Part shown: in pieces, positions 1 through 64,000 of the stretch
Position numbering within the stretch: position 1 is the stretch's first letter
Layout of the letters: each line of letters begins with the position of its first letter
Assembly (NCBI GenBank): GCA_037045145.1
Contig: JBAOIA010000012.1
Span: 857,550-921,549 of the forward strand
Direction: 5' to 3'
Source: Bacteroidia bacterium
Lineage (GTDB): Bacteria > Bacteroidota > Bacteroidia > AKYH767-A > OLB10
Length of the DNA stretch: 64,000 bases
The notes under the pieces: model-generated
Told to the model about the DNA's origin: nothing
What the model saw: the letters and a program-made list of their open reading frames with translations, nothing else
Databases searched by the model: none
Program-made: the position numbers and the translations under genes

Positions 1-3000
1 ACCGTTTTTGCTTCTAAGGCACAAGCTCCTACAAATCAGGATTGTCCGAATGCAATTCCAATCTGTAACACCACCTACTCCACTGTGATTTCATACAGCG
101 GAACAGGAAATATTCCTAATGAAATTAATAGTGGCAGTTCCTGTCTGTTAAGTGGCGAACGAAATGATGTTTGGTACACATTTACGACACCATTTTTCGG
201 AAATCTTAACTTTACAATTACACCGAACAATCCTGCTGACGATTATGATTGGGCAGTTTACAATCTTACTACAGCCACTTGTGCCGATATCTTTACAAAT
301 CCTTCTATAGAAGTCAGTTGCAATTATGCACCTAACCTAGGTTGCAATGGAACTACAGGTCCTAATAATCAGACTGCCGGTCCATGTGGCGGACAAAATA
401 ATCCAATGATACCCGTTACACCGGGTCAGACTTATGTGATTAATGTAAGTAATTTTTCGTCCACACAATCGGGCTATACAATTGATTTTACTGCTTCTAC
501 AGGAAGTATTTTTGATGTCTTTCCACCTTTTTTATTAACCACCTCTTCCTTAACATGTGGTAGCAGTTCATTGACTTTGACATTTAACGAAAACGTAACC
601 TGCAATTCTGTGCAAGCAACAGATTTTGTTTTGACAGGCCCTGGTGGACCTTATATGATTACAGCAGTAAACTCTGCAGGATGTGCAAGTGGAGCTGATT
701 ACAGTAAAGTTTATACTGTTACTTTCTCACCTGCTATATCAATTGCCGGAATTTACAACTTTGCCATCGTAAATCCGGTTCAGGACTTGTGTGGCAACCT
801 AATTTCTGTTCCAACCAATAAATCAATAAATATTAATGGCGCAACAGTTTCTGCCGCACATACTGATGTTTCTTGTTTTGGCGATAATGACGGAAGTATT
901 ACACTGACTCCCGGTGGTATTGGACCTTTTACTTATCAATGGTCACCTAATGTGAGCAGCAGCAATACTGCAACAAATATTACGGCAGGAACTTATACTG
1001 TAACAATATCACCATCTAATGGTGCATGTAGCGCATTGGCCACAGTAACGGTAACAGAACCACCTGATATGGTTTTACAAAATCAAAATATTGTCTCTGC
1101 TGTCTGTGGAGCTTCCAATGGTTCTATTGCAACAACAATTTCCGGTGGAACAGCACCTTATCAATATCAATGGTCGCCATCAGGTGGCACAGGTGCTAGT
1201 GCTTCATCATTAGCACCGGGCAATTATACGCTTACGGTTATTGATAACAACAATTGTGATTTTACACAGACATTTAATGTCCCTGACAATAATAGCATTA
1301 ATGCATCAGTAAACACGATTCAAAATGTAAGTTGCAAGAACGGCACTGATGGTGAAATAACATTGTCTGTTACAGGTGTTTCTGCAAGTGCTACTTACCA
1401 ATGGTCGAATGGAGCAACAACAAAAGATTTGCTGAATATACCTGCAGGCAGCTATACCGTAACTGTAACAGATGGTAATTGTCAGACTACACTTTCCAAC
1501 CTCACCATTATAGAACCTCTTACTTCGGTAATGTCGAACCCGTTGGCTACTGCCACTACATGTGGACTAAATAATGGAGCAATCACTGTAAATGCTTCTG
1601 GCGGAACCGGGGCTCTCAGTTATCAATGGACTCCTTCAGGCGCAGGTGCTTCAACACAAAATTTAGCTTCAGGAACTTATACAATTACTATTACTGATGT
1701 CAATGGATGTACAGCAAAAAGAACGGTTGCTATAGCAACTTCAACATCACCTGTTGCTACAGTAAATTACATCAAGCAAATGGTTTCATGCTACAATGGC
1801 AGCAATGGTAGTGCAAGTATTTCTGTTAATAGTGGAACTGCTCCATATTCTTATCTGTGGTCTTCAGGATTGGGTACTGTTAATTCCATCAATACACTTT
1901 CGGCAGGAAATTATAATGTAACAGTAACGGATCAGGCAGGCTGTACAACTATTGCAGTAGTTACTATTTTGAATGCGCCACAGTTAACATTAACTGCCGG
2001 CACCGTTCAGCATGTTAAATGTTTTGGACAAAGCACAGGCAGTGCAACTTTTAATGGTTCGGGAGGTACTGGAGCACTCACCTACCTTTGGTCACCGGCA
2101 GGAGGCAACAGCAATTCGGCCAGCAACTTATATGCAGGCACCTATACTGTTTTATTGACTGATGCCAATGGATGTACTAAGAATAGCTCAGTTACCATCA
2201 ATCAACCGGCTGCTGCACTAAATAGTAGTATTACACCAACTGCAACAAACTGTGGCCTTAATAATGGAGCATTGGTTACCTCTGCTACCGGAGGCACTGC
2301 ACCATATACCTACCTGTGGTCAAACGGATCTGTAAATGCAAATATTACAAATCTCACATCAGGAACTTATACGCTTACAGTTACAGATGCAAACCTGTGT
2401 GTAAAAACCAAAACCGTATCAGTTGCTGCTTCAACAGCTCCTGTTATCAGTGTAGCTAACTTACAAAACTTAAACTGCGCAAATGCCAACAACGGTAGCA
2501 TAACCATAAACGTTACAAGTGGAATTCAACCATACAGCTATCAATGGACGAATAATGTTTCAAACAGTAATAGTGCCTCCAATCTGGCTGCAGGAAATTA
2601 TATTGTTACCGTTACTGACAACGCTGGTTGTGTAGTTACTTCTTCAAACAATATTACTTCACCTACTGCAATAACGATTCAAACTGTAAGTCAGCAAAAC
2701 GTGAAGTGTTTTGGCAACAATACTGGCAATATTAACATTGCTGCAAGTGGTGGAACAGGCACACTTTCATATTTATGGTCGAATGGTAATACTACTTCAT
2801 CTGTAACATCTTTAACAATGGGTAATTATTCAGTCACAGTAACAGATCAGAATAATTGTACAAAACAACAATCTTTTACAATCACGCAACCGGCTTCTGC
2901 TTTATCTTCTTCAACAACACCCGTCAGTACTTCATGCGGACTTAACAACGGTGCTGCACTTGTTGTTCCTGCCGGTGGCACAACTCCTTATAAATTTCTC

Positions 3001-4590
3001 TGGTCAAACGGATCGAATTCGGCACAAATCAACAACCTTGCTTCCGGAAATTATACGGTTATTGTTTCTGATTTTTACAATTGCAGTCTGACACAATCTG
3101 CCATCATACTTCCATCTACGGCAGTGACCATTCAAAGTACGCAACAGGCCAATGTTGATTGTAATGGAGGCAGCAATGGCACAGCTTCGATTACAGCAGC
3201 CGGTGGTGTAGCACCATATAATTATTTATGGACAGGTGGTCAGACATCAGCTTCTGTTCAAAATTTAGCAGCAGGAAATTATCAGGTAACTGTTACTGAC
3301 AATGTTGGCTGCACAGCATTAAATTCATTTACCATTACACAACCCTCTGCACTTACTGTTGCTTTGCCGGCAGCACAAACCGTGTGCGAAATGCAAGCTT
3401 CAACAGTTGCTGCATTACCATCAGGTGGAACTTCTCCTTATTACTTTCTATGGAGTAATGGCCAGACTAATGACACGCTATTTGCAACACCTTCTGCCAA
3501 TACTATTTTTACTTTAACTGTTACCGATAATAATGGCTGTACCTCTGTTGCATCTGCAACGATTAATGTTTTTCCACAGTTAACTTTAAATACATTTAGC
3601 CCCTACTCTGTTTGTCAAAACACATTGTTAAGTTTTACTGCAAATGTTTCAGGCGGTAACGGACAGTATCAATACAACTGGAACAATGGTGCATCAACAC
3701 AACAAACTTTTACACAAACCTATGCTTCATCAACATCGGTAAACCTTACTGCTACTGATGGATGTAATTATTCAACTTCTGCAATTATTCCTGTCAATGT
3801 AGTTCCAACCCCGGTGGTTACTTTTACTGCCGAGAATACTACAGGATGTATTCCACTTACGGTTAATGTAACCGACAATTCGCAATCAATAGCAGGCTCG
3901 GTTTATAACTGGAATACTTCAAATGGAACACTTTTGCAGCAAGGTAATAACTTTCAAATAACTTATACAACTTCAGGCGTATATTATCCTGTACTTACAA
4001 TTAGTACACCGGCACCTGAAAATTGTACTGCCACCTTTACCTACACTGACGGCATTAATGCACTCGATCGTCCTATTGCAGATTTTTCTTTTGCACCTGA
4101 AGAACCAACAATGCTAAATCCTGAGATTGATTTTAAAAATCAATCTCAATTTGCAACAATATATAACTGGAGTTTTGGTGATGGAGTAATTTCATCAGAA
4201 ACAAATCCAACAAACCGATATACAACTATTGGAACTTATGAAGTAACTTTAATTTCTTCGAACACTTACTGTGAAGATACTATTACAAAAACAATTGAAG
4301 TAACAGACCAGTTTTCTTATTACGTTCCCAATTCATTCAGCCCGAATGCTGATGGCAGAAATGATGTTTTTGCTTCGCAAGGAACCAATATTGTTTCTGA
4401 GCGCATGGCTATTTACAACCGCTGGGGGATGAAAATATTTGAATCTTCTGCATTTCCATTTAATTGGAACGGTCGCATGCAAAATACAGGGGATGAATTA
4501 CCAAGGGGGATTTATGTTTACACCATATCCATTACTGACAAGTTTGGCAAGGGTCATTCATACAATGGAACTGTCACATTGATAAAATAA
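1..4590 (+). CDS. Giant cell-surface adhesin, 5'-truncated by the window. About 13 tandem SprB-type repeats, then PKD-like domains and a T9SS type-B (gliding-motility-associated) C-terminal sorting domain
   Basis: Frame 1 is open from nt 1, so the gene starts upstream; 'FASKAQA' looks like a signal-peptide end. Repeats of about 78 aa follow the pattern C.G..NGS...GGT.PY.Y.WS.G...L..G.Y.VTVTD..GC. The C-terminal 'YYVPNSFSPNADGRNDVF...RWGMKIFES' is the T9SS type-B CTD signature. Confidence 0.85.
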   Translation, partial: TVFASKAQAPTNQDCPNAIPICNTTYSTVISYSGTGNIPNEINSGSSCLLSGERNDVWYTFTTPFFGNLNFTITPNNPADDYDWAVYNLTTATCADIFTNPSIEVSCNYAPNLGCNGTTGPNNQTAGPCGGQNNPMIPVTPGQTYVINVSNFSSTQSGYTIDFTASTGSIFDVFPPFLLTTSSLTCGSSSLTLTFNENVTCNSVQATDFVLTGPGGPYMITAVNSAGCASGADYSKVYTVTFSPAISIAGIYNFAIVNPVQDLCGNLISVPTNKSININGATVSAAHTDVSCFGDNDGSITLTPGGIGPFTYQWSPNVSSSNTATNITAGTYTVTISPSNGACSALATVTVTEPPDMVLQNQNIVSAVCGASNGSIATTISGGTAPYQYQWSPSGGTGASASSLAPGNYTLTVIDNNNCDFTQTFNVPDNNSINASVNTIQNVSCKNGTDGEITLSVTGVSASATYQWSNGATTKDLLNIPAGSYTVTVTDGNCQTTLSNLTIIEPLTSVMSNPLATATTCGLNNGAITVNASGGTGALSYQWTPSGAGASTQNLASGTYTITITDVNGCTAKRTVAIATSTSPVATVNYIKQMVSCYNGSNGSASISVNSGTAPYSYLWSSGLGTVNSINTLSAGNYNVTVTDQAGCTTIAVVTILNAPQLTLTAGTVQHVKCFGQSTGSATFNGSGGTGALTYLWSPAGGNSNSASNLYAGTYTVLLTDANGCTKNSSVTINQPAAALNSSITPTATNCGLNNGALVTSATGGTAPYTYLWSNGSVNANITNLTSGTYTLTVTDANLCVKTKTVSVAASTAPVISVANLQNLNCANANNGSITINVTSGIQPYSYQWTNNVSNSNSASNLAAGNYIVTVTDNAGCVVTSSNNITSPTAITIQTVSQQNVKCFGNNTGNINIAASGGTGTLSYLWSNGNTTSSVTSLTMGNYSVTVTDQNNCTKQQSFTITQPASALSSSTTPVSTSCGLNNGAALVVPAGGTTPYKFLWSNGSNSAQINNLASGNYTVIVSDFYNCSLTQSAIILPSTAVTIQSTQQANVDCNGGSNGTASITAAGGVAPYNYLWTGGQTSASVQNLAAGNYQVTVTDNVGCTALNSFTITQPSALTVALPAAQTVCEMQASTVAALPSGGTSPYYFLWSNGQTNDTLFATPSANTIFTLTVTDNNGCTSVASATINVFPQLTLNTFSPYSVCQNTLLSFTANVSGGNGQYQYNWNNGASTQQTFTQTYASSTSVNLTATDGCNYSTSAIIPVNVVPTPVVTFTAENTTGCIPLTVNVTDNSQSIAGSVYNWNTSNGTLLQQGNNFQITYTTSGVYYPVLTISTPAPENCTATFTYTDGINALDRPIADFSFAPEEPTMLNPEIDFKNQSQFATIYNWSFGDGVISSETNPTNRYTTIGTYEVTLISSNTYCEDTITKTIEVTDQFSYYVPNSFSPNADGRNDVFASQGTNIVSERMAIYNRWGMKIFESSAFPFNWNGRMQNTGDELPRGIYVYTISITDKFGKGHSYNGTVTLIK
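835..3800 (+). repeat. Tandem array of about 13 repeat units of 230-240 bp each, encoding the SprB-type repeats inside the adhesin gene
   Basis: Periodic recurrence of the 'PY.Y.WS.G' and 'VTVTD..GC' protein motifs roughly every 78 aa. Boundaries are approximate. Confidence 0.6.
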
Positions 4591-5043
4591 TCAGCCTCCG
4601 CTTAATAAACTTTTTACAAGCTCACTAATCATTTTATTATCTGCTTTACCTGCAAGTTGTTTTGAAGCGGCACCCATAACTTTTCCCATATCCGATGGTT
4701 GTGTTGCCCCCATTGAAGCGATGATTCCCTTCAACACTTCTTTTACTTCATCGGCACTCATCATTGCTGGTAAAAATTTTTCGATCACAGCAATCTCGTC
4801 TGCTTCATTTTTTGCAAGGTCTGCACGATTTTGTTGGGTGAAAATATCTAAAGATTCTTTACGTTGTTTAACCAACTTTTGCAATAATTTCATTTCATCG
4901 GCCTCTGACAATTCAACATTTGAGCCACTGGTTTTTGCTAATATAATAGCAGATTTAACAGCACGAAGGGCACGTAAAGCAGCCTCATTTTTAGCAAGCA
5001 TTGCAGTTTTTAATTCTGCCATAATTTTTTGTTCAAGATTCAT
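4591..5043 (-). CDS. GatB/YqeY domain protein
   Basis: 'MNLEQKIMAELKTAMLAKNEAALRALRAVKSAI...' matches the GatB/YqeY family over its whole length. The likely start is the ATG at 5041-5043; the track ORF extends 11 codons further. The stop abuts the adhesin stop, making the genes convergent. Confidence 0.85.
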   Translation of the reverse strand: MNLEQKIMAELKTAMLAKNEAALRALRAVKSAIILAKTSGSNVELSEADEMKLLQKLVKQRKESLDIFTQQNRADLAKNEADEIAVIEKFLPAMMSADEVKEVLKGIIASMGATQPSDMGKVMGAASKQLAGKADNKMISELVKSLLSGG

Positions 5044-5392
5044 GATTGCAAATTTTGAACAAAGGTAGTGATTCAATAAAAGTCAGTAAATTATTTTGTG
5101 CAAAAAAGAAAATATCTTAAATACTAAAGTAGAAGTAATAGTCTAGCTTAAAAAATCAACCAACTATACTCAATAAAAAGTATTAATTTAAAAAACAACG
5201 TATAAAACTTTTCTTATGAAGTTAATATAATGAGAAACACAGAATTTTTAGCTACCCACCTTTCAAACATTCAAGGCATGACCTACTTAAGTCATTTGTA
5301 CTTATTATAATTATCACATACTTTCAATGACTTTAATCATTACCCAATCTATAGCCAGATGCTTCCTTTGCACCGGAATTAAAATACTATTT

Positions 5393-6757
5393 ATGCTTTC
5401 ACTTTATAAAGTCAAAAATGCAGTAAATAGTGGTCTCATTGTCCTGTTTTTCACCTATACACTTACTACAAATTTACAAGCACAGGATACGCTAAAATCA
5501 GAAAATAATTTTGACATCCGAGGTCAACTGAGAACACGTTTTGAATTACGTGATGGTGCCTTTAGGCCACTTACAGAAAAAGAACAACCGGCAGCATTGG
5601 TAAGCGAAAGAATTCGCCTTACTTTTGACTACTCTTACAAAGATTTGCTTGAAGTAAAAATTTCTCCGCAGGCTGTTGGAATCTGGGGTCAGGCAAATAT
5701 GGTGCAGGGTGCAGAATACAGCGGTAATCAGTTTGCCATATTTGAAGCCTGGTCAAAAATCAATCTATCACCAAGTGTAAATGTAAAAATCGGTAGGCAA
5801 ATTATTTCTTTGGATGATGAGCGTTTTTTTGGCGAATTAGATTGGGCACAAGGAGGTCGTGCGCATGATGCTCTGGCAATTAACTTCCTTAAAAAATCTT
5901 TTGAGTTACGTGGATATGCAGCCTTCAATCAGAATTACAAAGTATTGTATGCAAACAACCTGAATAACTCCTCTGGGAATTTGTATTCAACAACCGATGG
6001 ATTTCCCTACAAGTGGATGCAAACAATATGGGCCAATATTCCTGTTGGAAAATATTATAGATTCACACTGCTTGCAAACAATCTTGGATTTCAACAAGCT
6101 ACCAGCAGCACCATAGACACCAACACCCTCTACACACAAACATTCGGCTGGAACAACTATTTCAAGAAAAACAAGACTGATATACATGTTGCAGCTTATT
6201 ATCAATACAGTGATAATTTACATGCAATAAATACAAATGCTTTTTTAATCACAGCGAATGCTGCATTTCAAATTTCCAACAAACTTAATCTGGGTCTAGG
6301 AAGTGATTATGTGAGTGGTAATGATGTTGGAAAAACAAACAAGATTAACCATGCATTTAATCCATACTTTCATACAGGGCATAAGTTTTATGGCAACATG
6401 GACTACTACTATGCAGGCAATCCACATAAAAACACAGGAATATCCGATAGCTATTTAAAAGTAAACTTTAAAACTACCGGCAAACTTGCGCTAAATGCAA
6501 TATTGCATCAGTTTATTTCTACTAACAAAATCGGTGACAGCTATAATAAAAACTACAACAGCAATCTTGGTCAGGAGTTAGATTTATTATTCTCATTAAA
6601 AGTGAATACCTTTACAACCTTTACCGGTGGATACTCATTTTATTTAGCGACATCAACACTGAAGTATTTAAAAAATACTCCGGCAGCAAACGATTATCAG
6701 CAATGGTTATGGTTTTCGCTAAACGTAACACCACACTTTTTAAAAACAAATTTTTAA
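5393..6757 (+). CDS. Outer-membrane beta-barrel, alginate-export-like family (putative porin/channel)
   Basis: A signal peptide is followed by alternating amphipathic beta-strand-type sequence rich in Y, N and G. 'QLRTRFELRDGAF' is an N-terminal motif typical of alginate-export-like barrels. Start chosen at the internal Met preceding the signal peptide. Sits directly upstream of nirK. Confidence 0.55.
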   Translation: MLSLYKVKNAVNSGLIVLFFTYTLTTNLQAQDTLKSENNFDIRGQLRTRFELRDGAFRPLTEKEQPAALVSERIRLTFDYSYKDLLEVKISPQAVGIWGQANMVQGAEYSGNQFAIFEAWSKINLSPSVNVKIGRQIISLDDERFFGELDWAQGGRAHDALAINFLKKSFELRGYAAFNQNYKVLYANNLNNSSGNLYSTTDGFPYKWMQTIWANIPVGKYYRFTLLANNLGFQQATSSTIDTNTLYTQTFGWNNYFKKNKTDIHVAAYYQYSDNLHAINTNAFLITANAAFQISNKLNLGLGSDYVSGNDVGKTNKINHAFNPYFHTGHKFYGNMDYYYAGNPHKNTGISDSYLKVNFKTTGKLALNAILHQFISTNKIGDSYNKNYNSNLGQELDLLFSLKVNTFTTFTGGYSFYLATSTLKYLKNTPAANDYQQWLWFSLNVTPHFLKTNF

Positions 6758-6769
6758 ACAAAAAATAAA

Positions 6770-7828
6770 ATGAAACACAAACATCTCACAATTTACACAA
6801 CTACATTGTTGATTACAGCCCTCCTCAGTTGTAATTCAACAAGCACAACAAAACAGGAAACAAATTCTTCGGAGGCAGCACTGGCAATGGTTGCAGAAGG
6901 CAATCCGGAAGTAGCAGAGGTTACAGCAGCACCAAAAGTTCCGGCTCCTGTCGGCACCAGGGCTGCAAAAAAACTCATTGTAAATTTGGTAACTACAGAG
7001 ATTGAGGGAATTATTGCAGACAGTATTCCTTATACATTCTGGACTTTCAACAACACTGTACCCGGAAGCTTTATACGAGTAAGAGAAGGTGATGAAGTGA
7101 CATTAAATCTTAAAAACGATGCCAGCAGCATATTGCCACATAACATTGACCTGCATGCGGTAACCGGACCGGGTGGTGGTGCTGCAGCAACTACTGCGCC
7201 TCCAGGCAAAGAAGCTTCATTTTCTTTTAAAGCAATCAACAAAGGTCTTTATGTATATCATTGTGCTGCACCACCTGTACCCATGCATATTGGTAATGGC
7301 ATGTATGGTCTTATATTGGTTGAACCTGCAGGCGGGTTAAAACCGGTTGACAGAGAATACTACATTATGCAAGGTGACTTTTACACAAAAGCTTCAGTAG
7401 TTAAAAAAGGTTTGATGGAGTTTGACAATGACAAAGCAGTTGCTGAAAATCCGGATTATGTTTTGTTTAATGGCAAAAAAGGTTCATTACTTGGAGCTAA
7501 TATGATTGAGGCAAAGGTTGGAGAAACTGTTAGACTTTTTATTGGAAATGGTGGCCCAAACTTAACATCTTCATTTCACGTTATTGGAGAAATTTTTGAC
7601 AATGTTTATCTCGAAGGCGGATCTACCGTTTCGCACAATATTCAAACAACAATGATTCCGGCAGGCGGATCGGCCATTGTAGAATTTAAATGTGACGTTC
7701 CGGGTGAATATGTTCTGGTTGATCACTCTCTTTCAAGAGCATTTAACAAAGGTTGTATTGGAAAACTTAAAGTTACCGGTGAGCCTAACGAGAAAGTATT
7801 CAGTGCAAAAACTTTGACAAAAGAATAA
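6770..7828 (+). CDS. nirK: Copper-containing nitrite reductase (NirK), lipoprotein
   Basis: The Cu-ligand motifs '[13 protein letters not shown]', '[20 protein letters not shown]' and 'VDHSLSRAF' are diagnostic of NirK. Lipobox 'LLSC'. Confidence 0.9.
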
Positions 7829-7855
7829 CCCGCTTTTGTCAGCAAAAAATGCAAC

Positions 7856-8698
7856 GTGAAACACTTAATCTTTTTTTTATTCATACTTGTTTTTGCATCC
7901 TGTTCTAAAGAAACCGAAAAGGAAACTGTTTACACTACCTTTCAGGTTAATAAAACTGATACATTACATAGTATAAAAAGCTCCGTTAAGATGGTTTATA
8001 TTCCAGGAGGGGAATATAAACCATTCTACGGTTCTAACACCACATTGGTAAACGTAGCTCCTTTTTTAATGGACGAAAGAGCCGTGACTAATGAAGAATT
8101 TCTACAATTTGTCATTGCAAATCCTCAATGGCAAAAATCAAATATTAAAAGACTGTATGCAGACACCAACTATTTAAAGACATGGCCTACGGATATTTCA
8201 TTACCTGAAAATGCATTGAAAGATGCTCCTGTATGTAATGTATCATGGTTTGCTGCTAAAGCATATGCTCAAAGTGTTGGCAAACGTTTGCCAACATTGG
8301 ATGAATGGGAATTTGTAGCTATGGCAGATGAAGTTACAGCCAATGCAAGAAAGAAACCTAAATATTCAGATGACATCATTGATCTATATCTTCAAAAAAA
8401 CAGGCAATTCAAATCTGTAAAACAAAGCCCACCAAACTATTGGGGTGTTTATAATATGTTTGATCTGATATGGGAATGGACTGATGATTTTAATGCTGTA
8501 CTGACAACCGGTGATTCGCGAAATGGAGAATATAATGACAAGAGCCTTTTCTGTGCAGGTGGTGCTACTTCGGTAACTGATGTCATGAATTATGCAGCAT
8601 ACATGCGATTTGCACTCCGTACGTCCATCAAAGCTGATTACACTATTGGAAATTTAGGATTCCGGTGTGCTAATGACACAACAATAATTAAACAATAA
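7856..8698 (+). CDS. nirV: FGE-sulfatase (formylglycine-generating-enzyme-like) domain lipoprotein, NirV-like
   Basis: 'NVSWFAAKAYAQSVGKRLPTLDEWEFVA...GNLGFRCA' is FGE/SUMF1 domain sequence. It lies immediately downstream of nirK, as NirV does. Lipobox 'FASC'. Confidence 0.75.
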   Translation: MKHLIFFLFILVFASCSKETEKETVYTTFQVNKTDTLHSIKSSVKMVYIPGGEYKPFYGSNTTLVNVAPFLMDERAVTNEEFLQFVIANPQWQKSNIKRLYADTNYLKTWPTDISLPENALKDAPVCNVSWFAAKAYAQSVGKRLPTLDEWEFVAMADEVTANARKKPKYSDDIIDLYLQKNRQFKSVKQSPPNYWGVYNMFDLIWEWTDDFNAVLTTGDSRNGEYNDKSLFCAGGATSVTDVMNYAAYMRFALRTSIKADYTIGNLGFRCANDTTIIKQ

Positions 8699-8710
8699 CA
8701 CTATCATTTT

Positions 8711-9304
8711 ATGAAACTCATTTCACTTTTTTGCATTTCGCTTTTAATGCTTGTTTCCTGCAAAGAAAAAACAGAATCCAAGCAGGATACAGAAGCAACT
8801 GAACAACTTCCTTCCAACTCAATTTTTAATCTCACCTCTGACTGGCAAAATCAAGACGGGAAAACAATAAAGCTAAATGACTTACAAGGCAAGACGCTGG
8901 TAGTAGTTATGATTTATACAACATGTAAAACTGCCTGTCCGATTCTTGTTGCAAAAATGAAAACGATTGAATCTAAATTTGATCGAAAAGACATTGATAA
9001 AATCAACCTCGTTTTAGTTTCTATTGATCCGAAAACTGATACTCCTGAGCACCTTAAAGAATTTTCGATTAAAAATGAAATGACCGGACCACAATGGACC
9101 TTTTTACGCTCTGATGAAAATGCAACCAAAGAATTTGCAAACGTGCTTTCTATGAAATATAAAAAGATTTCACCAATAGATTTTTCACATTCAAATATTA
9201 TCAGCACATTTAAACCCAATGGAATTTTGGTAAGTCAGGAAGAAGGTGATATAAACGTTGATAAAGTTGTTGCAACTGTCAATCAAACAATCAGAAATAA
9301 ATAA
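8711..9304 (+). CDS. SCO1/SenC copper chaperone (thioredoxin-like), lipoprotein
   Basis: 'TTCKTACPIL' is the CxxxC copper-binding motif, followed by '...H' in a SCO-like fold. Lipobox 'LVSC'. Fits the nirK-nirV-senC context. Confidence 0.8.
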   Translation: MKLISLFCISLLMLVSCKEKTESKQDTEATEQLPSNSIFNLTSDWQNQDGKTIKLNDLQGKTLVVVMIYTTCKTACPILVAKMKTIESKFDRKDIDKINLVLVSIDPKTDTPEHLKEFSIKNEMTGPQWTFLRSDENATKEFANVLSMKYKKISPIDFSHSNIISTFKPNGILVSQEEGDINVDKVVATVNQTIRNK

Positions 9305-9395
9305 AAACACTTAATTAAGTTAACCATCGCTTTTTAACTTAAAATTACTTTTAATGAAGTAAGTAATACTATTTGTCTTCCAAAGCTATATTTGC

Positions 9396-10061
9396 ATGAT
9401 GGCAAAAAGATATTCTTTTTTTCAGTGGTTGTTTAGCTTTCTATATCCCGTCATCATACAAAAAGATCAATCGGACGTGAATAGCGTTTTAGAGACTACC
9501 TTGGAAAATGGCAAACTGGTTCTGAACGCTGCAAATGCCAATTACAGCTACGGAAGTCTTTACCGTGTTTTTATAAAAGCATTACTTCGTTTTAATATTA
9601 ACATTAAGAACAAAAAGAAAATTTTAGTTCTTGGCATGGGTGGTGGAAGTGTTGTAAAGTTTTTACTTAAAAACAATTCGCAAGCACAACTTGATGCAGT
9701 TGAAATTGACCGGAAGATTATTAGCATTGCTAAAGAAATGTTTGACCTGACTCCCACAGACAGATTAAATATTTATGCAACAGATGCCATAGAATTCACA
9801 CAGAAATGCACAGAGAAATACGACTTGATTTTAATAGACATTTTTATTGACGATGTTGTTCCTGAGTTTTGTTTCACAGAATCCATTTGGAAATCATTGC
9901 AAAACATTAGTCTTCCAACTTGTGACATTGTATTTAATGCCAGCATGAATCATAATTCCCAAAAACATAATCTTGAATCCCTCAGGCTGCTTAATATAAA
10001 AGAGAAAATCAAATTAGAACAAAACCTTTTTTTTCTGTTACAACCTACTGTGAGTAAGTAA
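9396..10061 (+). CDS. Spermidine-synthase-like (PABS-family) SAM-dependent methyltransferase-fold protein
   Basis: 'KILVLGMGGGSVVKFL...AVEIDRKIISIAKEMF...YDLILIDIF' is the spermidine-synthase-like Rossmann motif arrangement. Confidence 0.5.
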   Translation: MMAKRYSFFQWLFSFLYPVIIQKDQSDVNSVLETTLENGKLVLNAANANYSYGSLYRVFIKALLRFNINIKNKKKILVLGMGGGSVVKFLLKNNSQAQLDAVEIDRKIISIAKEMFDLTPTDRLNIYATDAIEFTQKCTEKYDLILIDIFIDDVVPEFCFTESIWKSLQNISLPTCDIVFNASMNHNSQKHNLESLRLLNIKEKIKLEQNLFFLLQPTVSK

Positions 10062-10129
10062 TTTGTAAGTGCCACATTTTTTTAATCCATTGCATTATAT
10101 TTGCCCAATTAATGCAAACTCCATAACAA

Positions 10130-11014
10130 ATGAAAAGACTCTACACAATAATAATCTTCCTTTCAATTACCTCAGGCGTTAAAGCACAAAATGCAACCCC
10201 CAATGCAGGTTTTGAAAACTGGAATGCTGTTGGAAACCGCTTTGACCCTGCCGACTGGAATAATTTGAATCCAAGTACTGCAATAATAGGTGTGCTAACA
10301 TGCGCACGTGCCTCTGGTGCAGATGCTCACAGTGGCAACTATGCAATTAAATTAACCACTAAATTAATTCCGGCTTTTAATATCATAGCGAATGGTATTG
10401 CAAGCACAGGTACATTGATTACAACACCACCTTATGGTGTTTCAGGAGGCATTGCTTATACCGGTCGCCCTGACAGCATTACCGGATGGTATAAGTACAC
10501 TCCTGCAGGTACAGATCAGGGGTTTGTAGAACTTCAACTGTTAGGAGCAACAAACACTGACACTATTGGATATGTGAGATTTGAAACACCTAATGCCACA
10601 GTTAGTACATACACACGATTTGCGGCTGCTGTCAACTATCTTTCTACAGCAACACCTTCAAATTCTATTTGGATTCTTTCTTCCAGCAAGGGAGTTGGGC
10701 CGATTGTAAACAGTCAGATTTTTATTGATGATATAGCAATGGTTTTTAATTCGTCATCAGTAAATACTATCAATTCAAAAAATGAAGTAACAATTCTTGG
10801 CAATGTCATAAAAGAAAAAATTCGATTTAACTATAAAAACACAGGTGTTTATCAATTCAGGTTGATAGATACTGCAGGACGTATTGTAGCAGACACTCAA
10901 CTTAACTCACAACAAAGCACCGTAGATGTTACTTCTTTGGATGGTTTGTATTTTTATACCATAGAAAACAGTACAGGTATCATCAATACAGGAAAAATAA
11001 TTATCAGGAATTAA
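10130..11014 (+). CDS. Secreted hypothetical protein with a T9SS type-A C-terminal sorting domain
   Basis: Signal peptide 'MKRLYTIIIFLSITSGVKAQ'. The C-terminal roughly 80 aa, '...GVYQFRLIDTAGRIV...GLYFYTIE...GKIIIRN', resembles the Por secretion tail. Confidence 0.6.
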   Translation: MKRLYTIIIFLSITSGVKAQNATPNAGFENWNAVGNRFDPADWNNLNPSTAIIGVLTCARASGADAHSGNYAIKLTTKLIPAFNIIANGIASTGTLITTPPYGVSGGIAYTGRPDSITGWYKYTPAGTDQGFVELQLLGATNTDTIGYVRFETPNATVSTYTRFAAAVNYLSTATPSNSIWILSSSKGVGPIVNSQIFIDDIAMVFNSSSVNTINSKNEVTILGNVIKEKIRFNYKNTGVYQFRLIDTAGRIVADTQLNSQQSTVDVTSLDGLYFYTIENSTGIINTGKIIIRN

Positions 11015-11015
11015 T

Positions 11016-13412
11016 ATGCGCTATCTAAGTAACGCAAAAAAAACTTTTTTCTTAATAATCGTAATCCTCCTGTCAGGCATTTCCTGCATTGCACAAATGG
11101 GTGTGTTGAAAGGAAACGTTTATTTAAAGCAAAGTGGAGAACCTGTTGCCGGTGCCGGTATTTTTCCTCTCCATGACAAGTCAATAGGTGTGGCATCTGA
11201 TGCTGATGGAAGTTATGAGATAAATCTTCCTGTTGGAAAACAAACTATAGTATATGCACTGACAGGTTTGAGAAATGATACACTTACATTAGATATTAAA
11301 GATGGTATAGAGACTATCCGTAATATCTACCTAACATCAAACCTTAAAAATCTTAATGTAGTTGTTGTTTCTGCAAGTAAGTACGAACAGCGTATTGAAG
11401 ATATTACTGTAAGCATGGAAGTTATCAGTCCAAAGCTTATTGAAAACAGAAACACCACAAATGTAACCAGTGTGCTGGAGCAAACTCCCGGTGTTACTAT
11501 ATTAGATCAGGAGCCTCAAATTCGCGGTGGCAGTGGTTTTAGTTTTGGTGTTGGCAGCCGTGTAGCAACACTCATTGACGGACTCCCTATAATGACAGGA
11601 GATGCCGGTCGTACTGATTGGCAATTTATTCCTGTAGAAAACATTGAACAGATTGAAGTAATTAAAGGTGCTTCTTCTGTATTATATGGCTCATCAGCGT
11701 TAAGTGGAACAATTAATTTCAGGACAGCATATCCAAAAGAGCGTTATCACACCTACTTAAGAACCTATGGTGGTGTTTATGATAAACCATCAAACAGAGA
11801 AGCAAAGTGGTGGGATGGCCCTGCAACTTTTTCAGGTATCAACTTTTTACATAGTGAGAAAATCAATCGCTGGGATTTAATCATTGGAGGTAACGGATTA
11901 TATGATCACGGATTTATTGGCCCTCCTTTAGCAATGAGTTCTTTGCCTTTTCAGGATACAACTATCAGCAATAATGATGTTGCATCCCGCTGGGGCAGGT
12001 TAAACTTTAACATCCGTCATCGTTTCAAAAATATTGAAGGACTTTCAGCTGGTATCAACGGAAATTTTATGCAGTCGCACTCCAATTTTTCTTTGGTATG
12101 GGCAAATGACAGCACAGGAATTTACAATGCATTTCCAAAAACCATGACACTTACCGATTCAAAAACATTTTATATTGACCCCTACATCAGCCTTACAGGA
12201 AAGAAAGGCTCATCACATCAACTGCGTTCGCGTATTTTCTATGCCGATAATGACAATGGCAACGATCAGTCAAATAAAACAAATGTATATCTTGCTGAAT
12301 ATCGTTTTAACCGCGAAATAATTTCATTAGGAAGATTAAATGTTACATCAGGAGCCTATTTTCAGCAATCATTCAGTCAGGCCTCACTGTATGCAGGAAG
12401 CGGCAGCAATAAAAACACACTTGAAAACTATGCAGCATTTATACAATTGGAAAAAAAGCTGATAAAAAAACTTTTGGTGTCAGCTGGTTTCAGAGCTGAA
12501 TATTTTGAAATGAACAATAAAGATGCACAACTAGAACCCATTTTGCGTGCAGGATTAAATTATCAACTTACAGAAGGAACTTTTATCCGTTGCTCCTATG
12601 GACAAGGCTATCGTTACCCTACCATTGCTGAAAAATTTATAGAAACCGGTGCCGGTGGAATTTCTGTTTTTCCAAATCCGGAGGTAAGACCGGAATCAAG
12701 CTGGAATGCAGAAGCAGGAATAAAGCAAGGTTTTAAGATAGGAAATTTTTTTGGTTTTGCTGATATAGCAGTTTTTGAACAACGCTATCACAACACCATT
12801 GAATATATTTATGCATTATGGCAACCCGATCAGTTAGCCGGATTTAAATTTGTGAATACAGGAAACTCACGTGTTAAAGGGCTTGAAGTTTCCATTATGG
12901 GTGAAGGAAAACCAGTCCGCAATTTCTCCATAAGCTTTTTGGGTGGATATACATATACACTGCCCCAAAGTCTGGAGCCTGACTACATCTTTGCCACAGA
13001 CAACCCTCCAACAGATTTTTTACCCGACTCATTATCATACAGCAACACCAGCACAGACACCTCAAAAAATATTCTCAAATACCGATTTCAGCATATTGCC
13101 AAAATGGATATTGAGCTAACATGGAAATTTATTTCTTTAGGTTACGGATTTCGTTTTTACAGTTTCATGAAAAACATTGATAAAAAGTTTTATGATCTTG
13201 ATGAAACAGTTTTACCTACAGGTGTAAAAGCTTATCGCGAAAAAAATGACAAAGGCACCTTGGTGCATGACCTTCGCTTAGGGTTCAAACTAAGCGATGT
13301 TTTTAAAGCATCATTTTTAGTAAACAATGCCACAAACCTTGAATACTCATTGCGTCCATTAAAAATTGAGTCGCCAAGAAATTATACCTTGCAACTTACA
13401 GCAGCCTTTTAA
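11016..13412 (+). CDS. TonB-dependent outer-membrane receptor with an N-terminal carboxypeptidase-regulatory-like domain
   Basis: 'GVLKGNVYLKQSGEPVAGAGI' is the CarbopepD_reg-like domain. The plug motifs '...IEVIKGASSVLYGSSALSGTINF' follow, and the protein ends in an aromatic residue ('TAAF'). Confidence 0.85.
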   Translation: MRYLSNAKKTFFLIIVILLSGISCIAQMGVLKGNVYLKQSGEPVAGAGIFPLHDKSIGVASDADGSYEINLPVGKQTIVYALTGLRNDTLTLDIKDGIETIRNIYLTSNLKNLNVVVVSASKYEQRIEDITVSMEVISPKLIENRNTTNVTSVLEQTPGVTILDQEPQIRGGSGFSFGVGSRVATLIDGLPIMTGDAGRTDWQFIPVENIEQIEVIKGASSVLYGSSALSGTINFRTAYPKERYHTYLRTYGGVYDKPSNREAKWWDGPATFSGINFLHSEKINRWDLIIGGNGLYDHGFIGPPLAMSSLPFQDTTISNNDVASRWGRLNFNIRHRFKNIEGLSAGINGNFMQSHSNFSLVWANDSTGIYNAFPKTMTLTDSKTFYIDPYISLTGKKGSSHQLRSRIFYADNDNGNDQSNKTNVYLAEYRFNREIISLGRLNVTSGAYFQQSFSQASLYAGSGSNKNTLENYAAFIQLEKKLIKKLLVSAGFRAEYFEMNNKDAQLEPILRAGLNYQLTEGTFIRCSYGQGYRYPTIAEKFIETGAGGISVFPNPEVRPESSWNAEAGIKQGFKIGNFFGFADIAVFEQRYHNTIEYIYALWQPDQLAGFKFVNTGNSRVKGLEVSIMGEGKPVRNFSISFLGGYTYTLPQSLEPDYIFATDNPPTDFLPDSLSYSNTSTDTSKNILKYRFQHIAKMDIELTWKFISLGYGFRFYSFMKNIDKKFYDLDETVLPTGVKAYREKNDKGTLVHDLRLGFKLSDVFKASFLVNNATNLEYSLRPLKIESPRNYTLQLTAAF

Positions 13413-13587
13413 AAAGACCTTTACTTGTTAAAAAGGCATTACTCTCTTTATTTTAGGCTGTTAAACCGTGTCTGAACTTAACCCTTTAATCAAGTCTAAC
13501 TTAGGCTGTTAAAGATATTTTTTTATGAAGAACGATGAATACTTCAGCCAAATAGCAGAAAAATGAAAAATTTTTGCTCTATAAGGC

Positions 13588-13616
13588 TTTGAATGTAAAT
13601 TGTTTTTATACATTTG
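13588..13616 (+). promoter_or_regulatory. Putative Bacteroidota sigma-A promoter for tRNA-Glu
   Basis: A -33 TTTG at 13588-13591 is followed after a 17-nt spacer by the -7 box TACATTTG at 13609-13616 (TAnnTTTG). The mature tRNA 5' end is 21 nt downstream. Confidence 0.35.
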
Positions 13617-13636
13617 CAGCCTCAAAAAAAACGTTT

Positions 13637-13708
13637 GGCCCGTTCGTCTAGGGGTTAGGACATCTCCCTTTCACGGAGGAAACACGAGTTCGATTCTCGT
13701 ACGGGCTA
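13637..13708 (+). tRNA. tRNA-Glu (anticodon TTC)
   Basis: A cloverleaf was folded by hand: acceptor ggcccgt/acgggct, D-arm 'gtctaggggttaggac', anticodon stem tctcc/ggagg with loop cTTTCac, and T-arm acgag-ttcgatt-ctcgt. Close to E. coli tRNA-Glu. CCA is not encoded. Confidence 0.85.
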
Positions 13709-13759
13709 CAAAAATAATTAAGGATTAATATCCATCAATAAAAAGTAAAAACTGTAATT

Positions 13760-14014
13760 ATGGCAAATCACAAGTCAGCAGTAAAAAGAATTCGCGCCAA
13801 CGGTGCTAAAAAAGACAGAAACCGTTATCAGGCAAAAACTTCGCGTAATGCTTTGAAAGAACTGCGCACCACTACCGATAAGAAAGAAGCTGAAAAGATG
13901 CTTCCTGAAGTATCCGGTATGCTTGATAAAATGGCAAAAAAGAATCTTATTCATAAGAATAAAGCTGCCAACCTTAAGTCAAGTATTACAAAATACGTTG
14001 CTGCTTTAAAATAA
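13760..14014 (+). CDS. rpsT: 30S ribosomal protein S20
   Basis: 'MANHKSAVKRIRANGAKKDRNRYQAKTSRNALKELR' is a canonical S20 sequence. Confidence 0.9.
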   Translation: MANHKSAVKRIRANGAKKDRNRYQAKTSRNALKELRTTTDKKEAEKMLPEVSGMLDKMAKKNLIHKNKAANLKSSITKYVAALK

Positions 14015-14034
14015 TTCTCATAATTTTGAATTTT

Positions 14035-14061
14035 AAGCTCGCTAAAATGCGGGCTTTTTTT
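14035..14061 (+). terminator. Rho-independent terminator downstream of rpsT
   Basis: An 8-bp stem aagctcgc/gcgggctt, including one G-U pair, closes a loop 'taaaat' and is followed by the run TTTTTTT. Confidence 0.6.
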
Positions 14062-14084
14062 GTTTAACACCTTATCTTAGCAGT

Positions 14085-14774
14085 ATGGATGAACCTAAAA
14101 ACATTAAATCGTGGTCGGAGAGTGACAGGCCTCGCGAAAAACTCCTTGAAAAAGGTAAGGAAGCTTTAACCGACAGTGAGTTACTAGCCATCCTTATCCG
14201 TTCAGGTACCCGTCAGGAATCTGCTGTTGATTTGGCCAAAAGGATACTAAACAATACCCGTAACGAGCTTTCAGAATTATCTAAGCTATCAGTAAAAGAT
14301 ATGATGAAGTACAAAGGCATGGGTAAAGTAAAGGCTATTACAATTGTTGCGGCACTTGAGTTAGGGCGCAGACGCGCACAGGCTCAGGCTCTGGAAAGAC
14401 AAAAAATAATTTCAAGCAAAGATGCAGTAGCTTTTTTTAAAGCCATGCTTGCTGATTTGCCGCATGAAGAATTCAGAATACTTTTATTGGACCGCGCCAA
14501 TCAGATTATCAAGTCAGAAAACATCAGTAAAGGTGGTGTGTCGGGAACTGTGGTTGATGCACGTATTATCTTTAAATCGGCAATAGAAAATTTAGCTTCC
14601 GGAATTATCCTTTGCCACAATCATCCAAGCGGTAATCCTAAACCAAGTCAGGCAGATGTTAACCTGACTTCAAAACTAAGCAATGCAGGAAAATTACTGG
14701 AAATAAACATATTAGATCACGTGATTATTGCCGGTGACGATTATTACAGTTTTGCGGATGAGGGGCAACTTTGA
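14085..14774 (+). CDS. radC: RadC-family JAB/MPN domain protein
   Basis: The helix-hairpin-helix-like N-terminus is followed by 'HNHPSGNPKPSQADVNLTSKL', the JAMM motif typical of RadC. Confidence 0.85.
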   Translation: MDEPKNIKSWSESDRPREKLLEKGKEALTDSELLAILIRSGTRQESAVDLAKRILNNTRNELSELSKLSVKDMMKYKGMGKVKAITIVAALELGRRRAQAQALERQKIISSKDAVAFFKAMLADLPHEEFRILLLDRANQIIKSENISKGGVSGTVVDARIIFKSAIENLASGIILCHNHPSGNPKPSQADVNLTSKLSNAGKLLEINILDHVIIAGDDYYSFADEGQL

Positions 14775-14846
14775 TTTTTCAACACCCTGTTTACAAGTAA
14801 AAAATCTTATATCCGATTTAATGGTAACTTTGCGAAACTTTTCGAA

Positions 14847-15971
14847 ATGAAATACGCACATAAATCACCCGCTGTATTGTTGCTTCAAGACGGTACGGTA
14901 TTTTATGGAAAGTCGGCAGGCAAAATTGGAACTGCCACCGGTGAAATTTGTTTTAACACCGGTATGACAGGCTATCAGGAAATATTTACTGACCCAAGTT
15001 ATAAATCGCAGATTATGGTGATGACCTCTGTACACATCGGAAATTATGGTGTGTGCCAGACAGAGTCAGAATCATCAGCAGCAAAAATATCTGCATTGAT
15101 ATGCCGTAATTTCTCTGACCATTTTTCAAGAAAAAAAGCCGATCAGAGTTTACAGGATTATTTTATTGAAAATAATATGGTTGTTGTATCTGATGTTGAT
15201 ACACGTGCCATCGTACAACACATCCGCAGCAAAGGTGCAATGAATGCTATTGTTTCTTCTGAAGAAACAGACCTCGTAAAATTGAATGCATTGTTGGCCA
15301 AGGTACCCTCTATGGAAGGGCTTGAATTATCAAGCACTGTCACAACAGGTAAATCATACACTTATGGCGACCCTGCATCAGCATTACATGTAGCTGTAAT
15401 AGATTTGGGCGTAAAAGAAAACACCTTACGTTGTCTTGCTGACAGAGGATGTTATGTAAAAGTTTTTCCGATGAACACTTCTTTTGAAGAGATGGAAAAA
15501 TTCAATCCACAAGGTTATATGGTTTCCAATGGCCCCGGTGACCCTGCAGCCATGCCTGCCATGGTTGATACCGTAAAAAAGATTCTCAATTCCGATAAAG
15601 CACTGATGGGAATATGCCTGGGTCATCAGCTACTTGCAGAAGCCTGTGGGATAAAAACATTTAAAATGTTTAATGGACATCGCGGCATCAATCATCCTGT
15701 AAAAAATATGGTAACAGGCCGTGCAGAAGTCACATCACAAAACCATGGCTTCGGAGTCATTCCGGAAGATACTTTCAAAAATACAGCGATTGAAATTACA
15801 CATGTAAACCTTAACGATCAAAGTATTGAAGGTATCCGAGTGAAAAACAAAAAAGCTTTTTCTGTGCAATATCATCCGGAAGCCGCGCCCGGCCCTAATG
15901 ATGCACGCTATCTTTTTGATAACTTCGTAAATGCCGTTAGGGAAGTAAAAGAGCAGGCTGTTACGGTATAG
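14847..15971 (+). CDS. carA: Carbamoyl-phosphate synthase small subunit (glutamine amidotransferase)
   Basis: The CPSase small-chain N-terminal domain is followed by a class-I GATase with 'GICLGHQLL' (catalytic Cys) and '...HPE'. Confidence 0.9.
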   Translation: MKYAHKSPAVLLLQDGTVFYGKSAGKIGTATGEICFNTGMTGYQEIFTDPSYKSQIMVMTSVHIGNYGVCQTESESSAAKISALICRNFSDHFSRKKADQSLQDYFIENNMVVVSDVDTRAIVQHIRSKGAMNAIVSSEETDLVKLNALLAKVPSMEGLELSSTVTTGKSYTYGDPASALHVAVIDLGVKENTLRCLADRGCYVKVFPMNTSFEEMEKFNPQGYMVSNGPGDPAAMPAMVDTVKKILNSDKALMGICLGHQLLAEACGIKTFKMFNGHRGINHPVKNMVTGRAEVTSQNHGFGVIPEDTFKNTAIEITHVNLNDQSIEGIRVKNKKAFSVQYHPEAAPGPNDARYLFDNFVNAVREVKEQAVTV

Positions 15972-16144
15972 GCTGACCTCCTGTTTTTAATACCAGTTTT
16001 TATTTAAAGTACATAGCGGCCATTGGCAATATTTACTCTTGTCCGTGAGGCAGCCCTCTAGCAATTACATGACATAATTTTCCCAAGCATAATTTCCGTA
16101 AAAATAAATTTTTCGGTTGTAATTAATTAAAAAGATTCTCCACC

Positions 16145-19100
16145 CTACTGCGACAGCGTAAATCTAATCGTAATACCCACAGCAGTATTGGCATTGGGGT
16201 AAGAAGTTGACACCACCGGTGTATTGATTGTTTTCTCAAAGAAGAATCTTAAATTGAGTCGTTCACTCACCGTATAATCAGAAGCCAGCTTGATAGAGAT
16301 GATGGTTAAACCTGCAGTTGGCTGATTTGTTCCTTCAACCAATTTTCGGAGTATAGTAGTGTTCTTCCGAACTGAAAAATCTAATGTGGTATTCAAATCG
16401 TTAGATCTGCGTGAGTTAACACTCTTAAACAGTCCGAAAGGAAACTTAAAGTTTGGAATACGATAACCTGCACCAAAAGTAAACTCGCGGCCTTTTACCT
16501 CTGTTACCTGAATGCCTGCAAGTGTGAGTGAAATGTTACGATCGCGTTTGTATTCAAATCGTGTAGTGAAATTTCCACCGGAAGAACGACCACCACGCTC
16601 TGTGGCAGATTTGCTGCCTGACGATTTATTATTTCTGTTTTTCCAGGTTATGTCAATTCCAATTAATGGACTAAACTGCTCGCTTAAACTCACCTGCCCT
16701 ATTTGTCGCTTAGGAATAAAATCCATGTTGATGTCGCGTGCATTGCCGCCCGGAACATAAGAAACATCAGTAGTAAAGCTGTTTACATTATAAGTTGAGC
16801 GATAGCCGTGGTTGAGGTTAACACTCTGGAAAAGATTTTTTACAAATGCAATCTTGGTAAGTCCATCATAACGTACTGTCCAGTTTGGAAGTGGTATGGA
16901 GGGAAATAAATCAAGCGACATGCGTGATGCACTCTTTTTAGAATAGGCCGAAAGGAATGACAAAATCACAACCTCTTGTGATGTTCCGCTGTAACCATCT
17001 CTGTAGCCATCAATGCCCACACCGGAAGAGTTAGGATTTTCATTACCTAATCTTTCCGAAAGGATTTTTCTGTTTTCGGCAAAGCGCTCAAATATTGTAG
17101 ATGAATAATCTTTTCTGTCTTTGGTGAATGATGTTCCCCACATCAGATTGCTGATACTGAAATTACCTGTTTCTACTCTTGCCAATGTTTCATAATAACG
17201 ACCATTAGCACGAGGGCTGTTGAAGGCTCTGTAATTTTCAGTTGTACTTAATGAGTAATTGCGGTTAAAGTTTACATCTATATTAAATCCGGTAAAAGGT
17301 TCAAGTGTGGCTCTTCCTGTGATGTTTTGTGTATAGGTAGAAGTAAACTGACTGTTAAAAGTTGAGTCTGTTGTAAGCCAACCATTCTTTGCCGCTCGTT
17401 CTCTGATGTCCTGATTCTGACTACCGAAAGTAAATGCAAAACCCGGTGCACTGCTGCCATCCCAATTCTGACCTAACCACTCACTCTGTCTGTTAAAGCC
17501 TGGCAACAACAATCCATTGGTTTCATTCCAGTTAAACGATACATTTTTCAAACTGAAAATAACTTTCGCTAAGGCTTTTATTGCCGGATTTATTTCTTGT
17601 TCCTTCTTCTTCTCCGGAGGTTTAACGCTCTTTGTCTTTAAGCTGTCTTTTGCAGCATCAGGTGCTTTTGCTTCAACTTTTGGCTCCTTCTTTTTTGGAG
17701 TCTTTGGCTTTGGAGGTGCTGTTAACTTCTTGTACAATTTCCACTTATTGTATAGAGAAGTCATGTTCAAACTATTGTTAACCTGAATAGAATTTGAGTT
17801 TTGAATTGTATTACCCAAAGCCGGATTTGTATAATACCTTCCATTGTCAGGGTTCACTATTAATGGTGATGCTGTCCAGTGATAGGTTGTGCTGTAGCGT
17901 GTGTTTATACTAATCCAATCTGTTATAGGCAACTTATTTAATGGAAGATTGTACGATAAAGATGCATTATGCATGTAATCTGTATTGCGTCCTAAGTTGA
18001 AAAAGTTTTTCCTTACAGAATCGCGTTTTTCTTCTGAGTTTAATGCACCATCAGGTTCATCAACTTTGCTTTGATTGTTGGCATTAAATTCAAACTTCAA
18101 TGCACGGGTTATATCCCAACTTGTACCATATTGACGATTCATGGTAAATCGCTTGTCATACAACACCGGAATAGAGTTGTCTGAAACTCCCTGATTCAGT
18201 ACTGCATTTACATCACGCACTTTAAGCTCGCCATAGTGTCTGTTTACATCCCATCTGAAATTAAAGGTTGACGGCATATAATTAAAATTAAAATCTTTAA
18301 CCGGGCGCAGGTACTTCGACTTACCTTTCATTTTACTGAATGGCGTAATTGGCTTGGGGTTGGTATTAAAATTATAGCCTATTGCACCAAGGTAATCTTT
18401 CTGAATATCATATTCAGTATTGATATTTCTCCTATATACTTCAGTGTAGCCATACGTAAAATTAAAATTTTCAATATCATAAATTCTAGACTTCGATGCA
18501 TTCTTCCCAGTCTTATTTTTCTTGACGTTGGTAAAGTTCAAACTCTTCCTTCGTGTATAATCCTGAGAAAAACGTTTCCTGTTTTGCTTGCGTTTGGAAT
18601 CATCAATATTGCTGATTGACCGGCTGAATTCAATATCAGGGTCAAGAGGGTCGTATTGTGGGTTGCTGAAAACTTCACCATAGCCAAAATACATTGGCAC
18701 TGTGAGGCCTGTGCTTGAAGGGAAAAATTTACCCAACTCAAGCGATGTGGCAACATCATAATTGGTGACATCCTCTTTACTGCGCTCGCCCACCTTACTC
18801 TCTAAGCTTCCGAAACCATGTGTGGAATAGCCTCCTGAAACAGATACATTACCCAGGTCGGCAAGTTTTACCTGCGCACGACCGATGGTAGCCCAGCCGC
18901 CTTTATCATTAAAGTCAGACATACGGAATTCATTAAACCATACCTCTGCACACTTCGCCAATCCGTCATCCGGTGGTCGTGGTGGGAATGCAGGATTCTC
19001 ACCGCTTGGATTCCACAATCCCAACATCATAACTTTCACTTCGCTCAATGTAGGGTTTCCTTTTATAAAAATTACATTGTTGCCATCCAACTTCGAGTAC

Positions 19101-22100
19101 TCATCTGTAAAAGCAACACCGGCATTATTACGTTCCAGCTTGGCATCGGTTAGTTTATCCAAATCAATATCAAAATCATTCTCTTTTGGCCAAATAACGG
19201 TAGGGTCGGTGCTGCCAAAAGGAGTCATTTTTAATGGAATGCGGTAGTCGTAATAGTTGTCTGTAAAGTCAGAACCTAAACGAACAACTGCGTAAAGCTC
19301 ACCATCGTTGGTTGGATTTGCCGGTGGCAAAAACGACTCGGCATGAATAACCATTTTAACATGCTTGTAATTACGCATGTCGAGTGTTGTGTTTTTATAA
19401 CAAACCTTCATGTCACCATCAGCAAGTTCGCAAACTTTAAATGAAAGCGATTGCTCGTTAAGCTGACGCTGATTTGTTGAGGTAACATCTATTTCACGTT
19501 CAAAATCAGGTGGCAGAACATAGTTAATAGGCTCGCGGTTACTATTTTCTTCGAGTGAAACAGCTCCTACATCAAACACTGCAGGCTGACTTAGAATACC
19601 TGTGAGTTTGTAATCATACTTCCTCCACTCACCTCTCAGGAATTCAAATTTTGCCAAACGAAGAACCTTGGGGCCGCTAAATCCTTTTGCGAAAACACGA
19701 ATAAATTTTACCGATTTTAAATCAGAAATCTGTCCGATGCGCTCGCGGGTTGGATCGTTAACAGGAATTTTAATAAGATACCATGTGATGGTCTTGCCTG
19801 ATGCATCAGGCAGGTTTAATGCAGCTACATTTTCCAACACATCACTAACATAATTTTGTCCAACCACCAACTTTGAAGGATCAATGTCAACTTTATATTG
19901 AAAATAATTTTCGTCAACTTCCATTCCGTTAATACGGTTTGCATCTTCGGCATCGGGAGTTTGCGTGCTTGAAGGAACAAAAGTTCCACTTCCTGCAACA
20001 GGTGAATTATTTTCTGTGCCGTTAAAGTTTTTATAACGCTTCAAGATTCCATCGGCATTGGTATAAGCATCGCCTCTGAAATAACTGAAATCATCAGACG
20101 AAGGGTCATCATGAATGGCATCTTTAACAGTCTGATTAGTTACGTTGGCATCAATGTAGTCGAGAAAGTTGGTTAGGAAATGCAATTTCTCATCATCATT
20201 TCCCAAACCGTCTAAACCCACGTCCTGCTGCTTACGTGTACTTTCATCTCTGTCAAATGCGTATAATACATTCTGTGCAACGGGAGTCCGCCCCCATGCA
20301 TTCTGACGGTATGCTGCCGGTGTTGCTGTAGTAGGTAACCCATTCTCATAACTTTCATATCCATCGCGCAACACATCTTCAGAAATATCACCAAGGTTAA
20401 AATACAATGTCCCCGTATTGGATAAACTTGAGTCGGGTGCATCGCCATTGAAAGGGTCCATCAGCCAAAACTGAATGTACTGAATATTTGACTCTTCAAA
20501 ATTGCTGGTTTCCACTTTTCGCATAAAGCCGCCCCAACGCGATGAAGGATCTACCAGATTACCATTAGCATTAATTCCTGCAGATAATCCCGCACGTGCA
20601 GACGTTTCATAGTTATATGGTCCGCGTTCATCCGGATAAAAAGAAATATCGAAAGTATTCATATAAGGAACAATGCCATTGCTGTATTGTCGCTTTGGGA
20701 ATAATTCCTTTTCGCTTATTTGCCTAACGTTGTGATTACTTCTTTCTGCTGCTGATAATGACACGGTGCTGTTACTTCTGTAAAAAGCTGTCGGGTCTAT
20801 ATTGTACCAGGCTATTTTAGCACGATTGTAACCATAACCGAGCGTATCGTTTGTGGCACTCACATAATCAAATTCAGGAAAGAGTGTAGGTTGAAATCTT
20901 GGAACAGAAGCTAAAAACCACTGACCTGCAATATTTAATGGAATAGTACTCTGTGTACCTTCAAAGGCATCAATATAGGCATTACCTTTTTTACCAATTG
21001 CTTTACTATGTCCTGGAAGTAAATAAGCAAATTCACCATTGAGTGATACCGATGATTCTTCTTTTGTATTAATCAATGGAATTTTATCAACCAACTTTGT
21101 GATGAATCGTGAGCGAGTACGATAAGTTCCGTCCAAACCAAAAATTGAGTTCGAAATAGGTTCATCACCAATGTTAACTTTTCGGGTAATAGGTCTTTCG
21201 TTGAGGTGCATAAAGGTTCCGCCAACAGCAAAATCTTTACTGAACTTGTAATCGAACCGTGCACCCATCAATGTCTTTGACTGAACGGAAAACAAAGAAT
21301 TACTCTCTAAAGAAACTTTAATAGGTGTTGCGGAATTAAGTACTGATGTGTTGATGATTTTTACCCGACCTAAATTGTAGTCAACCGTATAATCCTGATT
21401 TTCGACTAACTCAGTTCCACCGGCAGTTACTTTTACAGAGCCTTGTGGAATGTTGATGGCATTGAGCGAAATTTCAGAACCTGATGAACTCTGATAGGAG
21501 CCTTTCAGCTTAAATTTGTTTTTGCCCTGTGCCAAGGCAATTGTTTTGGTTGAATCGTAAAGCTCTTTAAACACATATTTTGCTGCCGTTGATGTATTTG
21601 AAAATTTCGATTCAAGATAACGCCCGAATGGTTCTACAGAGGGCAGAATAATTCTTCCGGTAGCACTATTTACTGTTATTCCTTCAACATAATCAAAAAT
21701 ACCGTCACCGGATTGTGTTGCATCACCACTGGAGTTCAGGTTATCGGCATTAAGTATTCTGATAAGACTTTTATTAGCAATCTTTGGTTCGTTTGGCTCA
21801 GGCAACTGACGCACATAACTTCCGGCAGCATTGTCGAAGTAAAGAACATCCAATCTGAATTTTTCGCTTGAAATCTGAAAAGCGTTCAGATTATAGACAT
21901 TTTTCATCATCAGTTTCCACGATGGTAGTGTCGTGTTAAAATTCCTGCCTCTGATAAGTTTTACAATAAGTGGTTGAGATGGGTCAATACCAGATGTAGT
22001 GAGTTCTCCTACTCTGTAAACTTTACCGTTAACCGTATATTCAAATGCAACAGCTAATGCCTGGTCATTACGCAATTCGGAGTTAAGCGAGATAAATCCT

Positions 22101-23476
22101 AATTTTTCATTGTAAGTAAAATCTGTACTACTGAGTTTTTTTGCATTGGTAATTAACTCATAGTCCTGCTGTGGCGAAAAATTGTAAACTGAAGATAATG
22201 GGTCGAGTACAGAAGATGCAGACTGAAAATTACGAATACCACTATAGGTTGTTGTTAGTTTCTGATAGAGGTTGTTTGACAGCTGGTCTGACGGATAAAC
22301 AGATGTGCCTTGTCCAACAAAAGAGGAAGCATAGGCATTGTACTCTCCCAAATCCTGCATGGCTACGAGGTTTCTTGTCTGATCCTGTGAGTTGAAGTTT
22401 ACCTGAGTAATCCAGACTTCTATTTTGGTGATGCTGATGGGTGAAACAATGGTAGGCAATTTGCTTACCGCTTCATCATAATGTTCTCTGAAATATTGAG
22501 AGATGTAAAAGTGCCTGTTGGCTTCATACTGATCACCATCAATATCAAAATTAGTGACCTGGCCACCTCCGGGAGGTACATTGATGGTGCTTGCCTGCCC
22601 TTTTTGCTGTGAGAAAATTGTTGTAACGCCAAGTCTTCCGAACTGCAACTGTGTTTTTATCCCGAACAAACTCTGGCTACCTTTTATTAATGTCCCCGTT
22701 AATGGTAAGGTAACGTTTCCTGCTTCTATTTTTCTGATAATCTCATCTTCATAGCCTGTATATTCAAGCTTCATTTGGTTTTCGAAATCGAAACTCGCTT
22801 CGGTGTTGTAGTTGACACTGAGTTTCATCTTCTCTCCTATGTTTCCAATTACATTCATTTGAATTTTCTCGTTAAAATCAAAAGATGTAAGGCGTCTTTG
22901 TTTTTCCGGGATCTGTGGATTGTCGGTGCGGTTGATGTTAACTCCAAAAGTCAATTCTGCAGAGCCCTGTGGGCGAATGTCTATGGTGTTGCCACCAAAT
23001 ATCCTGTCAAATGTTTCGCCTGCAACATAAATTTTAGGAATTAGCGGTTTGCGGGTAATGGCATCTTCACCTTCTGCCCTTTCTTTCCAATATTGCTGTG
23101 TTGATTTACGAAACTGATCTTCTTTAAACTCCTCAAATGTCATGTAGGAAGGGTTACGGAAAAAATCTTTGCCTATTTTTTCATTTATGTCGTACTCTCT
23201 TGTTTCGGGGTTGTATTCAACTGAGGTATTAACATTGGAAGGTGTGGTTCCGTAAAGCGGGCTATGATCGTAAGGGTTGGAATATGGGTCGGTTAACCTG
23301 TCGTTAAAAGGATAAGGAAGGTTAACAGGAGTATCAACAGGAAATGGAATGGTACGTGTTCCTGTAAGGTCTGAATAGTCTGAAAAAGATGATGGACTGC
23401 CTCCGCCATTGACATACATCAACGGGAATGCAAACAAACTTAATACTGAATAACGAAGCAATTTTAGTCCTTGCAA
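16145..23476 (-). CDS. sprA: Type IX secretion system translocon SprA (Sov), 2443 aa
   Basis: The size, the signal peptide and the long beta-strand-rich sequence with a K/P-rich linker ('PPKPKTPKKKEPKVEAKAPD') are characteristic of SprA. Other T9SS cargo genes occur in the same window. Confidence 0.85.
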   Translation of the reverse strand: MQGLKLLRYSVLSLFAFPLMYVNGGGSPSSFSDYSDLTGTRTIPFPVDTPVNLPYPFNDRLTDPYSNPYDHSPLYGTTPSNVNTSVEYNPETREYDINEKIGKDFFRNPSYMTFEEFKEDQFRKSTQQYWKERAEGEDAITRKPLIPKIYVAGETFDRIFGGNTIDIRPQGSAELTFGVNINRTDNPQIPEKQRRLTSFDFNEKIQMNVIGNIGEKMKLSVNYNTEASFDFENQMKLEYTGYEDEIIRKIEAGNVTLPLTGTLIKGSQSLFGIKTQLQFGRLGVTTIFSQQKGQASTINVPPGGGQVTNFDIDGDQYEANRHFYISQYFREHYDEAVSKLPTIVSPISITKIEVWITQVNFNSQDQTRNLVAMQDLGEYNAYASSFVGQGTSVYPSDQLSNNLYQKLTTTYSGIRNFQSASSVLDPLSSVYNFSPQQDYELITNAKKLSSTDFTYNEKLGFISLNSELRNDQALAVAFEYTVNGKVYRVGELTTSGIDPSQPLIVKLIRGRNFNTTLPSWKLMMKNVYNLNAFQISSEKFRLDVLYFDNAAGSYVRQLPEPNEPKIANKSLIRILNADNLNSSGDATQSGDGIFDYVEGITVNSATGRIILPSVEPFGRYLESKFSNTSTAAKYVFKELYDSTKTIALAQGKNKFKLKGSYQSSSGSEISLNAINIPQGSVKVTAGGTELVENQDYTVDYNLGRVKIINTSVLNSATPIKVSLESNSLFSVQSKTLMGARFDYKFSKDFAVGGTFMHLNERPITRKVNIGDEPISNSIFGLDGTYRTRSRFITKLVDKIPLINTKEESSVSLNGEFAYLLPGHSKAIGKKGNAYIDAFEGTQSTIPLNIAGQWFLASVPRFQPTLFPEFDYVSATNDTLGYGYNRAKIAWYNIDPTAFYRSNSTVSLSAAERSNHNVRQISEKELFPKRQYSNGIVPYMNTFDISFYPDERGPYNYETSARAGLSAGINANGNLVDPSSRWGGFMRKVETSNFEESNIQYIQFWLMDPFNGDAPDSSLSNTGTLYFNLGDISEDVLRDGYESYENGLPTTATPAAYRQNAWGRTPVAQNVLYAFDRDESTRKQQDVGLDGLGNDDEKLHFLTNFLDYIDANVTNQTVKDAIHDDPSSDDFSYFRGDAYTNADGILKRYKNFNGTENNSPVAGSGTFVPSSTQTPDAEDANRINGMEVDENYFQYKVDIDPSKLVVGQNYVSDVLENVAALNLPDASGKTITWYLIKIPVNDPTRERIGQISDLKSVKFIRVFAKGFSGPKVLRLAKFEFLRGEWRKYDYKLTGILSQPAVFDVGAVSLEENSNREPINYVLPPDFEREIDVTSTNQRQLNEQSLSFKVCELADGDMKVCYKNTTLDMRNYKHVKMVIHAESFLPPANPTNDGELYAVVRLGSDFTDNYYDYRIPLKMTPFGSTDPTVIWPKENDFDIDLDKLTDAKLERNNAGVAFTDEYSKLDGNNVIFIKGNPTLSEVKVMMLGLWNPSGENPAFPPRPPDDGLAKCAEVWFNEFRMSDFNDKGGWATIGRAQVKLADLGNVSVSGGYSTHGFGSLESKVGERSKEDVTNYDVATSLELGKFFPSSTGLTVPMYFGYGEVFSNPQYDPLDPDIEFSRSISNIDDSKRKQNRKRFSQDYTRRKSLNFTNVKKNKTGKNASKSRIYDIENFNFTYGYTEVYRRNINTEYDIQKDYLGAIGYNFNTNPKPITPFSKMKGKSKYLRPVKDFNFNYMPSTFNFRWDVNRHYGELKVRDVNAVLNQGVSDNSIPVLYDKRFTMNRQYGTSWDITRALKFEFNANNQSKVDEPDGALNSEEKRDSVRKNFFNLGRNTDYMHNASLSYNLPLNKLPITDWISINTRYSTTYHWTASPLIVNPDNGRYYTNPALGNTIQNSNSIQVNNSLNMTSLYNKWKLYKKLTAPPKPKTPKKKEPKVEAKAPDAAKDSLKTKSVKPPEKKKEQEINPAIKALAKVIFSLKNVSFNWNETNGLLLPGFNRQSEWLGQNWDGSSAPGFAFTFGSQNQDIRERAAKNGWLTTDSTFNSQFTSTYTQNITGRATLEPFTGFNIDVNFNRNYSLSTTENYRAFNSPRANGRYYETLARVETGNFSISNLMWGTSFTKDRKDYSSTIFERFAENRKILSERLGNENPNSSGVGIDGYRDGYSGTSQEVVILSFLSAYSKKSASRMSLDLFPSIPLPNWTVRYDGLTKIAFVKNLFQSVNLNHGYRSTYNVNSFTTDVSYVPGGNARDINMDFIPKRQIGQVSLSEQFSPLIGIDITWKNRNNKSSGSKSATERGGRSSGGNFTTRFEYKRDRNISLTLAGIQVTEVKGREFTFGAGYRIPNFKFPFGLFKSVNSRRSNDLNTTLDFSVRKNTTILRKLVEGTNQPTAGLTIISIKLASDYTVSERLNLRFFFEKTINTPVVSTSYPNANTAVGITIRFTLSQ

Positions 23477-23636
23477 AATATCTGATATTTGGGGTTCCTA
23501 CAAATGAGTGATAAAAAATTTTCCGGCTAAAAATAAAACAAAAAATCAAACGGTTTAAAGGTAAAAATCAACAGTTACGGACACTTTTTTAATGCTTTAT
23601 TTTGGTTAAAATGAAGTATTTTTTACAGGTTCGTAT

Positions 23637-24221
23637 TTATAAATTTTTTAAAGCTTCTCTCAGCAAAACCTCAACAGACTGAAACTCACCACCACCAGCC
23701 ATCACTTTATTTAGCTCTTTTTCAGCCACATTTCTGTTAAAGCCAAGAGTAAGCAAAGCACTTAACGCTTCTTCCTTAATTGTATTGCCTTGTGTTAATA
23801 AAACCGGTGCAGAGGCGCCTGCCTTTCCTAACTTGTCTTTAAGGTCTATGACTATGCGCTGTGCGGTTTTGTCGCCTATGCCTTTAATTTTTTTAATTAC
23901 AGCCACATTGCCTGTGGTTATGGCACTTTGCAATTCTGTAGTGCTTAGCGATGAAAGCATGACTCTGGCAGTGCCCGGACCCACACCTGATACTGAAATA
24001 AGATTACGGAAAAGCTGTCTTTCATCTTCATCGGCAAAACCAAAAAGAAGGTGTGCATCTTCTTTAATAGATAAATGGGCATAAACTTTTGCACTCTGTG
24101 CATCTTTAAGTTTTGAATAAGTTTGCAGTGAGACCTGTAGTTGATATCCTACTCCATTGGCTTCAACAACAATGTAGGTGGCAGTTGCATGGGTTATTTT
24201 TCCTGAAATATAATCGTACAT
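23637..24221 (-). CDS. ruvA: Holliday junction DNA helicase RuvA
   Basis: 'MYDYISGKITHATATYIVVEANGVGYQLQVS' is the RuvA OB-fold N-terminus; the HhH motifs 'GIGDKTAQRIV' follow. Confidence 0.9.
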   Translation of the reverse strand: MYDYISGKITHATATYIVVEANGVGYQLQVSLQTYSKLKDAQSAKVYAHLSIKEDAHLLFGFADEDERQLFRNLISVSGVGPGTARVMLSSLSTTELQSAITTGNVAVIKKIKGIGDKTAQRIVIDLKDKLGKAGASAPVLLTQGNTIKEEALSALLTLGFNRNVAEKELNKVMAGGGEFQSVEVLLREALKNL

Positions 24222-24602
24222 TATCTTTTATAATTTTTTGCTACGCTAAAACGCGACCTCAAACGTACGGAAAGTTGATGAGTTGACGAATTACTGAACT
24301 TTTGAATTGCCATGTTGAAGAACTGATGCATGTGTCAAATGAAATTATAAATACACTAATGTTTAGTGGCTTTTCTAGATACACATTATGAAATTTGGAA
24401 AGTAAAACAAAAACAACCCTATCCTATACTCCCCATACAACTTGAAGCCTTCTTTGTTTTGATGTAAATTGAAATGAAATTTTTCATGTTTTATACCATC
24501 TTCAAACAAGTCAATGAGTCATACTTTTTGATGTAAACCTATTTCAGGGCAAGGCAAAATGGGCTCAAAGGAGCGCGACTTGACAGGTTAGGTCAAATTC
24601 AA

Positions 24603-24637
24603 GTTGAGTTGAGTTGAGTTGAGTTGAGTTGAGTTAA
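24603..24637. repeat. Pentanucleotide microsatellite (GTTGA)x7, one unit variant GTTAA
   Basis: Read directly: gttga gttga gttga gttga gttga gttaa gttga. Confidence 0.9.
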
Positions 24638-24663
24638 GTTGATTCAATTATCCTTTTCATTGA

Positions 24664-25116
24664 TTAGAACTCTCTGTTCCATTTAGGAAGTTGTCCATAT
24701 ATCTCAAAATACCTTTGTAAAATCACGCCCTCTACAAATGATGGTATATCCGCATTCTTCTTGTTAAAAGTTTCGTACCAATAAATGTCAAGTGCATCTA
24801 TTTTTTCATCTGTCAGTTTTTGTTTCCAAGTTTGTCTTCTTGGTCCGCCAAATTGTTTGCCGTTAATAATTCGGTCACAAATTCCACCTAATCTAACTTT
24901 TTTTGTTCCGTCCTGTTTTATTTTCCCTGAGCTGCCAATGTAAACCAAATTTACCCGTCCATTTTTAAGTTCGTAAACGCTATAAATTCCTATTCCGCTT
25001 TTAGGTGCGTTACATACTTCGCCAAGTTCTTCATTGGCAGAGAAAAAGAAATGGTCTTTGGATTTGTATTTTTCTAACTCTTCAAACATATAATTTTGAG
25101 TTGGTATGACACACAA
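24664..25116 (-). CDS. GIY-YIG nuclease-family protein (small, 150 aa)
   Basis: 'GIGIYSVYELKNGRVNLVYIGSSG' carries the GIY-(x13)-YIG spacing. It is the first gene of the accessory island next to ruvA. Confidence 0.55.
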   Translation of the reverse strand: MCVIPTQNYMFEELEKYKSKDHFFFSANEELGEVCNAPKSGIGIYSVYELKNGRVNLVYIGSSGKIKQDGTKKVRLGGICDRIINGKQFGGPRRQTWKQKLTDEKIDALDIYWYETFNKKNADIPSFVEGVILQRYFEIYGQLPKWNREF

Positions 25117-25122
25117 TTGCAG

Positions 25123-25356
25123 TCTGTGAAAAAATTAATTTCAAAAACATGTTCAAATATAGGAATAATGTAGTGTATTTAGATAATAAAAATTGATCAT
25201 AGCAATGCACACACTAACAGGAATAAATCGGGAGCAAATAACTTTTTTTAACTTTGAAAGTCAGGTAGCTCCAGACAACGAAATCCGTTTTATAGATGCT
25301 TTTGTTGAAGAGTTTATTTCTCCTGTCTTGGGCGTAAAGGAGCGCGACCTGACAGT
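25123..25356 (+). mobile_element. MITE-like IS derivative, copy 1. It retains the left end and the first roughly 55 codons of an IS5/IS1182-type transposase (DUF772-like N-terminus)
   Basis: About 90% identical to 27018..27258. It encodes 'MHTLTGINREQITFFNFESQVAPDNEIRFIDAFVEEFIS...KERDLTV*', which matches the 'NPVRfIDAFVd' transposase N-terminal motif. There is no DDE domain. Confidence 0.6.
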
Positions 25357-25380
25357 TGAAGTCAATTAGTGGCTATGGCT

Positions 25381-26946
25381 TTATTCATTCTGCAATACTT
25401 TAGTCAAATCTGTTGCAGTAAAATTTTTGTCTTGTGTGTCGTATAAAGTATTGCCAATCATAAATGCATTTGATGTCGCTTCAACTTCCGCAATTCTTTT
25501 TCCCTCTTTGTTTACAATCAAAGTATTTTTATCTTTTGCGAAGAATTTAAAATCGTTTTTTCGTTCGTAACAAATACTCAACTCATTAAAGTCAATTGTT
25601 TTAGATATGCTAAGTTGTTCGTCAAGTGATAATGTCTTGTACTGATTTGTGAATACAAACAACTTTGTAGAGTCAGATTGATTGAGATTTATTAAATCAC
25701 CGCTTTGAGCTGTAATAAAAACTTGGCTTCCAACAAAGTATTTCAACTCTCCAAAATCGTCTTTTGGAAATGATTTTTGCAAAATTTCATTTCCAGTTTC
25801 CATTGAGTATTTTGCGACTCTGTTTTTAAAAGTAAAATATATGTCTTTGCTGTGTAGTTCAAAACTCAATATCGGGTCGTCTTTGACATCTATTATCGAT
25901 AAAAATATTTGATTACCTGTTTGCCCGTCAAAAGCAGCAAAAAATGGCTTACCAAAGTCTAACTGTCTGTTACCCATAAAAGCCATCCCTTTATTAACCA
26001 TATATATGATGTTTCCTTTTATGAAGATTGTAGATTTGCTTGCTATGTCATCAGGAAAAGGGAACTTCCATATAACTTCTCCCGTTTGCATATCAATTTT
26101 AACCAGTTTTTCTTTTGAGGCAAAATAAATATTGCTACTATCAACTAAAGTATTTGAAACTAAATCTCGAACCAAATTGTGTCCTGTGGACATTACAAAA
26201 GTACCAGTCAGTAAGCCCAATGCCGCACCAGCCGCATTAGCTGCAACGGTTCGTGAATAATCTTTTTTACCAGTAACAGAGTAGTAGTCCCATCCTATTC
26301 CTGTTTTTATATTTATTTTGTGCTAACCTGCTGCTGCAACAATTAAAGTGGAGTCATCTATATAAAAAACATCGTTCCAGCCAAATTCCCTAAATAAATA
26401 TCGTTTCCAAAGTATGTTACCATTTTTTAAATCTATTCCTTCGAGTTCGTTTGTATAGCCTGTTGAGTTTCTAAATTTATAGCCAATACCAATATTGTCC
26501 ACAGGGTCAACGAAATAAATATTGTTTTTGACTTTCCAAAGTTTTTCTCCTGTATTTATATCAAGGCAATAACTCTTATTTCCAAAAGAATGAATTATTG
26601 TTTTACTAAACTGTTGTAAATTACTCGCATGAAATGCGATTTTTTTACTCCATAAAACCTTTTGGTTTTTAATGTCGAATTGAATAATTTTTCCACTTTT
26701 GTCAAGCCATTTTCCGTTTTTACTCAAGCCCCTTAGCTGAACTGTTAAAAGTCCGGTTGTTTCGTCTAAAAACGTTTCATGAATTCTGTCAGGGAAAACA
26801 TATTCCATACCTTTTACAACAAAACTATCAACAAGGCTTTTGCCAAACACCTTTTCATTGCTTAAAACCTGAATTTGATTTTTCTGGCAATATCCCGCTG
26901 TTGTAATTAAAAGCGAAAATCCAAAAATTATTTTTTCTATTTTCAT
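25381..26946 (-). pseudogene. PQQ-like/BamB-like beta-propeller repeat lipoprotein gene interrupted by an in-frame TAG at 26323-26325
   Basis: The ORFs 26323..26946 and 25381..26220 are in the same frame. The 102 nt between them (26221..26322) translate without any stop ('...VAAAG*HKINIKTGIGWDYYSVTGKKDYSRTVAANAAGAALGLLTGT...'). Both halves carry 'G..LW' propeller-blade motifs. The downstream half begins at TTG only in the ORF track. Confidence 0.6.
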
Positions 26947-27017
26947 GTGTTTGTTTACTGTCTTTTATTGAGGTGTTTGTTTGTTTTAGCGAGTATCATC
27001 ATGCCATTGGCTATAAC

Positions 27018-27258
27018 AGCAGTCTGTGAAAAAAAATAATTTCAAAAACATGTTCAAATATAGGGATAATGTTGTGTGTTTAGATAATAAATATTTGACG
27101 TAGCAATGTCCGCATTAACAGGAATAAATCGGGAGCGAATAACTTTTTCAAACCATGAAAGTCAGATAGCTCCAGACAATGAAATCCGTTTTATAGATGC
27201 TTTTGTAGAAGAGTTTATTTCAACTGTTAGGGGCGCAAAGGGGCGCGACCTGACGGTT
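27018..27258 (+). mobile_element. MITE-like IS derivative, copy 2 (same element as 25123..25356)
   Basis: Encodes 'MSALTGINRERITFSNHESQIAPDNEIRFIDAFVEEFIS...'. It is collinear with copy 1 from 'gcagtctgtgaaaaaa' through 'gcgcgacctgac(a/g)g'. Confidence 0.6.
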
Positions 27259-27666
27259 TGGGTATTGCCGAAGTGGCGGATTATTAGCACTAAAGTTCAA
27301 TAGAAATACTACTGTTGAACCTTGCACAATTGTTTCATAGAAGCACTTCTCCCGCCATTTTGGCAATACCGTGTTATAGCCAGTGGTTCTGTTAATCTGT
27401 CCTTGTAAACCATTGTCGTTATTGAGTTTCATTGTCTTTGTCGTGTTGGTTTGTGCGTGTTGCGGATTTTTAATATTTTCAGAAGAAGGGAGAAAAAAAT
27501 TGAATTTCTTCTTGGGTTGGGATAAGCACACTCTTTGCCAAGTTTTGGCTTGTGTGTCGGCTTCCCGAAGGGTCGGGACAGGCCGTGCGACTTGGCAATG
27601 TGTGTGCTTTTGTGCGTTGACTTTTCATTTGGCAAATGTAGTAAATGTTTTAAATTGAAACAAATG

Positions 27667-27698
27667 TTTGTTTTGTATTAAAACAATCTTTATCTTTG
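27667..27698 (+). promoter_or_regulatory. Putative promoter of the XRE-Panacea/toxin operon
   Basis: A -33 TTTG at 27667-27670 is followed after a 20-nt spacer by the -7 box TATCTTTG at 27691-27698. The ATG is at 27728. Confidence 0.35.
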
Positions 27699-27727
27699 TC
27701 CCGTTAAACAGCGAAACATAAATTGAT

Positions 27728-28531
27728 ATGAACATAAAATTGTCACAAAAGCAAATAGGTCAGAGGATAACCGAACTTCGTAAAATGAAAGGGTTGTCTC
27801 AGGAAGATTTGGCTAAAAGTGTCAAAATTTCCCGACCGTCTTTGGCTCAAATTGAGTTAGGAAACAGAAGCGTTGATATTCTTGAATTGCAAAAACTGTC
27901 ATTGGTTTTGGAGTTTTCGCTGGACGATTTTATGTCTAAGGATTTTTCTGCAAGTCAAGATGTTGATTTGAAAGAAGAAAAAAAGGCAAAGAAAGAAGAA
28001 GAACGTATTTCAGTGCCAACCTTGCAAGTCAATAAGTTTAAAAATGTCTTGTTGTATATCCTTGAACGCTGTGCAGGTAAGCCAAATGTTGGTGAAACGG
28101 TTCTTTATAAGTTGCTCTATTTCTCGGACTTCAATTATTATGAATTGTATGAGGAACATTTAACAGGTGCTAAATATCGCAAATTACCTTATGGGCCAGT
28201 TCCGCAAAAATTAGATACAATCATTGGTCAAATGATTGAAAAAGGTCAGTTGCAAAGAGTGAAAACAGAATACCATGGTTATCCTCAAACTCGCTATTTG
28301 CCTTTAGAAAAAGCTGATTTAACTCAATTAAGGGCAAGTGAAAAAGAAATCATTGACAGGGTTATAGAACAAATGAGTGATTGGTCTGCTGCTGCAATCA
28401 GCAACTATTCTCATAAGGATATGCCTTGGCTTGCTTCAAAGGAAGGAGAAGAAATAAATTATGAATTAGCTTTTTATAGAGATGCTCCTTTCTCTGTGAG
28501 AAACTATGGAGATGAAATTGAAGAACAATGA
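27728..28531 (+). CDS. HTH-XRE DNA-binding protein with a C-terminal Panacea (DUF4065, SocA-like) domain; putative antitoxin
   Basis: The N-terminal 'QIGQRITELRKMKGLSQEDLAKSVKISRPSLAQIELG' is an XRE helix-turn-helix. The C-terminal 'VLYKLLYFSDFNYYELYEEHLTGAKYRKLPYGPVP' fits the Panacea domain consensus. Confidence 0.75.
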   Translation: MNIKLSQKQIGQRITELRKMKGLSQEDLAKSVKISRPSLAQIELGNRSVDILELQKLSLVLEFSLDDFMSKDFSASQDVDLKEEKKAKKEEERISVPTLQVNKFKNVLLYILERCAGKPNVGETVLYKLLYFSDFNYYELYEEHLTGAKYRKLPYGPVPQKLDTIIGQMIEKGQLQRVKTEYHGYPQTRYLPLEKADLTQLRASEKEIIDRVIEQMSDWSAAAISNYSHKDMPWLASKEGEEINYELAFYRDAPFSVRNYGDEIEEQ

Positions 28532-28872
28532 CCTTTGACGAATTAACCGAATTTAAAAAGGATTTGAAAAACCTTTTAAAAAAATACAGAACGCTAAATG
28601 ACGATTTAGATGTGGTTAAACGAGTGCTAGAAGTTACACCCGATGAACGACCACCGTTTAGTTTTCGTATTGATAATTTGGGTTTAGAAACGTGTATCAT
28701 CAAGGTTAAGAAAATTGCTTGTAAAGCATTGAAAGGAAGAGGGGTAAATTCAGGGTTGAGATTGATTTATGCTCACTTTCCTGAAGAACAAAAAATTACC
28801 TTCATTGAATTGTATCATAAGAATGACAAGGAAAATGAAGACAAAAAAAGAATAACGGATAATTTTAAATAG
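28528..28872 (+). CDS. RelE/ParE-superfamily-like toxin, translationally coupled to the Panacea protein
   Basis: An ATGA overlap joins it to the upstream gene. 'KALKGRGVNSGLRLIYAHFPEEQKITFIELYHKNDKEN' fits the RelE/ParE core pattern 'G..R.IY......I.fi.l.H'. Confidence 0.55.
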   Translation: MTFDELTEFKKDLKNLLKKYRTLNDDLDVVKRVLEVTPDERPPFSFRIDNLGLETCIIKVKKIACKALKGRGVNSGLRLIYAHFPEEQKITFIELYHKNDKENEDKKRITDNFK

Positions 28873-28881
28873 TCAAATATC

Positions 28882-29115
28882 ATGAGTAAGAAAAATCAAC
28901 ATGTAGTCCCAAGTGGAAAAGAATGGGCGGTAAAAGGCGAAGGCAATAGCCGTAAAACTGCTATTGTGAACACACAAGCAGAAGCAATTAAAATTGCAAG
29001 AGAGATTGCCATTAACAATAAATCAGAAGTCGTTATCCATCGTTCTGACGGAACCATTCGTGATAAAGACTCTTATGGAAACGACCCTAATCCACCTAAA
29101 GACAAAAAGCATTAA
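28882..29115 (+). CDS. DUF2188-family small protein
   Basis: 'HVVPSGKEWAVKGEGNSRKTAIVNTQAEAIKIAREIAINNKSEVVIHRSDGTIRDKDSYGNDP' matches the DUF2188 consensus as I recall it. Confidence 0.65.
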   Translation: MSKKNQHVVPSGKEWAVKGEGNSRKTAIVNTQAEAIKIAREIAINNKSEVVIHRSDGTIRDKDSYGNDPNPPKDKKH

Positions 29116-29118
29116 GCG

Positions 29119-29340
29119 ATGATAGACATAAGTAAACAATCCGTAAATATTGACTGCCCTGAATGTAAACGGTCAATTTCTGTAACTATTCGGCAAGTAG
29201 CTGATGAAGCACGGATAAAATGTTCTTGCGGTCAGGAAATACAGCTGAAAGACAGTAATGGCAACAATCAAAAGGCAATCAGAGATATCAATAAGTCCTT
29301 TAGGGAACTCGAAAACACATTAAAAAAATTCGGACGATGA
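29119..29340 (+). CDS. Small zinc-ribbon protein (CPEC...C-x-CGQ), hypothetical
   Basis: It has four Cys arranged CxxC...CxC. It sits 3 nt after the DUF2188 gene and shares an ATGA overlap with the next gene. Confidence 0.4.
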   Translation: MIDISKQSVNIDCPECKRSISVTIRQVADEARIKCSCGQEIQLKDSNGNNQKAIRDINKSFRELENTLKKFGR

Positions 29341-29822
29341 AAAATTTCTACCTCTACAATAACCGCGTTGAAATTGTCAACGACAACGGAAGCATTTTCA
29401 CAATCTACTTCAACGAACATAGCGGAAAGGTTTATTACCGCTTTAAGATTGGCACTTTATCCAAAATAAAGCACCCGGGTATTTATTTGGGTGAAGATGC
29501 TTATGGCACACATTACTTTTTGCACAATCATTATCACTATGGAAAGGCACACATCACAACGGCTGCCGATTTTATTGAAGGACAAGCGATTTACATTTAC
29601 AACGAAAAGTGCAGCAATACTCCTTTGAAAGTAATTGAAATTGGGTTAAATGAAATACTCAGGGGCGAAAGCTACAAGCCCATTACTTACAACTGCCAAA
29701 CCTATACCAACACGGCTTGCCATAATCAACGCAAAAGTGCCGATGCCGAAAAATGGGTAGGTGGGCTTGTGTTGGGTTCGCTTGCTTTCCTCTTGATAAG
29801 TGCCATTGCAGGAAATAAATAA
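29337..29822 (+). CDS. LRAT/PLAAT-like (circularly permuted NlpC/P60 papain-fold) protein with a C-terminal transmembrane helix; putative phospholipase/acyltransferase
   Basis: The H-box 'KHPGIYLGEDAYGTHYFLHN' (His...His) is followed about 60 aa later by 'ITYNCQTY', a Cys in an NCEHF-like position. The C-terminal 'WVGGLVLGSLAFLLISAIAG' is a transmembrane segment. The His-before-Cys order matches the LRAT family. Confidence 0.45.
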   Translation: MKNFYLYNNRVEIVNDNGSIFTIYFNEHSGKVYYRFKIGTLSKIKHPGIYLGEDAYGTHYFLHNHYHYGKAHITTAADFIEGQAIYIYNEKCSNTPLKVIEIGLNEILRGESYKPITYNCQTYTNTACHNQRKSADAEKWVGGLVLGSLAFLLISAIAGNK

Positions 29823-29858
29823 TCATATAAAATCTGAAACTATCGAATATACTTTTAC

Positions 29859-30473
29859 ATGAACAAGAATACAATCATCATCCTAATCGTTGTCATTGTG
29901 ATTATGGGATTAGGTCTTTGGAAGGTGAATGAAACCTTACAAGAAGAAAGAAAAAAGCGAAAGGAAGCCGAACAAGCCAATGTGCGGTTGATTATGGACA
30001 GCATACGCAGGCAAAAAGGTTTTACCGAAGCGGTGAAACTGGAACTGGATAATCTGGCCAAACATTTTGAAGACATTGAACCGAATGTAACGGCTAAAAT
30101 TGCTAAAGCCATTCAGTTGATAGAAATAAACCAAACCGAAAATGCCATTGAAGATTTGGCCGTAATCATGGAAAACCTGCTGGAAGATTATTACAAAAAA
30201 GACAACGGCTTTGTTGCCTTCTTGAAAAACCGCAGGGCGGACCTACATCATTTGCTTACCTATTGCAATAAGGACAAAAAAATAAGCGATGTAGAGTTGC
30301 AGTTTTTTCTTGGCGTAAAAACCATACGCAACAAAGAAGACCACACACTAAATCAAAAGCTGGACGATTACCTGAACGCTACCGGTTTAATTGTAGGCAT
30401 CGGTGCCATTGTAAAAATTGCTTCGTTTTGGAAACAGAAAAAGCAATTGGAACTTATCCCAGTAAGGGCGTAA
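29859..30473 (+). CDS. Membrane-anchored protein with an N-terminal TM helix, a coiled coil and a C-terminal alpha-helical domain carrying an Rx4H (HEPN/DUF4145-like) motif
   Basis: N-terminal TM 'IIILIVVIVIMGLGLW'; a KEAE-rich coiled coil; C-terminal 'FLGVKTIRNKEDHTLNQ', which matches Rx4-6H. Confidence 0.4.
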   Translation: MNKNTIIILIVVIVIMGLGLWKVNETLQEERKKRKEAEQANVRLIMDSIRRQKGFTEAVKLELDNLAKHFEDIEPNVTAKIAKAIQLIEINQTENAIEDLAVIMENLLEDYYKKDNGFVAFLKNRRADLHHLLTYCNKDKKISDVELQFFLGVKTIRNKEDHTLNQKLDDYLNATGLIVGIGAIVKIASFWKQKKQLELIPVRA

Positions 30474-30478
30474 TACAT

Positions 30479-31861
30479 TTACGCTTTTACCTTTTTGTAT
30501 TTTACTTTTTTCTCCGCAGCTATTTTCATGGGCTTTTCTTCAATGGAATATGCTTTGGTTTTTTTGCCGCCTTTTTTCCCCTGAGCTTGCCGAAGGGTTT
30601 CCTTTTCTGCTTTAATCTTTTCCAATAAAACACTGGCAGGTTCATCTTCCGGATTTTGTGCAACCAACTCGCCACGGAATGCTTTTGCCAAAATGCTTTG
30701 GGGAAGTTTATCCAGCATGGCTTTGGCTTTGGTGTAGCGGGCTTCTAACTTATCGGCAAATGCAAAGAGTTGTTCTACCTTTCGGACGATTTCTTTTTGT
30801 TCTACGACTTCAGGAAGCGGGATCGATAGTGTTTTTAGTTGGGTAGTGTTTATCCTAGGTCTTGTTGCACCGTGAATATTCAAAACCAATTGTTCAAATG
30901 AACGCATTGAAGTCAATACAAAAAGCAGAAAGAACTTGTCTATTTTATTTTCATCTGGTCGAATACAAAAGCAATCAGCTTTTGCAATTGCTTTAGTTGG
31001 TAAATAAGGTAAAATGCAAGCCCTTATTTCTTCAGAAATAAAAGAAGAGAAAATTATATCACCTTCGCCAACTGTATGACGCAATAAAGACTGATATTTT
31101 TCTTTTGTTATATAAGTTTCCTTTTCGTGAACAAAATATAGATGTTCAATATTTTCAAGACGAATAACTCGAATACCTTTATCAGTGTAATCAGCAGTTT
31201 TTAAATTTGAACCAAATGGGCCATCAAAAATTCCACCTTTCGGAATTACGGAGTTTAATTCAACTTCGTCCCATTCTTTAAATCCATTCTTCTTCTTCCA
31301 TTCCTCCGTCAACTTACCACTTACAGCAGCAGCCAACACACTTTGCCGAAATCGTTTTAAAATGATTGGTATTTTTTCTAACCGTTGTTTGTTGCTTTCT
31401 ACTTTTTGCATTACCGCATCTAGCTTGGCTACTATGCGGTGCTGCTCGTCAAGGGGTGGAAGGGGGATATGTATTTCTTTTTGTGCCTTTCCCGTTTGAA
31501 CAAACGGTTGGCCTGAACCCCCTTTTGGCCAAAAATTTTCATTATTCAATAAATAGAACAGGTAGTCAACATGTTTATCGTCATTTGCAAATGCTCTAAT
31601 TACCGAAGTATTAGCAATAGTTGTCCATTGCCCATTTGCTCTAAAACATTTACCACATCTTGCTCCAACAGCACTCAATATGATAGCTTCACCTTCTTCC
31701 TCAAAAAAATCAACTTTGCCATCAGGGCCAGTTCCACTAAATGCAATATATTTCCCATCTTCTTTGTAAACCTTTTTAGTTAAAGAAGAATTACCAGAAG
31801 TAATATTAACTACTTCACCTAATAACGGGAATTCCCAACCTTGTGGTAAACTATTCTCCAT
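30479..31861 (-). CDS. hsdS: Type I restriction-modification specificity subunit
   Basis: There are two target-recognition domains, each preceded by the conserved 'LP.GWE...LGE' opening, and a central coiled-coil repeat. Its start overlaps the stop of hsdM. Confidence 0.85.
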   Translation of the reverse strand: MENSLPQGWEFPLLGEVVNITSGNSSLTKKVYKEDGKYIAFSGTGPDGKVDFFEEEGEAIILSAVGARCGKCFRANGQWTTIANTSVIRAFANDDKHVDYLFYLLNNENFWPKGGSGQPFVQTGKAQKEIHIPLPPLDEQHRIVAKLDAVMQKVESNKQRLEKIPIILKRFRQSVLAAAVSGKLTEEWKKKNGFKEWDEVELNSVIPKGGIFDGPFGSNLKTADYTDKGIRVIRLENIEHLYFVHEKETYITKEKYQSLLRHTVGEGDIIFSSFISEEIRACILPYLPTKAIAKADCFCIRPDENKIDKFFLLFVLTSMRSFEQLVLNIHGATRPRINTTQLKTLSIPLPEVVEQKEIVRKVEQLFAFADKLEARYTKAKAMLDKLPQSILAKAFRGELVAQNPEDEPASVLLEKIKAEKETLRQAQGKKGGKKTKAYSIEEKPMKIAAEKKVKYKKVKA

Positions 31862-33257
31862 TGAATTCCAGTAGGGTTAATATTTCTTTTAAATCGTCCA
31901 CCACAGCTTCCAGTTCTGCAATGGCTTCTGTGGCAAGGTCGTTGGGTTCGGGTAAGCTGTCGGCATCTTCTATGCTTTCGTCTCTCAGCCAGGTAATGTC
32001 GAGTTTGTAATTCCGTTTTGTAATTTCCTCTATTGTAAAACAACGGAAACGCCCTGTTTCGCCTTCGTCTTTTCGTTTGCTTTTTCCGTTAGGGTCGGTG
32101 CCGTAGCATTTTTCAAAATCGGTAAAATGCTTGTCGGTTAGCGGACGGTCTTTTTTGGTAATGCCTTCAATGTTGCTGCGGTTGTCGTAAATCCAAACTT
32201 TTTCGGTGGGCAAACCTTTCTGAAAGAAAATCACATTGGCTTTTACACCCTGTGCGTAGGGAGTAAAGGTTCCTCTGGGCAAACGCACAATGGTGTGCAG
32301 GTTGCAATCCTGCATCAGTATTTCAAATACTTCACCTGCTTTGTCTTCAAACAACACATTGTCGGGCAACACTATGGCAGCACGTCCACCCGGTTTCAGA
32401 GTGCTCATAATGTGCTGCACAAAATTCAACTGCTTGTTGCTGGTTTCTACCGTAAAATCATCCCGTTCGGGAACCTGGTTTGCTCCTTTTGTTCCAAAGG
32501 GTGGATTGGCCAACACCACATCAAACCTGGTGCTGTCGGGTGTGTTGTAAATGGTATCGCCCAGTTTTATTTTCGGGGTAACGCCATGCAAATACATATT
32601 CATCAAAGCCAGTCGCCTTGGCCTTGCCACCAACTCCTGTCCGTAATAGGTTTTTTCACGAATGCGTTTTACATCTTCACGGGGCAGCGCACCTTTGCTT
32701 TCCTGCATCAGCCATTCATAAGCCGATACTAAGAAACCACCTGTGCCGCAACTGGGGTCGGAAATGGTAAATGAACTTTTGCCTCTCGGGTCGGGCTTCA
32801 TTAACCGCACCATGCTTTGTATCAAAGGTCGTGGTGTAAAGTATTGCCCTGCACCCTTTTTGCCTTCGCTGGCGGCTTTTTCCAGCAGTCCCTCAAAGGC
32901 AGCACCTTTTACATCCACATCCATGCTCGTCCATTCGTCTTCTTCAATCAGGTTCAGCAGTTTTTTCAAACTCACCGGGTTGTTGAAGCGATTTTGTGCT
33001 TGTGTAAATATTTCACCTAACAGACCTTGCTCTTTGGCCAGTTCACGCAGGGTGTCGGTGTAATGGTCCATCAAATCGCCACCGCTTAATTTGGTCAGCG
33101 ATTGCCAGTTGTATTTTTTATGCAGATGCACTTCTTTTTCATCTGCCATTTTCAGGAAGAGAAGAAACGACAGTTGCTCTATGTAATCGTTATAATCAAT
33201 GCCCTCGTGGCGAAGCGTATGGCAAAAGCCCCACAATTTATTTACTACATCACTCAT
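31851..33257 (-). CDS. hsdM: Type I restriction-modification N6-adenine DNA methyltransferase subunit
   Basis: HsdM_N-type N-terminus; the motif I region 'DPSCGTGGFL' and motif IV 'NPPFG' are present. Confidence 0.9.
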   Translation of the reverse strand: MSDVVNKLWGFCHTLRHEGIDYNDYIEQLSFLLFLKMADEKEVHLHKKYNWQSLTKLSGGDLMDHYTDTLRELAKEQGLLGEIFTQAQNRFNNPVSLKKLLNLIEEDEWTSMDVDVKGAAFEGLLEKAASEGKKGAGQYFTPRPLIQSMVRLMKPDPRGKSSFTISDPSCGTGGFLVSAYEWLMQESKGALPREDVKRIREKTYYGQELVARPRRLALMNMYLHGVTPKIKLGDTIYNTPDSTRFDVVLANPPFGTKGANQVPERDDFTVETSNKQLNFVQHIMSTLKPGGRAAIVLPDNVLFEDKAGEVFEILMQDCNLHTIVRLPRGTFTPYAQGVKANVIFFQKGLPTEKVWIYDNRSNIEGITKKDRPLTDKHFTDFEKCYGTDPNGKSKRKDEGETGRFRCFTIEEITKRNYKLDITWLRDESIEDADSLPEPNDLATEAIAELEAVVDDLKEILTLLEFNGE

Positions 33258-33258
33258 A

Positions 33259-33945
33259 TTATGCTGCTATTGCTAAGTTTATTTCTTGAATCAATTTGGT
33301 GTAATCGTCTGCAAATACTTTTTTGAATTTGTTCAGTCCGCCTCTGTCAGCAAAAACGGGTAATTCCTGCAAATCTTCTTCGTCTAAAGTCATGTTTTGT
33401 TTTAGATGTTCTTTGATGTATTCCATCCATTTTTGTTGTTCGTCATTCAGCCTTTTTCCGGTTGTTACTTTCTGAATGGCTTGGTTCACCCGTTCTTCGG
33501 GGCTTAACAAAGGTTCGGTTTCTTTGGCTGCATGCTTTACCATGCTGATGATGTCAACGGCATCTTTCTGATAAACGATTTTGTGTGCCTTTTGCAAACT
33601 GGCTTCATCATAATTGCTCTCTTTTAGTTTTTGCCTTAGTTCGTTCAAAGCATTGGTGTTCCAATCTTTTGGCTTGTTTAACAAAATGCTGATGGCGGCA
33701 ATTTCATTTTCTTTTCGTTTTACAAATTCAGAAAATGCCAGTAAATAATCCATTGGTTGTAAACCGTATCTTCCTTCTGCTTCAAACAACACCATCGAAC
33801 TCACTTCGTCCTGCACCTCATACCCAACCAGAAAAACCTTTTTGGCTCTTTCGTAGTCCACCAATAGCTTTTGAAACTGCTCGTTTCGGAGCAATTCCAT
33901 CACACTGGTGAAGCTTTCAAATATTTCGGGTAACGATTTTGCCAT
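33259..33945 (-). CDS. HsdR C-terminal-domain-like protein (EcoEI_R_C/DUF3387-type helical domain) encoded as a separate ORF
   Basis: It starts in a TAATG overlap with the stop of the helicase ORF. The sizes add up: 683 aa plus 228 aa is about the length of a full HsdR. The domain identity is inferred from position and predicted helical composition, not from a recognised motif. Confidence 0.45.
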   Translation of the reverse strand: MAKSLPEIFESFTSVMELLRNEQFQKLLVDYERAKKVFLVGYEVQDEVSSMVLFEAEGRYGLQPMDYLLAFSEFVKRKENEIAAISILLNKPKDWNTNALNELRQKLKESNYDEASLQKAHKIVYQKDAVDIISMVKHAAKETEPLLSPEERVNQAIQKVTTGKRLNDEQQKWMEYIKEHLKQNMTLDEEDLQELPVFADRGGLNKFKKVFADDYTKLIQEINLAIAA

Positions 33946-35996
33946 TACTTATACTTATCAAAAAAATTAGAAATCTGCTCGGCAAATTTTCCCATATCGC
34001 CATCAGGAATATAGGTTTTGAATTTGTCACGGGCATTTCCACTCATATCTTTTTCAATTCTATGCAGTCGTTTTGCCAAACGCTTGGCATTGGCTCTGCG
34101 GTCTTCGTTGTTGTATATTTTTTCTATCAGTTCTTTAATGGTTATGGTATCGGTTCCCGGTGGGTCAATTTTAAAGTTGTAGCTGGCATCTTTAAAATAC
34201 TTTATCAATGTTCCGTTGAAACAATCAAAGATTACAAAGTGAGTTTTGCCGATGTCATCACATTTTCGTGTTCCTCTGCCCAACATTTGTTCCCAAAGAA
34301 TACGGCTTTTAACAGGTCGGAGAAAAACAATGTATTCCAGAGAAGGAATGTCAACTCCTGTGCTTAACATATCAACGGTAACCACAATTTTCGGATTGGG
34401 TCTGTTTCTAAACTCTTTAATTTTTTTCAAAGGTCTGTCCACCGTTGGGCTGCCTGTAATCTTTGCCACAAAATCGTCACCCTGATTAAAAACCTGTTTG
34501 CAAATGCTCACCAAACGGTCAGCATGTGAAATCATGGGTATGTCGTTGGATGCAAAAATCAAGGTTTTTGGAAAACGCCCTGTGCGTTGTTCCCACTCGT
34601 CAGTATATTTTTTTAGTTCTTCAATTATTTTTTGGTTGGTGTCGGGGGCTGTAATTTTTTCTTCAATCTCTGTTGAAGTAAATTCCCGCTCATCTTCCAA
34701 TTGGTCAATTTGTTCTCTGCCTGTTTCAGTGTCAATCATCCCCACTTGTTCGCCTTCTTTCAAAAAAGCTCCGTTCATCAACACTTCCGAATTGATAGCC
34801 ACAGCATCATAATCTACCAAAAACCCTTCGTCAATGGCTTGTTGCAATGGATAATTGAAAATAGGTTTTCCAAAATAGGCAACCGTATGTGATGCAGGCG
34901 TTGCAGTTAAACCAACTTTAACGGCATCAAAATGATTTAAAACATTTCGCCAAACATTCGTTTCTTTTGAAGTGTAACCTCTGTGGCACTCGTCAGCAAT
35001 AATCAAATCGAAAGCATGCGATGGAATTGAAAGCGTTTCTGCATCATCGTCTCCACTTCCTGCCTGCTCGGCAGACAGGTCTTCATCCTCACCAAATGCA
35101 CCCGCTTTGCCGTAAAGGTTAATTGCCATTCGCTGGATGGTGCAGACATAAAGAAAGGTTTTTGTTCCATCAGGATTTGTCAAATAGGAATTAGGCAACA
35201 CAGTTGGGTCGTATGCTTCCCCTTCAAAATCTTCTTTCTTAAAGCGTTGTGAGTATAATTCGTATTCGTCTTTAAACTTGATATTTCTCGGTGTGTCAAA
35301 TGATGCAAAAGCAGTAACGGCTTGTGCGGCTAACGACTTTCTATCAACCAAGAACAAAATGCGTTTAGCATAACCGGAAGCCAACATTCGGTAAACAAGA
35401 TTAACTGTGGTGAAAGTTTTTCCTGTTCCTGTTGCCATTGCTAAAAGCATCAGGCGTTTGCCGTCTTCCAAATTATTTTCAAAAGCTTGTATAGCTTCTT
35501 TTTGGTAAGGCCTAAGTCCGGGAGTATTAATGGGCCTGACTTTCAGCCATTGCAAAGCCGTATCTCGTTTTGCGTTAAATAAAGTTTCCATCGCTTCTGG
35601 CTTATGAAAACTGTAAATCTGTCGGCTTAAGTTTTTGTTGTCTCTTACATCTAAATAGTAAATCAATTCACCATTAGAAGAATACAAAAATGGAACTCGA
35701 TATTGATTCCATTCACCAATTGTCTTATCTGCACCTTTTGAATATCGCTTGGCTTGTTCCAACACATTTGCTGCACCAACCTCCAATTTCTTTGCTTCAA
35801 CCACACCTAATAAATTTCCATTTACAACCAAAGCATAGTCCGCAGGTCCGTTTTTTGTTTGCAATTCCTCAATTGCGTGATTTGTCAAAATAGACAAGTC
35901 CATTCCCTCAGAGTAAGGAATGATATGCCAACCGGCAGCTATTAGCTGCTGGTCAATTCTTTTCTTTCTTGTTATTTTCTCTGATTCGTATGTCAT
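33945..35996 (-). CDS. hsdR: Type I restriction enzyme R subunit (N-terminal nuclease plus SF2 helicase core)
   Basis: The HSDR_N-type nuclease N-terminus comes first. The helicase motifs follow: 'MATGTGKT' (motif I), 'DECHRG' (motif II) and 'QMLGRGTR' (motif VI). Confidence 0.85.
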   Translation of the reverse strand: MTYESEKITRKKRIDQQLIAAGWHIIPYSEGMDLSILTNHAIEELQTKNGPADYALVVNGNLLGVVEAKKLEVGAANVLEQAKRYSKGADKTIGEWNQYRVPFLYSSNGELIYYLDVRDNKNLSRQIYSFHKPEAMETLFNAKRDTALQWLKVRPINTPGLRPYQKEAIQAFENNLEDGKRLMLLAMATGTGKTFTTVNLVYRMLASGYAKRILFLVDRKSLAAQAVTAFASFDTPRNIKFKDEYELYSQRFKKEDFEGEAYDPTVLPNSYLTNPDGTKTFLYVCTIQRMAINLYGKAGAFGEDEDLSAEQAGSGDDDAETLSIPSHAFDLIIADECHRGYTSKETNVWRNVLNHFDAVKVGLTATPASHTVAYFGKPIFNYPLQQAIDEGFLVDYDAVAINSEVLMNGAFLKEGEQVGMIDTETGREQIDQLEDEREFTSTEIEEKITAPDTNQKIIEELKKYTDEWEQRTGRFPKTLIFASNDIPMISHADRLVSICKQVFNQGDDFVAKITGSPTVDRPLKKIKEFRNRPNPKIVVTVDMLSTGVDIPSLEYIVFLRPVKSRILWEQMLGRGTRKCDDIGKTHFVIFDCFNGTLIKYFKDASYNFKIDPPGTDTITIKELIEKIYNNEDRRANAKRLAKRLHRIEKDMSGNARDKFKTYIPDGDMGKFAEQISNFFDKYK

Positions 35997-36459
35997 ATTT
36001 CAATCCCGAAATTTACGTTTTTAATCGGTGCGGTGGCAAAAAATGGCTCTTTTGCTTTTGCTGAAGGGCTGGCTTGTGTGGTTGGGGCAAAAGCAAATGT
36101 GCCATTTGTGCGATGACAATAGAAATTCAATTTTTTTTGTGCGGTGGGGAAAAAATTAAAACACAGAAGGGTTGGCAATGAGTGTCGGTTTAATCGCTGT
36201 CCGTTTGTTGTATCGTTTCTATGTCTGTGTTCACCTGTCAAAATGGTTTACTTTTTTCTCGTCTAAGTTCGTCTTTGTCTGTTGTGTCGTGTCGTTTTAC
36301 GCTTGCTGGTAACGGTTTGGCGCTTGGCGCAGTGGCGGATTTCGGAGCACTAAACTGTCAATACACCACAAAAGTTGATGCGAGGTAGAATGTTCAATTA
36401 ACCACGTCACCCGCCATTGAGCCAAACGCCTGTTATGTGCTGCCCTTCTTCTCATTCCA

Positions 36460-38391
36460 CTAGAATAACTTATTTATCTCAGCAAACATTTTCTCAAAGT
36501 TGTCTAAGGTTTTTGGTTTGAAGTAGCTTTTGTCAACTCCAAGTTGGTTGAGTTTATTAGCTGGTCTGTAATGATTAAACCTTTCTTTACCAATTACTTT
36601 ATTTATCTGCTTTAATATAGTGTCAATAGTATTGTCAAGGTCTGCAACTTTGATAGTTGGATGTTCTTTATCGAATGCAGCATTGAAGATTTTCAAATAT
36701 TCTTCCTTATCGAAAAGGTCTTCAATGTCAGCTGTTGTTTTACCGTTGTTAGCGAACTCATTAAAGAATCTAATATTTTTCTCTTTAATAATTTTGTGCA
36801 TAATCAGGTCTGCAACTTTTTGCTTTCCTTTTTGGTCGGTGAATGTGTCAAGTAAACAAGCAACATTTAATTTAGAGCCACGAAGCAATGAAATAAAAGT
36901 TGAAACTTTGTCTAAACCTCCAACAGGAACAATTGTGATGTTGTCTTTAAGGAAAGTTCTTTTTTCTGATTCAAGTATGCTTGATATTAAAGTCAAGTAA
37001 ATTAAATCAGCCGGACCTTCAACAAGCAAATTGTTTTTAGATACAAATAAATTTTGTGCTATGTCGTAGCCCAATGCAGCTTGTAATGGGAATAATGTGT
37101 TAGGGTCTTTCTCTTGTATGGAATCGGAAATTATCGTTCCTTCCTCTGTCTCGAAACAAGTGCGAACTCGGTCAAGATGTTCTGTTTCTACCATAAAGGG
37201 AGAGTGTGTCGTATAGATTATTTGATACTTTTTAGAAAGATCGTCAAAGAAGCGAAGTAAATCAGCTTGTGCAGAGGCGTGTAGATTTAAACCTGGTTCA
37301 TCCAATAGAAGAACATAATCGGAGTTTTTATCAGCTTGAATTTTGCTGAACCAAATTATGAAGGAGAAAAACCAATTAAATCCTTTGCTCCGTCTATCTA
37401 AAGGCAGAGTTATTTTATGTCGTTGACTTTTAACTCGTATATCGAGTATTTTTTCTGGCTGTCCTTGTGGGTTAGTTGTATTCTGAATTTTGAATTCAAT
37501 GTCAAGATTCTTATTGGTTGACCAATATTTGAAAATTTCATTAGTTATTTTATTGGAAGATGCTTCCAATAGAGCGATATATTTTTCGTATTCCTGTTCG
37601 GTTGCATTTAATATTTCTTCAGGTTTTATTCTTGCTAATTCAAATAACGCCTTTGAAGTTTTATCTTTTTCGTTTGTAGGTGGTTCATTTTTCAGTTTAT
37701 TGATGTTTATTTTTCCTCTTAATGGGTAATAATCATCAAAATACCAAAACTTAGGCATTTTGGCTTTTATCCAATTTTTAGCAATATAGGATTCTAACAA
37801 ATTTGTCCAAGATGCCGTGTTGTAGCCTCCGTCAATAATTCTTTTTATTTCTGTTTTGAACGCTGCTAAATCATCATCCCCCTCTACGGCAACAATGTTT
37901 GCAATGTCTTTCAATGATGCGGTTTTCTTTATGGCTTCTTTGGTTGCATCTGATAGAGCATATTCAGAAACTTGAAGCTCTAAAAACTTTTTCTGATTAG
38001 CAGAAAGTCCTCCAAATGTGCTTGTTTTAGATTTATAATGACAGGTATAAGTAAACTCTTTTGTTGTAAAAACGCCTTTACCAAATTCTTCTTCAATCTC
38101 CTTTAACAAGTCAGTCGAAATTTCATACTTGCATTGAATAATATCGCAGTCATCTTCGCTATGTTGAAAATCAATTAACTCATTTCTTGGGTAGTCTTGA
38201 GTTATGTCGAAAACAAAGTCTGGGTCTGCGGTAAAATAGTTTGTCTTTGCAATGGCAGTTAGAAAAGAAGTTTTTCCTGCTTCATTCATTCCAACAATAG
38301 TCGTAATTGAAGGGTCAATATTTACGGTTTGTGATTTCTGAATACTTTTGTATTTGTCAATCGTAACTTGTATTAATTTTATCATTGTCAT
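36460..38391 (-). CDS. OLD-family (Overcoming Lysogenization Defect) ATP-dependent nuclease: ABC-type ATPase fused to a C-terminal TOPRIM domain
   Basis: Walker A 'GMNEAGKTS'; ABC signature and Walker B 'LLLDEPGLNLH'; the C-terminal 'LLVEGPADLIYL...VPVGGLDK' are TOPRIM motifs. No UvrD-like partner is adjacent. Confidence 0.7.
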   Translation of the reverse strand: MTMIKLIQVTIDKYKSIQKSQTVNIDPSITTIVGMNEAGKTSFLTAIAKTNYFTADPDFVFDITQDYPRNELIDFQHSEDDCDIIQCKYEISTDLLKEIEEEFGKGVFTTKEFTYTCHYKSKTSTFGGLSANQKKFLELQVSEYALSDATKEAIKKTASLKDIANIVAVEGDDDLAAFKTEIKRIIDGGYNTASWTNLLESYIAKNWIKAKMPKFWYFDDYYPLRGKININKLKNEPPTNEKDKTSKALFELARIKPEEILNATEQEYEKYIALLEASSNKITNEIFKYWSTNKNLDIEFKIQNTTNPQGQPEKILDIRVKSQRHKITLPLDRRSKGFNWFFSFIIWFSKIQADKNSDYVLLLDEPGLNLHASAQADLLRFFDDLSKKYQIIYTTHSPFMVETEHLDRVRTCFETEEGTIISDSIQEKDPNTLFPLQAALGYDIAQNLFVSKNNLLVEGPADLIYLTLISSILESEKRTFLKDNITIVPVGGLDKVSTFISLLRGSKLNVACLLDTFTDQKGKQKVADLIMHKIIKEKNIRFFNEFANNGKTTADIEDLFDKEEYLKIFNAAFDKEHPTIKVADLDNTIDTILKQINKVIGKERFNHYRPANKLNQLGVDKSYFKPKTLDNFEKMFAEINKLF

Positions 38392-38938
38392 TTGTTTTTT
38401 GTCTGTTTAAAGTTAGCAATGTCGGTCAAATAGGGTTGCACATAACATTTATATATAAGAAGTTTTTCATCTAAAACATGCCGAATACCTCACAAATATA
38501 GCGGTATTAAGAAGTTGTACAAATTTACAGTTCATACCCTATTTTGTCTAACGAGCTTTGTATTTTGCTTAGGTGTTTTTACTTACATGTGTATATATCA
38601 TGGTAGTGCACAGACTTTTATGACCTAATAGCTGTTTAATGCTCAAAAGGTCGGTGACAATTTTAAGCAGGTGGGTGACATAGTTATAGCACAGGGTATG
38701 CAGAAAGTAAAATACTTAACGTACAATGTAAAAGGAAAAAGCGATGAGGTGAAAAGTGTTAAGCCCAAATAATTATACAGCATGAAAATGTTTTATGCCG
38801 ATGCTATTAGCCCTGATGGAGACCTGCAAGGATTATGTGCGAGAGCGGTGCCATGCACCGGGGCGACAGCAGGACGGAACCACTGATGGAGTTACTGAAG
38901 CTTGTGCTCCAAAAAATTCTCTACACAAAGACAAAATG

Positions 38939-41200
38939 CTACTGTTGCTTCCTGCTTTGTGCATCAATAACAGCAATGGTAACCATGTTCACAATGTCGC
39001 GGACACTGCTGCCAAGTTGAAGAATGTGTACGGGTTTTTTCATGCCCAGAAGCACAGGGCCAATGGCTTCGGCTGCTTCCATAGATTGCAGAAGTTTGTA
39101 TGCAATGTTTCCGGCATCGAGGTTTGGAAAGATGAGTGTGTTGACACCACCATTGATGAGTTCGCAGAAGGGATAACTGTCGTGCAGCATCTGCATGTTA
39201 AGTGCAAAGTTTGCCTGCATTTCGCCATCTACTATCATGCCCGGAAATTTGTCGTGCATTATTTCTACAGCCTTTCTGATGCGTACTGCAGAGGGGTCGT
39301 TTGACGTGCCGAAGTTTGAGAAAGACAACAGTGCAATGCGTGGCTTGATGTTGAATTGCTGCACAGCTTTGGCGGTGAGCAGCGTTATTTCAACCAAGTC
39401 TTCTGATGTGGGGTTTACGTTGATGGTGGTATCTGCAAAAAACAAGGGTCCTTTTTTTGTCATCATGATATACATGCCTGCAACGCGGGTACCATGTTCC
39501 TGCACACCAATGATTCGTAAAGCAGGACGTATGGTGTCGGCATAGTTGCGTGTTAGTCCTGAGATGAGTGCATCGGCCTGTCCGGTTTCTACCATCATAG
39601 CACCGTAGTAGTTTCTTTCGCGCATAACTTTTTTGGCTTCGTAAACAGAGAAGCCTCTGCGTTTTGCTTTTTCGAAAAAGAGTTCGCCAAAGGTGTTGAG
39701 GTGTTCTGTGTCAACACGTGGGTCAACAATAGGAATGTCTGTTATGTCAATGTGGTTTTCTGTAACGATTTGTTTTATACGCTCGCGGTTACCGAGCAGA
39801 ATGGGTCGAGCAATGCCTTCTTCTTTGACCTGTTGTGCTGCTTTTAGAATTTTGTAGTTGTCGGCTTCGGCAAAGACTATTCGCTGCGGGTTTTGTTTGG
39901 CGCGTGTTACGATGGCACGAATGAGTTTGTTGTCGAGGTTGAGTCGTTTTTTGAGGTCTTCTACATAGTGTTCCCAGTTGTTGATGCTAACCTGTGCCAC
40001 CCCTGTTTCCATAGCGGCACGAGCCACAGCAGGTGCAACGGTGTAGATTAATCGTGGGTCGAGTGGCTTGGGGATGATGTATTCGGGGCCGTATTGCAGG
40101 TTTTTTGTGTTGTAGGCAAGGTTAACCATTTCCGGAACGGGCTGCCGTGCCAACTGCGCAATGGCGTGCACCGCTGCCAGTTTCATCTCTTCGTTGATTT
40201 TTGTTGCACGAACATCTAATGCGCCTCTGAAAATAAATGGAAAACCAATAACGTTGTTTACCTGATTGGGAAAATCGCTGCGGCCTGTTGCCATGATTAC
40301 ATCTTCGCGTGCACTCTTGGCATCAGGATAAGTAATCTCGGGGTTGGGATTGGCCATAGCAAAAACAACAGGTTTTTCCGCCATAGATTTGAGCATGGCG
40401 GCACTCAGAATATTTCCTTTGCTGAGACCGATAAATACATCGGCACCATGCATGGCTTCTTCCAGTGTGTTAATGTTTCTGTCAGTAGCAAATTCGCTTT
40501 TGTTGACGTCTAAACCTTCCCGGTCTTTTCTGATTACACCTGTGCTGTCGAGCATGGTGATGTTTTTTTTCTGTGCACCAAGCGAAACAAAAAGTTTGGT
40601 ACAGGAGATTGCCGATGCTCCTGCTCCATTGACAACAATTCTTACGAGGTCAATTTTTTTGTTTACAATATCCAATGCATTGATGAGTGCTGCACCGCTA
40701 ATGATGGCCGTGCCATGCTGATCGTCATGCATGACAGGAATGTTGAGCTCGTTTTTCAGGCGGCTTTCAATTTCAAAACATTCGGGTGCTTTAATGTCTT
40801 CGAGGTTGATGCCACCAAAAGTTGGTGAAATAGCTTTTACAGTATTTACAAATTCATCAACGTTGGTTTGATTGATTTCAATATCGAATACATCAATGTC
40901 TGCAAAAATTTTAAACAGAAGTCCTTTGCCTTCCATGACAGGTTTTGATGCTTCGGGGCCTATGTTGCCAAGGCCAAGGACAGCAGTGCCGTTAGAGATT
41001 ACGGCAACAAGATTTCCTTTGGCAGTGTATTTATAGACGTTGTCAATGTTTTTTTCAATCTCGAGGCAGGGCTCTGCAACACCGGGCGAATAGGCTAATG
41101 ATAAATCGCGTTGTGAGCTGTATGGTTTACTGGGTATTACTTCTATTTTGCCCGGACGACCGGATGCATGATAATCGAGTGCTTCTTTATTAACTGGCAT
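38939..41200 (-). CDS. maeB: NADP-dependent malic enzyme (malic enzyme plus C-terminal phosphotransacetylase-like domain)
   Basis: N-terminus '[13 protein letters not shown]' and the NAD(P)-binding 'GAGASAIS' are present. The C-terminal half is PTA-like. Confidence 0.9.
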
Positions 41201-41304
41201 AGTAATTTTTTACAATGTGCTAAAGTAAAGAATACAGCATCACGTTATTGTAAAAATAAACAGAACAGTTACTGAATTTAATCAGTCAAAAATCAATTTT
41301 AAAT

Positions 41305-41808
41305 TTAAAAACCGATTTTGGCAGCAGGTGATTTGAGAAGTGCCATACTCAAAGCAGTGAAAGCAGCTTCGCGCCCTTTATGTCCGTGAGTGCCTCCGCA
41401 ACGTTCAAGGGCTTGCATTTCATTGTCGGTAGTGAGTACACCAAAAATTACAGGCTTGCCGAATTTTAAAGAAACATGATTCAGTCCATTGGCAACTGCA
41501 TGACAGATAAAATCAAAATGACGTGTCTCGCCCTGAATGACACAGCCCAATGCAATGACAACATCCGGTGTATGATGCTGAAAAAGCCATTGTGCACCGG
41601 CAGTGAGTTCGTAACTACCCGGAACCTGAATGCTGATGAGGTTATTTTCTTTTACAGATGATTTTTTAAGAACCTCTGCAGCTCCGTCAAAAAGTTTTGA
41701 AGTGATTTTACTGTTCCAGCTTGCTGTAACAATTCCTACTTTTACTGAAGAAGCATCAGGATATTCAGCAGGGTTATATAAAGCATTATTTTCCTGATAC
41801 AGTGCCAT
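41305..41808 (-). CDS. ribH: 6,7-dimethyl-8-ribityllumazine synthase
   Basis: 'VKVGIVTASWNSKITSKL...GCVIQGETRHFDFI' is diagnostic of RibH. Confidence 0.9.
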   Translation of the reverse strand: MALYQENNALYNPAEYPDASSVKVGIVTASWNSKITSKLFDGAAEVLKKSSVKENNLISIQVPGSYELTAGAQWLFQHHTPDVVIALGCVIQGETRHFDFICHAVANGLNHVSLKFGKPVIFGVLTTDNEMQALERCGGTHGHKGREAAFTALSMALLKSPAAKIGF

Positions 41809-41813
41809 GAATA

Positions 41814-42545
41814 TTAGTTCATGTGTGCTTCTGCACGTGCCATGTAGGTGGCTACCTGACGGGCTTCTGTGGAGTTTGGAAAGTCTCTCTTTATTCTGTT
41901 ATAGATATCGTAGGCAGATTTATAGTCGTTGTTCATTTCTAAAATCATTGCCTGTTTCATCAGATATATTGGTGCTGTAAATTGATTCTGATCATAATCC
42001 GATGCTTTTTTATAAAAGCTCATTGCCTCTTCTTTATTGCCTTTTTCCATGTAGGCATCGCCAATGCAACCTAATGCAATGGCACCGGTAATATCGTCTT
42101 CGGCATCGTATTTAGATAAAGCAGCAATAGCATCATCGTATTGACCTTTACGAAGCAAGCTTACACCAAGGTAATAGTGTGCCAGATTAGCAGACTTTGA
42201 TGAACCATAGCTGGAAATAATTTCTTCAAAACCTGGAAAGTTTCCATCACCCTTGATAGCCTTATCCAATGAATCATTTTTGAAATAATATTCCGCCATG
42301 AACATTTGTTTTTCGGCATTAGCCTGCTGTGGCTTTACAATAAATTGATTGTATGCAAAATATCCGCCAACCAATACTACTGCAACTACAAGTATTATGG
42401 TGAGACTCTTTTTGTTTTCGTGTATATAGGATTCAGCCCTATCAAAGGATTCTTCTACATCAAAACCGGTTGATTTTTTATCAGTCATTGTTTCTGCAAA
42501 AATTTGAGCGGGCAAAGATAGTTTTTTTTCTGAAATATCAGGCAA
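41814..42545 (-). CDS. Tetratricopeptide-repeat protein with one TM helix
   Basis: There is one TM helix ('LTIILVVAVVLVGGYFAY'). TPR-like 'AHYYLGVSL...YDDAI' repeats follow. Confidence 0.7.
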   Translation of the reverse strand: MPDISEKKLSLPAQIFAETMTDKKSTGFDVEESFDRAESYIHENKKSLTIILVVAVVLVGGYFAYNQFIVKPQQANAEKQMFMAEYYFKNDSLDKAIKGDGNFPGFEEIISSYGSSKSANLAHYYLGVSLLRKGQYDDAIAALSKYDAEDDITGAIALGCIGDAYMEKGNKEEAMSFYKKASDYDQNQFTAPIYLMKQAMILEMNNDYKSAYDIYNRIKRDFPNSTEARQVATYMARAEAHMN

Positions 42546-42577
42546 TCAATTATAACACCTAATTAGCTCAATCTCAA

Positions 42578-43453
42578 CTATGTAAGCGGTGTGCAGTAAA
42601 TATCAAAATGCTGATTGGCAAAGTTATAATCTCCGGTAATATTTTCCTGAGTGTCAACTCTTACACATTGATAATTCAACTCATTTAACAGATTAATAAG
42701 TTCTTTTGCGGAAGTGCCTGCTCTCTGCAGTAGTGAATCACTGACTTCGATAAACAATGAAGGCTTCAAATTCCGAAAAGTATTTACACCACCTTTAATG
42801 ACAAAAACCTCAAAACCTTCGGTGTCAATTTTTAGAAAATCAAGTTTTGAAAGTTTTTGGTCAGCAACAAATTTATCAATTGTTGCGACTGCGACTTTGA
42901 TAGCATCGTTTGCATCCTTACTTATAAATGCCCCCCCTGAATGATTGCTTCCATGAGATATTAAATTGAGCACTCCAACTTCATCACCCATTCCTGCATT
43001 AAAAAGATTAATGTTTTTAAAGTTATTGAGACTTACATTGGTTCTCATTCGTTCAAAAACAGCCGGTGATGGTTCAAATGAAAATATCTGACCCTTGCCA
43101 TTTAACTTTTTTGCCATTTGTAAGGTGGTATCACCAATATTGGCACCTATATCCAAAATATTCGAATCAGGTTTTATGAAACGGAGAAGACTTTCTCTGT
43201 CAAAATCGAGATGATCTTGCATGCCGAAATAGATACCATGATCGAGATAATCGTTAATGTGCAATTGATAATTAATGCCGTTTCTGGTGCAGTTACGAAT
43301 GGTACCGGGTTTGTACAAATACTGACTGCCAACTAATTTCCGTGCAATACTATGTTTGTTTTGCGACTGTTGAACCAACCATTTTTCTACCAAAGGCAGT
43401 TTATTCACCATGCGAATTGTATCCAGAAAACGTGTCTTTATTGATATTGCCAT
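42578..43453 (-). CDS. FkbM-family methyltransferase
   Basis: 'ILDIGANIGDTTL' (SAM motif I) and 'FLKIDTEGFE' are the FkbM-domain hallmarks. Confidence 0.75.
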   Translation of the reverse strand: MAISIKTRFLDTIRMVNKLPLVEKWLVQQSQNKHSIARKLVGSQYLYKPGTIRNCTRNGINYQLHINDYLDHGIYFGMQDHLDFDRESLLRFIKPDSNILDIGANIGDTTLQMAKKLNGKGQIFSFEPSPAVFERMRTNVSLNNFKNINLFNAGMGDEVGVLNLISHGSNHSGGAFISKDANDAIKVAVATIDKFVADQKLSKLDFLKIDTEGFEVFVIKGGVNTFRNLKPSLFIEVSDSLLQRAGTSAKELINLLNELNYQCVRVDTQENITGDYNFANQHFDIYCTPLT

Positions 43454-43610
43454 TCTTTAATGTTACATAAAAAAACAAAAATATAGAAATAGAAGTAGAT
43501 TCGAATCAAAACAACTATTTATTCACTGAACAAATATCTGTCAGTTGAAACTAAAAATCAGATTAATTTTTGATGTTGAAGGAAGTATAATATTTATCAC
43601 AAAAAATCAA

Positions 43611-44975
43611 CTATTGCAGATTAGCATTTTCAGCTTCACGCATGCGTGTGATACGTTTTGTTTCTGCAGTGTTTATATCAATCTGATAATATTTGGCCCA
43701 ACCATTGTTGAGTGAAAAAACTATTTGTTTGCTCAAGATTTTTTCGAGCCAAAGTGGGACAAAAAATCCTCTGTCGGGTCTAAGATAATCATAGTAATGA
43801 TGGTCGTCACAGGCGCTGTCATCATACGCATGTCGTGCAGCAAAGTCGCCACAAAAAGTTGCCCAGGGAAGTCCTACGCAGCCTAAAACAAAATGCAACC
43901 ATTTTTTATTTTCATCTCGTGCAATAGTTGGCAATAAATCACGTGTACAATCAATTCGTCCCGGCCAATATTGAACAAATTCAAGATTATTAAATTGAGG
44001 GAATTTATGCTTAAATTTTTTGATAACCCTATCTATAACAATTGAAGAGTTAACATCTTGTTTAGAAAAAGTAGTCAACATATCGCCACCACCTAACAAT
44101 AAACGATTACTTCCCAAAAGTCTGAAATAGGAATAAACCACATCTGTATCCCAGCACTGAAACTTGCCTGACGGAAACAGGTCAGCAATCATAGCATCAC
44201 TCATTGGTTCACTCACAGAAAGAAATGTCTGTGCATGATAAACTTTATCGGCATAATGTGTCAATTCATGTTGTAGCTTATCAGCACAAAAAATAACCTG
44301 ATCGGCCTTAACAGAGCCTAAGTGTGTTCTTACACAATGATCTTCAATTTTAACAACTTCTGACGATTCATAAATTTCAATTCCATTTTCCAGTAACAAT
44401 TTCTTCACTCCCTGACAATACAAAAGTGCATCAATGCCAAAAGTGCCTGTGTAACGAACTGCACCTGAATAAGCATCAGATCCGATGATACTTCTAATGT
44501 TCTCTTTGGTATAGAGTTGCTGATCGAATTTCAATAATTTTCTGGACTCCATTTCTTCAATAATGTCTTGCCAGCCGCTTTTGCCAATGCCCAAAAACAA
44601 ACTATCCTGAACCTGAAAATCGCAAACTATATTATTGGTTTCAACAATGCTATGCATCATTTTTACACCTGTAGTTGCAATTTTCCAGAGGTCTGCTGCA
44701 CCTGTAATTCCAAATCTGCGAATCAGCTGTGACAACTCCAGCTCACTGTCGGGAGTCAAAAATCCGGCACTCTTTCCGGACGTATCACCACCACAAATAT
44801 TCTTTTCTAGTATAACAACTTTAAGTTTTTTATCTATGAACCTATGGGCAGCAGCCAAGCCTGCTGCTCCTGCTCCAACAATAACAACATCCGCTTTTAT
44901 GTCACCTTTTAGTGGGGGTAATATTGATTCTTCCGTTCCAAGTAATGTGGTAAACCACCAGTTTTGCAATTTCAT
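43611..44975 (-). CDS. FAD-dependent oxidoreductase (DAO-like)
   Basis: The N-terminal 'VVIVGAGAAGLAAAHRF' is a Rossmann GxGxxG dinucleotide-binding motif. Confidence 0.7.
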   Translation of the reverse strand: MKLQNWWFTTLLGTEESILPPLKGDIKADVVIVGAGAAGLAAAHRFIDKKLKVVILEKNICGGDTSGKSAGFLTPDSELELSQLIRRFGITGAADLWKIATTGVKMMHSIVETNNIVCDFQVQDSLFLGIGKSGWQDIIEEMESRKLLKFDQQLYTKENIRSIIGSDAYSGAVRYTGTFGIDALLYCQGVKKLLLENGIEIYESSEVVKIEDHCVRTHLGSVKADQVIFCADKLQHELTHYADKVYHAQTFLSVSEPMSDAMIADLFPSGKFQCWDTDVVYSYFRLLGSNRLLLGGGDMLTTFSKQDVNSSIVIDRVIKKFKHKFPQFNNLEFVQYWPGRIDCTRDLLPTIARDENKKWLHFVLGCVGLPWATFCGDFAARHAYDDSACDDHHYYDYLRPDRGFFVPLWLEKILSKQIVFSLNNGWAKYYQIDINTAETKRITRMREAENANLQ

Positions 44976-45189
44976 ATAGCTATAATTTTAAAATAACAAA
45001 ATAGATTAGTTTTGCCGTAGTGTTTATATATTCAGCAAACTTAAATTTGTTTTCTGAATATAATATTAATACAAATAATTTAACCAATAGCTAAGTAATA
45101 TTCTGACTTAAAAATATTGTGGCAACCTTGCTTTTTACTTTTTAAATTGTATTTATATTTTTACAGTAATAATTTAAACCAATATTAAA

Positions 45190-45669
45190 GTGTCGAAAAT
45201 AAAAACAGTTAGAGCTACATCACAAGATATAAACTTTAAAAAATTAGTAACAGAACTTGATAAAGATTTAAAAATTAAAAATGGAGACAAAAATGATTTC
45301 TTTGCACAATACAACCATTCAGATGCAATCAACAATGTAATAATAGCCTATGTTGATGAATTGCCTGTAGGTTGTGGAGCATTTAAAGAATTTGATTCAG
45401 ATACTGTTGAAATAAAAAGAATGTATGTTGCACCAGATTTTCGTTGTCAGGGTATTGCTTCTGAAATATTAAATGAATTAGAAAAATGGGCAACAGAACT
45501 TCAATTCAAAAAATGCATTCTTGAAACCGGTGATAAAATGAAAGAAGCAATAGGACTTTATCAAAAACATCAATTTCAAAAAACGAAAAACTACGGCCCG
45601 TATGAAAATATAACAAGCAGTCTTTGTTTTGAAAAATCAATAAGCAACAAAATTAATAACTCCTTCTAA
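45190..45669 (+). CDS. GNAT-family N-acetyltransferase
   Basis: 'MYVAPDFRCQGIASEILNELEKWA' is the acetyl-CoA-binding motif A region. Confidence 0.8.
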   Translation: MSKIKTVRATSQDINFKKLVTELDKDLKIKNGDKNDFFAQYNHSDAINNVIIAYVDELPVGCGAFKEFDSDTVEIKRMYVAPDFRCQGIASEILNELEKWATELQFKKCILETGDKMKEAIGLYQKHQFQKTKNYGPYENITSSLCFEKSISNKINNSF

Positions 45670-45707
45670 AAAAAGTATTTTATAATCACCTGACATTAAC
45701 TACACAA

Positions 45708-46298
45708 ATGAATAAAACAAGACTTGAAGCATTCAGCGATGGTGTGCTTGCCATAATAATTACCATCATGGTTTTAGAATTAAGAGTACCGCATGAAACA
45801 AGTTTAAAAGCACTTATAGTTTTATGGCCGGTATTTTTTAGTTACGTAATCAGCTTTATTTATGTTGGAATCTATTGGGGCAATCATCATCACTTATTGC
45901 ACACCGTTCATCACGTAAACGGAAAAATAATCTGGGCCAATATGGGTTTACTATTTTGTCTTTCACTACTGCCATTTACTAGTGCGTGGATGGGTGAAAA
46001 TATTACAGAGAAAATACCACTATTTATTTACGCTGTTAATTTGGCTGCTTGTGCTATTGCCTTCTATGCTCTTCAAATGTGTATCATGTCACACCATATT
46101 TATTCTACCAAACTTATTGAAGCTGTTAAAAAACAGAAAACCAAAGGAATGATCTCATTTGCAATTTACATACTAGCCGGCCTGATGGCATTTATGCAAA
46201 CATGGATTAGTATGATTTTGATTGTCATACCAGCTGTTCTTTGGGTAATTCCTGATAAAAATATTGAAGCGGCACTTTCAGAAGAAAACAAAGAATAA
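45708..46298 (+). CDS. TMEM175/DUF1211-family membrane protein (putative K+ channel)
   Basis: 'RLEAFSDGVLAIIITIMVLEL' is the DUF1211 signature helix. Confidence 0.8.
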   Translation: MNKTRLEAFSDGVLAIIITIMVLELRVPHETSLKALIVLWPVFFSYVISFIYVGIYWGNHHHLLHTVHHVNGKIIWANMGLLFCLSLLPFTSAWMGENITEKIPLFIYAVNLAACAIAFYALQMCIMSHHIYSTKLIEAVKKQKTKGMISFAIYILAGLMAFMQTWISMILIVIPAVLWVIPDKNIEAALSEENKE

Positions 46299-46513
46299 AC
46301 TTCTCTCTATTTTTTTCTGTGACTAAACCAGAGCATTAAACACCCCATTACATTGAAGTATTAGGAATAGTATATTATTCATTTCTTTTGATGGCAATCA
46401 CCAAAAACTGACGAATTACTGACAAAAATCAGTAAATATTAAAAGTATTTATTTACTTTTATTGGAATTCTTTGATTACTTTTGTGCCATTAATTATACA
46501 AACACATATTATT

Positions 46514-47476
46514 ATGCAAGCAGAAGTTGACAACATTTTAAACGTAACGTTATTAGAGCCAAGAATGAAACATCCTACCATTTTCGCACGCTTTGATGAA
46601 CTGAGTCCGGGAGAGAGTTTAACTATTCATAACGATCATGACCCAAAGCCTCTTTATTATCAGCTTTTAGGTGAACGTGGCAACATATTTACATGGGAAT
46701 ATCTGGAACAAGGTCCCCAGTGGTGGAAAGTAAAAATTTCAAAACGCATTAGTGGCGAAAGCGATGAGACCCTCGGAGAAATTGTAGCAAAAGACATGCA
46801 CAAGGCACAAATCTTTAAAAAATATGGTATTGATTTTTGCTGTGGTGGAAAGAAAACGGTTAAACAAGCTTGTGAAGAAAAAGGAATTGATGTTACCCTA
46901 GTTGAACAAGAGTTACAGAAAGCACAAAAAGTAGTTTCCAACAGACCACTACCCTACAATGAATGGAATCTGGATTTTCTGGCAGATTATATTGTGAACA
47001 CACATCACACGTATGTAAAAAATAATCTTCCTGAAATCAGCGGATATGCAGCTAAAGTTGCAAGGGTACATGGGCATAATCATCCTGAGTTATTAAGAAT
47101 AAATCAGTTGGTTGAGGCAATCAGTTCAGAGTTTTCATCACATCTGGTAAAAGAAGAGCAGGTGTTGTTTCCTTATATTAAACGTATGGTAGCAGCAAAA
47201 AACAACAAAGAATCTGTCCAGCAATCATCGATCGGATCAGTAAAAGGGCCAATCAATATGATGGAGATTGAACATGAATCGGCAGGTAAAAATATGAGTG
47301 AAATAAGAACACTCAGTAATGATTTTACTTTACCGGAAGATGCTTGTGCAAGTTACAGTTTACTGTTCAGATTACTTGAAGAATTTGAAGAAGATTTGCA
47401 TACTCATGTGCACCTGGAAAACAACATTCTTTTTCCAAAAGCACTAGAGCTTGAAAAAGAGCTGATAACAAAATAA
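46514..47476 (+). CDS. DUF2249 fused to an iron-sulfur cluster repair di-iron protein (RIC/ScdA/YtfE type: ScdA_N plus a hemerythrin-like domain)
   Basis: The N-terminal 'PTIFARFDELSPGESLTIHNDHDPKPLYYQL' is DUF2249. 'IFKKYGIDFCCGG' is ScdA_N. His/Glu-rich hemerythrin-like helices ('HHTYV...HGHNHPEL...HLENNILFP') follow. Start chosen at the internal ATG 46514. Confidence 0.7.
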   Translation: MQAEVDNILNVTLLEPRMKHPTIFARFDELSPGESLTIHNDHDPKPLYYQLLGERGNIFTWEYLEQGPQWWKVKISKRISGESDETLGEIVAKDMHKAQIFKKYGIDFCCGGKKTVKQACEEKGIDVTLVEQELQKAQKVVSNRPLPYNEWNLDFLADYIVNTHHTYVKNNLPEISGYAAKVARVHGHNHPELLRINQLVEAISSEFSSHLVKEEQVLFPYIKRMVAAKNNKESVQQSSIGSVKGPINMMEIEHESAGKNMSEIRTLSNDFTLPEDACASYSLLFRLLEEFEEDLHTHVHLENNILFPKALELEKELITK

Positions 47477-47562
47477 AAAAAACATTTAGTATTACTTTAT
47501 AGTTCATTTAATTCCGGTAGTGTTTCATTAAATCTGACATAGACGAAAAGTCAATAAATACA

Positions 47563-47633
47563 GAGCAGCAGAAAGGTATGGTTTGTTATGTTTGTGATAC
47601 CAGATGCAATTTTAGCTCTGTATTTATGTCAGG
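47563..47633 (+). other. Nested perfect hairpin in the RIC-cupin intergenic region
   Basis: Outer stem of 11 bp, aaatacagagc/gctctgtattt; inner stem tggtat/atacca with loop ggtttgttatgtttgtg. Confidence 0.5.
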
Positions 47634-47732
47634 TTACTTATGAGTGAATTTCATCTTTATAAATTAAACCTGAAAAAGCTCGTTTTTCCAAATTCAAAGT
47701 ATTCAGAACACTAAATTTTAAATAATTACACA

Positions 47733-48056
47733 ATGGAAAATACTATAAACCCTGCACTTCAAACATGGACATCAGGAAGAGTGAGTGGTTTTTACGGCAA
47801 AGATTTACTGAATCTCAACAATGGTACAGTTAAGTTAGTAAAAATTGATCCACATGCAAAGTATCCGGAACATATACATCCGGACAAAACAGAATATGCA
47901 TTTGTTTTAGAAGGCAATCCGGAGTTTTTTATCGAAGGCACTCATTATTCAGGTCAGCCGGGTGAATTTTTTATTTTCCCATCAGCGAAAAAGCATGCCA
48001 TACAAAATAATACACCTTTAGAATGTACATTACTGATTGGTGCTATAACGGTTTAA
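47733..48056 (+). CDS. Cupin-domain protein
   Basis: 'KYPEHIHPDKTEYAFVLEG...GEFFIFP' is the two-motif cupin pattern. Confidence 0.7.
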   Translation: MENTINPALQTWTSGRVSGFYGKDLLNLNNGTVKLVKIDPHAKYPEHIHPDKTEYAFVLEGNPEFFIEGTHYSGQPGEFFIFPSAKKHAIQNNTPLECTLLIGAITV

Positions 48057-48114
48057 AACAGTGAATCAAACCAATATCTTACTATAATTATGTACTGTTA
48101 TTAAATGTTCTTCG

Positions 48115-48921
48115 ATGACTATAAATGCCAATACAAAAATTGCTACTATACTAAAACACAATGCCGATGCACTTGATGCTATTGTAAGTATCAGTCCTAA
48201 GTTTGAAAAACTACGTAATCCGTTGTTAAGAAAAATTATGGCAGGTCGTACAAGTTTGGCAATGGCATCAAAAATTGGTGGATGTAGTGTAAATGACTTT
48301 TTTGTAAAGCTGCAACCTTTAGGTTTTGAGATTGACAGCACAATTCAAGCAATTGAGAAACCGGTCAGTAAAATGCCTGAGGTTTTTAATTCATTAAAAA
48401 AGGAGAATATTGTTTCACTTGATGTAAGACCTGTTTTAGCTACAGGCAGTGATCCATTAAACCTGATTCTTGAAAAAGTCAACAGTCTGGAAGCGGGAAA
48501 ATGCTTAAAAATCATTAACACTTTTGAGCCTACTCCACTCATCAACATGTTAGAGAAAAAAGGTTTTATAACTTATACAGACACCATTAGTGATGACCTC
48601 ATAGAAACATACTTCTACAAAAAGTCAGACAACAAGGGCGAAATAAATCCTGCTATTAACGCTTCTGGTGGATGGGATGAAATGATACAACATTACAGCA
48701 ACAAACTTCAAACTATTGATGTTCGTGCTTTGGAGATGCCACTTCCAATGTTAACCATTCTTGATTCATTAGAAAAACTACCATCTGATTATGCATTATA
48801 TGTTTATCATAAACGTATTCCTGTATTTTTGCTACCCGAATTAGCTGAAAAAAAATTCGATTATCGAATAAAAGAAATTTCTGATGGTGAAGTGCACCTG
48901 CTTATTTTTAAGATGTTATGA
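48115..48921 (+). CDS. DUF1858 domain protein with two C-terminal DUF2249-like modules
   Basis: The N-terminal 'IATILKHNADALDAIVSISPKFEKLRNPLLRKIMAGRTSLAMASKIGG' is DUF1858-like. Two DUF2249-like repeats follow ('DVRPVLATGSDPL...', 'DVRALEMPLPM...'). Confidence 0.6.
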   Translation: MTINANTKIATILKHNADALDAIVSISPKFEKLRNPLLRKIMAGRTSLAMASKIGGCSVNDFFVKLQPLGFEIDSTIQAIEKPVSKMPEVFNSLKKENIVSLDVRPVLATGSDPLNLILEKVNSLEAGKCLKIINTFEPTPLINMLEKKGFITYTDTISDDLIETYFYKKSDNKGEINPAINASGGWDEMIQHYSNKLQTIDVRALEMPLPMLTILDSLEKLPSDYALYVYHKRIPVFLLPELAEKKFDYRIKEISDGEVHLLIFKML

Positions 48922-48929
48922 ATTAAAGT

Positions 48930-50210
48930 ATGATCATTACTGATTCTATAAAAACAACCTCCTATAAAGTAGTGTTGCCCTTTTATATTTATGCCGCATT
49001 TGCTTTTTTAATTTCTGCCATACTACTTTTAACGTCTTCTTCTGCTTTTACAGATCATTACTTTCAGCCTCACATTTTAGCCATCACACACCTGATGGCA
49101 TTGGGTTGGGGAACAATGATTATTCTAGGTGCTAGTCATCAACTTGTACCTGTACTGATTGAAGGAAAACTTTACAGTGATAAATTAGCATATGCTTCAT
49201 TTGTTTTTGCCGGAATTGGTATTCCATTACTAGTCTATGGATTTTATGCATTCAACATGCACAATCCTGCCAAATGGGGTGGCAGATTCATCTTATTGTC
49301 AATCATTGCATATTTAATTAATCTTGGGGTAAGCATGTCGCATAGCAAGAAAGAAAACATACACGCTTTATTTGTTTTTACCTCGGTATTGTGGTTGTTT
49401 CTTACAGGTGCTTTAGGACTTGCCTTAGTATATAACTTTACTTTCAATATGTTTCCGCATGATTCTTTACACTACCTTCCACTTCATGTGCATGCAGGTG
49501 TAATTGGCTGGTTTCTGATGTTGATAATAGGTGTAGGCTCAAGACTGATTCCCATGTTCTTGATTTCAAAATATACCAGCACAAAACTGCTGAAGTGGAT
49601 TTTTGTACTCATAAACGGGGCGCTAATATCTTATATCCTGATTTTCTATTTTATTAAAATTACAGAAGTTATTTTATTGCCCTGGCTAATGCTTTTTGCA
49701 GGAATTGCACTCTTCATTTTTTATTGCTATTCGGCTTTCAAACATCGTATAAGAAAACAGGTTGATGAGCCCATGAAGGTTTCATTACTTGCTGTAATGC
49801 TGATAATAATTCCATTAATATTGTTGCTTATTGCTATTGTTACTGCCACCTTATACGCGCAGGAAAATATTGCATTGTCTTTGAGTTATGGATTTTTAAT
49901 TTTCTTTGGATGGATAACTGCAATTATTTTGGGAATGACCTTTAAAACACTACCATTTATTGTGTGGAATAAGGTTTATCATAAACGCTCCGGAATCGGA
50001 AAAACTCCTAACCCAAAAGATTTATTTAGTAACACAGCTTTTAAAGTTATGAGTATGTCCTATATTGCAGGATTACTTTTATTTGTAACAGGTAGTTTAA
50101 TGATTCAACTGTTATTAATTCAATGTGGTGCTGTTCTCATACTTACTGCAGCCTCACTATACGTGTTTAATGTTTTAAAAGTAGTTACACATAAACCCCG
50201 GCAAATATGA
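48930..50210 (+). CDS. Polytopic membrane protein, possibly NnrS-like (NO-response heme-copper membrane protein)
   Basis: It has about 12 predicted TM helices with conserved His in several of them ('HLMALGWGT...ASHQLVP', 'HVHAGVIGW'). The family assignment is tentative and rests mainly on genomic context. Confidence 0.35.
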   Translation: MIITDSIKTTSYKVVLPFYIYAAFAFLISAILLLTSSSAFTDHYFQPHILAITHLMALGWGTMIILGASHQLVPVLIEGKLYSDKLAYASFVFAGIGIPLLVYGFYAFNMHNPAKWGGRFILLSIIAYLINLGVSMSHSKKENIHALFVFTSVLWLFLTGALGLALVYNFTFNMFPHDSLHYLPLHVHAGVIGWFLMLIIGVGSRLIPMFLISKYTSTKLLKWIFVLINGALISYILIFYFIKITEVILLPWLMLFAGIALFIFYCYSAFKHRIRKQVDEPMKVSLLAVMLIIIPLILLLIAIVTATLYAQENIALSLSYGFLIFFGWITAIILGMTFKTLPFIVWNKVYHKRSGIGKTPNPKDLFSNTAFKVMSMSYIAGLLLFVTGSLMIQLLLIQCGAVLILTAASLYVFNVLKVVTHKPRQI

Positions 50211-50530
50211 ATGTAAAAACAAATAACAATTTAAAGTGTACAGTTGCTTTGGCAGCACTTGAGCATGTTGATGATCCTGAAATAGGACTCAATGTTGTTG
50301 ACTTAGGATTGATATATGAAATTAATTTCGATGAGGAAGCAAAAAAAATAGCATGTACAATGACCTTAACAACTGAATTTTGTCCGATGGGTGAATCCAT
50401 AACAGAAAATGCTAGAAATGCAGTACAACAAGTGTTTCCGGAATATTCAATAGATTTGAACCTGACTTTTGATCCATCATGGAATCCGGAAATGATTTCG
50501 GAAGAAGGTCGAACATTTTTAGGACGATAG
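50207..50530 (+). CDS. DUF59 (MIP18/SufT-like) Fe-S assembly-associated protein
   Basis: 'VDDPEIGLNVVDLGLIY...TMTLTTEFCPMGESI' contains the conserved DUF59 Cys. An ATGA overlap joins it to the upstream gene. Confidence 0.75.
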   Translation: MNVKTNNNLKCTVALAALEHVDDPEIGLNVVDLGLIYEINFDEEAKKIACTMTLTTEFCPMGESITENARNAVQQVFPEYSIDLNLTFDPSWNPEMISEEGRTFLGR

Positions 50531-50532
50531 TT

Positions 50533-50964
50533 ATGCTAAGTTTAAGTTGTAAAGCCGCAATTAAAGCAGTCATTTTTCTCGGTTCGAAGTATGAATCGGG
50601 AGACAAAAGCGGTATAAAAGAAATTTCTAAACACATCAATGAAAACGAACATACCGTTGGGAAAATTTTACAAAAGCTGGTAAAGAACAATATCATAAAT
50701 AGCGTTAAAGGTCCTAATGGTGGTTTTTATATTACACTAAAACAACGAAACCAATCCGTCATTAATATTGTTGAGGCAATTGACGGCAAAGATGTTTTTA
50801 AACAATGCGGCTTAGGTTTAACAAAATGTTCAGAGTCGCATCCTTGCCCTTTTCATAATGATTTTAAACCGGTGCGTGAGATGTTCAAAAGTATGTGTAC
50901 ACAAAAAAGAGTTTGTGATTTATATCAACATGTCAATAGCGGACTCTCCTATTTAGTTGGATAA
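50533..50964 (+). CDS. Rrf2-family transcriptional regulator (NsrR/IscR-like, 3 Cys)
   Basis: 'MLSLSCKAAIKAVIFLG...ISKHINENEHTVGKILQKL' is a winged HTH. C-terminal 'C...C.....C' cluster ligands are present. Start chosen at the internal ATG. Confidence 0.8.
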   Translation: MLSLSCKAAIKAVIFLGSKYESGDKSGIKEISKHINENEHTVGKILQKLVKNNIINSVKGPNGGFYITLKQRNQSVINIVEAIDGKDVFKQCGLGLTKCSESHPCPFHNDFKPVREMFKSMCTQKRVCDLYQHVNSGLSYLVG

Positions 50965-51053
50965 AAAACTAATGTCCTGACGTAAAAAGTTATTGATGCC
51001 TTTTATTAATATAAAAATTGCTTTCGGCATAACAGAAAAAGTGAAATGAAAAA

Positions 51054-52046
51054 CTAACTGAAGACTTTACGTGCTATAATAAAAATAATAGCTGCCAAAG
51101 CCCCGGAAACAGGAATGGTAAGAACCCATGCCCAAACAAGTTGAAGTGTAACACCCCAACGAACTGCAGAAATTCTTTTTGTAAGTCCAACACCAATAAT
51201 AGAACCTGTAATGGTATGTGTTGTACTTACCGGTATTTTAAAATGTTGTGTAAAAAACAATGTAAATGCACCTGCTGCTTCAGCACTAAATCCTTCAAAG
51301 GGAGTAAGCTTGGTTACCCGTTGTCCCATCGTTTTTACAATTCGCCATCCGCCAAACATTGTTCCTAAAGCAATAGCTGTATAACAAGAAAGAGGAACCC
51401 ACTCAGGTATGTGGTCAATATCCGAAATCATTCCATGTGAGAGCATAGCAGCTCCAACAATTCCAATTACTTTTTGAGCATCGTTGCCACCATGTCCAAG
51501 GCTATATGCCGCTGATGATAGCAATTGCAATTTTCTGAAAATCCTATCTACCTGAGATACATTTGATTTTCGGCACAAATGAATTGTAATAACAGAAATT
51601 ATCCACGACACAATCATTCCAAGAATTGGAGCTAAAATGATAAAATAGACCGTTGGCATTACTTTATCAACCTGCAACGCACTAAAGCTTCCTGCATTTG
51701 CAATACCTGCACCTGCAAAACCTCCAATAAGTGTATGCGATGAACTGCTTGGAATTCCCCACCACCAGGTAAGCAAATTCCAAATAATAGCAGCAACAAG
51801 ACCCGATGCAACTACCATTAAGGTTACACTGTCGGGTGTTACTGTTTTGGCAACGGTGTCTGCGACTTTTAGTTTAAAAATCCAATAAGCAAGAAAATTA
51901 AATGAAGCCGCCCAAATAACTGCTGTCAGCGGGCTTAACACTTTTGTTGATACAACTGTGGCTATGGAGTTTGCAGCATCATGAAACCCATTAATAAAAT
52001 CGAAAACTAAGGCAAGAATGATTATCGCAATAAGTGCATGGGTCAT
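51054..52046 (-). CDS. Inorganic phosphate transporter, PiT family
   Basis: 'LVFDFINGFHDAANSIATVV' is the PiT signature, and it recurs in the C-terminal half. Confidence 0.9.
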   Translation of the reverse strand: MTHALIAIIILALVFDFINGFHDAANSIATVVSTKVLSPLTAVIWAASFNFLAYWIFKLKVADTVAKTVTPDSVTLMVVASGLVAAIIWNLLTWWWGIPSSSSHTLIGGFAGAGIANAGSFSALQVDKVMPTVYFIILAPILGMIVSWIISVITIHLCRKSNVSQVDRIFRKLQLLSSAAYSLGHGGNDAQKVIGIVGAAMLSHGMISDIDHIPEWVPLSCYTAIALGTMFGGWRIVKTMGQRVTKLTPFEGFSAEAAGAFTLFFTQHFKIPVSTTHTITGSIIGVGLTKRISAVRWGVTLQLVWAWVLTIPVSGALAAIIFIIARKVFS

Positions 52047-52050
52047 ATCA

Positions 52051-52689
52051 TCAAGCCATTTTAACTATAATAGAATCTATGACATTGGCAGCATCTTCGC
52101 ACATATCAGTTGCCGTTTCCAGTGCTGACAAAATTTCCTTGGTCTTAATTATCTCAACTGCATTAGTTTCTGTTTCAAACAGCCTTGCTACTGCATTATC
52201 AAAAATATCATCAGCATGATTTTCAATTGAGTTAATCAGAACCAGCGACTCTGAGATATTGCGCATATTCTTTTTATTCTTCAGCTCATAAATAACACGT
52301 CTTAGCTCTTCTGTTTGTGTTTGAAGCAACTCAGAAAGTTTCACCATGTCTGAAGAAAATTCTTTCACTTTATATAAATCTATTCTTTTTGATGAACCAT
52401 GAATATAATCAAGTATATCATCTATAGCACTCACCAGTCTGTGAATGTCTTCTCTATCAAAAGGTGTAATAAAATTTCGGCTCAGTTCCTTAAAAATCTC
52501 ATGTGTAATTTCATCTCCACGGTGTTCAAGTCTTTCTATTTCACGAATTAATTGTTTGCGTTGAGTGGCATCGGTTGAGGTAACTAACTGACACATGGTT
52601 TTTCCGGCTTCCTGCAGGTTTAATGCTGCCTGGTCAAAAAGTGGAAAAAACTTTTTATCCTGAGGGATAAAATATTGAATAAATGACAT
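52051..52689 (-). CDS. DUF47 (PhoU-like) phosphate transport regulator, partner of PiT
   Basis: Start 'MSFIQYFIPQDKKFF...'; the usual pairing with PiT, with a 4-nt spacing between the genes. Confidence 0.8.
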   Translation of the reverse strand: MSFIQYFIPQDKKFFPLFDQAALNLQEAGKTMCQLVTSTDATQRKQLIREIERLEHRGDEITHEIFKELSRNFITPFDREDIHRLVSAIDDILDYIHGSSKRIDLYKVKEFSSDMVKLSELLQTQTEELRRVIYELKNKKNMRNISESLVLINSIENHADDIFDNAVARLFETETNAVEIIKTKEILSALETATDMCEDAANVIDSIIVKMA

Positions 52690-52800
52690 AAACCGATGTT
52701 TATTTAAAAGAATTATGCCGCAAAACTAAAAACACTGAGCAAAAATCGAAGTAATGTTAATAAAAAGTTATTCAAATAAATACATTATTTTTGAATCCTT

Positions 52801-54201
52801 ATGAATATAACTTTTTATGGTGCTGCCCGAAATGTTACAGGCAGTAAGCACCTGATAGAGACTTCATCCGGCAAAAAAATATTACTTGATTGCGGATTTT
52901 TTCAAAACAGAGGTAAAGATAATGACAGGCTTAATCGCAGCTTTAACTTTGACCCTCAACAAATTGACCTGATGATTTTGTCACATGCCCACATAGATCA
53001 TTCCGGTAATATTCCAAATCTTGTAAAACAAGGATTTAATAAAACCATCTTTACCACACAAGCTACTATTGATCTTTGTGAAGTGATGCTTGCCGATAGT
53101 GCCTATATTCAAAGTGGAGATATTGAATATGTCAACAGAAGACGAAAAAGGAACGGACAAAGTGCACTTGAAGCCATTTATGAAATTGAAGATGTAGAAA
53201 AAGCCATGAAGCTTTTTGCACCTGTGGCTGTCAACAAACGTTTTCATTTTGACGATGAAATTGCCTTTGAATTTACCGATGCAGGCCATATTTTAGGTAG
53301 CGTGAGTGTACATGTTTTCATTACAGAAAAAGGCAATACAAAACAAATAACTTTTAGTGGTGATGTAGGTCGTTTTAATGACTTAATCTTAAAAGCCCCT
53401 GCCCCTTTTTCGCAGGCTGATTACATTTTGTGTGAATCTACCTATGGAAACAAACTCCACGACCAATCAACAGATGCACGACAGAAATTATTACAAATTG
53501 TCAATAAAACATGTGTTGATCAAAAAGGCAAACTGATAATACCGGCATTCAGCCTGGGCCGTACTCAGGAAATTATTTACACATTAGACCGTTTTAAGAC
53601 AGAAAACAAACTGCCATCAATACCTGTTTTTGTTGACAGCCCTCTTGCTATTGATGCAACTAATATTATGCGCAAACACAGTGAGTTTTTTAATGCTGAC
53701 CTTGTAAATTACCTTCATTATGATGATGACCCATTTGGATTCAGCAATCTCAAATATGTTAGAAAAGTTGAAGAGTCTAAAAAAATTAATGACCTGAAAG
53801 GTCCTTGTATCATTATTTCTGCTTCAGGAATGATTGAAGCCGGCAGGATAAAACATCATATTAAGAACAACATTAATGACAGCCGAAACACCATTCTTAT
53901 TGTTGGCTATTGTACACCTGAGTCAATTGGCGGGCATTTAATGCGAGGGGATAAAATCATTAAAATTTTTGGTAATGAATACCCTGTGAAAGCCAATGTT
54001 GAAGTAATTTCTTCCTTCAGTGCACATGCCGATTATTTGGAGTTGATAAAATATCTGTCTTGTCAGGATGCCTCTGCGGTTAAAAAACTTTTTTTGGTAC
54101 ATGGCGAATATGAAGTTCAAAAAGAGTTTAAAGAGAAATTAATTGAGGCTGGTTTTAAAAATGTTGAAATTCCGGAAGAATTACAATCCTTTAAACTTTA
54201 A
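52801..54201 (+). CDS. MBL-fold metallo-hydrolase of the beta-CASP RNA-metabolising family
   Basis: 'LSHAHIDHSGNIP' (HxHxDH), the beta-CASP motifs and the C-terminal '...SAHAD' are present. Confidence 0.75.
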   Translation: MNITFYGAARNVTGSKHLIETSSGKKILLDCGFFQNRGKDNDRLNRSFNFDPQQIDLMILSHAHIDHSGNIPNLVKQGFNKTIFTTQATIDLCEVMLADSAYIQSGDIEYVNRRRKRNGQSALEAIYEIEDVEKAMKLFAPVAVNKRFHFDDEIAFEFTDAGHILGSVSVHVFITEKGNTKQITFSGDVGRFNDLILKAPAPFSQADYILCESTYGNKLHDQSTDARQKLLQIVNKTCVDQKGKLIIPAFSLGRTQEIIYTLDRFKTENKLPSIPVFVDSPLAIDATNIMRKHSEFFNADLVNYLHYDDDPFGFSNLKYVRKVEESKKINDLKGPCIIISASGMIEAGRIKHHIKNNINDSRNTILIVGYCTPESIGGHLMRGDKIIKIFGNEYPVKANVEVISSFSAHADYLELIKYLSCQDASAVKKLFLVHGEYEVQKEFKEKLIEAGFKNVEIPEELQSFKL

Positions 54202-54775
54202 GATTACTCAAGAAGGTAATCATTTTGCCTAATGCAATTTGTCTGTGACTGATTTTATTTTTTTCGTCAGCTGTCATTTCTGCAAAGGTTCGATTATAGC
54301 CATCAGGCATAAAAACAGGATCATATCCAAATCCTGAACTGCCACGTTCTGTATGGGTGATATTTCCATAGATTCTTCCTTCAAAATAATTTGCCTTACC
54401 ACCACAAATTAGGCAAATAACGGTAACAAAACAGGCCTTTCTGTCCTTTATTCCTGAAAGATCCGCCAACAACTTCCTCCTATTTTCGGCATCGGTGGCA
54501 TTTTTACCGGCATAGCGTGCCGAATAGATTCCCGGTGCATCATTTAATGCTGTAACACACAAGCCACTGTCATCAGCAAAACAATTCTTCTTAGTAAGTA
54601 ATGCAACGGCACTGGCTTTTAGAAAGGCATTTTCCTGAAAAGTGGTTCCGGTTTCATCAATATCGGATTCAATTCCGGCCTCAGAAAGAGAATGAAAAAT
54701 GTAACCGAAGGGCAGCATTTTACGTATCTCTTGCAATTTATGATTATTGTTGGAACAAAATATTAACTCATTCAT
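54191..54775 (-). CDS. rdgB: Non-canonical purine NTP pyrophosphatase (RdgB/HAM1)
   Basis: 'FGYDPVFMPDGYNRTFAEM...KNKISHR' is the ITPase signature. Confidence 0.85.
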   Translation of the reverse strand: MNELIFCSNNNHKLQEIRKMLPFGYIFHSLSEAGIESDIDETGTTFQENAFLKASAVALLTKKNCFADDSGLCVTALNDAPGIYSARYAGKNATDAENRRKLLADLSGIKDRKACFVTVICLICGGKANYFEGRIYGNITHTERGSSGFGYDPVFMPDGYNRTFAEMTADEKNKISHRQIALGKMITFLSNLKV

Positions 54776-54826
54776 TTTTTAAGTCAAAAATATATACATT
54801 TACTTTGTTTTAAAAACCACCTTAAA

Positions 54827-57800
54827 ATGCAGAAAATATTTTTTGCTTTATCACTGTTATTCAGTTTAAGCAGAAATGCACAAGCACAATGCCCTACTGC
54901 CTCATTCTCATTACCTGACACTGTTTGCAGCGGCACTGCGCTACCCCTGATAAATACCTCTACAGGAAACGGATTAACCTATCAATGGGATTTCTGTCCA
55001 CGCGAAATTCATGGCTTAACATCCTATAAATATTTCAGGTATAGCAACTATGTCTTAAATACAATGACTGATATGGATTTGCTAAAAGTAGGAAATGGCT
55101 ATTATCTGATAACCATGGACAGCATAAGCAATAATTTTGTGGTAGGCTATATTGGTAACCATCTTTCAAATGAAGCAATCAGCCCAATAATTAATGGTGG
55201 TTTTACAAAATTAAATTGCTTTGACTTTATTGTTGAAGGCGATACCAATGTTTATGGATTAGCCGCCTACTCTCCTACCAGCACATTATATTTGATGACT
55301 TTCCCGGGTGGAATTCAGTCAACACCTGTTTTAACTCCATTGCCATCATTTAACTCAATAGCAAACCCTGCAGATATTAAAATTGTTCATGCTGACCAAA
55401 ATTATTATGCCTTTATAGCAAGTACAGGGAACGGAAATGTTTCCTGCCTTTCATTTGGCAACACAATGACAAATACGCCTACAGAATTATATAACTTTAA
55501 CATTTCCGGAAGTATTAAATTATCAGACATTGACATTGTAACAACTTGTGCACCACCTGTAGGTTTTGTTACTGATTCAAAAAATGGCGATCTGACTAAA
55601 TTGTCGTTCGCCAATGGATTTGGCAACGCCCCTACCTTATCTGTTTTTACAGGCACAGGCTCAATTGGCAACAAATCTGTTACAATTACACAAGAATTTG
55701 AAAGCTATTTTGTTTGTTTTACAGATTCAGCTAATAAACAATTAAAATGGTTGCAGTTTAACGATAATAACTTCGCTAATACACCAACCGTTTATACATC
55801 ACCTGCTTTTTATTTTGGCCCCAACCAAGCCGAATCAATTACTGATTCATCAATTACAAGGTTCATTGTAAATGACATTCCTACCCTGAACTTTGTTGAC
55901 ATGCTTTATTTCGATAGTTGTTATACCAAATACAGTGAAGATCAAAATCCTGTTTACAGTTTCTTCAATACAGGGTGGAATAAATTATCATTGACCGTTT
56001 CTGATTCAAATGGATATCAATCCATCGCCTTCGATAGTGTGTTTGTTATAACCGGACCCACATCGCAGTTTAGTTTTTCAGGCAATACTTGTTTTAACCC
56101 TAATGACAGCATCTCTTTTACAGATCAATCTTCTTCTCCCTCCGGACCAGTTACAGGATGGCTGTGGGATTTTGATGATGGAACCACCTCCACACAACAA
56201 AATCCACAACATGCATTTACCTCACCAGGAACCTATCAAGTTAAACTCACCATCACTGCTGGATGTGAAAAAGATACAGTAATACCGATAACTATTCATG
56301 CACTACCGGTTGTAAACTTCACTTATAATTTATCGTGTGCCAATTCTGCAACAACATTAACAGACCAGTCTTCATCGGCTGCAGGCTTACAGTCGTGGGT
56401 ATGGAATTTTGGTGATGGCAGCCTTAGCAGTCAGCTGCAAAATCCTGATCATATATTTCAGTCTGGTGGTAATTACAACGTGCAACTCACAGTAACAGAT
56501 AGTTTGGGATGTATTGATTCCTTAGTCAATACTGTGCAGGTAAAAGCAACCCCAAATGCTGCTTTTCTGACATTGCAAACATGCCTTGGCGACACAGTAA
56601 ACCTAACAAACACTTCAACAATTAGTGACAGCACTGCACTAAGCTACTTTTGGGACTTTGGCAGCGGTATTACTTCAACGCAAACAGATACTGTTATTTA
56701 TTTTACCACAGCAGGAAGCTATCCGGCAACATTAATTGCATATTCATCACAAGGTTGCTCCGACACACTCAATCAGAATATAGTCATTTCAACACCGCCC
56801 TCTGTAAACTTTGGTTTTCCAACAAGTAACTGTCAATACAATGCTATTGCTTTCAGTGATAGTACAATTGGTTTTAATCTTTCATCATGGCAATGGGATT
56901 TTGGTGATGGTGATACTTCTTCTCTTCAAAATCCATCACACGTTTATAATAATGCAGGCAATTACACAGTGCAACTAACCGTTTCTTCAGGTAATGATTG
57001 TGCTGCATCCTACTCTCAAACTATACAAATTCTCGAAGGGCCTTCTGCAGCATTCGTTACAGGCAACGGCTGTCAGGGAGTTTTAACCAATTTTACAGAT
57101 CAATCAACTGTAAGCAGTGGTTCCAGCATTGTGCTATGGAACTGGTATTTTGGTGATGGTGATTCTTCTCAGACACAAAACCCCTCACACATTTACGCAG
57201 TTCCGGGAAGTTATAATGCGTTATTGCGTGTAACATCAAACAACGGTTGCCAGGACACCACATCACAGTTTGTTCAGATTTTTGAAAATCCTGTTGCAGG
57301 CTTCTATGTTCAACCGCTACGCTGTGCCAATACAGAAATATATTTTCTTGATACCAGCATTATAAGTAATGGCAGCATTTCACAATGGCAATGGCAGTTC
57401 AGCAATGGCAACACAAGCAATCTTCCCAATCCGTTTGCTATATTTAACAATGCAGGAAGTGCTTCAGCAACATTGACTGTGACGACATTAGATGGTTGCA
57501 GCAATAGCAAATCATTTAATTTTACTGTGCGATCACAACCGGATTTTACCATATCACATAACGGTGTTTGTAAAGGAAAACAAACTGCATTTAATTATTA
57601 TCCGAATGGAAATATATCTGCCTATGCATGGACATGGTATTTTGGTGACAACACTTATGCCTTTACACCTAACGCCACACACTTATATGCTTCCACAGGA
57701 ACCTATCCGTTTTCAATGGCTGTGACAGATTCATTCGGTTGCCAAAAAACAATTTACGACACATTGACCATATATCCTACTCCTGATGCAGCTTTCATAT

Positions 57801-58846
57801 CAAATGGAATCTGCCAGAATTCACCTGTTGATTTTATTAACCAAACAGATAGTGTTAGCGCACAGATAAACGGATGGCATTGGTATTTTGGTGACGGCAA
57901 TACTTCTTCACAACATTCACCTCAAAATATTTATAACGGTACCGGCAACTACACAGTATCACTAATAGCTTACGCTGCCGGAGGTTGTAATGACACCGTT
58001 GTTTCAGTAGTGAATATGAAACCTGTACCGGTCATTGCATTCAGTATTGTGCCGCCAACAGGTGCTCCCGGCAATAATGTTCAGATTATTAATAGTACCA
58101 CCGGTGCAACATCCTATTCATGGGATTTTGGCGATGGATCACCCTTGAACCTAAATGAGAATCCAACGCATATTTTTAATGATACCGGAAGTTATGTAAT
58201 TACACTTACTGCCTCAAGTATTTTTAATTGTACCGCTCAAATGCTAAAACCTTTTGATGTTATTGTTCCTTATGTTGACCTTTGGTTAAAATCATTGTCT
58301 TATACCATTAACGACAATTATCTTTCATTATCTGCATTATTGTCAAATGTAGGAAACACAACTGTCAACAATTTTGATTTATTGATACAGCCTGAAGGAA
58401 AAGGTTCTTTTATAGAAAACGGTAATGAAACAATACCTTATGCAACAGAAAAAAATTATGACTTACATACCAGTATTGCCATCAATCCGTCAGATTTGCC
58501 CGACTTTATTTGTGTGCGTATAAAAAATGTAAACAATAGCAATGATCTGAATCCGGATAACAACGAGAAATGCATTTCATTAATGCCGGAAAATGGAAGT
58601 ATGACGGTAAGTCCTAATCCAATTGATGATTTATTATCTATTCAGTTGAATTTACCTGCAAGTGCAGAAATAACCTTAATACTTTATGATGCAGCAGGTA
58701 AAAAATTAAGCACACTTTATCAGGGTGCTTCAGATGCCGGTTTCAAAAACTTGAGCTTTAGACTCCCCTATCTGAGTAAAGGTGTTTACATTATTGGAGC
58801 TACATCAGAATCATTAAATAAAAGAGTAAAATTTATCAGACAGTAA
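54827..58846 (+). CDS. Large secreted PKD-repeat protein with a T9SS type-A C-terminal sorting domain
   Basis: A signal peptide is followed by about 9 PKD units ('W.FGDG..S...NP.H.Y...G.Y.V.L.V....GC'). The C-terminal 'VSPNPIDDLLSIQL...GVYIIGATSE' is the Por secretion tail. Confidence 0.8.
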   Translation: MQKIFFALSLLFSLSRNAQAQCPTASFSLPDTVCSGTALPLINTSTGNGLTYQWDFCPREIHGLTSYKYFRYSNYVLNTMTDMDLLKVGNGYYLITMDSISNNFVVGYIGNHLSNEAISPIINGGFTKLNCFDFIVEGDTNVYGLAAYSPTSTLYLMTFPGGIQSTPVLTPLPSFNSIANPADIKIVHADQNYYAFIASTGNGNVSCLSFGNTMTNTPTELYNFNISGSIKLSDIDIVTTCAPPVGFVTDSKNGDLTKLSFANGFGNAPTLSVFTGTGSIGNKSVTITQEFESYFVCFTDSANKQLKWLQFNDNNFANTPTVYTSPAFYFGPNQAESITDSSITRFIVNDIPTLNFVDMLYFDSCYTKYSEDQNPVYSFFNTGWNKLSLTVSDSNGYQSIAFDSVFVITGPTSQFSFSGNTCFNPNDSISFTDQSSSPSGPVTGWLWDFDDGTTSTQQNPQHAFTSPGTYQVKLTITAGCEKDTVIPITIHALPVVNFTYNLSCANSATTLTDQSSSAAGLQSWVWNFGDGSLSSQLQNPDHIFQSGGNYNVQLTVTDSLGCIDSLVNTVQVKATPNAAFLTLQTCLGDTVNLTNTSTISDSTALSYFWDFGSGITSTQTDTVIYFTTAGSYPATLIAYSSQGCSDTLNQNIVISTPPSVNFGFPTSNCQYNAIAFSDSTIGFNLSSWQWDFGDGDTSSLQNPSHVYNNAGNYTVQLTVSSGNDCAASYSQTIQILEGPSAAFVTGNGCQGVLTNFTDQSTVSSGSSIVLWNWYFGDGDSSQTQNPSHIYAVPGSYNALLRVTSNNGCQDTTSQFVQIFENPVAGFYVQPLRCANTEIYFLDTSIISNGSISQWQWQFSNGNTSNLPNPFAIFNNAGSASATLTVTTLDGCSNSKSFNFTVRSQPDFTISHNGVCKGKQTAFNYYPNGNISAYAWTWYFGDNTYAFTPNATHLYASTGTYPFSMAVTDSFGCQKTIYDTLTIYPTPDAAFISNGICQNSPVDFINQTDSVSAQINGWHWYFGDGNTSSQHSPQNIYNGTGNYTVSLIAYAAGGCNDTVVSVVNMKPVPVIAFSIVPPTGAPGNNVQIINSTTGATSYSWDFGDGSPLNLNENPTHIFNDTGSYVITLTASSIFNCTAQMLKPFDVIVPYVDLWLKSLSYTINDNYLSLSALLSNVGNTTVNNFDLLIQPEGKGSFIENGNETIPYATEKNYDLHTSIAINPSDLPDFICVRIKNVNNSNDLNPDNNEKCISLMPENGSMTVSPNPIDDLLSIQLNLPASAEITLILYDAAGKKLSTLYQGASDAGFKNLSFRLPYLSKGVYIIGATSESLNKRVKFIRQ

Positions 58847-58851
58847 AAATT

Positions 58852-59982
58852 ATGATTCCATTTAACAAACCACATCTTACCGGCAAGGAAATAGACTTCA
58901 TAAAAGAAGTATTTACCTCAGGAAAAATTTCGGGTGATGGGAATTTCACAAAACGCTGCCATCAGTTTTTACAACAGAAATATAACTTTAAAAAAGTTTT
59001 GCTTACCACATCATGCACTGATGCATTAGAAGCATGCGCTATTCTGCTTGATATAAAAGAAGGTGATGAGGTCATTGTGCCATCATACACATTCGTATCA
59101 ACAGTAAATGCTTTTGTGCTGCGAGGTGCTAAAATAATTTTTGCAGACAGCAATCCTGATACAGCAAATATTGACGTAAATAAAATTGAATCATTAATTA
59201 CATTGCGCACAAAGGCTATAGTACCTGTTCATTATGCCGGTGTTGCCTGCGACATGGATAGTATTAATGCCATTGCAGCAAAGCACAACTTATTTGTTGT
59301 TGAAGATGCAGCACAGGCAATTGATTCTTTTTATAAAGGAAAACCATTGGGCAGTTTAGGCCATTTGTCTGCATTTTCATTTCATGACACAAAAAATATT
59401 ATAAGCGGTGAAGGCGGAATGTTGGTTATCAATGATGAGCGATTTGAAAAACGCGCTGAAATAATCCGGGAGAAAGGCACAAACCGTTCTGCGTTTTTCA
59501 GAGGAGAAGTGGACAAGTACGGTTGGGTTGATGTAGGTTCATCTTTCTTGCCAAGCGAAGTTACTGCAGCCATGTTGTTGGCACAACTAGAATCAATAGA
59601 TAAAATTCAAACCAGAAGACTAGAAATTTGGAATCGTTATTTTAACTTACTGAAACCACTTGAAGCAAAAGGCTTTTTAAAGCTTCCTGTAATTCCGGAT
59701 TATGCTACCAATAATGCACACATGTTTTTTATTGTTTTAAACGATCTTGAAACCAGAAGTAAGTTAATTGATCATCTTAAAAAGAATCATATCAGTGCTG
59801 TATTTCATTACATTTCTTTACATACATCTGCATACTATGCCACTAAGCATGATGGGCGTGTATTGCCTGTTTCGGATATGCTGACCAATCAACTATTACG
59901 TCTGCCTATGTTTTATGATTTAAAGAATGATGAAGTGGAATTCATTTGTCAGAAAATAACCGATTTTTTTACAACACTTTGA
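58852..59982 (+). CDS. DegT/DnrJ/EryC1/StrS-family PLP aminotransferase (WecE-like sugar aminotransferase)
   Basis: 'FNKPHLTGKEIDFIKEV...TSCTDALE...SFHDTKNI' places the lysine of the PLP motif. Confidence 0.85.
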   Translation: MIPFNKPHLTGKEIDFIKEVFTSGKISGDGNFTKRCHQFLQQKYNFKKVLLTTSCTDALEACAILLDIKEGDEVIVPSYTFVSTVNAFVLRGAKIIFADSNPDTANIDVNKIESLITLRTKAIVPVHYAGVACDMDSINAIAAKHNLFVVEDAAQAIDSFYKGKPLGSLGHLSAFSFHDTKNIISGEGGMLVINDERFEKRAEIIREKGTNRSAFFRGEVDKYGWVDVGSSFLPSEVTAAMLLAQLESIDKIQTRRLEIWNRYFNLLKPLEAKGFLKLPVIPDYATNNAHMFFIVLNDLETRSKLIDHLKKNHISAVFHYISLHTSAYYATKHDGRVLPVSDMLTNQLLRLPMFYDLKNDEVEFICQKITDFFTTL

Positions 59983-60506
59983 AAAAAATTGCACTGCTCT
60001 CAGACACACATGGGTTTATTGATCAGACAATAGTAAAATATTTGTTAGATGTGGACGAAATATGGCATGCAGGTGATTTTGGCAATATGGCAGTCAGCGA
60101 TTTTTTAGCTTCTATAAAACCGTTGAAGGGGGTTTATGGAAATGTTGACGGGCAGGATGTAAGGAAAGTTCATCCGCTTCATCAGAAATTTCAAGTCGAA
60201 GGCGTTAAAGTCTGGATGACACATATTGGCGGTTACCCCGGAAATTATGCATCTGAAATTAAGAAATCCATTTATACGGAAAGACCTTCTCTTTTTATTT
60301 CCGGTCATTCACATATTTTGAAAGTTATGCCAGACCCTAAAATTCCGGGGCTGCTGCACATCAACCCTGGGGCAGCTGGTGTTCATGGTTTTCATCATGT
60401 ACGCACAATGGTAAAGTTTACCGTTGATAAAAATAAAATTGGTGAGCTTGATGTGATTGAGCTCGCGCAAAGAGGCTCTCTCGAAAACAAAAATATCTTA
60501 GCGTAA
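59979..60506 (+). CDS. YfcE/MJ0936-family metallophosphoesterase
   Basis: 'KKIALLSDTHG...WHAGDFGN...GHSHI' matches the phosphoesterase motifs. The start is uncertain, either TTG 59979 or ATG 59946. Confidence 0.7.
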   Translation: MKKIALLSDTHGFIDQTIVKYLLDVDEIWHAGDFGNMAVSDFLASIKPLKGVYGNVDGQDVRKVHPLHQKFQVEGVKVWMTHIGGYPGNYASEIKKSIYTERPSLFISGHSHILKVMPDPKIPGLLHINPGAAGVHGFHHVRTMVKFTVDKNKIGELDVIELAQRGSLENKNILA

Positions 60507-60968
60507 CCGGTCAGCTGAACGAACTAATTCTTCGTCCTTCTTAATGGCCTTTGAAGCAAGAAAAACCCAAACTATTGCAACAACTGTAATATAGGTTCCA
60601 ATATGATAGACTACATGTGTAACGTCTGTTGCTCTGGTCTCTGATTGTTGAAAAATCAAAACCACAAGTACTACAATCAATAGCATTATCAACTGGCAAA
60701 GTCTGATTTGCTTTAAACGGTGTTTATATAATAACAAGTTCAATAAACTTAAAGCAATAACAACAGGAGTCAGAATCAGAATAGGGTAAAATGGTGCATT
60801 TTGAGTTTGAATATTGTCCTGAAAAGTTTTATGCCCCATAACATCAAAAACATGCATGGAAACAACACCATTTTCAGCGGTTTCTACCGAGCTGAAAGGC
60901 AGGAAAAACAAGCTGGCCATACTAGCAGCTACTGCAAGAAGATAGATTGACTGTATCCTTTGAATCAT
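60498..60968 (-). CDS. DUF4293-family membrane protein
   Basis: 'MIQRIQSIYLLAVAASMASLFF' is the characteristic start of the family; there are four TM helices. Confidence 0.6.
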   Translation of the reverse strand: MIQRIQSIYLLAVAASMASLFFLPFSSVETAENGVVSMHVFDVMGHKTFQDNIQTQNAPFYPILILTPVVIALSLLNLLLYKHRLKQIRLCQLIMLLIVVLVVLIFQQSETRATDVTHVVYHIGTYITVVAIVWVFLASKAIKKDEELVRSADRLR

Positions 60969-61179
60969 GTTTCTGAAATTTTAATGTGTCAAAAATAGGT
61001 TATGTGGTGAAATTATGCTTTTTAAAGAATCTTTTTTGCAAAAGAAAAATAATTGTTTTACGTTTGCACAGAATTTGAACGAAAGCCAAAGCATTTTTCC
61101 CCGTTCAAAAATCCGATTCCAATATAATATTTTATCATCCACAAGAACATAATTCTTTTTACTTTATACCTACAAATTC

Positions 61180-62895
61180 ATGTACGATATTCTCGAACTT
61201 AGTGACAAGCTTGTAGCCGAGCTACGCGAAATTGCCAAAGAGCTTAACATTGAAAACTACGAAGGCTTAAAAAAACAGGACCTTATCTATAAGATTCTTG
61301 ACCATCAGGCTATACATCCGGAATTGGCAAAATCAAAAAAAGCCGATAAGCCCAAAGATGAAAAACCGCGTCATGAGAAACCGCGTCATGAGAAAAAGGA
61401 ACATAAACCTGCTGCCGCACCAGCTGCTGCAGAAAAACCTGTTGAAGAACCTGTAACAGCATCTGTTGCTAATGAAGTAACATCAGAAACAAAAGCCCAG
61501 GATGATGCCGATAAGCCTAGAAGAAAAAGAATTATTCCTGCCGGAGTACCACAAAAAAATGAATCTCCTCAACAAGTTGTCAATAAAACAACTGAAGTTA
61601 CTCCTGCACCACAGGAAGTTATAACACCACCTGCAAAAACAGCTATTGAAGAAAGACCACAACAAAATCAACAGCCGCAGCAACAACAGCAAAACGATTT
61701 TCAACAAAGGAACAGAGAGCGTAGATTTCCGGACAATCAACAACAAAATAATTTTCGTCCGCAGAACGACTACTTTGAGTTTGATAATGCCATCAATGCA
61801 GAAGGTGTTTTAGAAATTATGCCTGAAGGATATGGCTTTTTGCGCTCATCAGACTATGACTATTTAAGTTCACCGGATGATGTGTATGTTGGACAATCAC
61901 AGATTAAAGCGTTTGCATTAAAAACAGGTGATACTGTAAAATGCAAAGTTCGTCCACCACGTGAAGGAGAAAAATTCTTCCCACTGACGAAGGTAGAATT
62001 GATAAACGGCCTTGAACCTACAATTGTTCGCGACCGTATTCCATTTGATTATCTGACACCACTTTTCCCATTTGAGAAACTAAATCTTTCCGGAGAGAAC
62101 AGCACCATGAGCACAAGAATTATGGATATGTTTTCACCTATTGGAAAAGGACAACGTGGGTTAATAGTTGCGCAACCGAAAACAGGTAAGACAGTACTTT
62201 TAAAAGAAGTTGCCAATGCTATTGCGGCCAACCATCCTGAAGTATATCTGATAGTATTGTTGATTGATGAAAGGCCTGAAGAGGTTACAGATATGGCACG
62301 CAGTGTGAAAGCCGAAGTTATTTCTTCGACCTTTGATGAACCTGCCGACAAGCATGTAAAAATTGCCAACCTTGTTTTAGAAAAAGCTAAACGTTTGGTA
62401 GAATGTGGGCATGATGTTGTAATTGTATTGGATTCCATTACACGACTGGCTCGTGCCTATAATACCACTGCACCTGCGTCCGGAAAAATATTATCCGGTG
62501 GTGTTGACTCGAACGCACTTCACAAGCCAAAAAGATTTTTTGGTGCAGCACGTAAAATAGAAAAAGGCGGTTCATTAACCATCATTGCAACAGCGTTAAT
62601 TGACACCGGTTCAAGAATGGACGAAGTAATCTTCGAAGAATTTAAAGGTACGGGTAATATGGAGTTGCAGCTTGACCGCAAGCTAAGTAACAAACGCGTT
62701 TATCCGGCAATTGATTTAGTTGCTTCAAGTACAAGACGTGAAGATCTTTTGCTGGACAGAAAAATGTTGGAGCGTATGTGGATTTTAAGAAATCACTTAG
62801 CCGACATGAACCCAATGGAAGCTATGGAATTTTTGCTTGACCGTTTAAGAGGAACAAAATCAAACGAAGAGTTTCTTATTTCGATGAACAGTTAG
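61180..62895 (+). CDS. rho: Transcription termination factor Rho (with the Bacteroidota-type N-terminal insertion)
   Basis: The Rho_N N-terminus '[40 protein letters not shown]' is followed by a low-complexity Q/P insertion. Walker A '[16 protein letters not shown]' and the Rho C-terminal domain are present. Confidence 0.9.
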
Positions 62896-63032
62896 AAGTT
62901 TGAAGAATTTGGAAATTATCGTGTTGGAGAATTGGTGATTTGAAGAGCGTGAAATGTGGAATTTAATGGTGTTTCTTTAATTACGACTATTTGAGCCTTG
63001 CAACCTGACAAATACAAGCAATTCACTATTTA

Positions 63033-63956
63033 TTATTGTTCTGCATTTTTCAATTTCCAAATGGATCCGTTTTTTGTTGTAAGTTTTTCTAACTTACCAT
63101 TTGCCACCAAATCAGTAAGTACTTGTTCGCTTTGTTGTCTTGCTGTTCCTGTCAGTACAGAAAATTCCTTTGCTGTTAATGACTGATAGTGTGAAAATAC
63201 TGCTGCCGTACTTTTGTCATAGTTGATTTTTTGTACATCAGGCAGAAGTTTAATGATTGTGCTCTCAAAGGCATCATAGGGTTTTGATCCAAATACAGTT
63301 TCTGTCCTTCCCAATGTATCTGTAAAAAACATAGTCGGAAAACCTCTTACACCTAACTGCTTGCCTAATGCTAAGTCTTCATTAAAAAGCTCTTTTGCTC
63401 TTCCATCGTAATCTTCTTTAAACTTATTTAAATTTAATCCCACAGACTTAGCTGCCGATTCTAAATTTTCCCACTTTGTTATATTCCGTTTCTTTAGAAA
63501 AACCATTTCTCTTATCTCTCTTAAAAACAGAATTGCTTTCTCATGATCTTGCATTTGGGCTGCCTTTACTGCAATAGAGGGTGGATAGGATGATTGTAAT
63601 GGGTCTTCTAACCAAACATCACCGTCAATTGGCATATCATAATAAACACTAACCTCATCCCAATGGTGAGCAACATCTGATGGCTTACTTATTCCTCCAC
63701 TATTGTAACTCCAGTCGGGCAACAAACCTCCCATTCTGTATTCTATTTCAATAATGTTACCGTACTCCAATTTTAATTTGCGTAGCTGTGGCTCAATGCC
63801 CCAACAAGAAGAACAAATCGGGTCAGTATAGTAAATTACTTTTATTAGTTTCTTTTCTGATTTTATGTTGCTGCTTTCTGTTATAGTATGTCCTTTAACC
63901 GGGATTTCGCAAATACCACTGTCAGGATTGCATAATAAAGGATTGTTTTTCTCCAT
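63033..63956 (-). CDS. DsbA-like thioredoxin-fold protein (CSSC active site) with a C-terminal extension
   Basis: 'YYTDPICSSCWGIEPQLRKL' is a CxxC motif in a DsbA-like context; 'GVRGFPTMFF' follows. Confidence 0.65.
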   Translation of the reverse strand: MEKNNPLLCNPDSGICEIPVKGHTITESSNIKSEKKLIKVIYYTDPICSSCWGIEPQLRKLKLEYGNIIEIEYRMGGLLPDWSYNSGGISKPSDVAHHWDEVSVYYDMPIDGDVWLEDPLQSSYPPSIAVKAAQMQDHEKAILFLREIREMVFLKKRNITKWENLESAAKSVGLNLNKFKEDYDGRAKELFNEDLALGKQLGVRGFPTMFFTDTLGRTETVFGSKPYDAFESTIIKLLPDVQKINYDKSTAAVFSHYQSLTAKEFSVLTGTARQQSEQVLTDLVANGKLEKLTTKNGSIWKLKNAEQ

Positions 63957-64000
63957 TTTCTTTTTTGTTTGAGCATGGCAATTGATACTGCCGAATGCAA

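Follow-up and report, generated by a model that had tools for sequence, protein, structure and literature searches.

A putative integron-like cassette platform carrying defence genes at the ruvA-maeB junction of a Bacteroidia bacterium

The ~14.4 kb separating ruvA from maeB in the window (the whole 64,000-nucleotide stretch of Bacteroidia bacterium contig JBAOIA010000012.1 analysed here) are a real, strain-variable block, accessory rather than core and rich in defence genes (Table 1). Two repeats within it represent hairpin sites at which an integron-like gene-cassette system would recombine, and we consider it probable, at roughly 70%, that the junction as a whole is a decayed chromosomal platform, integron-like in its working. 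Read on the minus strand, this platform would comprise what is left of a small tyrosine recombinase gene of Xer/IntI type adjoining maeB, an attI-like site ending in GTTA ~120 nt beyond it, cassettes that each end in an attC-like hairpin of ~135 nt, and an older ruvA-side part fixed in the species (the beta-propeller gene, the MITEs and the 141-aa gene). Site-specific exchange at GTT/AAC boxes would excise and insert the cassettes, so that the start of each would be complementary to the bases preceding the AAC of its own hairpin. In the window the cassettes would be defence genes, with the type I restriction-modification (R-M) system and the convergent Panacea toxin-antitoxin (TA)/DUF2188 operon forming one 9-kb segment that has lost its internal boundary. 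The system is widespread in Bacteroidota and their phages, yet barely described.

Table 1. Features of the ruvA-maeB junction and its flanks (window coordinates).
Feature	Position	Strand	Evidence or remarks
sprA, 2443 aa	16145-23476		beyond ruvA; SprA_N annotated on identical gene in conspecific contigs
ruvA	23637-24221	-	Pfam RuvA_N, HHH_5, RuvA_C; housekeeping flank
Left island edge, ruvA side	24283-24311		blastn: L001 alignment stops at 24282, L061 at 24310
Partial third IS-derived repeat copy	24560-24596	+	repeat family D7; then (GAGTT)n microsatellite to 24640
Small conserved protein, GIY...YIG motif	24664-25116	-	ORF of 150 aa from TTG
IS-derived MITE-like repeat A	25115-25362	+	families D2, D8; 87% identical to copy B
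Split PQQ/BamB-type beta-propeller	25381-26220 and 26323-26946	-	weak PQQ_2, Beta-prop_ACSF4 matches
Displaced 5' flank and R'' box of site 1 (ATTGGCTATAAC)	27006-27017	+	pairs with site 1 3' flank
MITE-like repeat B	27018-27254	+	in R box of attC-like site 1
attC-like site 1	27242-27385	+	R1 88.7 bits, E 8e-17; GTT 27372-27374
Non-coding module upstream of panA	27386-27727	+	contains conspecific breakpoint 27482
HTH-Panacea antitoxin, 267 aa	27728-28531	+	SocA_Panacea 1.9e-22, HTH_3 2.2e-12
Putative toxin, 114 aa	28528-28872	+	overlaps antitoxin; weak RelE match alone, E 0.059
Four-gene operon	28882-30473	+	DUF2188, Zn-ribbon protein, PPPDE-like protein, membrane protein
hsdS	30479-31861	-	Methylase_S
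hsdM	31851-33257	-	N6_Mtase/HsdM_N
hsdR C-terminal piece, 228 aa	33259-33945	-	EcoEI_R_C
hsdR, 683 aa	33945-35996	-	ResIII/HSDR_N/Helicase_C
Conserved non-coding module, site 2 to hsdR	36019-36306	.	76-78% identity over 270-280 nt in L236/L240/L289/L311
attC-like site 2	36301-36444	+	R1 118.9 bits, E 2e-23; TAAC 36310-36313, GTT 36432-36434
OLD cassette	36435-38446	+	site 2 GTT to R'' box GGTTGCACATAAC (38434-38446); OLD gene on -
OLD nuclease, stand-alone	36460-38391	-	AAA_15 and OLD TOPRIM; PADLOC Old 1.8e-29
attI-like region	38443-38568	-	integrase stop, ~120 nt, ...CTTCTTATATATAAATGTTA, first cassette
Tyrosine recombinase pseudogene, 5'-truncated, Xer/IntI-like	38569-38715	-	frameshifted tail to ~38537
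Right island edge, maeB side	38696-38749		L061 aligns up to 38696, L001 up to 38749
maeB	38939-41200	-	malic, Malic_M, PTA_PTB; housekeeping flank

The initial annotation had proposed an accessory island between ruvA and maeB, and its genes do lie at the positions and on the strands given there, with the genes from the type I R-M system through the OLD nuclease on the minus strand. It had also anticipated that the junction would be empty or otherwise filled in relatives, as was found: the gap between maeB and ruvA measures 108 bp in L002, 53 bp in a Sphingobacteriaceae genome (L004) and 11 bp in a Flavobacteriales genome (L007), and the two genes are adjacent, with maeB inverted, in L012. The two closest genomes have junction contents different from those of the window, namely ~344 bp with an IS3-like transposase scrap (L061) and 1.8 kb with a Kelch/T9SS-tail gene (L001). 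Conspecific contigs, taken as those with a 100% identical RuvA or MaeB, show at least four different island contents, one being the window's own set and others combining an MmeI-like R-M system with PDDEXK_3 and KilA-N, AbiEii with a histidine kinase and a JmjC protein, or fn3 with giant proteins. Because the junction is empty or differently filled in relatives and varies among conspecifics, the island is accessory and not core. Base composition, which had been suggested as a further check, did not discriminate (GC 0.33-0.47 within the island and 0.35-0.46 outside).

The cargo largely matches what had been read from the sequence. The proposed PanAT pair stands as far as its antitoxin is concerned, its partner being a toxin candidate that matches RelE weakly and nothing else. 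The cassette of four small genes is as described; its first gene (DUF2188, 4e-25) corresponds to the PADLOC candidate system PDC-S16 (1e-36), and the other three have weak matches only. The OLD nuclease was likewise recovered by the PADLOC check. All three type I R-M components are present, with the correction that hsdR falls into two ORFs meeting in a TAATG overlap (33945), the 228-aa EcoEI_R_C piece being part of annotated hsdR genes in other bacteria. Two non-coding modules accompany these genes. Parts of the one upstream of panA are found again 3' to the hairpin at numerous metagenome loci (e.g. 37 nt at 100% in L254), and near 27690 it carries a TAnnTTTG-type box (TATCTTTG), which we take to be Bacteroidota promoter-like. 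The other abuts the hairpin directly in L240, and an 82-aa ORF called within it is probably spurious.

The diverged direct repeats noted initially are real (78% column identity), with boundaries corrected to those of sites 1 and 2 in Table 1, and a pattern derived from them has two exact matches in the window as against none in 100 shuffles. They differ in their stems, each of which is compensated within itself, and share no matching flanks. Both follow one architecture, a ~135-nt hairpin of the form TAAC-stem-loop-stem-GTTA with an asymmetric 5-nt bulge, a 19-bp covarying stem and an A-rich loop. Site 1 (folding energy -53.6 kcal/mol, z -5.0) is conserved in L322, L324, L325 and L326, and is self-complementary in its flanks: the displaced ATTGGCTATAAC pairs at 8/9 positions with the bases 3' of its GTT (ATAGCCAGT). 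Site 2 is 95-97% identical to copies in L106 and L185 over exactly the TAAC..GTTA unit (36310-36435), with unrelated flanks.

These sites belong to a large family. Pattern scans covered at least 120 loci in a viral and at least 120 in a metagenome collection, and R1, a covariance model built from the window's site family, gave 263, 209 and 42 matches in the scanned loci, amounting to hundreds of hairpin copies in co-oriented arrays on phage and metagenome contigs. Within the stem, pairing holds for 93.2% of cells, against 35-51% with slid partners, and two-sided changes affect 232 cells against 78 in shuffles (0/500 shuffles reach 232); the inner stem (GTGGCGG/CCGCCAT) is highly conserved, which is partly imposed by the search pattern itself. 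The arrays comprise 138 intervals (median 350 bp), 112 of them filled by a single co-oriented ORF. The 5' flank of a site is complementary to the 3' flank of the preceding one at 6.68 of 9 positions in the viral and 6.63 in the metagenome set (p = 3e-47 and 4e-22), against 3.7 and 3.5 for the site's own flank and 3.6 and 3.2 for random pairs. Such pairing of the flank before AAC with the bases after the preceding site's GTT is the hallmark of integron cassettes. In phage arrays the cassette ORFs point the same way as the hairpin, in the bacterial subfamily the opposite way; phage cassettes carry N6_N4 methylases (16), C5 methylases (3), Dam (2), Mom and a Tad2-like protein, defence genes are among the bacterial cassettes, and the sites of bacterial loci neighbour JetD, GmrSD, type I and III R-M systems, TmtA and AbiJ.

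Of the window's cassettes, OLD, a clean unit with a single gene, is the only one to show the flank signature, at 7/9, a value that just 2% of random pairs attain. L321 and L204 share this arrangement (flanks 11/12), and the segment between sites 1 and 2 fails at 3/9. Conspecific contigs are 99% identical as far as 38436-38451 and then show four different sequences right after ...AATGTTA (38443), a divergence that marks an attI-like insertion point. R1 scores only 10.2 bits at 38434-38569. Comparable GTTA junctions lie roughly 80-150 nt past the integrase stop in L321, L204, L282, L301 and L316, and in the conspecific L335 the first cassette has flanks matching at 8/9 and closes with a short attC-like site. 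The modular acquisition proposed initially is right, and would more specifically run via attC-like repeats and an attI-like insertion point at an integrase remnant.

This remnant matches phage and metagenome Xer/IntI-like integrases (tblastn E 6e-6) and positions 130-171 of 172 of PF00589 (28.5 bits, cut-off 27.1); an intact integrase was found neither in the window nor in any conspecific contig. Related full-length integrases have 267-277 aa, fall under NCBIfam cut-offs and align to the integron-integrase model in two pieces, an indication that they do not have the IntI-specific insertion; their position relative to the arrays varies among loci. We infer that a tyrosine recombinase of Xer/IntI type catalyses the exchange and that, because the local copy is dead, it would be supplied in trans at this locus. 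By analogy with integrons, folded single strands would be its substrate, and the defence genes of the island are presumably active.

On the ruvA side, the 141-aa protein gene is present in all conspecific contigs, and its likely start is the ATG at 25089, since its 205 homologues (57-87% identity) have 141 aa. Its designation as a GIY-YIG protein could not be confirmed: Pfam, NCBIfam and PADLOC gave no family match, and the confident AF2 model (pLDDT 93) had no significant Foldseek match in PDB. Its support is confined to the GIY...YIG motif, the succession of structural elements (beta-beta-alpha-alpha-beta-alpha) and the UniRef name of the closest homologue. The IS-derived MITE-like repeats were also recovered, two copies and a partial third; copy A holds the first ~54 codons of a transposase, and the short ORF is 40% identical to an annotated Chryseobacterium plasmid transposase (tblastn E 9e-5), the source element being possibly of IS1182/IS5 affinity. 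Copies A and B lie on either side of the beta-propeller gene, which is indeed broken (ORFs of 279 and 207 aa) and is split likewise in conspecific contigs (207 + 270 aa). In L323 a histidine kinase gene replaces it between the two copies, and in L335 this MITE has inserted independently, in opposite orientation, into the R box of another attC-like site.

Some strain differences go back to conventional homologous recombination within MITE copies and conserved non-coding modules rather than to exchange at GTT; neither ruvA-side conspecific breakpoint (27482, within a conserved non-coding module, and 25362, exactly the end of MITE copy A, where L323 departs from the window) lies at a GTT. Together with the MITE-like IS remnants flanking the beta-propeller gene and the lack of a functional recombinase at the locus, this agrees with an ordinary defence island at a recombination hotspot, shaped by IS/MITE elements and homologous recombination, in which the hairpins would be passive palindromic repeats (REP/MITE-like) or terminators. 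We nevertheless regard this explanation as unlikely, as it leaves unaccounted for the way in which flanks of neighbouring sites complement each other (p 1e-22 to 1e-47), the exact divergence after GTTA in four conspecific variants, the co-oriented arrays of one ORF per interval, and the compensatory stem changes.

Less probable still is that the block descends from a prophage, satellite or integrative element, now degraded, which its own integrase inserted beside maeB, the repeats being attL/attR or phage-derived. The integrase remnant sits at the extreme maeB-side edge, the hairpins abound in viral-classed contigs carrying terminase, portal and capsid genes, and small integrases directly adjoin hairpins in L083, L170 and L119. 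Against this, the two repeats reach only 78% column identity, with stems that differ but are each internally compensated and with unmatched flanks, and enclose only 9 kb, leaving OLD and the integrase remnant outside; no phage structural, replication or lysis family was matched among the island genes scanned, and conspecific strains exchange single cassettes at GTTA instead of having or missing one whole element. The least probable account takes the hairpins as structured non-coding RNAs (cis-regulatory leaders, or small RNAs of defence or anti-defence genes) conserved for RNA function: it would fit the strong covariation and stable fold, the intergenic position, often just upstream of ORFs, and G-U-compatible changes on one strand, but the hairpin has no Rfam match even at E <= 1, the adjoining genes have no function in common (137 Pfam families in 150 neighbours) and lie on either strand relative to it, and a function as RNA gives no reason to expect that the outer flanks of adjacent copies are complementary.

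The integron-like platform that we favour has as its closest known counterparts integrons, above all sedentary chromosomal ones and CALINs (attC clusters without integrase) with anti-phage defence cassettes (bioRxiv 10.1101/2024.07.02.601686; IntegronFinder 2.0, PMC9024848). It shares with them co-oriented arrays of hairpin sites with AAC...GTT boxes and one or few genes per unit, a cassette start complementary to the box preceding the cassette's own site, a GTT-ending insertion point near a tyrosine recombinase gene with a strain-dependent first cassette, and defence systems and a TA pair as cargo. Unlike in integrons, the recombinases (~270 aa) fall below integron-integrase cut-offs and apparently lack the IntI insertion, the integrase gene runs in the same direction as the bacterial cassettes and is followed by the GTTA junction after its stop codon, the segments between sites can be very large and multi-gene, and the host phylum is nearly integron-free according to IntegronFinder. 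At ~135 nt the hairpins are long, and their inner stem is conserved. A bulge of 5 nt, confined to one side, takes the place of the unpaired central spacer of canonical attC, and there are no obvious extrahelical bases. Defence islands and integration hotspots between core genes likewise cluster strain-variable R-M, OLD, TA and candidate systems beside housekeeping genes that are adjacent in relatives; unlike in ordinary ones, the mechanism of turnover can be read here from the sequence (GTTA junction, hairpin sites, integrase remnant). Integrons also have attC-targeting mobile elements, the IS1111-attC insertion sequences and group IIC-attC introns. The ~240-nt MITE similarly occupies the R boxes of two attC-like sites, in opposite orientations (in the window and L335), but derives from a different transposase and is non-autonomous, its target specificity resting on these two cases only. 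Finally, R1 matches in Polaribacter phage P12002L are intergenic, between methyltransferase genes, and one coincides with the sequence published as P12002L_attC1. In their study, Qi et al. 2023 (PMC9892861) reported that P12002L_attC2 recombines with attI1 under IntI1 and that phage cassettes encode orphan methylases, treating the sites as isolated cases (17 CALINs across all phages), without a Bacteroidota-wide family, bacterial counterpart or cognate integrase. Unlike the family of the window, the published P12002L sites measure only 65-77 nt and have no GTGGCGGATT...CCGCCATT module.

Adjacency of maeB and ruvA is the rule in three other Bacteroidota, where the two genes lie 108 bp (L002), 53 bp (L004, Sphingobacteriaceae) and 11 bp (L007, Flavobacteriales) apart, and it is therefore the ancestral state. 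These genomes were obtained by scanning one genome per species with RuvA, followed by tblastn with the window's proteins. Alignment of the two closest genomes to the window ends at 24282/24310 on one side of the island and at 38749/38696 on the other. The junction of L061 holds 344 bp with a scrap of an IS3-like transposase, and that of L001 (CP064983.1) a gene whose product carries Kelch and T9SS-tail domains, to be compared with the window's beta-propeller gene; the possibility that the two are homologues was discarded (no tblastn match at E 1e-5 or better). In L001, maeB and ruvA are broken into several frames (5665-7916 and 10001-10582), likely through indel errors of a long-read assembly rather than as real pseudogenes. 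The gene order is not conserved among relatives, as it would be in a core region: the junction is near-empty or differently filled, and varies within the species. The proposal of the initial annotation that an accessory island was inserted here therefore stands. The check that it had suggested on GC content and skew gave no information on foreign origin, and no tRNA or tmRNA that could have served as integration target was found near the island.

Variation within the species was followed in many contigs carrying a RuvA or MaeB identical to that of the window, retrieved by exact-protein look-ups. On the ruvA side, L322, L324 and L325 are 98.6-99.8% identical to the window as far as 27482 and then carry PDDEXK_3, a DprA-like gene, an MmeI-type R-M system and KilA-N, while in L323 the identity ends at 25362 and the genes beyond encode a histidine kinase, a JmjC protein and AbiEii. 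The breakpoint 27482 lies in a conserved non-coding module and 25362 is the end of a MITE-like element; both are the outcome of homologous exchange, not of site-specific exchange. On the maeB side, L330 agrees with the window through the OLD gene into hsdR, L328, L329, L331 and L335 part from it at 38436-38443, and several contigs stop at this breakpoint. Contig ends at the maeB edge of the island or at hairpins occur also in L331-L334, and metagenome contigs very often start or stop in or beside a hairpin site (L225, L242, L257, L265, L271, for example), which suggests that hairpin repeats and strain heterogeneity interrupt the assembly of metagenomes. Samples known to contain the species come from activated sludge (ERZ27239170, ERZ937806, JGI 3300056827). 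A full DDE_Tnp_1_4 insertion sequence, absent from the window, lies just past sprA in L322 (18186-19499), a further sign of active mobile elements in the species.

Features of the island and its borders, with MITE-like copies in the window and in conspecific contigs
Feature	Position	Strand	Source
ruvA	23637-24221	-	ORF listing and profile searches
Small ORF (141 aa in homologues)	24664-25116	-	ORF listing
PQQ/BamB-type beta-propeller gene, two pieces	25381-26220, 26323-26946	-	profile searches
HTH + Panacea antitoxin	27728-28531	+	profile searches
114-aa ORF, overlapping the antitoxin gene	28528-28872	+	ORF listing
Four small genes, the first DUF2188 (PADLOC candidate PDC-S16)	28882-30473	+	profile searches
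hsdS, hsdM, hsdR	30479-35996	-	profile searches
Stand-alone OLD nuclease	36460-38391	-	profile searches
Integrase remnant	38569-38715	-	searches with small integrases
maeB	38939-41200	-	profile searches
MITE-like copies	window 27018-27254, 25115-25362; L335:8995-9043; L323:4797-5037, 6817-7051		

The list of genes previously given for the island was recovered by ORF listing and profile searches, except that the identity of the small ORF beside ruvA as a GIY-YIG protein found no profile match in any of the family searches. Its AlphaFold model is confident (pLDDT 93), with no significant Foldseek match against the PDB; in favour of GIY-YIG are the motif, with invariant Tyr, Gly and Arg, the order of secondary-structure elements, and the UniRef name of a Polaribacter haliotis protein that is 87% identical to the 141-aa product (24664-25089). 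Proteins of many Flavobacteriia, and even of Marinimicrobia, are 57-74% identical to it. The genome's housekeeping proteins are only about 50% identical to their Flavobacteriales counterparts, and the comparison suggests that this small gene spread recently. It is fixed beside ruvA, being present in all conspecific contigs.

The accessory region clusters a type I R-M system, an OLD nuclease, a putative Panacea toxin-antitoxin pair and the PDC-S16 candidate, and can be classed, from these candidate defence systems and the comparative data, as a defence island. The R-M system has all of hsdR, hsdM and hsdS. Its hsdR is divided between two ORFs that overlap at TAATG, one of 683 aa and the other of 228 aa; the shorter, an EcoEI_R_C piece, is an internal part of hsdR genes elsewhere. 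Restriction may be impaired by this split. The Panacea domain of the antitoxin is clear (SocA_Panacea, 1.9e-22), and the sole hint for the putative 114-aa toxin is RelE-like (E 0.059). The OLD protein combines an N-terminal ABC-type ATPase (AAA_15, 1.6e-25) with a C-terminal TOPRIM domain (OLD-like_TOPRIM, 1.3e-9) in a cassette that holds no other gene, as in stand-alone, class 1 type nucleases; its best PADLOC model is Old (1.8e-29), and an exact-sequence look-up returned no record. An 82-aa ORF called at 35993-36241 is probably spurious. Outside the island, the giant gene adjoining ruvA (16145-23476) is SprA of the T9SS translocon, and tandem coding repeats of about 231 nt and 740 nt (D1, D3-D6; 900-3320 and 56150-57940) sit in large surface-protein genes.

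The diverged direct repeats noted earlier in the island are real: the two copies, site 1 (27242-27385) and site 2 (36301-36444), align with 78% column identity. Both fold as long hairpins whose outer stems differ between copies yet stay complementary. A search pattern built on the conserved part of the inner stem (GTGGCGGATT, 55-85 nt, CCGCCATT) has no match in the window beyond these two sites; it also matches at least 120 loci in IMG/VR and, as a variant for the subfamily of site 2, at least 120 further loci in metagenomes. In order, each aligned copy has a short flank, TAAC followed by G, a bulge of 4-5 nt, a stem of 19 bp, an A-rich loop measuring about 65 nt, the returning arm of the stem, 1-2 nt more and lastly GTTA. 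Across 65 aligned copies, the AAC/GTT boxes are present in 62-64, and stem cells are paired in 93% of cases, against 35-51% after the partners have been shifted by 1-3 columns. In ten stem pairs both partners have changed, with 232 double-change cells against 78 in shuffles (0/500 shuffles reach the observed value). The idea that the 3' half of the hairpin encodes a shared N-terminal peptide (..PPL..) was dropped, the residues being variable and the base pairs kept. With the covariance model R1, built from the family, the two copies reach 119 and 89 bits, and the window has no other convincing match. Site 2 is 95-97% identical to copies in L106 and L185 over exactly TAAC..GTTA (36310-36435), with unrelated flanks, and the hairpin is therefore a discrete unit. 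No Rfam family matched it at the gathering threshold or at E <= 1; blastn of a window copy against cultured and deposited phages gave no match, and that of a phage-type copy against the same collection gave one uncultured huge phage.

These sites form co-oriented arrays, such as ten in 5.7 kb (L087) and seven in 6.6 kb (L264). Among the matches listed, R1 found 263 sites across 100 viral loci; for the metagenome loci, the counts are 209 in a set of 100 and 42 in the remaining 20. The 138 viral array intervals have a median spacing of 350 bp, 112 being filled by a single ORF on the hairpin strand and nine by a reverse ORF. Polarity differs between the two groups: cassette ORFs lie on the hairpin strand in phage arrays (L081-L200) and on the opposite strand in the window's subfamily (L202-L321), where, among the matches listed, anti-oriented ORFs outnumber co-oriented ones 97 to 2 downstream of the hairpin and 68 to 7 on its upstream side.

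The decisive test came from the flanks, where the nine bases before AAC of each site n were compared with the nine after GTT of other sites. Among the matches listed, complementarity to site n-1 averages 6.68/9 in viral and 6.63/9 in metagenome arrays (at least 7/9 in 72% and 76% of pairs), against 3.73/9 and 3.49/9 for the site's own 3' flank and 3.61/9 and 3.21/9 for random flank pairs (Mann-Whitney, n-1 versus random, p 3e-47 and 4e-22). No repeat, terminator or RNA model predicts such a relationship; by analogy with integron arrays, it would be the product of reciprocal exchange at GTT, and a cassette, once circularised, would restore a fully paired box. At the level of the family, the sites delimit mobile cassettes in arrays; in the window, the OLD cassette alone shows this signature.

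This cassette is recognised by the same signature. The bases after GTT of site 2 are ATGTGCTGC, and 2 kb on, just beyond the OLD start codon, GTTGCACAT-AAC (38435-38446) is complementary to them at 7/9, so that OLD forms one cassette (36435-38446), with the gene on the strand opposite to the hairpin. L321 and L204 have the same layout, with 11/12 matches. The clearest single result for the island is at the far end of this cassette, where conspecific contigs are 99% identical up to ...CTTCTTATATATRAATGTTA (38443) and then continue into four unrelated sequences. In integrase orientation, all read ...GAAAAACTTCTTATATAT(A/G)AATGTTA, followed by TGTGCAACC... and OLD in the window and L330, by TCGGAAACT... 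and then fn3 and a 2194-aa protein in L328 and L329, by TAAGCAATA... in L331, which stops 127 nt later, and by CAGGCAATG... and a 121-aa gene in L335. The latter gene closes with ACTGCCTGT-AAC, complementary at 8/9 to the cassette's own start and followed by a short attC-like site. A GTTA junction about 80-150 nt past the integrase stop is also seen in the printed sequences of L321, L204, L282, L301 and L316. Insertion at G|TT beside an integrase is the pattern of attI, and the maeB-side junction appears to behave as such a site. L204 and L282 carry the same cassette (GTTACCACCAATGCTAAAAAAGG...) behind two different integrase/attI regions, which we regard, at the sequence level, as direct evidence of cassette movement between platforms.

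The 9-kb segment between sites 1 and 2 does not show the signature. Its flanks match at only 3/9, and on this ground we rejected both the view that the two sites are attL and attR of one 9-kb element and the view that they are the ends of a single cassette. The segment contains the plus-strand putative toxin-antitoxin pair and DUF2188 operon convergent with the minus-strand R-M genes, 5 bp apart, and is probably two or more cassettes fused through loss of a site. No partner for the site 2 flank (GTTACCAGCAAG) was found within the window. The flanks of site 1 are self-complementary once its 5' box (ATTGGCTATAAC, 27006-27017) is counted, which a 240-nt MITE-like insertion has parted from the remainder of the site. 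Sites 1 and 2 are strong and 9 kb apart, and a third site, decayed, or an R'' box, is found at a distance of 2 kb from site 2; the default site spacing of IntegronFinder is 4 kb, and CALIN denotes at least two attC sites close together without an integrase.

The MITE-like element (about 240 nt, with ends GTCAGRCTGTGAAAAAA... and ...GCGCGACCTGAC) holds the first ~54 codons of a transposase, which showed no similarity to the DDE transposase of L322. Two different attC-like sites have this element in their TAAC/GTTA box, the two insertions being oppositely oriented: site 1 and the site of the first cassette in L335. Copies also coincide with strain breakpoints. A (GAGTT)n microsatellite of about eight units (24597-24640) directly follows a partial copy. 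The hairpins are also flanked by conserved non-coding modules (36019-36306 and 27400-27563), one being 76-78% identical over about 270 nt to L236, L240, L289 and L311, and the other sharing 37 identical nt with L254. Both face the downstream gene (hsdR and panA), and the word AAAAATTGAATTTC is common to the two, though inverted; they may act as promoters or leaders that are portable.

The integrase of the window is a pseudogene, detected with the small integrases beside the hairpins of L083, L119, L170 and L197 as queries. This C-terminal end of a tyrosine recombinase, which adjoins the box of the OLD cassette, reaches the PF00589 cut-off and keeps the last ~50-60 codons, without the first ~215 and with a frameshifted tail; the window has no IntI with the additional domain of complete integrons. 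Full-length relatives beside arrays (267-277 aa) are closest to the XerA/integron-integrase model (170-195 bits, cut-off 220) and to the IntI model TIGR02249 (150-171 bits, cut-off 265), below both cut-offs. TIGR02249 is matched in two stretches, as would be expected if the relatives lack the IntI-specific insertion. Contigs with an intact integrase include L083 (9748-10563), L301 and L272. The position of the integrase relative to the arrays varies among loci, with at least three arrangements, and we abandoned the notion of a single fixed architecture.

Among the matches listed, the 129 ORFs of phage cassettes include 16 N6/N4 methylases, three C5 methylases, two Dam and one each of Mom, a Tad2-like protein and a SLOG-family protein, with ~70% having no Pfam match. 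The bacterial sample consists of 150 genes located beside hairpins of the window's subfamily on metagenome contigs. Among the matches listed, its defence proteins are JetD, GmrSD, type I and III restriction enzymes and TmtA; beta-lactamases, regulators and T9SS-tail proteins occur too, and 137 Pfam families are represented overall. In L106, a type III R-M system and a GIY-YIG protein surround the hairpin that is 97% identical to site 2, and L185 has an AbiJ-like protein. One kind of site is thus found beside anti-defence genes in phages and, in hosts, beside defence genes.

The initial observation is thus real and its interpretation supported, and the island is best seen as an integron-like cassette platform, now decayed, inserted between maeB and ruvA. 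More broadly, we consider it a little short of an even chance (about 0.45) that Bacteroidota and their phages share a distinct integron-like exchange system, in which small Xer-like integrases without the IntI insertion would act with long attC-type hairpins. In phages, the sites would serve to accumulate and rearrange anti-defence genes (methylases, Mom, Tad2-like), and in hosts the same sites would serve to rearrange defence genes (OLD, R-M, Wadjet, GmrSD, AbiJ), so that a cassette could in principle pass from one party of this arms race to the other. On this reading, the present island would be one of the system's chromosomal platforms, with an integrase that is already dead. If the sequence signatures of the family are a true guide to its nature, a large phylum and its phages would own a cassette-exchange machinery that explains how islands like the present one turn over gene by gene. 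Hundreds of small phage cassettes, about 70% of them lacking a Pfam match, would be a ready catalogue of anti-defence candidates, and the bacterial arrays would flag candidate defence genes, such as the DUF2188 operon and many unannotated neighbours. The importance rests on the family exposed more than on the island itself.

The prevailing view is that integrons are rare to absent in Bacteroidota and that phage attC sites are isolated curiosities. IntegronFinder 2.0 reported almost no integrons in Bacteroidetes (PMC9024848). In the literature searched we found no description of the hairpin family, its bacterial arrays or its cognate integrase. As shown by its sequence signatures, the island appears to work like an integron. 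It should not be filed as a canonical one, because it has no IntI and its sites differ in detail. Like attC, these are imperfect inverted repeats bounded by boxes, with structure conserved over sequence. Their boxes, YTAAC and GTTAK, fit only loosely the RYYY/RRRY part of R'' (RYYYAAC) and R' (GTTRRRY). Known attC sites have an unpaired central spacer, and extrahelical bases that distinguish the recombinogenic bottom strand; in the present hairpins, 5 nt bulge out on one side (GTTTT/GGTTT) opposite 1-2 nt of the other arm, and there are G-T wobbles and no clear extrahelical bases. The MITE-like element, inserted at attC-like boxes in two cases, resembles the attC-targeting IS1111-attC elements. 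A link to known attC sites is given by Polaribacter phage P12002L, where R1 matches four intergenic sites between DNA methyltransferase genes. These are shorter (65-77 nt) and lack the inner module of the window's family. In the work of Qi et al. (PMC9892861), phage cassettes carried orphan methylases, and P12002L attC2 recombined with attI1 under IntI1. One of the four matches is the sequence cloned there as P12002L_attC1, and this HattCI-predicted site is a short member of the window's hairpin family.

Follow-up and report, generated by a model that had tools for sequence, protein, structure and literature searches.

The interval 27728–28872 on the forward strand of a 64,000-nucleotide stretch of Bacteroidia DNA (the window) is a real two-gene toxin-antitoxin (TA) cassette, in which a Panacea-domain antitoxin gene, panA, is followed by a gene for a small RelE/HigB2-type toxin, panT. 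As a whole, it is best explained as an autonomous type II PanAT cassette of approximately 1.26 kb, a reading that we consider probable. PanAT-type cassettes are fairly ordinary: the type has already been catalogued computationally and is common across Bacteroidota. Toxicity, mRNA cleavage, and neutralization are the functions that we infer for the pair.

Both open reading frames (ORFs) described in an earlier note on this DNA were recovered, panA at 27728–28531 (+ strand, 267 amino acids) and panT at 28528–28872 (+ strand, 114 amino acids), as was the overlap between them: at the junction, cAATGAcc, the panT ATG overlaps the last codon and TGA of panA by 4 nt. The peptides that it quoted can be placed in the proteins: LYKLLYFSDF at residue 126 and KLPYGPVP at residue 152 of PanA, and GLRLIYAHFPEEQKITFIELYHKND at residue 76 of the toxin. 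In PanA, an XRE helix-turn-helix (HTH) and a Panacea domain are separated by a charged linker, and a conserved tail forms the C terminus; the HTH-Panacea fusion that had been proposed for it holds, with both domains above the curated Pfam thresholds. The XRE-type HTH (residues 16–68, 27773–27931) matched PF01381 HTH_3 at E 2.2e-12 and 47 bits (cut-off 23). The HMM search suggested for the Panacea/DUF4065 domain (residues 126–234, 28103–28429) returned SocA_Panacea, PF13274, at E 1.9e-22 and 80.8 bits against 25.7, covering profile positions 1–112 of 113. A Lys/Glu-rich linker occupies residues 70–97 (27935–28018).

Beyond the Pfam Panacea match, PanA carries a conserved C-terminal tail (residues 235–267, 28430–28528, + strand; ...YELAFYRDAPFSVRNYGDE...). 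In alignments, tail residues Y245, E246, F249, Y250, R251, S256, R258, and Y260 were invariant, even with partners that were 37–46% identical, and the tail is a candidate toxin-binding element. Because the AlphaFold model of PanA, a monomer predicted from a shallow alignment, was mediocre (pLDDT 67.5), we make no structural statement about its interface; pLDDT was 83–88 over the HTH region and below 50 for residues 77–97 and 229–267. When a PanA profile was compared with the PDB, no solved Panacea structure was found by sequence and HTH proteins alone were matched, all through the HTH region only: the restriction-modification (R-M) controllers C.AhdI (E 2.3e-6) and C.BclI, together with SinR and PezA.

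The pairing of the two genes, which the earlier note had read as a TA system, is kept in close and distant relatives. A related-locus search, run with a single protein as query, returned 80 Bacteroidota loci, and PanA and PanT were adjacent in all 80; the 4-nt overlap was present at 63 of the 76 junctions that could be scored. Recurrence of the pair and of the overlap at these frequencies places the pairing far beyond chance. Among more distant toxin homologues (36–40% identity), the four in informative loci (P0188, P0225, P0254, and P0170) were each encoded directly 3' of a Panacea gene. The Panacea partners of distant toxin homologues are standalone proteins without the linker that align from about residue 97 of PanA onward, with 38–46% identity to PanA 97–267. 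Since these partners lack the equivalent of residues 1–96, the neutralizing part of PanA is inferred to lie within approximately residues 97–267; the Panacea domain and conserved tail, not the HTH, are the likely neutralizer, and the HTH is likely to be a regulatory add-on.

DNA similarity among the loci was limited to about 27613–28872, with a sharp end at the toxin stop codon (28872), and what the genomes have in common is just the cassette. A search of the 80 loci for conserved neighbors such as an integrase or recombinase found unrelated flanks, the largest neighbor cluster occurring in 4 of 80 loci. By eye, the members of that cluster resemble the nucleotidyltransferase of another TA pair. 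A tblastn search of plasmid and phage collections with the toxin gave no match and thus lends no support to its being carried by known plasmids or phages; neither tRNA genes nor Rfam families were found in the island around the pair, and no integration-site marker was identified from them. The family is abundant: clustering at 90% identity gives more than 4,300 clusters, and members occur in at least 430 species genomes.

The surroundings of the pair bear on what it is for. The island in the window also encodes a type I R-M system (HsdS, HsdM, and a split HsdR) and an OLD-family AAA_15/TOPRIM protein, the neighboring DUF2188 protein matches the PADLOC candidate PDC-S16 (E 1e-36), and one distant homologue pair adjoins GmrSD_N, HEPN, and methylase genes. 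This company would fit a cassette that serves primarily in abortive-infection phage defense, with Panacea sensing a phage trigger and freeing the toxin, rather than in addiction or stress responses, and Ernits et al. (2023) hypothesized a sensory role for Panacea and linked TA networks to defense systems. Such a role would leave the parts list unchanged and differ from the main explanation in biological function. The flanks of the 80 loci, however, are mostly unrelated, include housekeeping genes, and are not consistently defense islands, and the only PADLOC matches of the two genes are one to the generic HTH and a weak, DarG-like one to Panacea. We regard a primary role in phage defense as somewhat unlikely and retain the type II PanAT cassette as the better description.

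The earlier note had also assigned a RelE/ParE-like core to PanT. The fold stood, through a structure model and a family profile, but the direct HMM check did not: no Pfam RelE/ParE model scored above threshold against the protein (PF06296 came at E 0.059, 14 bits against 27), nor did any other Pfam, NCBIfam, or PADLOC model. The one direct HMM match was to phrog_5869, a family of unknown function (E 3.8e-6). The relatives of PanT behaved similarly. When 78 diverse homologues were compared with Pfam individually, none passed, no family was common to more than one member, and at most one member each weakly touched PF06296 or PF05016. Because PanT alone falls below every RelE/ParE HMM threshold, the RelE-like assignment required the family profile and the structure model, and the call is less strong than the first reading implied.

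A profile built from the 78 homologues matched Vibrio cholerae HigB-2 in the PDB (E 5.7e-5, 26 bits), over the C-terminal half alone (profile positions 64–114). The AlphaFold model of PanT was of high confidence (pLDDT 95.7, pTM 0.87) and has a beta-alpha-alpha-beta4-alpha topology, with strands at residues 2–5, 45–47, 56–60, 77–84, and 89–97 and helices at 7–17, 23–36, and 106–113. In a Foldseek search of the PDB, all of the top 50 matches belonged to the RelE/ParE superfamily (HigB2, RelE, YoeB, YafQ, HigB, HP0892, and ParE-like toxins). The best was HigB2 (8a0x_D, E 9.8e-4), and target-normalized TM scores were 0.5–0.71, the highest for 5ja9. A search of viral folds (BFVD) with the toxin gave nothing significant (best E 0.047). 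PanT is assigned at the superfamily level, with HigB-2 as its nearest relative, and no named Pfam family is supported by sequence.

Three putative active-site residues were predicted by profile alignment between 28759 and 28821 on the + strand: R78 (28759–28761), Y96 (28813–28815), and K98 (28819–28821). These align with Arg64, Tyr82, and Lys84 of V. cholerae HigB2 (VcHigB2), three of its four validated active-site residues, at which substitution by alanine lowers activity 350-, 1200-, and 3000-fold, respectively (PMC5416850). Among the 78 diverse homologues, R78 is conserved in 73, Y96 in 72 (the remaining 6 have Phe), and K98 in 69. The counterpart of the fourth residue, Arg51, is Ala64 in the window toxin and Arg in 21 of the 78 homologues. 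Other basic residues lie on or just after strand beta2, namely K59 (70/78), K/R61 (66/78), and K/R66 (60/78).

The shared fold leaves a second function to be weighed, that of a ParE-like gyrase poison in place of a ribosome-dependent mRNase. RelE and ParE have one fold, the ParE-like PfiT (9w3a) and a YoeB/ParE toxin (6n90) are among the fold matches, one family member weakly matches PF05016 ParE_toxin (E 0.0025), and ParE is among the PanT domains of Kurata et al. (PMC8832971). Against this, the only significant sequence-profile matches are to the mRNase HigB-2, the best fold matches are the mRNases HigB2, RelE, HP0892, YafQ, and YoeB, and the R/Y/K triad and the Gly-rich basic beta2–beta3 loop, which contribute to HigB2 activity, are conserved. 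A gyrase poison is therefore very unlikely in our estimate, and within the superfamily PanT appears to belong with the HigB-2/RelE mRNases rather than with ParE.

Purifying selection on both genes is strong, with dN/dS of about 0.07 (median 0.070 for panA and 0.063 for panT). It is highly improbable that the pair is non-functional as a TA system, comprising an XRE regulator and a domesticated, non-toxic RelE-fold protein, or that it is part of a larger operon that includes the three genes downstream (encoding the DUF2188 protein, a Zn-ribbon protein, and a 161-amino-acid protein). Several PanA-associated candidates, some of them mRNase-like toxins, were non-toxic in E. coli (Kurata et al., SI table, PMC8832971). 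Five genes follow one another closely on the + strand between 27728 and 29822, the trio accompanies the pair in 5–7 loci, and in one locus (L003) DNA similarity runs on to 29756. In more than 90% of loci, however, the trio is absent and similarity mostly ends at the toxin stop codon, and the catalytic-type residues of PanT are among those kept under purifying selection. The toxin domain also forms the C terminus of a 3334-amino-acid filamentous-hemagglutinin-like protein; this is the position at which polymorphic toxins carry their warhead, which supports a toxin role for the domain and argues against a domesticated, non-toxic protein.

The type II PanAT cassette also travels with its own control region, defined by blastn and by an alignment of 23 loci (27613–27727, + strand). 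Similarity to the 80 related loci starts at 27610–27660 (median 27645), with an exact boundary at 27613 in 10 loci; in the 23-locus alignment, conserved blocks fall within 27613–27727 and sequences further upstream are unrelated. Two operator-like 17-bp palindromes lie in this region: P1, TGTTTTAAATTGAAACA (TGTT-N9-AACA; 27646–27662, 82 nt 5' of the ATG), and P2, TGTTTTGTATTAAAACA (27669–27685, 59 nt 5' of the ATG), with their centers 23 bp apart. In the 23-locus alignment, the half-sites are conserved and the spacer is variable, and the half-sites of P2 hold invariant columns (G of TTG, A and C of AAACA). At least two TGTT-N9-AACA sites, with up to one mismatch, were present in 61 of 75 loci compared with 0.5% of background 130-nt windows.

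P2 is placed between two promoter elements, a −33-like TTTG (27667–27670) and a Bacteroidetes-type −7 box, TAnnTTTG (TATCTTTG; 27691–27698, + strand). TAnnTTTG is the established Bacteroides promoter consensus. Of 75 loci, 67 have the motif approximately 37 nt 5' of the ATG, and its columns were invariant or nearly so in the 23-locus alignment. It was used in place of a sigma-70 promoter scan, which was uninformative (15 sites against 10.8 expected) and is unsuited to Bacteroidota. Judged from their position and conservation, the two palindromes overlapping this promoter are likely autorepression operators.

These features are consistent with the following scheme. As a HigB-2-type toxin of the RelE superfamily, PanT would most likely enter the ribosomal A site and cleave translated mRNA by means of R78, Y96, K98, and the basic residues of strand beta2. 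PanA probably binds PanT and inactivates it directly through the Panacea domain and C-terminal tail (residues ~97–267). The N-terminal XRE HTH, which may be a clade-specific addition, probably dimerizes on the two palindromes and represses the operon, and the 4-nt overlap suggests translational coupling that would keep synthesis of PanA ahead of that of PanT. If PanA were lost or inactivated, because it is proteolysed, because its expression is blocked, or because Panacea senses a trigger, PanT would then be freed and would arrest translation. That PanA might instead act as a SocA-like (type VI) proteolytic adaptor, delivering the toxin to a protease without inhibiting it by binding, is the least probable reading of all: the Panacea domain takes its name from SocA, and NCBI calls a protein 100% identical to PanA (P0304) a [quoted passage not shown], but the NCBIfam SocA equivalog, NF047745, scored 12.4 bits on PanA against a cut-off of 190, the toxin is RelE-like and not SocB-like, and the PanATs that have been tested form complexes and act as type II systems (Kurata et al., PMC8832971).

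PanATs, the preferred class for this pair, are the textbook example of an antitoxin domain that is "hyperpromiscuous", and the cassette changes no concept. The portions of the PanAT literature available to us contained no experimentally validated PanT of the RelE/HigB-2 type. The toxin family is highly conserved and without a Pfam model, and its RefSeq label is still "hypothetical protein"; the practical value of the cassette lies in improved annotation of Bacteroidota and in a tractable candidate for Panacea neutralization of a RelE-fold toxin. A family that occurs with and without the HTH fusion is, moreover, a natural experiment on whether Panacea neutralizes directly or senses, a question posed by Ernits et al. 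(2023). A more ambitious picture would have the 1.26-kb unit exchanged among at least seven Bacteroidota orders without a linked recombinase, acting as a Panacea-sensed abortive-infection switch, with its toxin domain recruited also as the C-terminal warhead of a giant secreted toxin of the filamentous-hemagglutinin type. We think this quite unlikely; if true, it would place one toxin family in three settings, TA addiction, phage defense, and interbacterial competition.

Comparison with known systems places the parts of the cassette in several different families. SocAB, the type VI TA system of Caulobacter crescentus, has in SocA the same Panacea fold family (PF13274) as PanA; its partner is SocB, in contrast to the RelE-like partner here, and nothing in the window pair indicates a ClpXP-adaptor mechanism. 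Among solved structures, the R-M C proteins C.AhdI and C.BclI come closest to the PanA HTH (E 2e-6 to 3e-6). The operators of C proteins are pairs of adjacent palindromes, a layout that resembles P1/P2. The C proteins themselves are standalone R-M operon regulators of 70–80 amino acids, whereas the PanA HTH is fused to Panacea and encoded at the 5' end of its own TA operon, and the likeness is limited to the HTH class.

In the type II modules RelBE, YefM-YoeB, and DinJ-YafQ, the antitoxin gene comes first and overlaps the toxin gene, the toxin is a RelE-fold mRNase, and the antitoxin binds DNA and autoregulates, the last two properties being predictions for the window cassette. JGI annotations name close homologues of the toxin RelE or YafQ, and the Pfam RelE, YoeB, and YafQ models left the window toxin undetected. 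PanA, unlike its toxin, has no kinship with this group: it is unrelated to RelB, YefM, and DinJ, which have RHH or Phd folds and a disordered C-terminal toxin-binding helix.

For the toxin, the top match by both sequence profile and fold is VcHigB2, known with its antitoxin HigA2 (PDB: 5ja8, 5ja9, 5jaa, 8a0x). The two toxins share a Gly-rich basic beta2–beta3 loop, a C-terminal helix after beta4, and the R/Y/K counterparts, but only about 20% of residues are identical, and PanT has Ala at the position of Arg51. In higBA, the toxin gene comes first and HigA2 consists of a disordered N-terminal segment and a C-terminal HTH, whereas here the antitoxin comes first and has the order HTH-linker-Panacea. 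Filing the pair as higBA in the strict sense was rejected on account of its upstream HTH-Panacea antitoxin, despite the HigB-2-like toxin.

The closest likeness is to the PanATs themselves, in which antitoxins with a Panacea domain are coupled to a wide range of unrelated toxins (Kurata et al., 2022, PNAS, PMC8832971), in agreement with what the earlier note had said of the domain. The window pair resembles them in having PF13274 above threshold and a conserved two-gene adjacency with one partner family, as used in the FlaGs/NetFlax criterion. According to the same study, 343 PanAs carry an N-terminal HTH, and RelE/ParE-like PanTs were predicted. Operators, a comparison of standalone with HTH-fused forms, and the spread of a cassette were not found in the portion of that article available to us, and the family RefSeq accessions WP_152268657.1 and WP_243360625.1 showed no overlap with the entries seen in its Dataset S1. 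One PanT cluster in Dataset S1, pT15/T14, has an HTH-PanA, the antitoxin gene first, and a −4 gap; its hosts are Bacteroidetes (Paludibacter, Hydrotalea, and Cytophagaceae), and all of its entries are marked "notest" (PMC8832971). The T14 toxin is annotated as a "hypothetical protein", and the best HHpred match of its representative is HigB-2 (99.73%). The window pair has every one of these descriptive features given for T14, to which it is likened by description rather than by sequence.

The panA antitoxin ORF (27728..28531, + strand, 267 aa) and the toxin ORF (28528..28872, + strand, 114 aa) lie where the earlier note had placed them, and the 4-nt stop/start overlap was seen at cAATGAcc, in which the toxin ATG shares 4 nt with the last codon and TGA stop of panA. 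Of the peptides quoted in that note, two were located in PanA (residues 126 and 152) and one in the toxin (residue 76). Its Panacea assignment was borne out by HMM search: PanA residues 126–234 match SocA_Panacea (Pfam PF13274) at 80.8 bits (gathering score, 25.7), with nearly the whole profile covered, and residues 16–68 likewise match the XRE-type HTH_3 domain (Pfam, E = 2.2e-12). A 100%-identical protein bears the NCBI name [quoted passage not shown]; the NCBIfam SocA equivalog scored far under threshold on PanA (12.4 bits versus 190), so PanA carries the domain without being a SocA ortholog. A PanA profile search of the PDB returned HTH proteins only, led by C.AhdI and C.BclI, which are controller proteins of R-M systems; it recovered no solved structure of a Panacea domain. 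The AlphaFold model of PanA is mediocre (pLDDT 67.5; shallow alignment), with good confidence in the HTH and across most of the Panacea core and pLDDT below 50 in the Lys/Glu-rich linker (77–97), residues 136–158, and the tail (229–267).

When a single genome was scanned for each species, at least 430 genomes had a toxin relative. The best 80 loci (75%–98% amino acid identity) came from Chitinophagales, Cytophagales, Bacteroidales, Flavobacteriales, Sphingobacteriales, Saprospirales, and Marinilabiliales, and all 80 have a PanA homolog (69%–97% identity) directly upstream of the toxin. The 4-nt overlap is retained in 63 of 76 scorable junctions. Median dN/dS was 0.070 (PanA) and 0.063 (toxin), and synonymous sites were close to saturation. 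DNA similarity among related loci starts at 27610–27660 and breaks off abruptly where the toxin gene stops (28872); flanking genes are essentially unrelated among the 80 loci, the biggest neighbor cluster being 4/80, and no toxin copies were found on known plasmids or phages, including the GenBank phage collection. The transferred or inherited unit is thus the two genes plus ~70–115 bp of upstream DNA. One locus, L046 (toxin 87% and PanA 81% identical), is from a MAG labeled "Clostridia bacterium" and represents either a mis-binned contig or cross-phylum transfer; the other loci with a readable phylum are all Bacteroidota, and L050 is labeled only "uncultured bacterium."

Upstream of panA are two 17-bp palindromes with conserved half-sites and variable spacers, P1 (TGTTTTAAATTGAAACA, 27646–27662) and P2 (TGTTTTGTATTAAAACA, 27669–27685), with centers 23 bp apart. 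Two or more TGTT-N9-AACA sites were present in 61 of 75 loci compared with 0.5% of background windows, and TAnnTTTG was found in 67 of 75. A Bacteroidetes-type −7 box, TATCTTTG (27691–27698), occurs with TTTG at 27667–27670. P2 sits between the −33-like and −7-like elements, where repressor sites are classically found. We infer autorepression by dimeric PanA at these putative operators; HTH-operator autoregulation is likely.

No curated model was passed by the toxin alone: PF06296 (RelE) reached E = 0.059, its 14 bits falling short of the cut-off (27), and there was no match in NCBIfam or PADLOC. A phmmer search of the PDB yielded HigB-2 at E = 0.12. With 4,355 clusters at 90% identity and 584 representatives at 50%, this is a large family, and close homologs are annotated as RelE or YafQ endonucleases by JGI and as "hypothetical protein" by RefSeq. 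A profile of 78 full-length homologs (33%–60% identity) matched V. cholerae HigB-2 at E = 5.7e-5, in the C-terminal half only, and a Pfam scan of the 78 members gave no family covering them. The toxin AlphaFold model (pLDDT 95.7, pTM 0.87) runs from one strand through two helices and four further strands to a C-terminal helix. The top 50 PDB matches in a fold search were all RelE/ParE-superfamily toxins (HigB2, archaeal and E. coli RelE, HP0892, YoeB, YafQ, HigB, and the ParE-like PfiT), with HigB2 the best (target-normalized TM up to 0.71). The proposed RelE/ParE fold is thus confirmed, but the curated HMM check failed and membership of a named Pfam family was not confirmed. The toxin also matches the phage family phrog_5869.

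VcHigB2 activity requires Arg51, Arg64, Tyr82, and Lys84, and a basic Gly-rich β2-β3 loop adds to it (Hadzi et al., PMC5416850). Profile alignment equates Arg64, Tyr82, and Lys84 with toxin R78, Y96, and K98, and of the 78 diverse homologs, 73 keep R78, 72 keep Y96 (6 more have Phe), and 69 keep K98; G72 and G76, the glycines of the loop, both occur in 72. The Arg51 position corresponds to Ala64 (Arg in 21/78), near which lie conserved basic residues K59, K/R61, and K/R66, on or just after β2. The three conserved catalytic counterparts and the loop glycines make a ribosome-dependent mRNase of the HigB-2/RelE type more likely than a gyrase poison of the ParE type, which supports refining the generic RelE/ParE assignment to a HigB-2/RelE-like one.

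Four toxin homologs (36%–40% identity) each come right after a Panacea gene, either overlapping its end or separated from it by 43 nt, and these partners (171–223 aa) have no HTH. Three of them (L081, L082, and L084) align to PanA ~97–267 at 38%–46% identity, with an invariant C-terminal motif (Y245, E246, F249, Y250, R251, S256, R258, and Y260) outside the Pfam Panacea match. This pairing of distant toxins with HTH-less Panacea proteins indicates that toxin and Panacea co-diverged as a pair and that the HTH and linker were added in the clade of the PanA described here. Standalone Panacea is a direct neutralizer, a role that additional domains may assume (Ernits et al., 2023); by this logic, the neutralizing determinant is most likely Panacea plus the tail, with the HTH for regulation. 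The L084/L085 pair (toxin P0170; standalone Panacea, 43-nt gap) is in a prophage-like or mobile setting beside a primase-polymerase/DUF3987 protein, a protein weakly matching HTH_Tnp_1_2 (PF13022), and an SDH-family protease, and the L082/L083 pair (toxin P0254) adjoins GmrSD_N, HEPN_RiboL-PSP, and DNA-methylase genes, a defense-island setting. Another homolog, P0235 (L088 1753–11757; 3,334 aa), has a weak filamentous-hemagglutinin repeat match and a full-length toxin domain at its extreme C terminus (residues 3217–3329, 38% identity, E = 6e-25), resembling a CdiA-type polymorphic toxin; its contig stops 77 nt past the gene, placing any immunity gene beyond view.

The cassette lies in a ~14.7-kb island between a putative ruvA (23637–24221, named from reading the ORF translation) and a malic-enzyme gene (38939–41200). 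On the − strand, the island carries type I R-M genes for HsdS (30479–31861), HsdM (31851–33257), and a split HsdR (EcoEI_R_C, 33259–33945; ResIII/HSDR_N/helicase, 33945–35996), and an OLD-family AAA_15 plus TOPRIM protein (36460–38391); it also holds a DUF2188 protein matching PADLOC candidate PDC-S16. This content would fit a defense role for the cassette but is no proof of it, since the flanks are unrelated at most of the other loci. The toxin gene is followed by a compact run of three genes (28882–29822) for the DUF2188 protein (PF09954, E = 4e-25; PDC-S16, E = 1e-36; phrog_3220), a 73-aa protein resembling a CxxC zinc ribbon, and a 161-aa protein that weakly matches PPPDE peptidase and has a hydrophobic C-terminal stretch that by eye looks like a membrane anchor. 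The trio accompanies the cassette in only 5–7 of 80 loci, with DNA similarity up to 29756 there (L003), and seems to form a small module of its own. Immediately upstream of the cassette, two beta-propeller (PQQ_2-like) genes are flanked by a 229-nt direct repeat (25129–25357 and 27030–27258, 87% identity; 37-nt partial copy at 24560–24596), which may be a mobile-element remnant or repeat family. Short ORFs in the repeats (58 and 65 aa) share "INRE.ITF...ES..APDNEIRFIDAFVEEFIS" and have no Pfam match. ORF 29859–30473 (204 aa) has a hydrophobic N-terminal segment by eye and weak scattered matches only; ORF 24664–25116 (150 aa) matches phrog_20139 (E = 2.5e-4) and nothing in Pfam.

The observation in the earlier note is confirmed, and its interpretation as a PanAT-type pair is supported. 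A higBA module in the strict sense was excluded because gene order and antitoxin differ, and SocAB was rejected on the equivalog score. PanAT systems were defined by Kurata et al. (2022; PMC8832971); 343 PanAs have an N-terminal HTH, partners include ParE and other toxin folds, and validated RNase-type PanTs are MazF-like. Its predicted PanT cluster T14 (pT15, Dataset S1) has a representative with HigB-2 as top HHpred match (99.73%) and includes pairs in which an HTH-PanA precedes a "hypothetical protein" at a −4 gap; these come from Paludibacter, Hydrotalea, and one isolate of Cytophagaceae, and every one is marked "notest." Compared by description only, our pair agrees with T14 in every respect; an accession look-up of the toxin family in the available Dataset S1 did not establish identity. 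The pair has very probably been catalogued in silico already. We regard it as a new, abundant, and well-conserved member of the PanAT systems, with predicted activities.

Follow-up and report, generated by a model that had tools for sequence, protein, structure and literature searches.

A predicted tail-anchored LRAT/PLAAT-like enzyme encoded in a defence island of Bacteroidota

To our knowledge, enzymes of the PLAAT/LRAT type are known almost wholly from animals and their viruses. Their phospholipase and acyltransferase activities serve in the storage of retinoids, the synthesis of N-acyl-PE, the breakdown of organelles and the entry of picornaviruses, and the tail-anchored PLAATs of eukaryotes rupture the membranes of organelles and have a role in interactions between viruses and their hosts. 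Since we are interested in a short open reading frame of a Bacteroidia bacterium whose product carries motifs reminiscent of these enzymes, we ask two questions: does the gene encode a bacterial protein of the same kind, and what might such a protein do in the company of defence genes? Throughout, the window denotes the whole stretch of DNA that was analysed, 64,000 nucleotides in length.

The gene and its candidate catalytic residues

We refer to the gene as LRATL. Its coordinates, and those of the elements on which the argument below depends, are as follows. The conservation counts, here and in the rest of the paper, refer to a sample of 110 diverse relatives of LRATL, which are about 20-50% identical to the window protein.

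29337-29822, plus strand: LRATL, predicted to encode a tail-anchored LRAT/PLAAT-like permuted NlpC/P60 enzyme; an ORF with an ATG start and 161 amino acids, whose end coordinate includes the stop codon
29472-29474, plus strand: codon CAC of His46, predicted to act as catalytic base, within the H-box KHPGIYLG; present in 109 of 110 relatives and paired with H23 of PLAAT3
29523-29525, plus strand: codon CAC of His63, predicted to complete the triad, located on the following beta-strand (YFLH); 107 of 110, paired with PLAAT3 H35
29673-29675, plus strand: codon TAC of Tyr113, seven residues before the nucleophile; 108 of 110, paired with PLAAT3 Y106
29694-29696, plus strand: codon TGC of Cys120, the predicted nucleophile, in the NC motif; 107 of 110, paired with PLAAT3 C113
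29757-29813, plus strand: predicted C-terminal transmembrane anchor, residues 141-159, followed by a tail of two residues; Kyte-Doolittle score 2.18, helical in the model, aligned with the anchor of PLAAT3

A preliminary description of this DNA had reported three motifs in the order typical of the LRAT family and had proposed His46, His59/63 and Cys120 as the residues to examine. Counted from the ORF start, all of these were located in that order and with that numbering: HPGIYLG occupies residues 46-52, THYFLHN residues 58-64, and YNCQTY residues 118-123. The pair His59/63, however, did not survive as a pair. H63 occurs in 107 of the 110 relatives, whereas H59 occurs in only 10; the second conserved histidine is therefore H63, and we rule out His59 as a catalytic residue. 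Asn119 and Ser134 are nearly as constant as the residues listed above (106 relatives each).

The conserved residues follow the permuted order of the LRAT/PLAAT family; that is, the catalytic histidine H46 is followed by the second histidine H63, and the cysteine C120 lies near the C-terminus. Within the H-box, whose family pattern is HxxIYxG, G48 and G52 are near-invariant. The tyrosine and the cysteine are separated as Y113-x6-C120, and in the predicted structure the cysteine begins a helix that spans residues 120-129. Y113 corresponds to the oxyanion-hole position of NlpC/P60 enzymes, and the role of the tyrosine at that position has been described (PMC3142127).

Fold, family and membrane anchor

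The preliminary description had made its LRAT/PLAAT-like identification depend, among other things, on the presence of a papain-like fold in the predicted structure. The AlphaFold (AF2) model, with a pLDDT of 90.1, has such a fold in its permuted form, and it matches PLAAT/LRAT structures when searched with Foldseek. The best eight matches in the PDB are all PLAAT3, PLAAT4 or an HRASLS3/LRAT chimera, and the best of these reach a probability of 1.0 and a target-normalised TM of 0.70-0.73. Across the entries 4fa0, 7zom, 4dot, 7c3z, 7zot and 2kyt, the probability is 0.99-1.0, the target-normalised TM 0.55-0.73 and the rmsd 3.0-4.2 A. When the model is compared with BFVD, the viral proteins that rank highest are picorna-like polyproteins and proteins of giant viruses with an LRAT annotation.

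Profile comparisons give the same identification. A search of the PDB with the window protein's sequence by itself returns only noise, and a profile of the family was needed to recover the PLAATs: it matches PLAAT2 at E = 5.9e-7 and PLAAT3 at 1.7e-6, and PLAAT2, 3 and 4 together range from 6e-7 to 5e-3. Aligned by hhalign, the family and PLAAT3 are collinear across residues 22-161 with a probability of 96.3-96.8%; besides the four catalytic pairings listed above, this alignment places S134 of LRATL against S127 of PLAAT3 and anchor against anchor. The Pfam LRAT model (PF04970) does not match the window protein at E <= 1, but it does match 46 of the 110 relatives (E <= 0.1, best E = 4.6e-12), and one relative, P0236, has a precomputed PF04970 match. 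Among curated families, including those of Pfam and PADLOC and other family models, none matches LRATL above threshold, and in the literature on LRAT, PLAAT or NlpC-P60 proteins in phage defence we found no description of the LRATL family. Taken together, sequence comparison and predicted structure support the assignment of LRATL as a tail-anchored member of the LRAT/PLAAT branch of the permuted NlpC/P60 (papain-like) superfamily.

The C-terminal hydrophobic helix to which the preliminary description had drawn attention, as a feature shared with eukaryotic LRATs, is indeed present and is a conserved trait of the family. In LRATL, a Kyte-Doolittle scan over 19 residues scores highest at residues 141-159, VGGLVLGSLAFLLISAIAG, and the same scan finds no hydrophobic segment in the N-terminal part of the protein. 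A hydrophobic 19-mer lies at the C-terminus in 79 of the 110 relatives and at the N-terminus in none of them (0/110). In the AlphaFold model, residues 135-158 form one continuous helix, and the pairing of residues 141-159 with the PLAAT3 anchor by hhalign gives LRATL the single C-terminal anchor of PLAAT1-4 and LRAT.

How far does the resemblance extend? LRATL shares with human PLAAT2, PLAAT3 (AdPLA/H-Rev107), PLAAT4 and LRAT the permuted papain-like fold and the set of two histidines, cysteine and tyrosine, in the same order. LRATL and PLAAT3 also have in common the NC motif, a conserved serine 14 residues past the cysteine, and the single C-terminal anchor, which starts 21 residues after the nucleophile in LRATL and 20 in human PLAAT3; the two proteins have 161 and 162 amino acids. 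The complete PLAAT architecture occurs in bacteria with this family: the catalytic tetrad, the conserved serine that follows the catalytic helix, and an equally spaced tail anchor. Sequence identity with the human PLAAT/LRAT proteins is nonetheless only 12-19%, and several features set LRATL apart. An N-terminal extension of about 20-40 residues forms additional beta-strands and contains the near-invariant G30, R35 and K37; the hairpin that joins the two histidine strands is longer by five residues; the long disordered loop of PLAAT3 (residues about 39-57) is missing; and its family motif is NCQT[YF], as opposed to NCEHF in the PLAATs. Unlike the PLAATs, moreover, LRATL is bacterial (Bacteroidota) and is found in defence islands and mobile elements. 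YaeF/YiiX (Pfam Peptidase_C92) are also bacterial permuted NlpC/P60 proteins, with putative lipid-binding pockets (PMC3142127). In YiiX, however, a glutamate takes the third place of the triad and there is no tail anchor, and the match is far weaker than that to LRAT/PLAAT; the Peptidase_C92 model is touched by 12 of the 110 relatives.

LRATL has 105 close homologues and, at the level of clusters, 244 homologues of the same length; Bacteroidota predominate among these approximately 244 sequence clusters with the LRATL architecture. A search for loci found no LRATL relatives in the viral contigs of IMG/VR, and the corresponding search of genomes gave 22 loci. A distant branch of the family (25-30% identity) is made up of solo genes at three loci, where citrate synthase is also encoded and the few visible genes show no defence context.

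The cassette and its defence-island setting

LRATL is preceded and followed by small genes on the same strand; downstream of these the strand changes and further defence genes begin.

27667-27698, plus strand: promoter-like motif of the Bacteroidetes type (TTTG..TAnnTTTG), 30 nt upstream of the cassette
27728-28531, plus strand: HTH (XRE) and SocA/Panacea antitoxin-type regulator, with which the cassette begins (Pfam SocA_Panacea 1.9e-22, HTH_3 2.2e-12)
28528-28872, plus strand: putative toxin partner of the Panacea antitoxin, 114 aa, overlapping the antitoxin's stop; weak RelE-like match
28882-29115, plus strand: DUF2188 protein, 77 aa (Pfam PF09954 4.4e-25; PADLOC PDC-S16 1e-36)
29119-29340, plus strand: zinc-ribbon protein, 73 aa (CPEC...CSCG and a C-terminal helix), whose stop overlaps the LRATL start by 4 nt (ATGA)
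29859-30473, plus strand: 204-aa protein with an N-terminal transmembrane helix, the last gene of the cassette (ORF call)
30462-30490, plus strand: terminator-like hairpin where the cassette ends (hairpin scan)
30479-31861, minus strand: hsdS (Pfam and PADLOC, as for the next two entries)
31851-33257, minus strand: hsdM
33259-33945 and 33945-35996, minus strand: hsdR, in two ORFs
36460-38391, minus strand: OLD-family ATPase-TOPRIM nuclease (Pfam and PADLOC)

The setting is that of a defence island, as the preliminary description had proposed: the HTH-Panacea toxin-antitoxin pair and the DUF2188 gene (PADLOC candidate PDC-S16) lie upstream of LRATL, and the type I restriction-modification system and the OLD nuclease lie downstream. 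No model of PADLOC-DB v2 matches LRATL itself, and in its immediate neighbourhood only DUF2188 matches one. The putative toxin matches Pfam RelE only at E = 0.059 and phrog_5869 at 3.8e-6, and it is a constant companion of the HTH-Panacea gene across loci. The DUF2188 gene is a frequent neighbour of LRATL in many loci, but its mosaic pattern of identity indicates that it assorts independently. The 204-aa protein has no significant Pfam match, and its gene is a variable neighbour, found in about 7 loci.

The only hints that the cassette may be co-transcribed are the short gaps between the genes, the single promoter-like motif and the single terminator-like hairpin. Since the number of such motifs in the window equals the chance expectation, it is only the position of this one that is suggestive; a scan for sigma-70 promoters also stayed at the level of chance. 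Within the island, scans of the window for Rfam families and tRNAs gave no match, and hence nothing points to an RNA antitoxin. Base composition reveals no sharp boundary of the island.

The comparison of loci tells us more about how LRATL may be controlled. Most loci whose upstream sequence can be read have, immediately before the genes, either an HTH-Panacea toxin-antitoxin pair or a pair formed by an HTH protein and a Peptidase_M78 protein, the latter mostly in divergent orientation. A divergent upstream layout of an HTH protein (CapH-like) and an M78/IrrE-type metallopeptidase (CapP-like) is also that of defence operons controlled by CapH/CapP, DUF2188 operons included (Lau et al. 2022 preprint, 10.1101/2022.04.27.489752). 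We find the CapH/CapP-like arrangement at loci L004/21, L022, L024, L012, L015, L035, L036 and L037; in the window, the HTH-Panacea pair sits in the corresponding place, on the same strand as LRATL. The HTH modules could also be merely neighbouring genes of mobile elements.

The wider neighbourhoods contain type I restriction-modification, OLD, Gabija-like, SIR2-HerA and CBASS (CD-NTase and TIR-STING) genes, as well as relaxases and integrases. At L037, for example, the LRATL locus directly adjoins a CBASS of CD-NTase and TIR-STING. At L012, LRATL lies between CapH/CapP-like regulators and a system of Multi_ubiq, E1-like (DUF6791-ThiF) and deaminase genes.

Proposed function and competing explanations

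Since LRATL travels with mobile defence genes under stress-responsive repressors, it is plausibly an effector that attacks membranes. Lipids are known substrates of permuted NlpC/P60 enzymes, and for two bacterial toxins of this kind, Tox-Act1 and TseH, phospholipase activity has been demonstrated (PMC12994826, PMC3142127). We infer that LRATL is likely a stress-induced phospholipid acyl-hydrolase or acyltransferase at the cytoplasmic face of the membrane, and homology and gene context together make a membrane-attacking suicide or defence effector a plausible role. To the full proposal, that LRATL is a thiol acyl-hydrolase/acyltransferase carried by mobile defence islands as membrane-damaging cargo under labile HTH repressors, we would assign an even chance.

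The mechanism we envisage is the following. LRATL and its translationally coupled zinc-ribbon partner would be carried by mobile defence islands and silenced by an HTH repressor that is labile to proteolysis, namely the HTH-Panacea protein in this window or a CapH/CapP-like HTH protein with its M78 protease elsewhere. Infection or DNA damage would inactivate the repressor, and the enzyme would then be made, its soluble domain remaining in the cytoplasm, held to the inner leaflet of the cytoplasmic membrane. There Cys120 would attack the acyl ester of a phospholipid (PE or PG) to form a thioester intermediate, from which the acyl chain would pass either to water, yielding lysophospholipid and fatty acid (PLA1/2 activity), or to an acceptor amine or alcohol. 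The resulting damage to the producer's membrane would lead to abortive infection or growth arrest. The zinc-ribbon protein may serve as an accessory regulator, adaptor or sensor, rather than as a life-saving antitoxin.

Two groups of known effectors invite comparison. Tox-Act1 and TseH are antibacterial permuted NlpC/P60 phospholipases of type VI secretion (T6SS), and the toxicity of Tox-Act1 requires its catalytic histidine and cysteine (PMC12994826). Like LRATL, whose own role we read from its context, they are bacterial enzymes of this superfamily in biological conflicts. Yet they are secreted, act from the periplasm of a rival and are countered by membrane immunity proteins, whereas LRATL is tail-anchored and would face the cytoplasm of its producer; it has neither a secretion-associated domain nor such a neighbourhood, and in structure, profile and Pfam searches it groups with LRAT/PLAAT and not with the Tox-Act1/TseH clades. 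The patatin phospholipase effectors of CBASS (CapV type) and other membrane-disrupting effectors of abortive infection follow the logic proposed here, in which a cell's own membrane is degraded upon infection. Both CapV-type effectors and LRATL are associated with CapH/CapP-like regulators, and in one case LRATL adjoins a CBASS (L037, above). Their folds and chemistry are unrelated, however: CapV is a Ser-Asp patatin, and LRATL has a papain-like Cys-His-His arrangement. Nor does LRATL have a nucleotide-sensing domain, and its proposed activation would be transcriptional or through the zinc-ribbon partner, instead of by a cyclic nucleotide.

A membrane-attacking LRATL would add a new enzymatic class, the Cys-His-His thiol acyl-hydrolase, to the effectors of abortive infection, and would bring PLAAT-type phospholipases among the immune effectors common to bacteria and animals. 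It would also provide a tractable model, of 161 amino acids, for the attack of a tail-anchored PLAAT on its own bilayer, and a possible bacterial root of the eukaryotic PLAAT family. For the DUF2188 (PDC-S16) neighbourhoods with CapH/CapP-like control, which are uncharacterised, it also suggests a specific candidate function. A bolder version, which we put forward as doubtful, holds that the block of DUF2188, zinc-ribbon and PLAAT-like genes is an abortive-infection system of Bacteroidota, directed against phages or plasmids and not recognised before. The effector, a counterpart and possibly an evolutionary relative of the eukaryotic tail-anchored PLAATs, would be released once a CapH-like or Panacea-type HTH repressor has been destroyed upon infection or DNA damage, and would dismantle the membrane from the cytoplasmic side.

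The same catalytic apparatus need not kill. LRATL could be a non-lethal membrane remodeller or a protein acyltransferase, one that takes acyl chains from membrane phospholipid to make N-acyl-PE or similar lipids or to fatty-acylate a protein, and thereby alters the envelope (entry exclusion, stress tolerance) or tethers a target to the membrane. LRAT and the PLAATs are primarily acyltransferases that use the same thioester intermediate (PMC12994826; PMC11989323), and the RID domain of MARTX is a permuted papain-like lysine fatty-acyltransferase (PMC10924143, PMC3142127). The distant members mentioned above, as solo chromosomal genes at loci with citrate synthase, would suit such a role, as would the enzyme's tolerance of the loss of its partner gene. 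The subfamily of the window, however, is found consistently among systems of the abortive-infection type, behind repressors released by stress, and this setting is more in keeping with a harmful effector made on induction than with a remodeller made constitutively; no feature specific to an acceptor was identified either. We consider the non-lethal activity unlikely.

A different bond might be cut. PPPDE/DeSI proteins belong to the same permuted papain-like superfamily, with a histidine before the cysteine and a tyrosine seven residues before it, and LRATL could be a cysteine (iso)peptidase of their kind, which at the surface of the membrane would cleave a peptide or isopeptide bond, for instance that of a ubiquitin-like conjugate or one within a membrane protein. 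The window protein's sole Pfam match is in fact to Peptidase_C97/PPPDE (PF05903), at E = 0.0012 and 19.1 bits, below the gathering cut-off of 29.2, and the same model matches 56 of the 110 relatives, with a best E of 7e-8. The ubiquitin-like neighbourhood at L012, where no JAB peptidase occurs among the three downstream genes scanned, could be read in the same direction, but it is found at that one locus only. Other evidence points elsewhere. The PPPDE structures 2wp7 and 3ebq are not among the best 50 Foldseek matches, of which PLAAT/LRAT take the top 8, and the family profile reaches PPPDE only at E = 0.018 over 24 residues, as compared with about 1e-6 for the PLAATs. H63 is kept by 107 of 110 relatives, as in PLAAT/LRAT, whereas PPPDE1 has no polar third triad residue but a phenylalanine at that position (PMC3142127); and the C-terminal anchor, which pairs with that of PLAAT3, is missing from PPPDE proteins. 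With the C97 score below its gathering threshold and no PPPDE structure in the best 50 matches, we reject membership of the PPPDE family and regard a peptidase activity as quite improbable.

If LRATL is a membrane-damaging effector, does the zinc-ribbon protein neutralise it? The two could form a classical type II toxin-antitoxin pair, a constitutive membrane toxin with a neutraliser essential for survival, which would stabilise a mobile element rather than act against phages. The zinc-ribbon gene is LRATL's most constant partner; in most loci it lies immediately before LRATL and overlaps it by the same 4 nt, and the pairing persists down to 46-55% LRATL identity, where all other genes of the cassette have been lost. 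The divergences of the two genes correlate (r = 0.86, n = 15), and the pair is carried by mobilisable or integrative elements. Yet the zinc-ribbon gene has acquired single nonsense codons independently in three lineages, at codon 42 (L006/7/20), codon 55 (L035) and codon 6 (L037), and the LRATL gene beside each of these alleles is intact, with all catalytic residues present. At four further loci (L008, L009, L012 and L018) the zinc-ribbon gene is missing altogether, and an essential antitoxin should not vanish before its toxin. Thus we conclude from the nonsense alleles that the zinc-ribbon protein is not a classical antitoxin and reject the pair as such; a toxin-antitoxin role for the two genes is very improbable.

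The zinc-ribbon protein itself has no Pfam or NCBIfam family match. Its homologues have C13, C16 and C37 without exception and C35 in at least 90%, and its AF2 model (pLDDT 70) consists of a ribbon (residues 8-42) and a helix (residues 49-72) that match zinc ribbons of a generic kind, among them the ZitP finger, Tim15 and those in ribosomal proteins, and are uninformative on mechanism.

Finally, the chance that the motifs are fortuitous and the ORF spurious or non-functional, as its small size and the lack of a curated-family match above threshold might suggest, is negligible, since such a reading is already refuted by the 244 cluster-level homologues of the same length, the near-invariance of the catalytic residues and the confidently predicted structure, and conserved synteny also speaks against it.

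Fold and family of the LRAT-like protein

The LRAT-like gene (29337..29822, + strand, stop codon included) begins with ATG and encodes 161 aa. A word-indexed search returns 105 relatives, 50-99% identical and almost all of 158-165 aa; in an exhaustive search of 1.84 billion cluster representatives, 244 clusters match its profile at E ≤ 1e-3, the majority near it in length and aligned almost throughout. This is a real gene, and the chance that the ORF is an artefact is negligible. Relatives whose source names an organism come from Bacteroidota metagenome-assembled genomes, except for one Leptospiraceae and one Saccharibacteria bin. None was found in the viral contigs (IMG/VR) searched, and no model in NCBIfam, PHROG or PADLOC covers the protein.

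Three motifs lie exactly where the preliminary description had placed them, and its numbering of His46, His59/63 and Cys120 is therefore right:

46-52, HPGIYLG
58-64, THYFLHN
118-123, YNCQTY

We assess conservation over 110 diverse aligned members with about 20-50% identity to the window protein. Near invariance is seen at G30, R35, K37, H46, G48, G52, H63, Y113, N119, C120, Q121 and S134. H46 is kept in 109 of the 110 members, Y113 in 108, H63 and C120 in 107 each, and H65 in 95. H59, retained in 10/110, is ruled out as the conserved second histidine; of the pair His59/63 proposed earlier, it is H63 that stands.

Hydrophobicity over 19 residues peaks at 141-159 (VGGLVLGSLAFLLISAIAG, Kyte-Doolittle 2.18), in agreement with the C-terminal hydrophobic helix noticed at first, and the N-terminal part has no hydrophobic stretch on this scale. 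A strongly hydrophobic 19-mer occurs in 79 of the 110 members, mostly no more than about 20 residues from the C-terminus, and at the N-terminus in none, from which we predict a tail-anchored protein. Because the protein has no signal peptide, its catalytic domain should stay in the cytoplasm.

The AlphaFold2 model (46 homologues as input) has a mean pLDDT of 90.1 and a pTM of 0.81. Strand 45-53 bears H46 and strand 59-65 bears H63, a helix (120-129) starts at C120, and a long terminal helix spans 135-158. When this model is compared with the PDB by Foldseek, ranks 1-8 are human AdPLA/PLAAT3/HRASLS3/H-REV107, PLAAT4 and the HRASLS3/LRAT chimera, the best matches having probability 1.0, target-normalised TM 0.70-0.73 and rmsd 3.0-3.7 A. 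Among PDB sequences, the 110-member profile matches PLAAT2 (4dpz) at E = 5.9e-7, PLAAT3 at 1.7e-6 to 4.3e-6, the LRAT chimera at 5.5e-5 and PLAAT4 at 5e-3. The LRAT/PLAAT-like assignment of the preliminary description is thus borne out. The best matches in the BFVD viral fold search are picorna-like polyproteins, together with Marseillevirus and Pithovirus proteins annotated as lecithin retinol acyltransferase; an H-box/NC domain is present in some picornavirus 2A proteins.

We also weigh the PPPDE family (Peptidase_C97), under which the protein would be an (iso)peptidase. For the window sequence alone, the single Pfam match is to this family and falls below threshold (E = 0.0012; 19.1 versus a cut-off of 29.2 bits). 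Scanned member by member, Peptidase_C97 is touched by 56/110 (best 7e-8), LRAT by 46/110 (best 4.6e-12) and the YaeF/YiiX family C92 by 12/110. The profile reaches PPPDE1/2 at E about 0.02, spanning just 24 residues, and there is no PPPDE structure in the top 50 Foldseek PDB matches. The NlpC/P60 catalytic set consists of Cys, His, a third polar residue and Tyr, and PPPDE1 has Phe at the third position (Xu et al., PMC3142127). Since H63 is invariant, the LRAT-like protein is in the LRAT/PLAAT state. PPPDE is the more distant relative, and a PPPDE-type (iso)peptidase is improbable. Within the permuted NlpC/P60 superfamily we place the protein, with high confidence, in the LRAT/PLAAT branch, as a divergent bacterial representative.

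For comparison by hhalign we used a sequence which we take to be that of human PLAAT3, its H-box and residues 89-136 being confirmed by the profile-PDB alignments. The match has 96.3% probability and E = 1.7e-9, spanning the catalytic helix and the anchor; with a relaxed alignment threshold it has 96.8% over 131 columns (query 22-161, PLAAT3 3-158) and gives the following pairs.

Residues of the LRAT-like protein and their PLAAT3 partners (relaxed hhalign)
H46, H23
H63, H35
Y113, Y106
C120, C113
S134, S127
TM anchor, TM anchor

The nucleophile lies 21 residues from the anchor, versus 20 in PLAAT3, and a conserved Ser 14 residues past the Cys is common to both. Unlike PLAAT3, the LRAT-like protein has about 20-40 additional N-terminal residues (extra strands with the conserved G30, R35 and K37), a hairpin 5 residues longer between the two His strands, no long disordered loop, and NCQT[YF] in place of NCEHF as the family's Cys motif. 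Our comparisons show a PLAAT-like fold, a catalytic tetrad and a predicted tail anchor.

The cassette, its island and the homologous loci

The gene belongs to a cassette of six head-to-tail genes on the + strand:

27667-27698, +, Bacteroidetes-type promoter motif, 30 nt 5' of the first cassette gene
27728-28531, +, HTH-SocA/Panacea, cassette gene 1
28528-28872, +, 114-aa putative toxin, overlapping the stop of the HTH-SocA/Panacea gene
28882-29115, +, DUF2188, PADLOC candidate PDC-S16 (E = 1e-36), also phrog_3220
29119-29340, +, 73-aa CxxC...CxC zinc-ribbon protein
29337-29822, +, LRAT-like gene, its ATG overlapping the zinc-ribbon stop (ATGA)
29859-30473, +, 204-aa protein with N-terminal TM helix, last cassette gene
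30462-30490, terminator-like hairpin closing the cassette

Because both motif classes occur at chance frequency, only the positions of the promoter motif and hairpin count as evidence, and these are suggestive. A second promoter motif of the same type (27633-27664, -) stands back to back with the first in an ORF-poor gap of about 780 bp 5' of the cassette; the pair, 27633-27698, suggests a divergent promoter region.

Directly downstream, on the opposite strand, are hsdS, hsdM, a two-ORF hsdR and an OLD-family ATPase-TOPRIM nuclease gene, and the defence island is flanked by ruvA (23637-24221) on one side and a malic enzyme gene on the other. The hsdR (33259-35996, -) consists of abutting ORFs of 683 aa (HSDR_N, ResIII, Helicase_C) and 228 aa (EcoEI_R_C), all four domains being in one protein in the homologue at L037; the window gene may be split or inactivated, or carry a sequencing error. 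At 25381-26946 (-), adjacent ORFs of 279 and 207 aa with weak partial PQQ_2/beta-propeller matches may derive from a single degraded gene at the island's left edge, beside ruvA.

We compare this context with 37 fetched loci that hold homologues (L001-L037). The most constant neighbour is the zinc-ribbon gene: in most loci it immediately precedes the LRAT-like gene and overlaps it by the same 4 nt; in the deepest subfamily branch (46-55% identity: L004/21, L022, L024) it is kept and every other cassette gene is gone. The HTH-Panacea/114-aa pair, DUF2188 and the 204-aa gene are separately assorting modules, variably present and mosaic in their identities to the window copies. For example, SocA, DUF2188 and the enzyme are 97%, 57% and 72% identical in L014, and 73%, 92% and 76% in L011. 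DUF2188 accompanies the zinc-ribbon/LRAT-like pair in many loci, assorting independently at 53-92% identity (e.g. L025 5696-5935; L035-L037), before or after the zinc-ribbon gene depending on the locus. The 204-aa protein, with its N-terminal TM helix, long helical middle and hydrophobic C-terminal stretch, has a weak PADLOC PbeA match (E = 2.9e-4); in about 7 loci its gene adjoins that of the LRAT-like protein, and in L013 it is the upstream one of the two.

Two classes of regulator cover most loci with readable upstream sequence. Class A has an HTH-Panacea TA pair upstream (window, L001-3, L006, L009, L011, L014, L016-18; L025 is an MqsA-like variant). Class B has XRE-HTH and Peptidase_M78 upstream, usually on the opposite strand (L004/21, L022, L024, L012, L015, L035, L036, L037; fused in L029). 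L008, with Gabija-like genes upstream, falls outside both. The class B layout is that described for CapH/CapP, a repressor and DNA-damage-activated protease controlling CBASS and other defence operons, explicitly including ones with DUF2188 proteins (preprint 10.1101/2022.04.27.489752).

Further neighbours are SIR2-HerA (L003), Gabija-like OLD and UvrD (L008), an HD-domain phosphohydrolase (HD + HD_assoc; L024), Abi_2 (L035), and relaxases, coupling proteins, integrases and transposases (L004, L006). L037 runs from a divergent HTH + M78 (CapH/CapP-like) pair through a DUF2188/LRAT-like block to a CD-NTase + TIR-STING CBASS operon (7676-9669), directly 3' of the LRAT-like gene on the same strand. 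In L012 (4619-10125) an LRAT-like gene with no zinc-ribbon partner has CapH/CapP-like regulators on one side and Multi_ubiq, DUF6791-ThiF (E1-like) and a large deaminase-domain protein on the other; no JAB peptidase is among the three downstream genes scanned. A 75-76-aa protein with consensus NSGKxWSxxDLKKLEKLA and no Pfam match (L018 5796-6023, L029 5787-6017) replaces DUF2188 and the zinc-ribbon gene directly 5' of the LRAT-like gene, overlapping its start. A conserved 56-aa basic protein (MAKNGKSGDGHRNGA...; L023 354-524, L024 6517-6687), without a family match, is encoded beside the LRAT-like gene in two loci, on the 5' side in one and on the 3' side in the other.

The zinc-ribbon partner

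The pair could be read as a classical TA addiction pair, the zinc-ribbon protein neutralising the enzyme. In three independent lineages, however, the zinc-ribbon gene carries one in-frame stop within well-conserved surrounding sequence:

L006/7/20, TAA at codon 42
L035, TAG at codon 55
L037, TAA at codon 6

The enzyme gene beside each is intact, with H46, H63 and C120 kept, and four further loci lack the zinc-ribbon gene. Since a neutralising antitoxin should not go before its toxin, an addiction pair is quite improbable, and these alleles indicate that the partner is not an antitoxin. Its loss implies, therefore, either that the enzyme does no harm before its induction or activation, or that the zinc-ribbon protein acts as activator, adaptor or sensor. 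In L028 and L029 it is the LRAT-like gene that has decayed, as costly accessory cargo would be expected to do. The zinc-ribbon model (pLDDT 70) comprises a ribbon and a low-confidence C-terminal helix, and matches generic ribbons only.

Proposed activity

The thioester chemistry that we propose is that of the PLAAT/LRAT mechanism. With H46 activating it and H63 orienting it, Cys120 would attack an acyl ester of a cytoplasmic-leaflet membrane phospholipid, and the resulting thioester would be resolved by hydrolysis or acyl transfer. There is bacterial precedent in Tox-Act1 and TseH, permuted NlpC/P60 phospholipases that kill bacteria (PMC12994826). The short and conserved distance from nucleophile to anchor argues for a substrate embedded in the membrane, and a lipid acyl substrate seems reasonably probable.

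Judging from gene context, a labile HTH repressor module would keep expression down until infection or DNA damage released it, and the outcome would be self-inflicted membrane damage, as abortive infection or growth arrest. A role as an inducible effector of defence or suicide is thus possible, and we put it forward tentatively; a non-lethal acyltransferase or remodeller, for which the same chemistry would serve, is unlikely. That family, lipid acyl substrate and inducible effector all hold together is, in our judgement, an even call.

Neither the permuted NlpC/P60 superfamily nor the concept of a phospholipase effector is new; our searches of one literature collection found no account of this family. 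Three things do appear to be new: that a bacterial family has the full PLAAT architecture, that it is paired with a zinc-ribbon gene, and that, in defence islands and mobilisable elements, it systematically follows a Panacea-HTH or CapH/CapP-like switch.

Distant relatives (25-30% identity) are solo chromosomal genes. None of the four such loci examined shows the neighbours of the closer loci, and three (L031, L033, L034) have a citrate synthase gene; they may mark a variable spot in the chromosome, or the genes may form a housekeeping branch within the family. In L031 and L034 the solo homologue has a very large protein as its neighbour, which in L031 is T9SS-secreted by Pfam.
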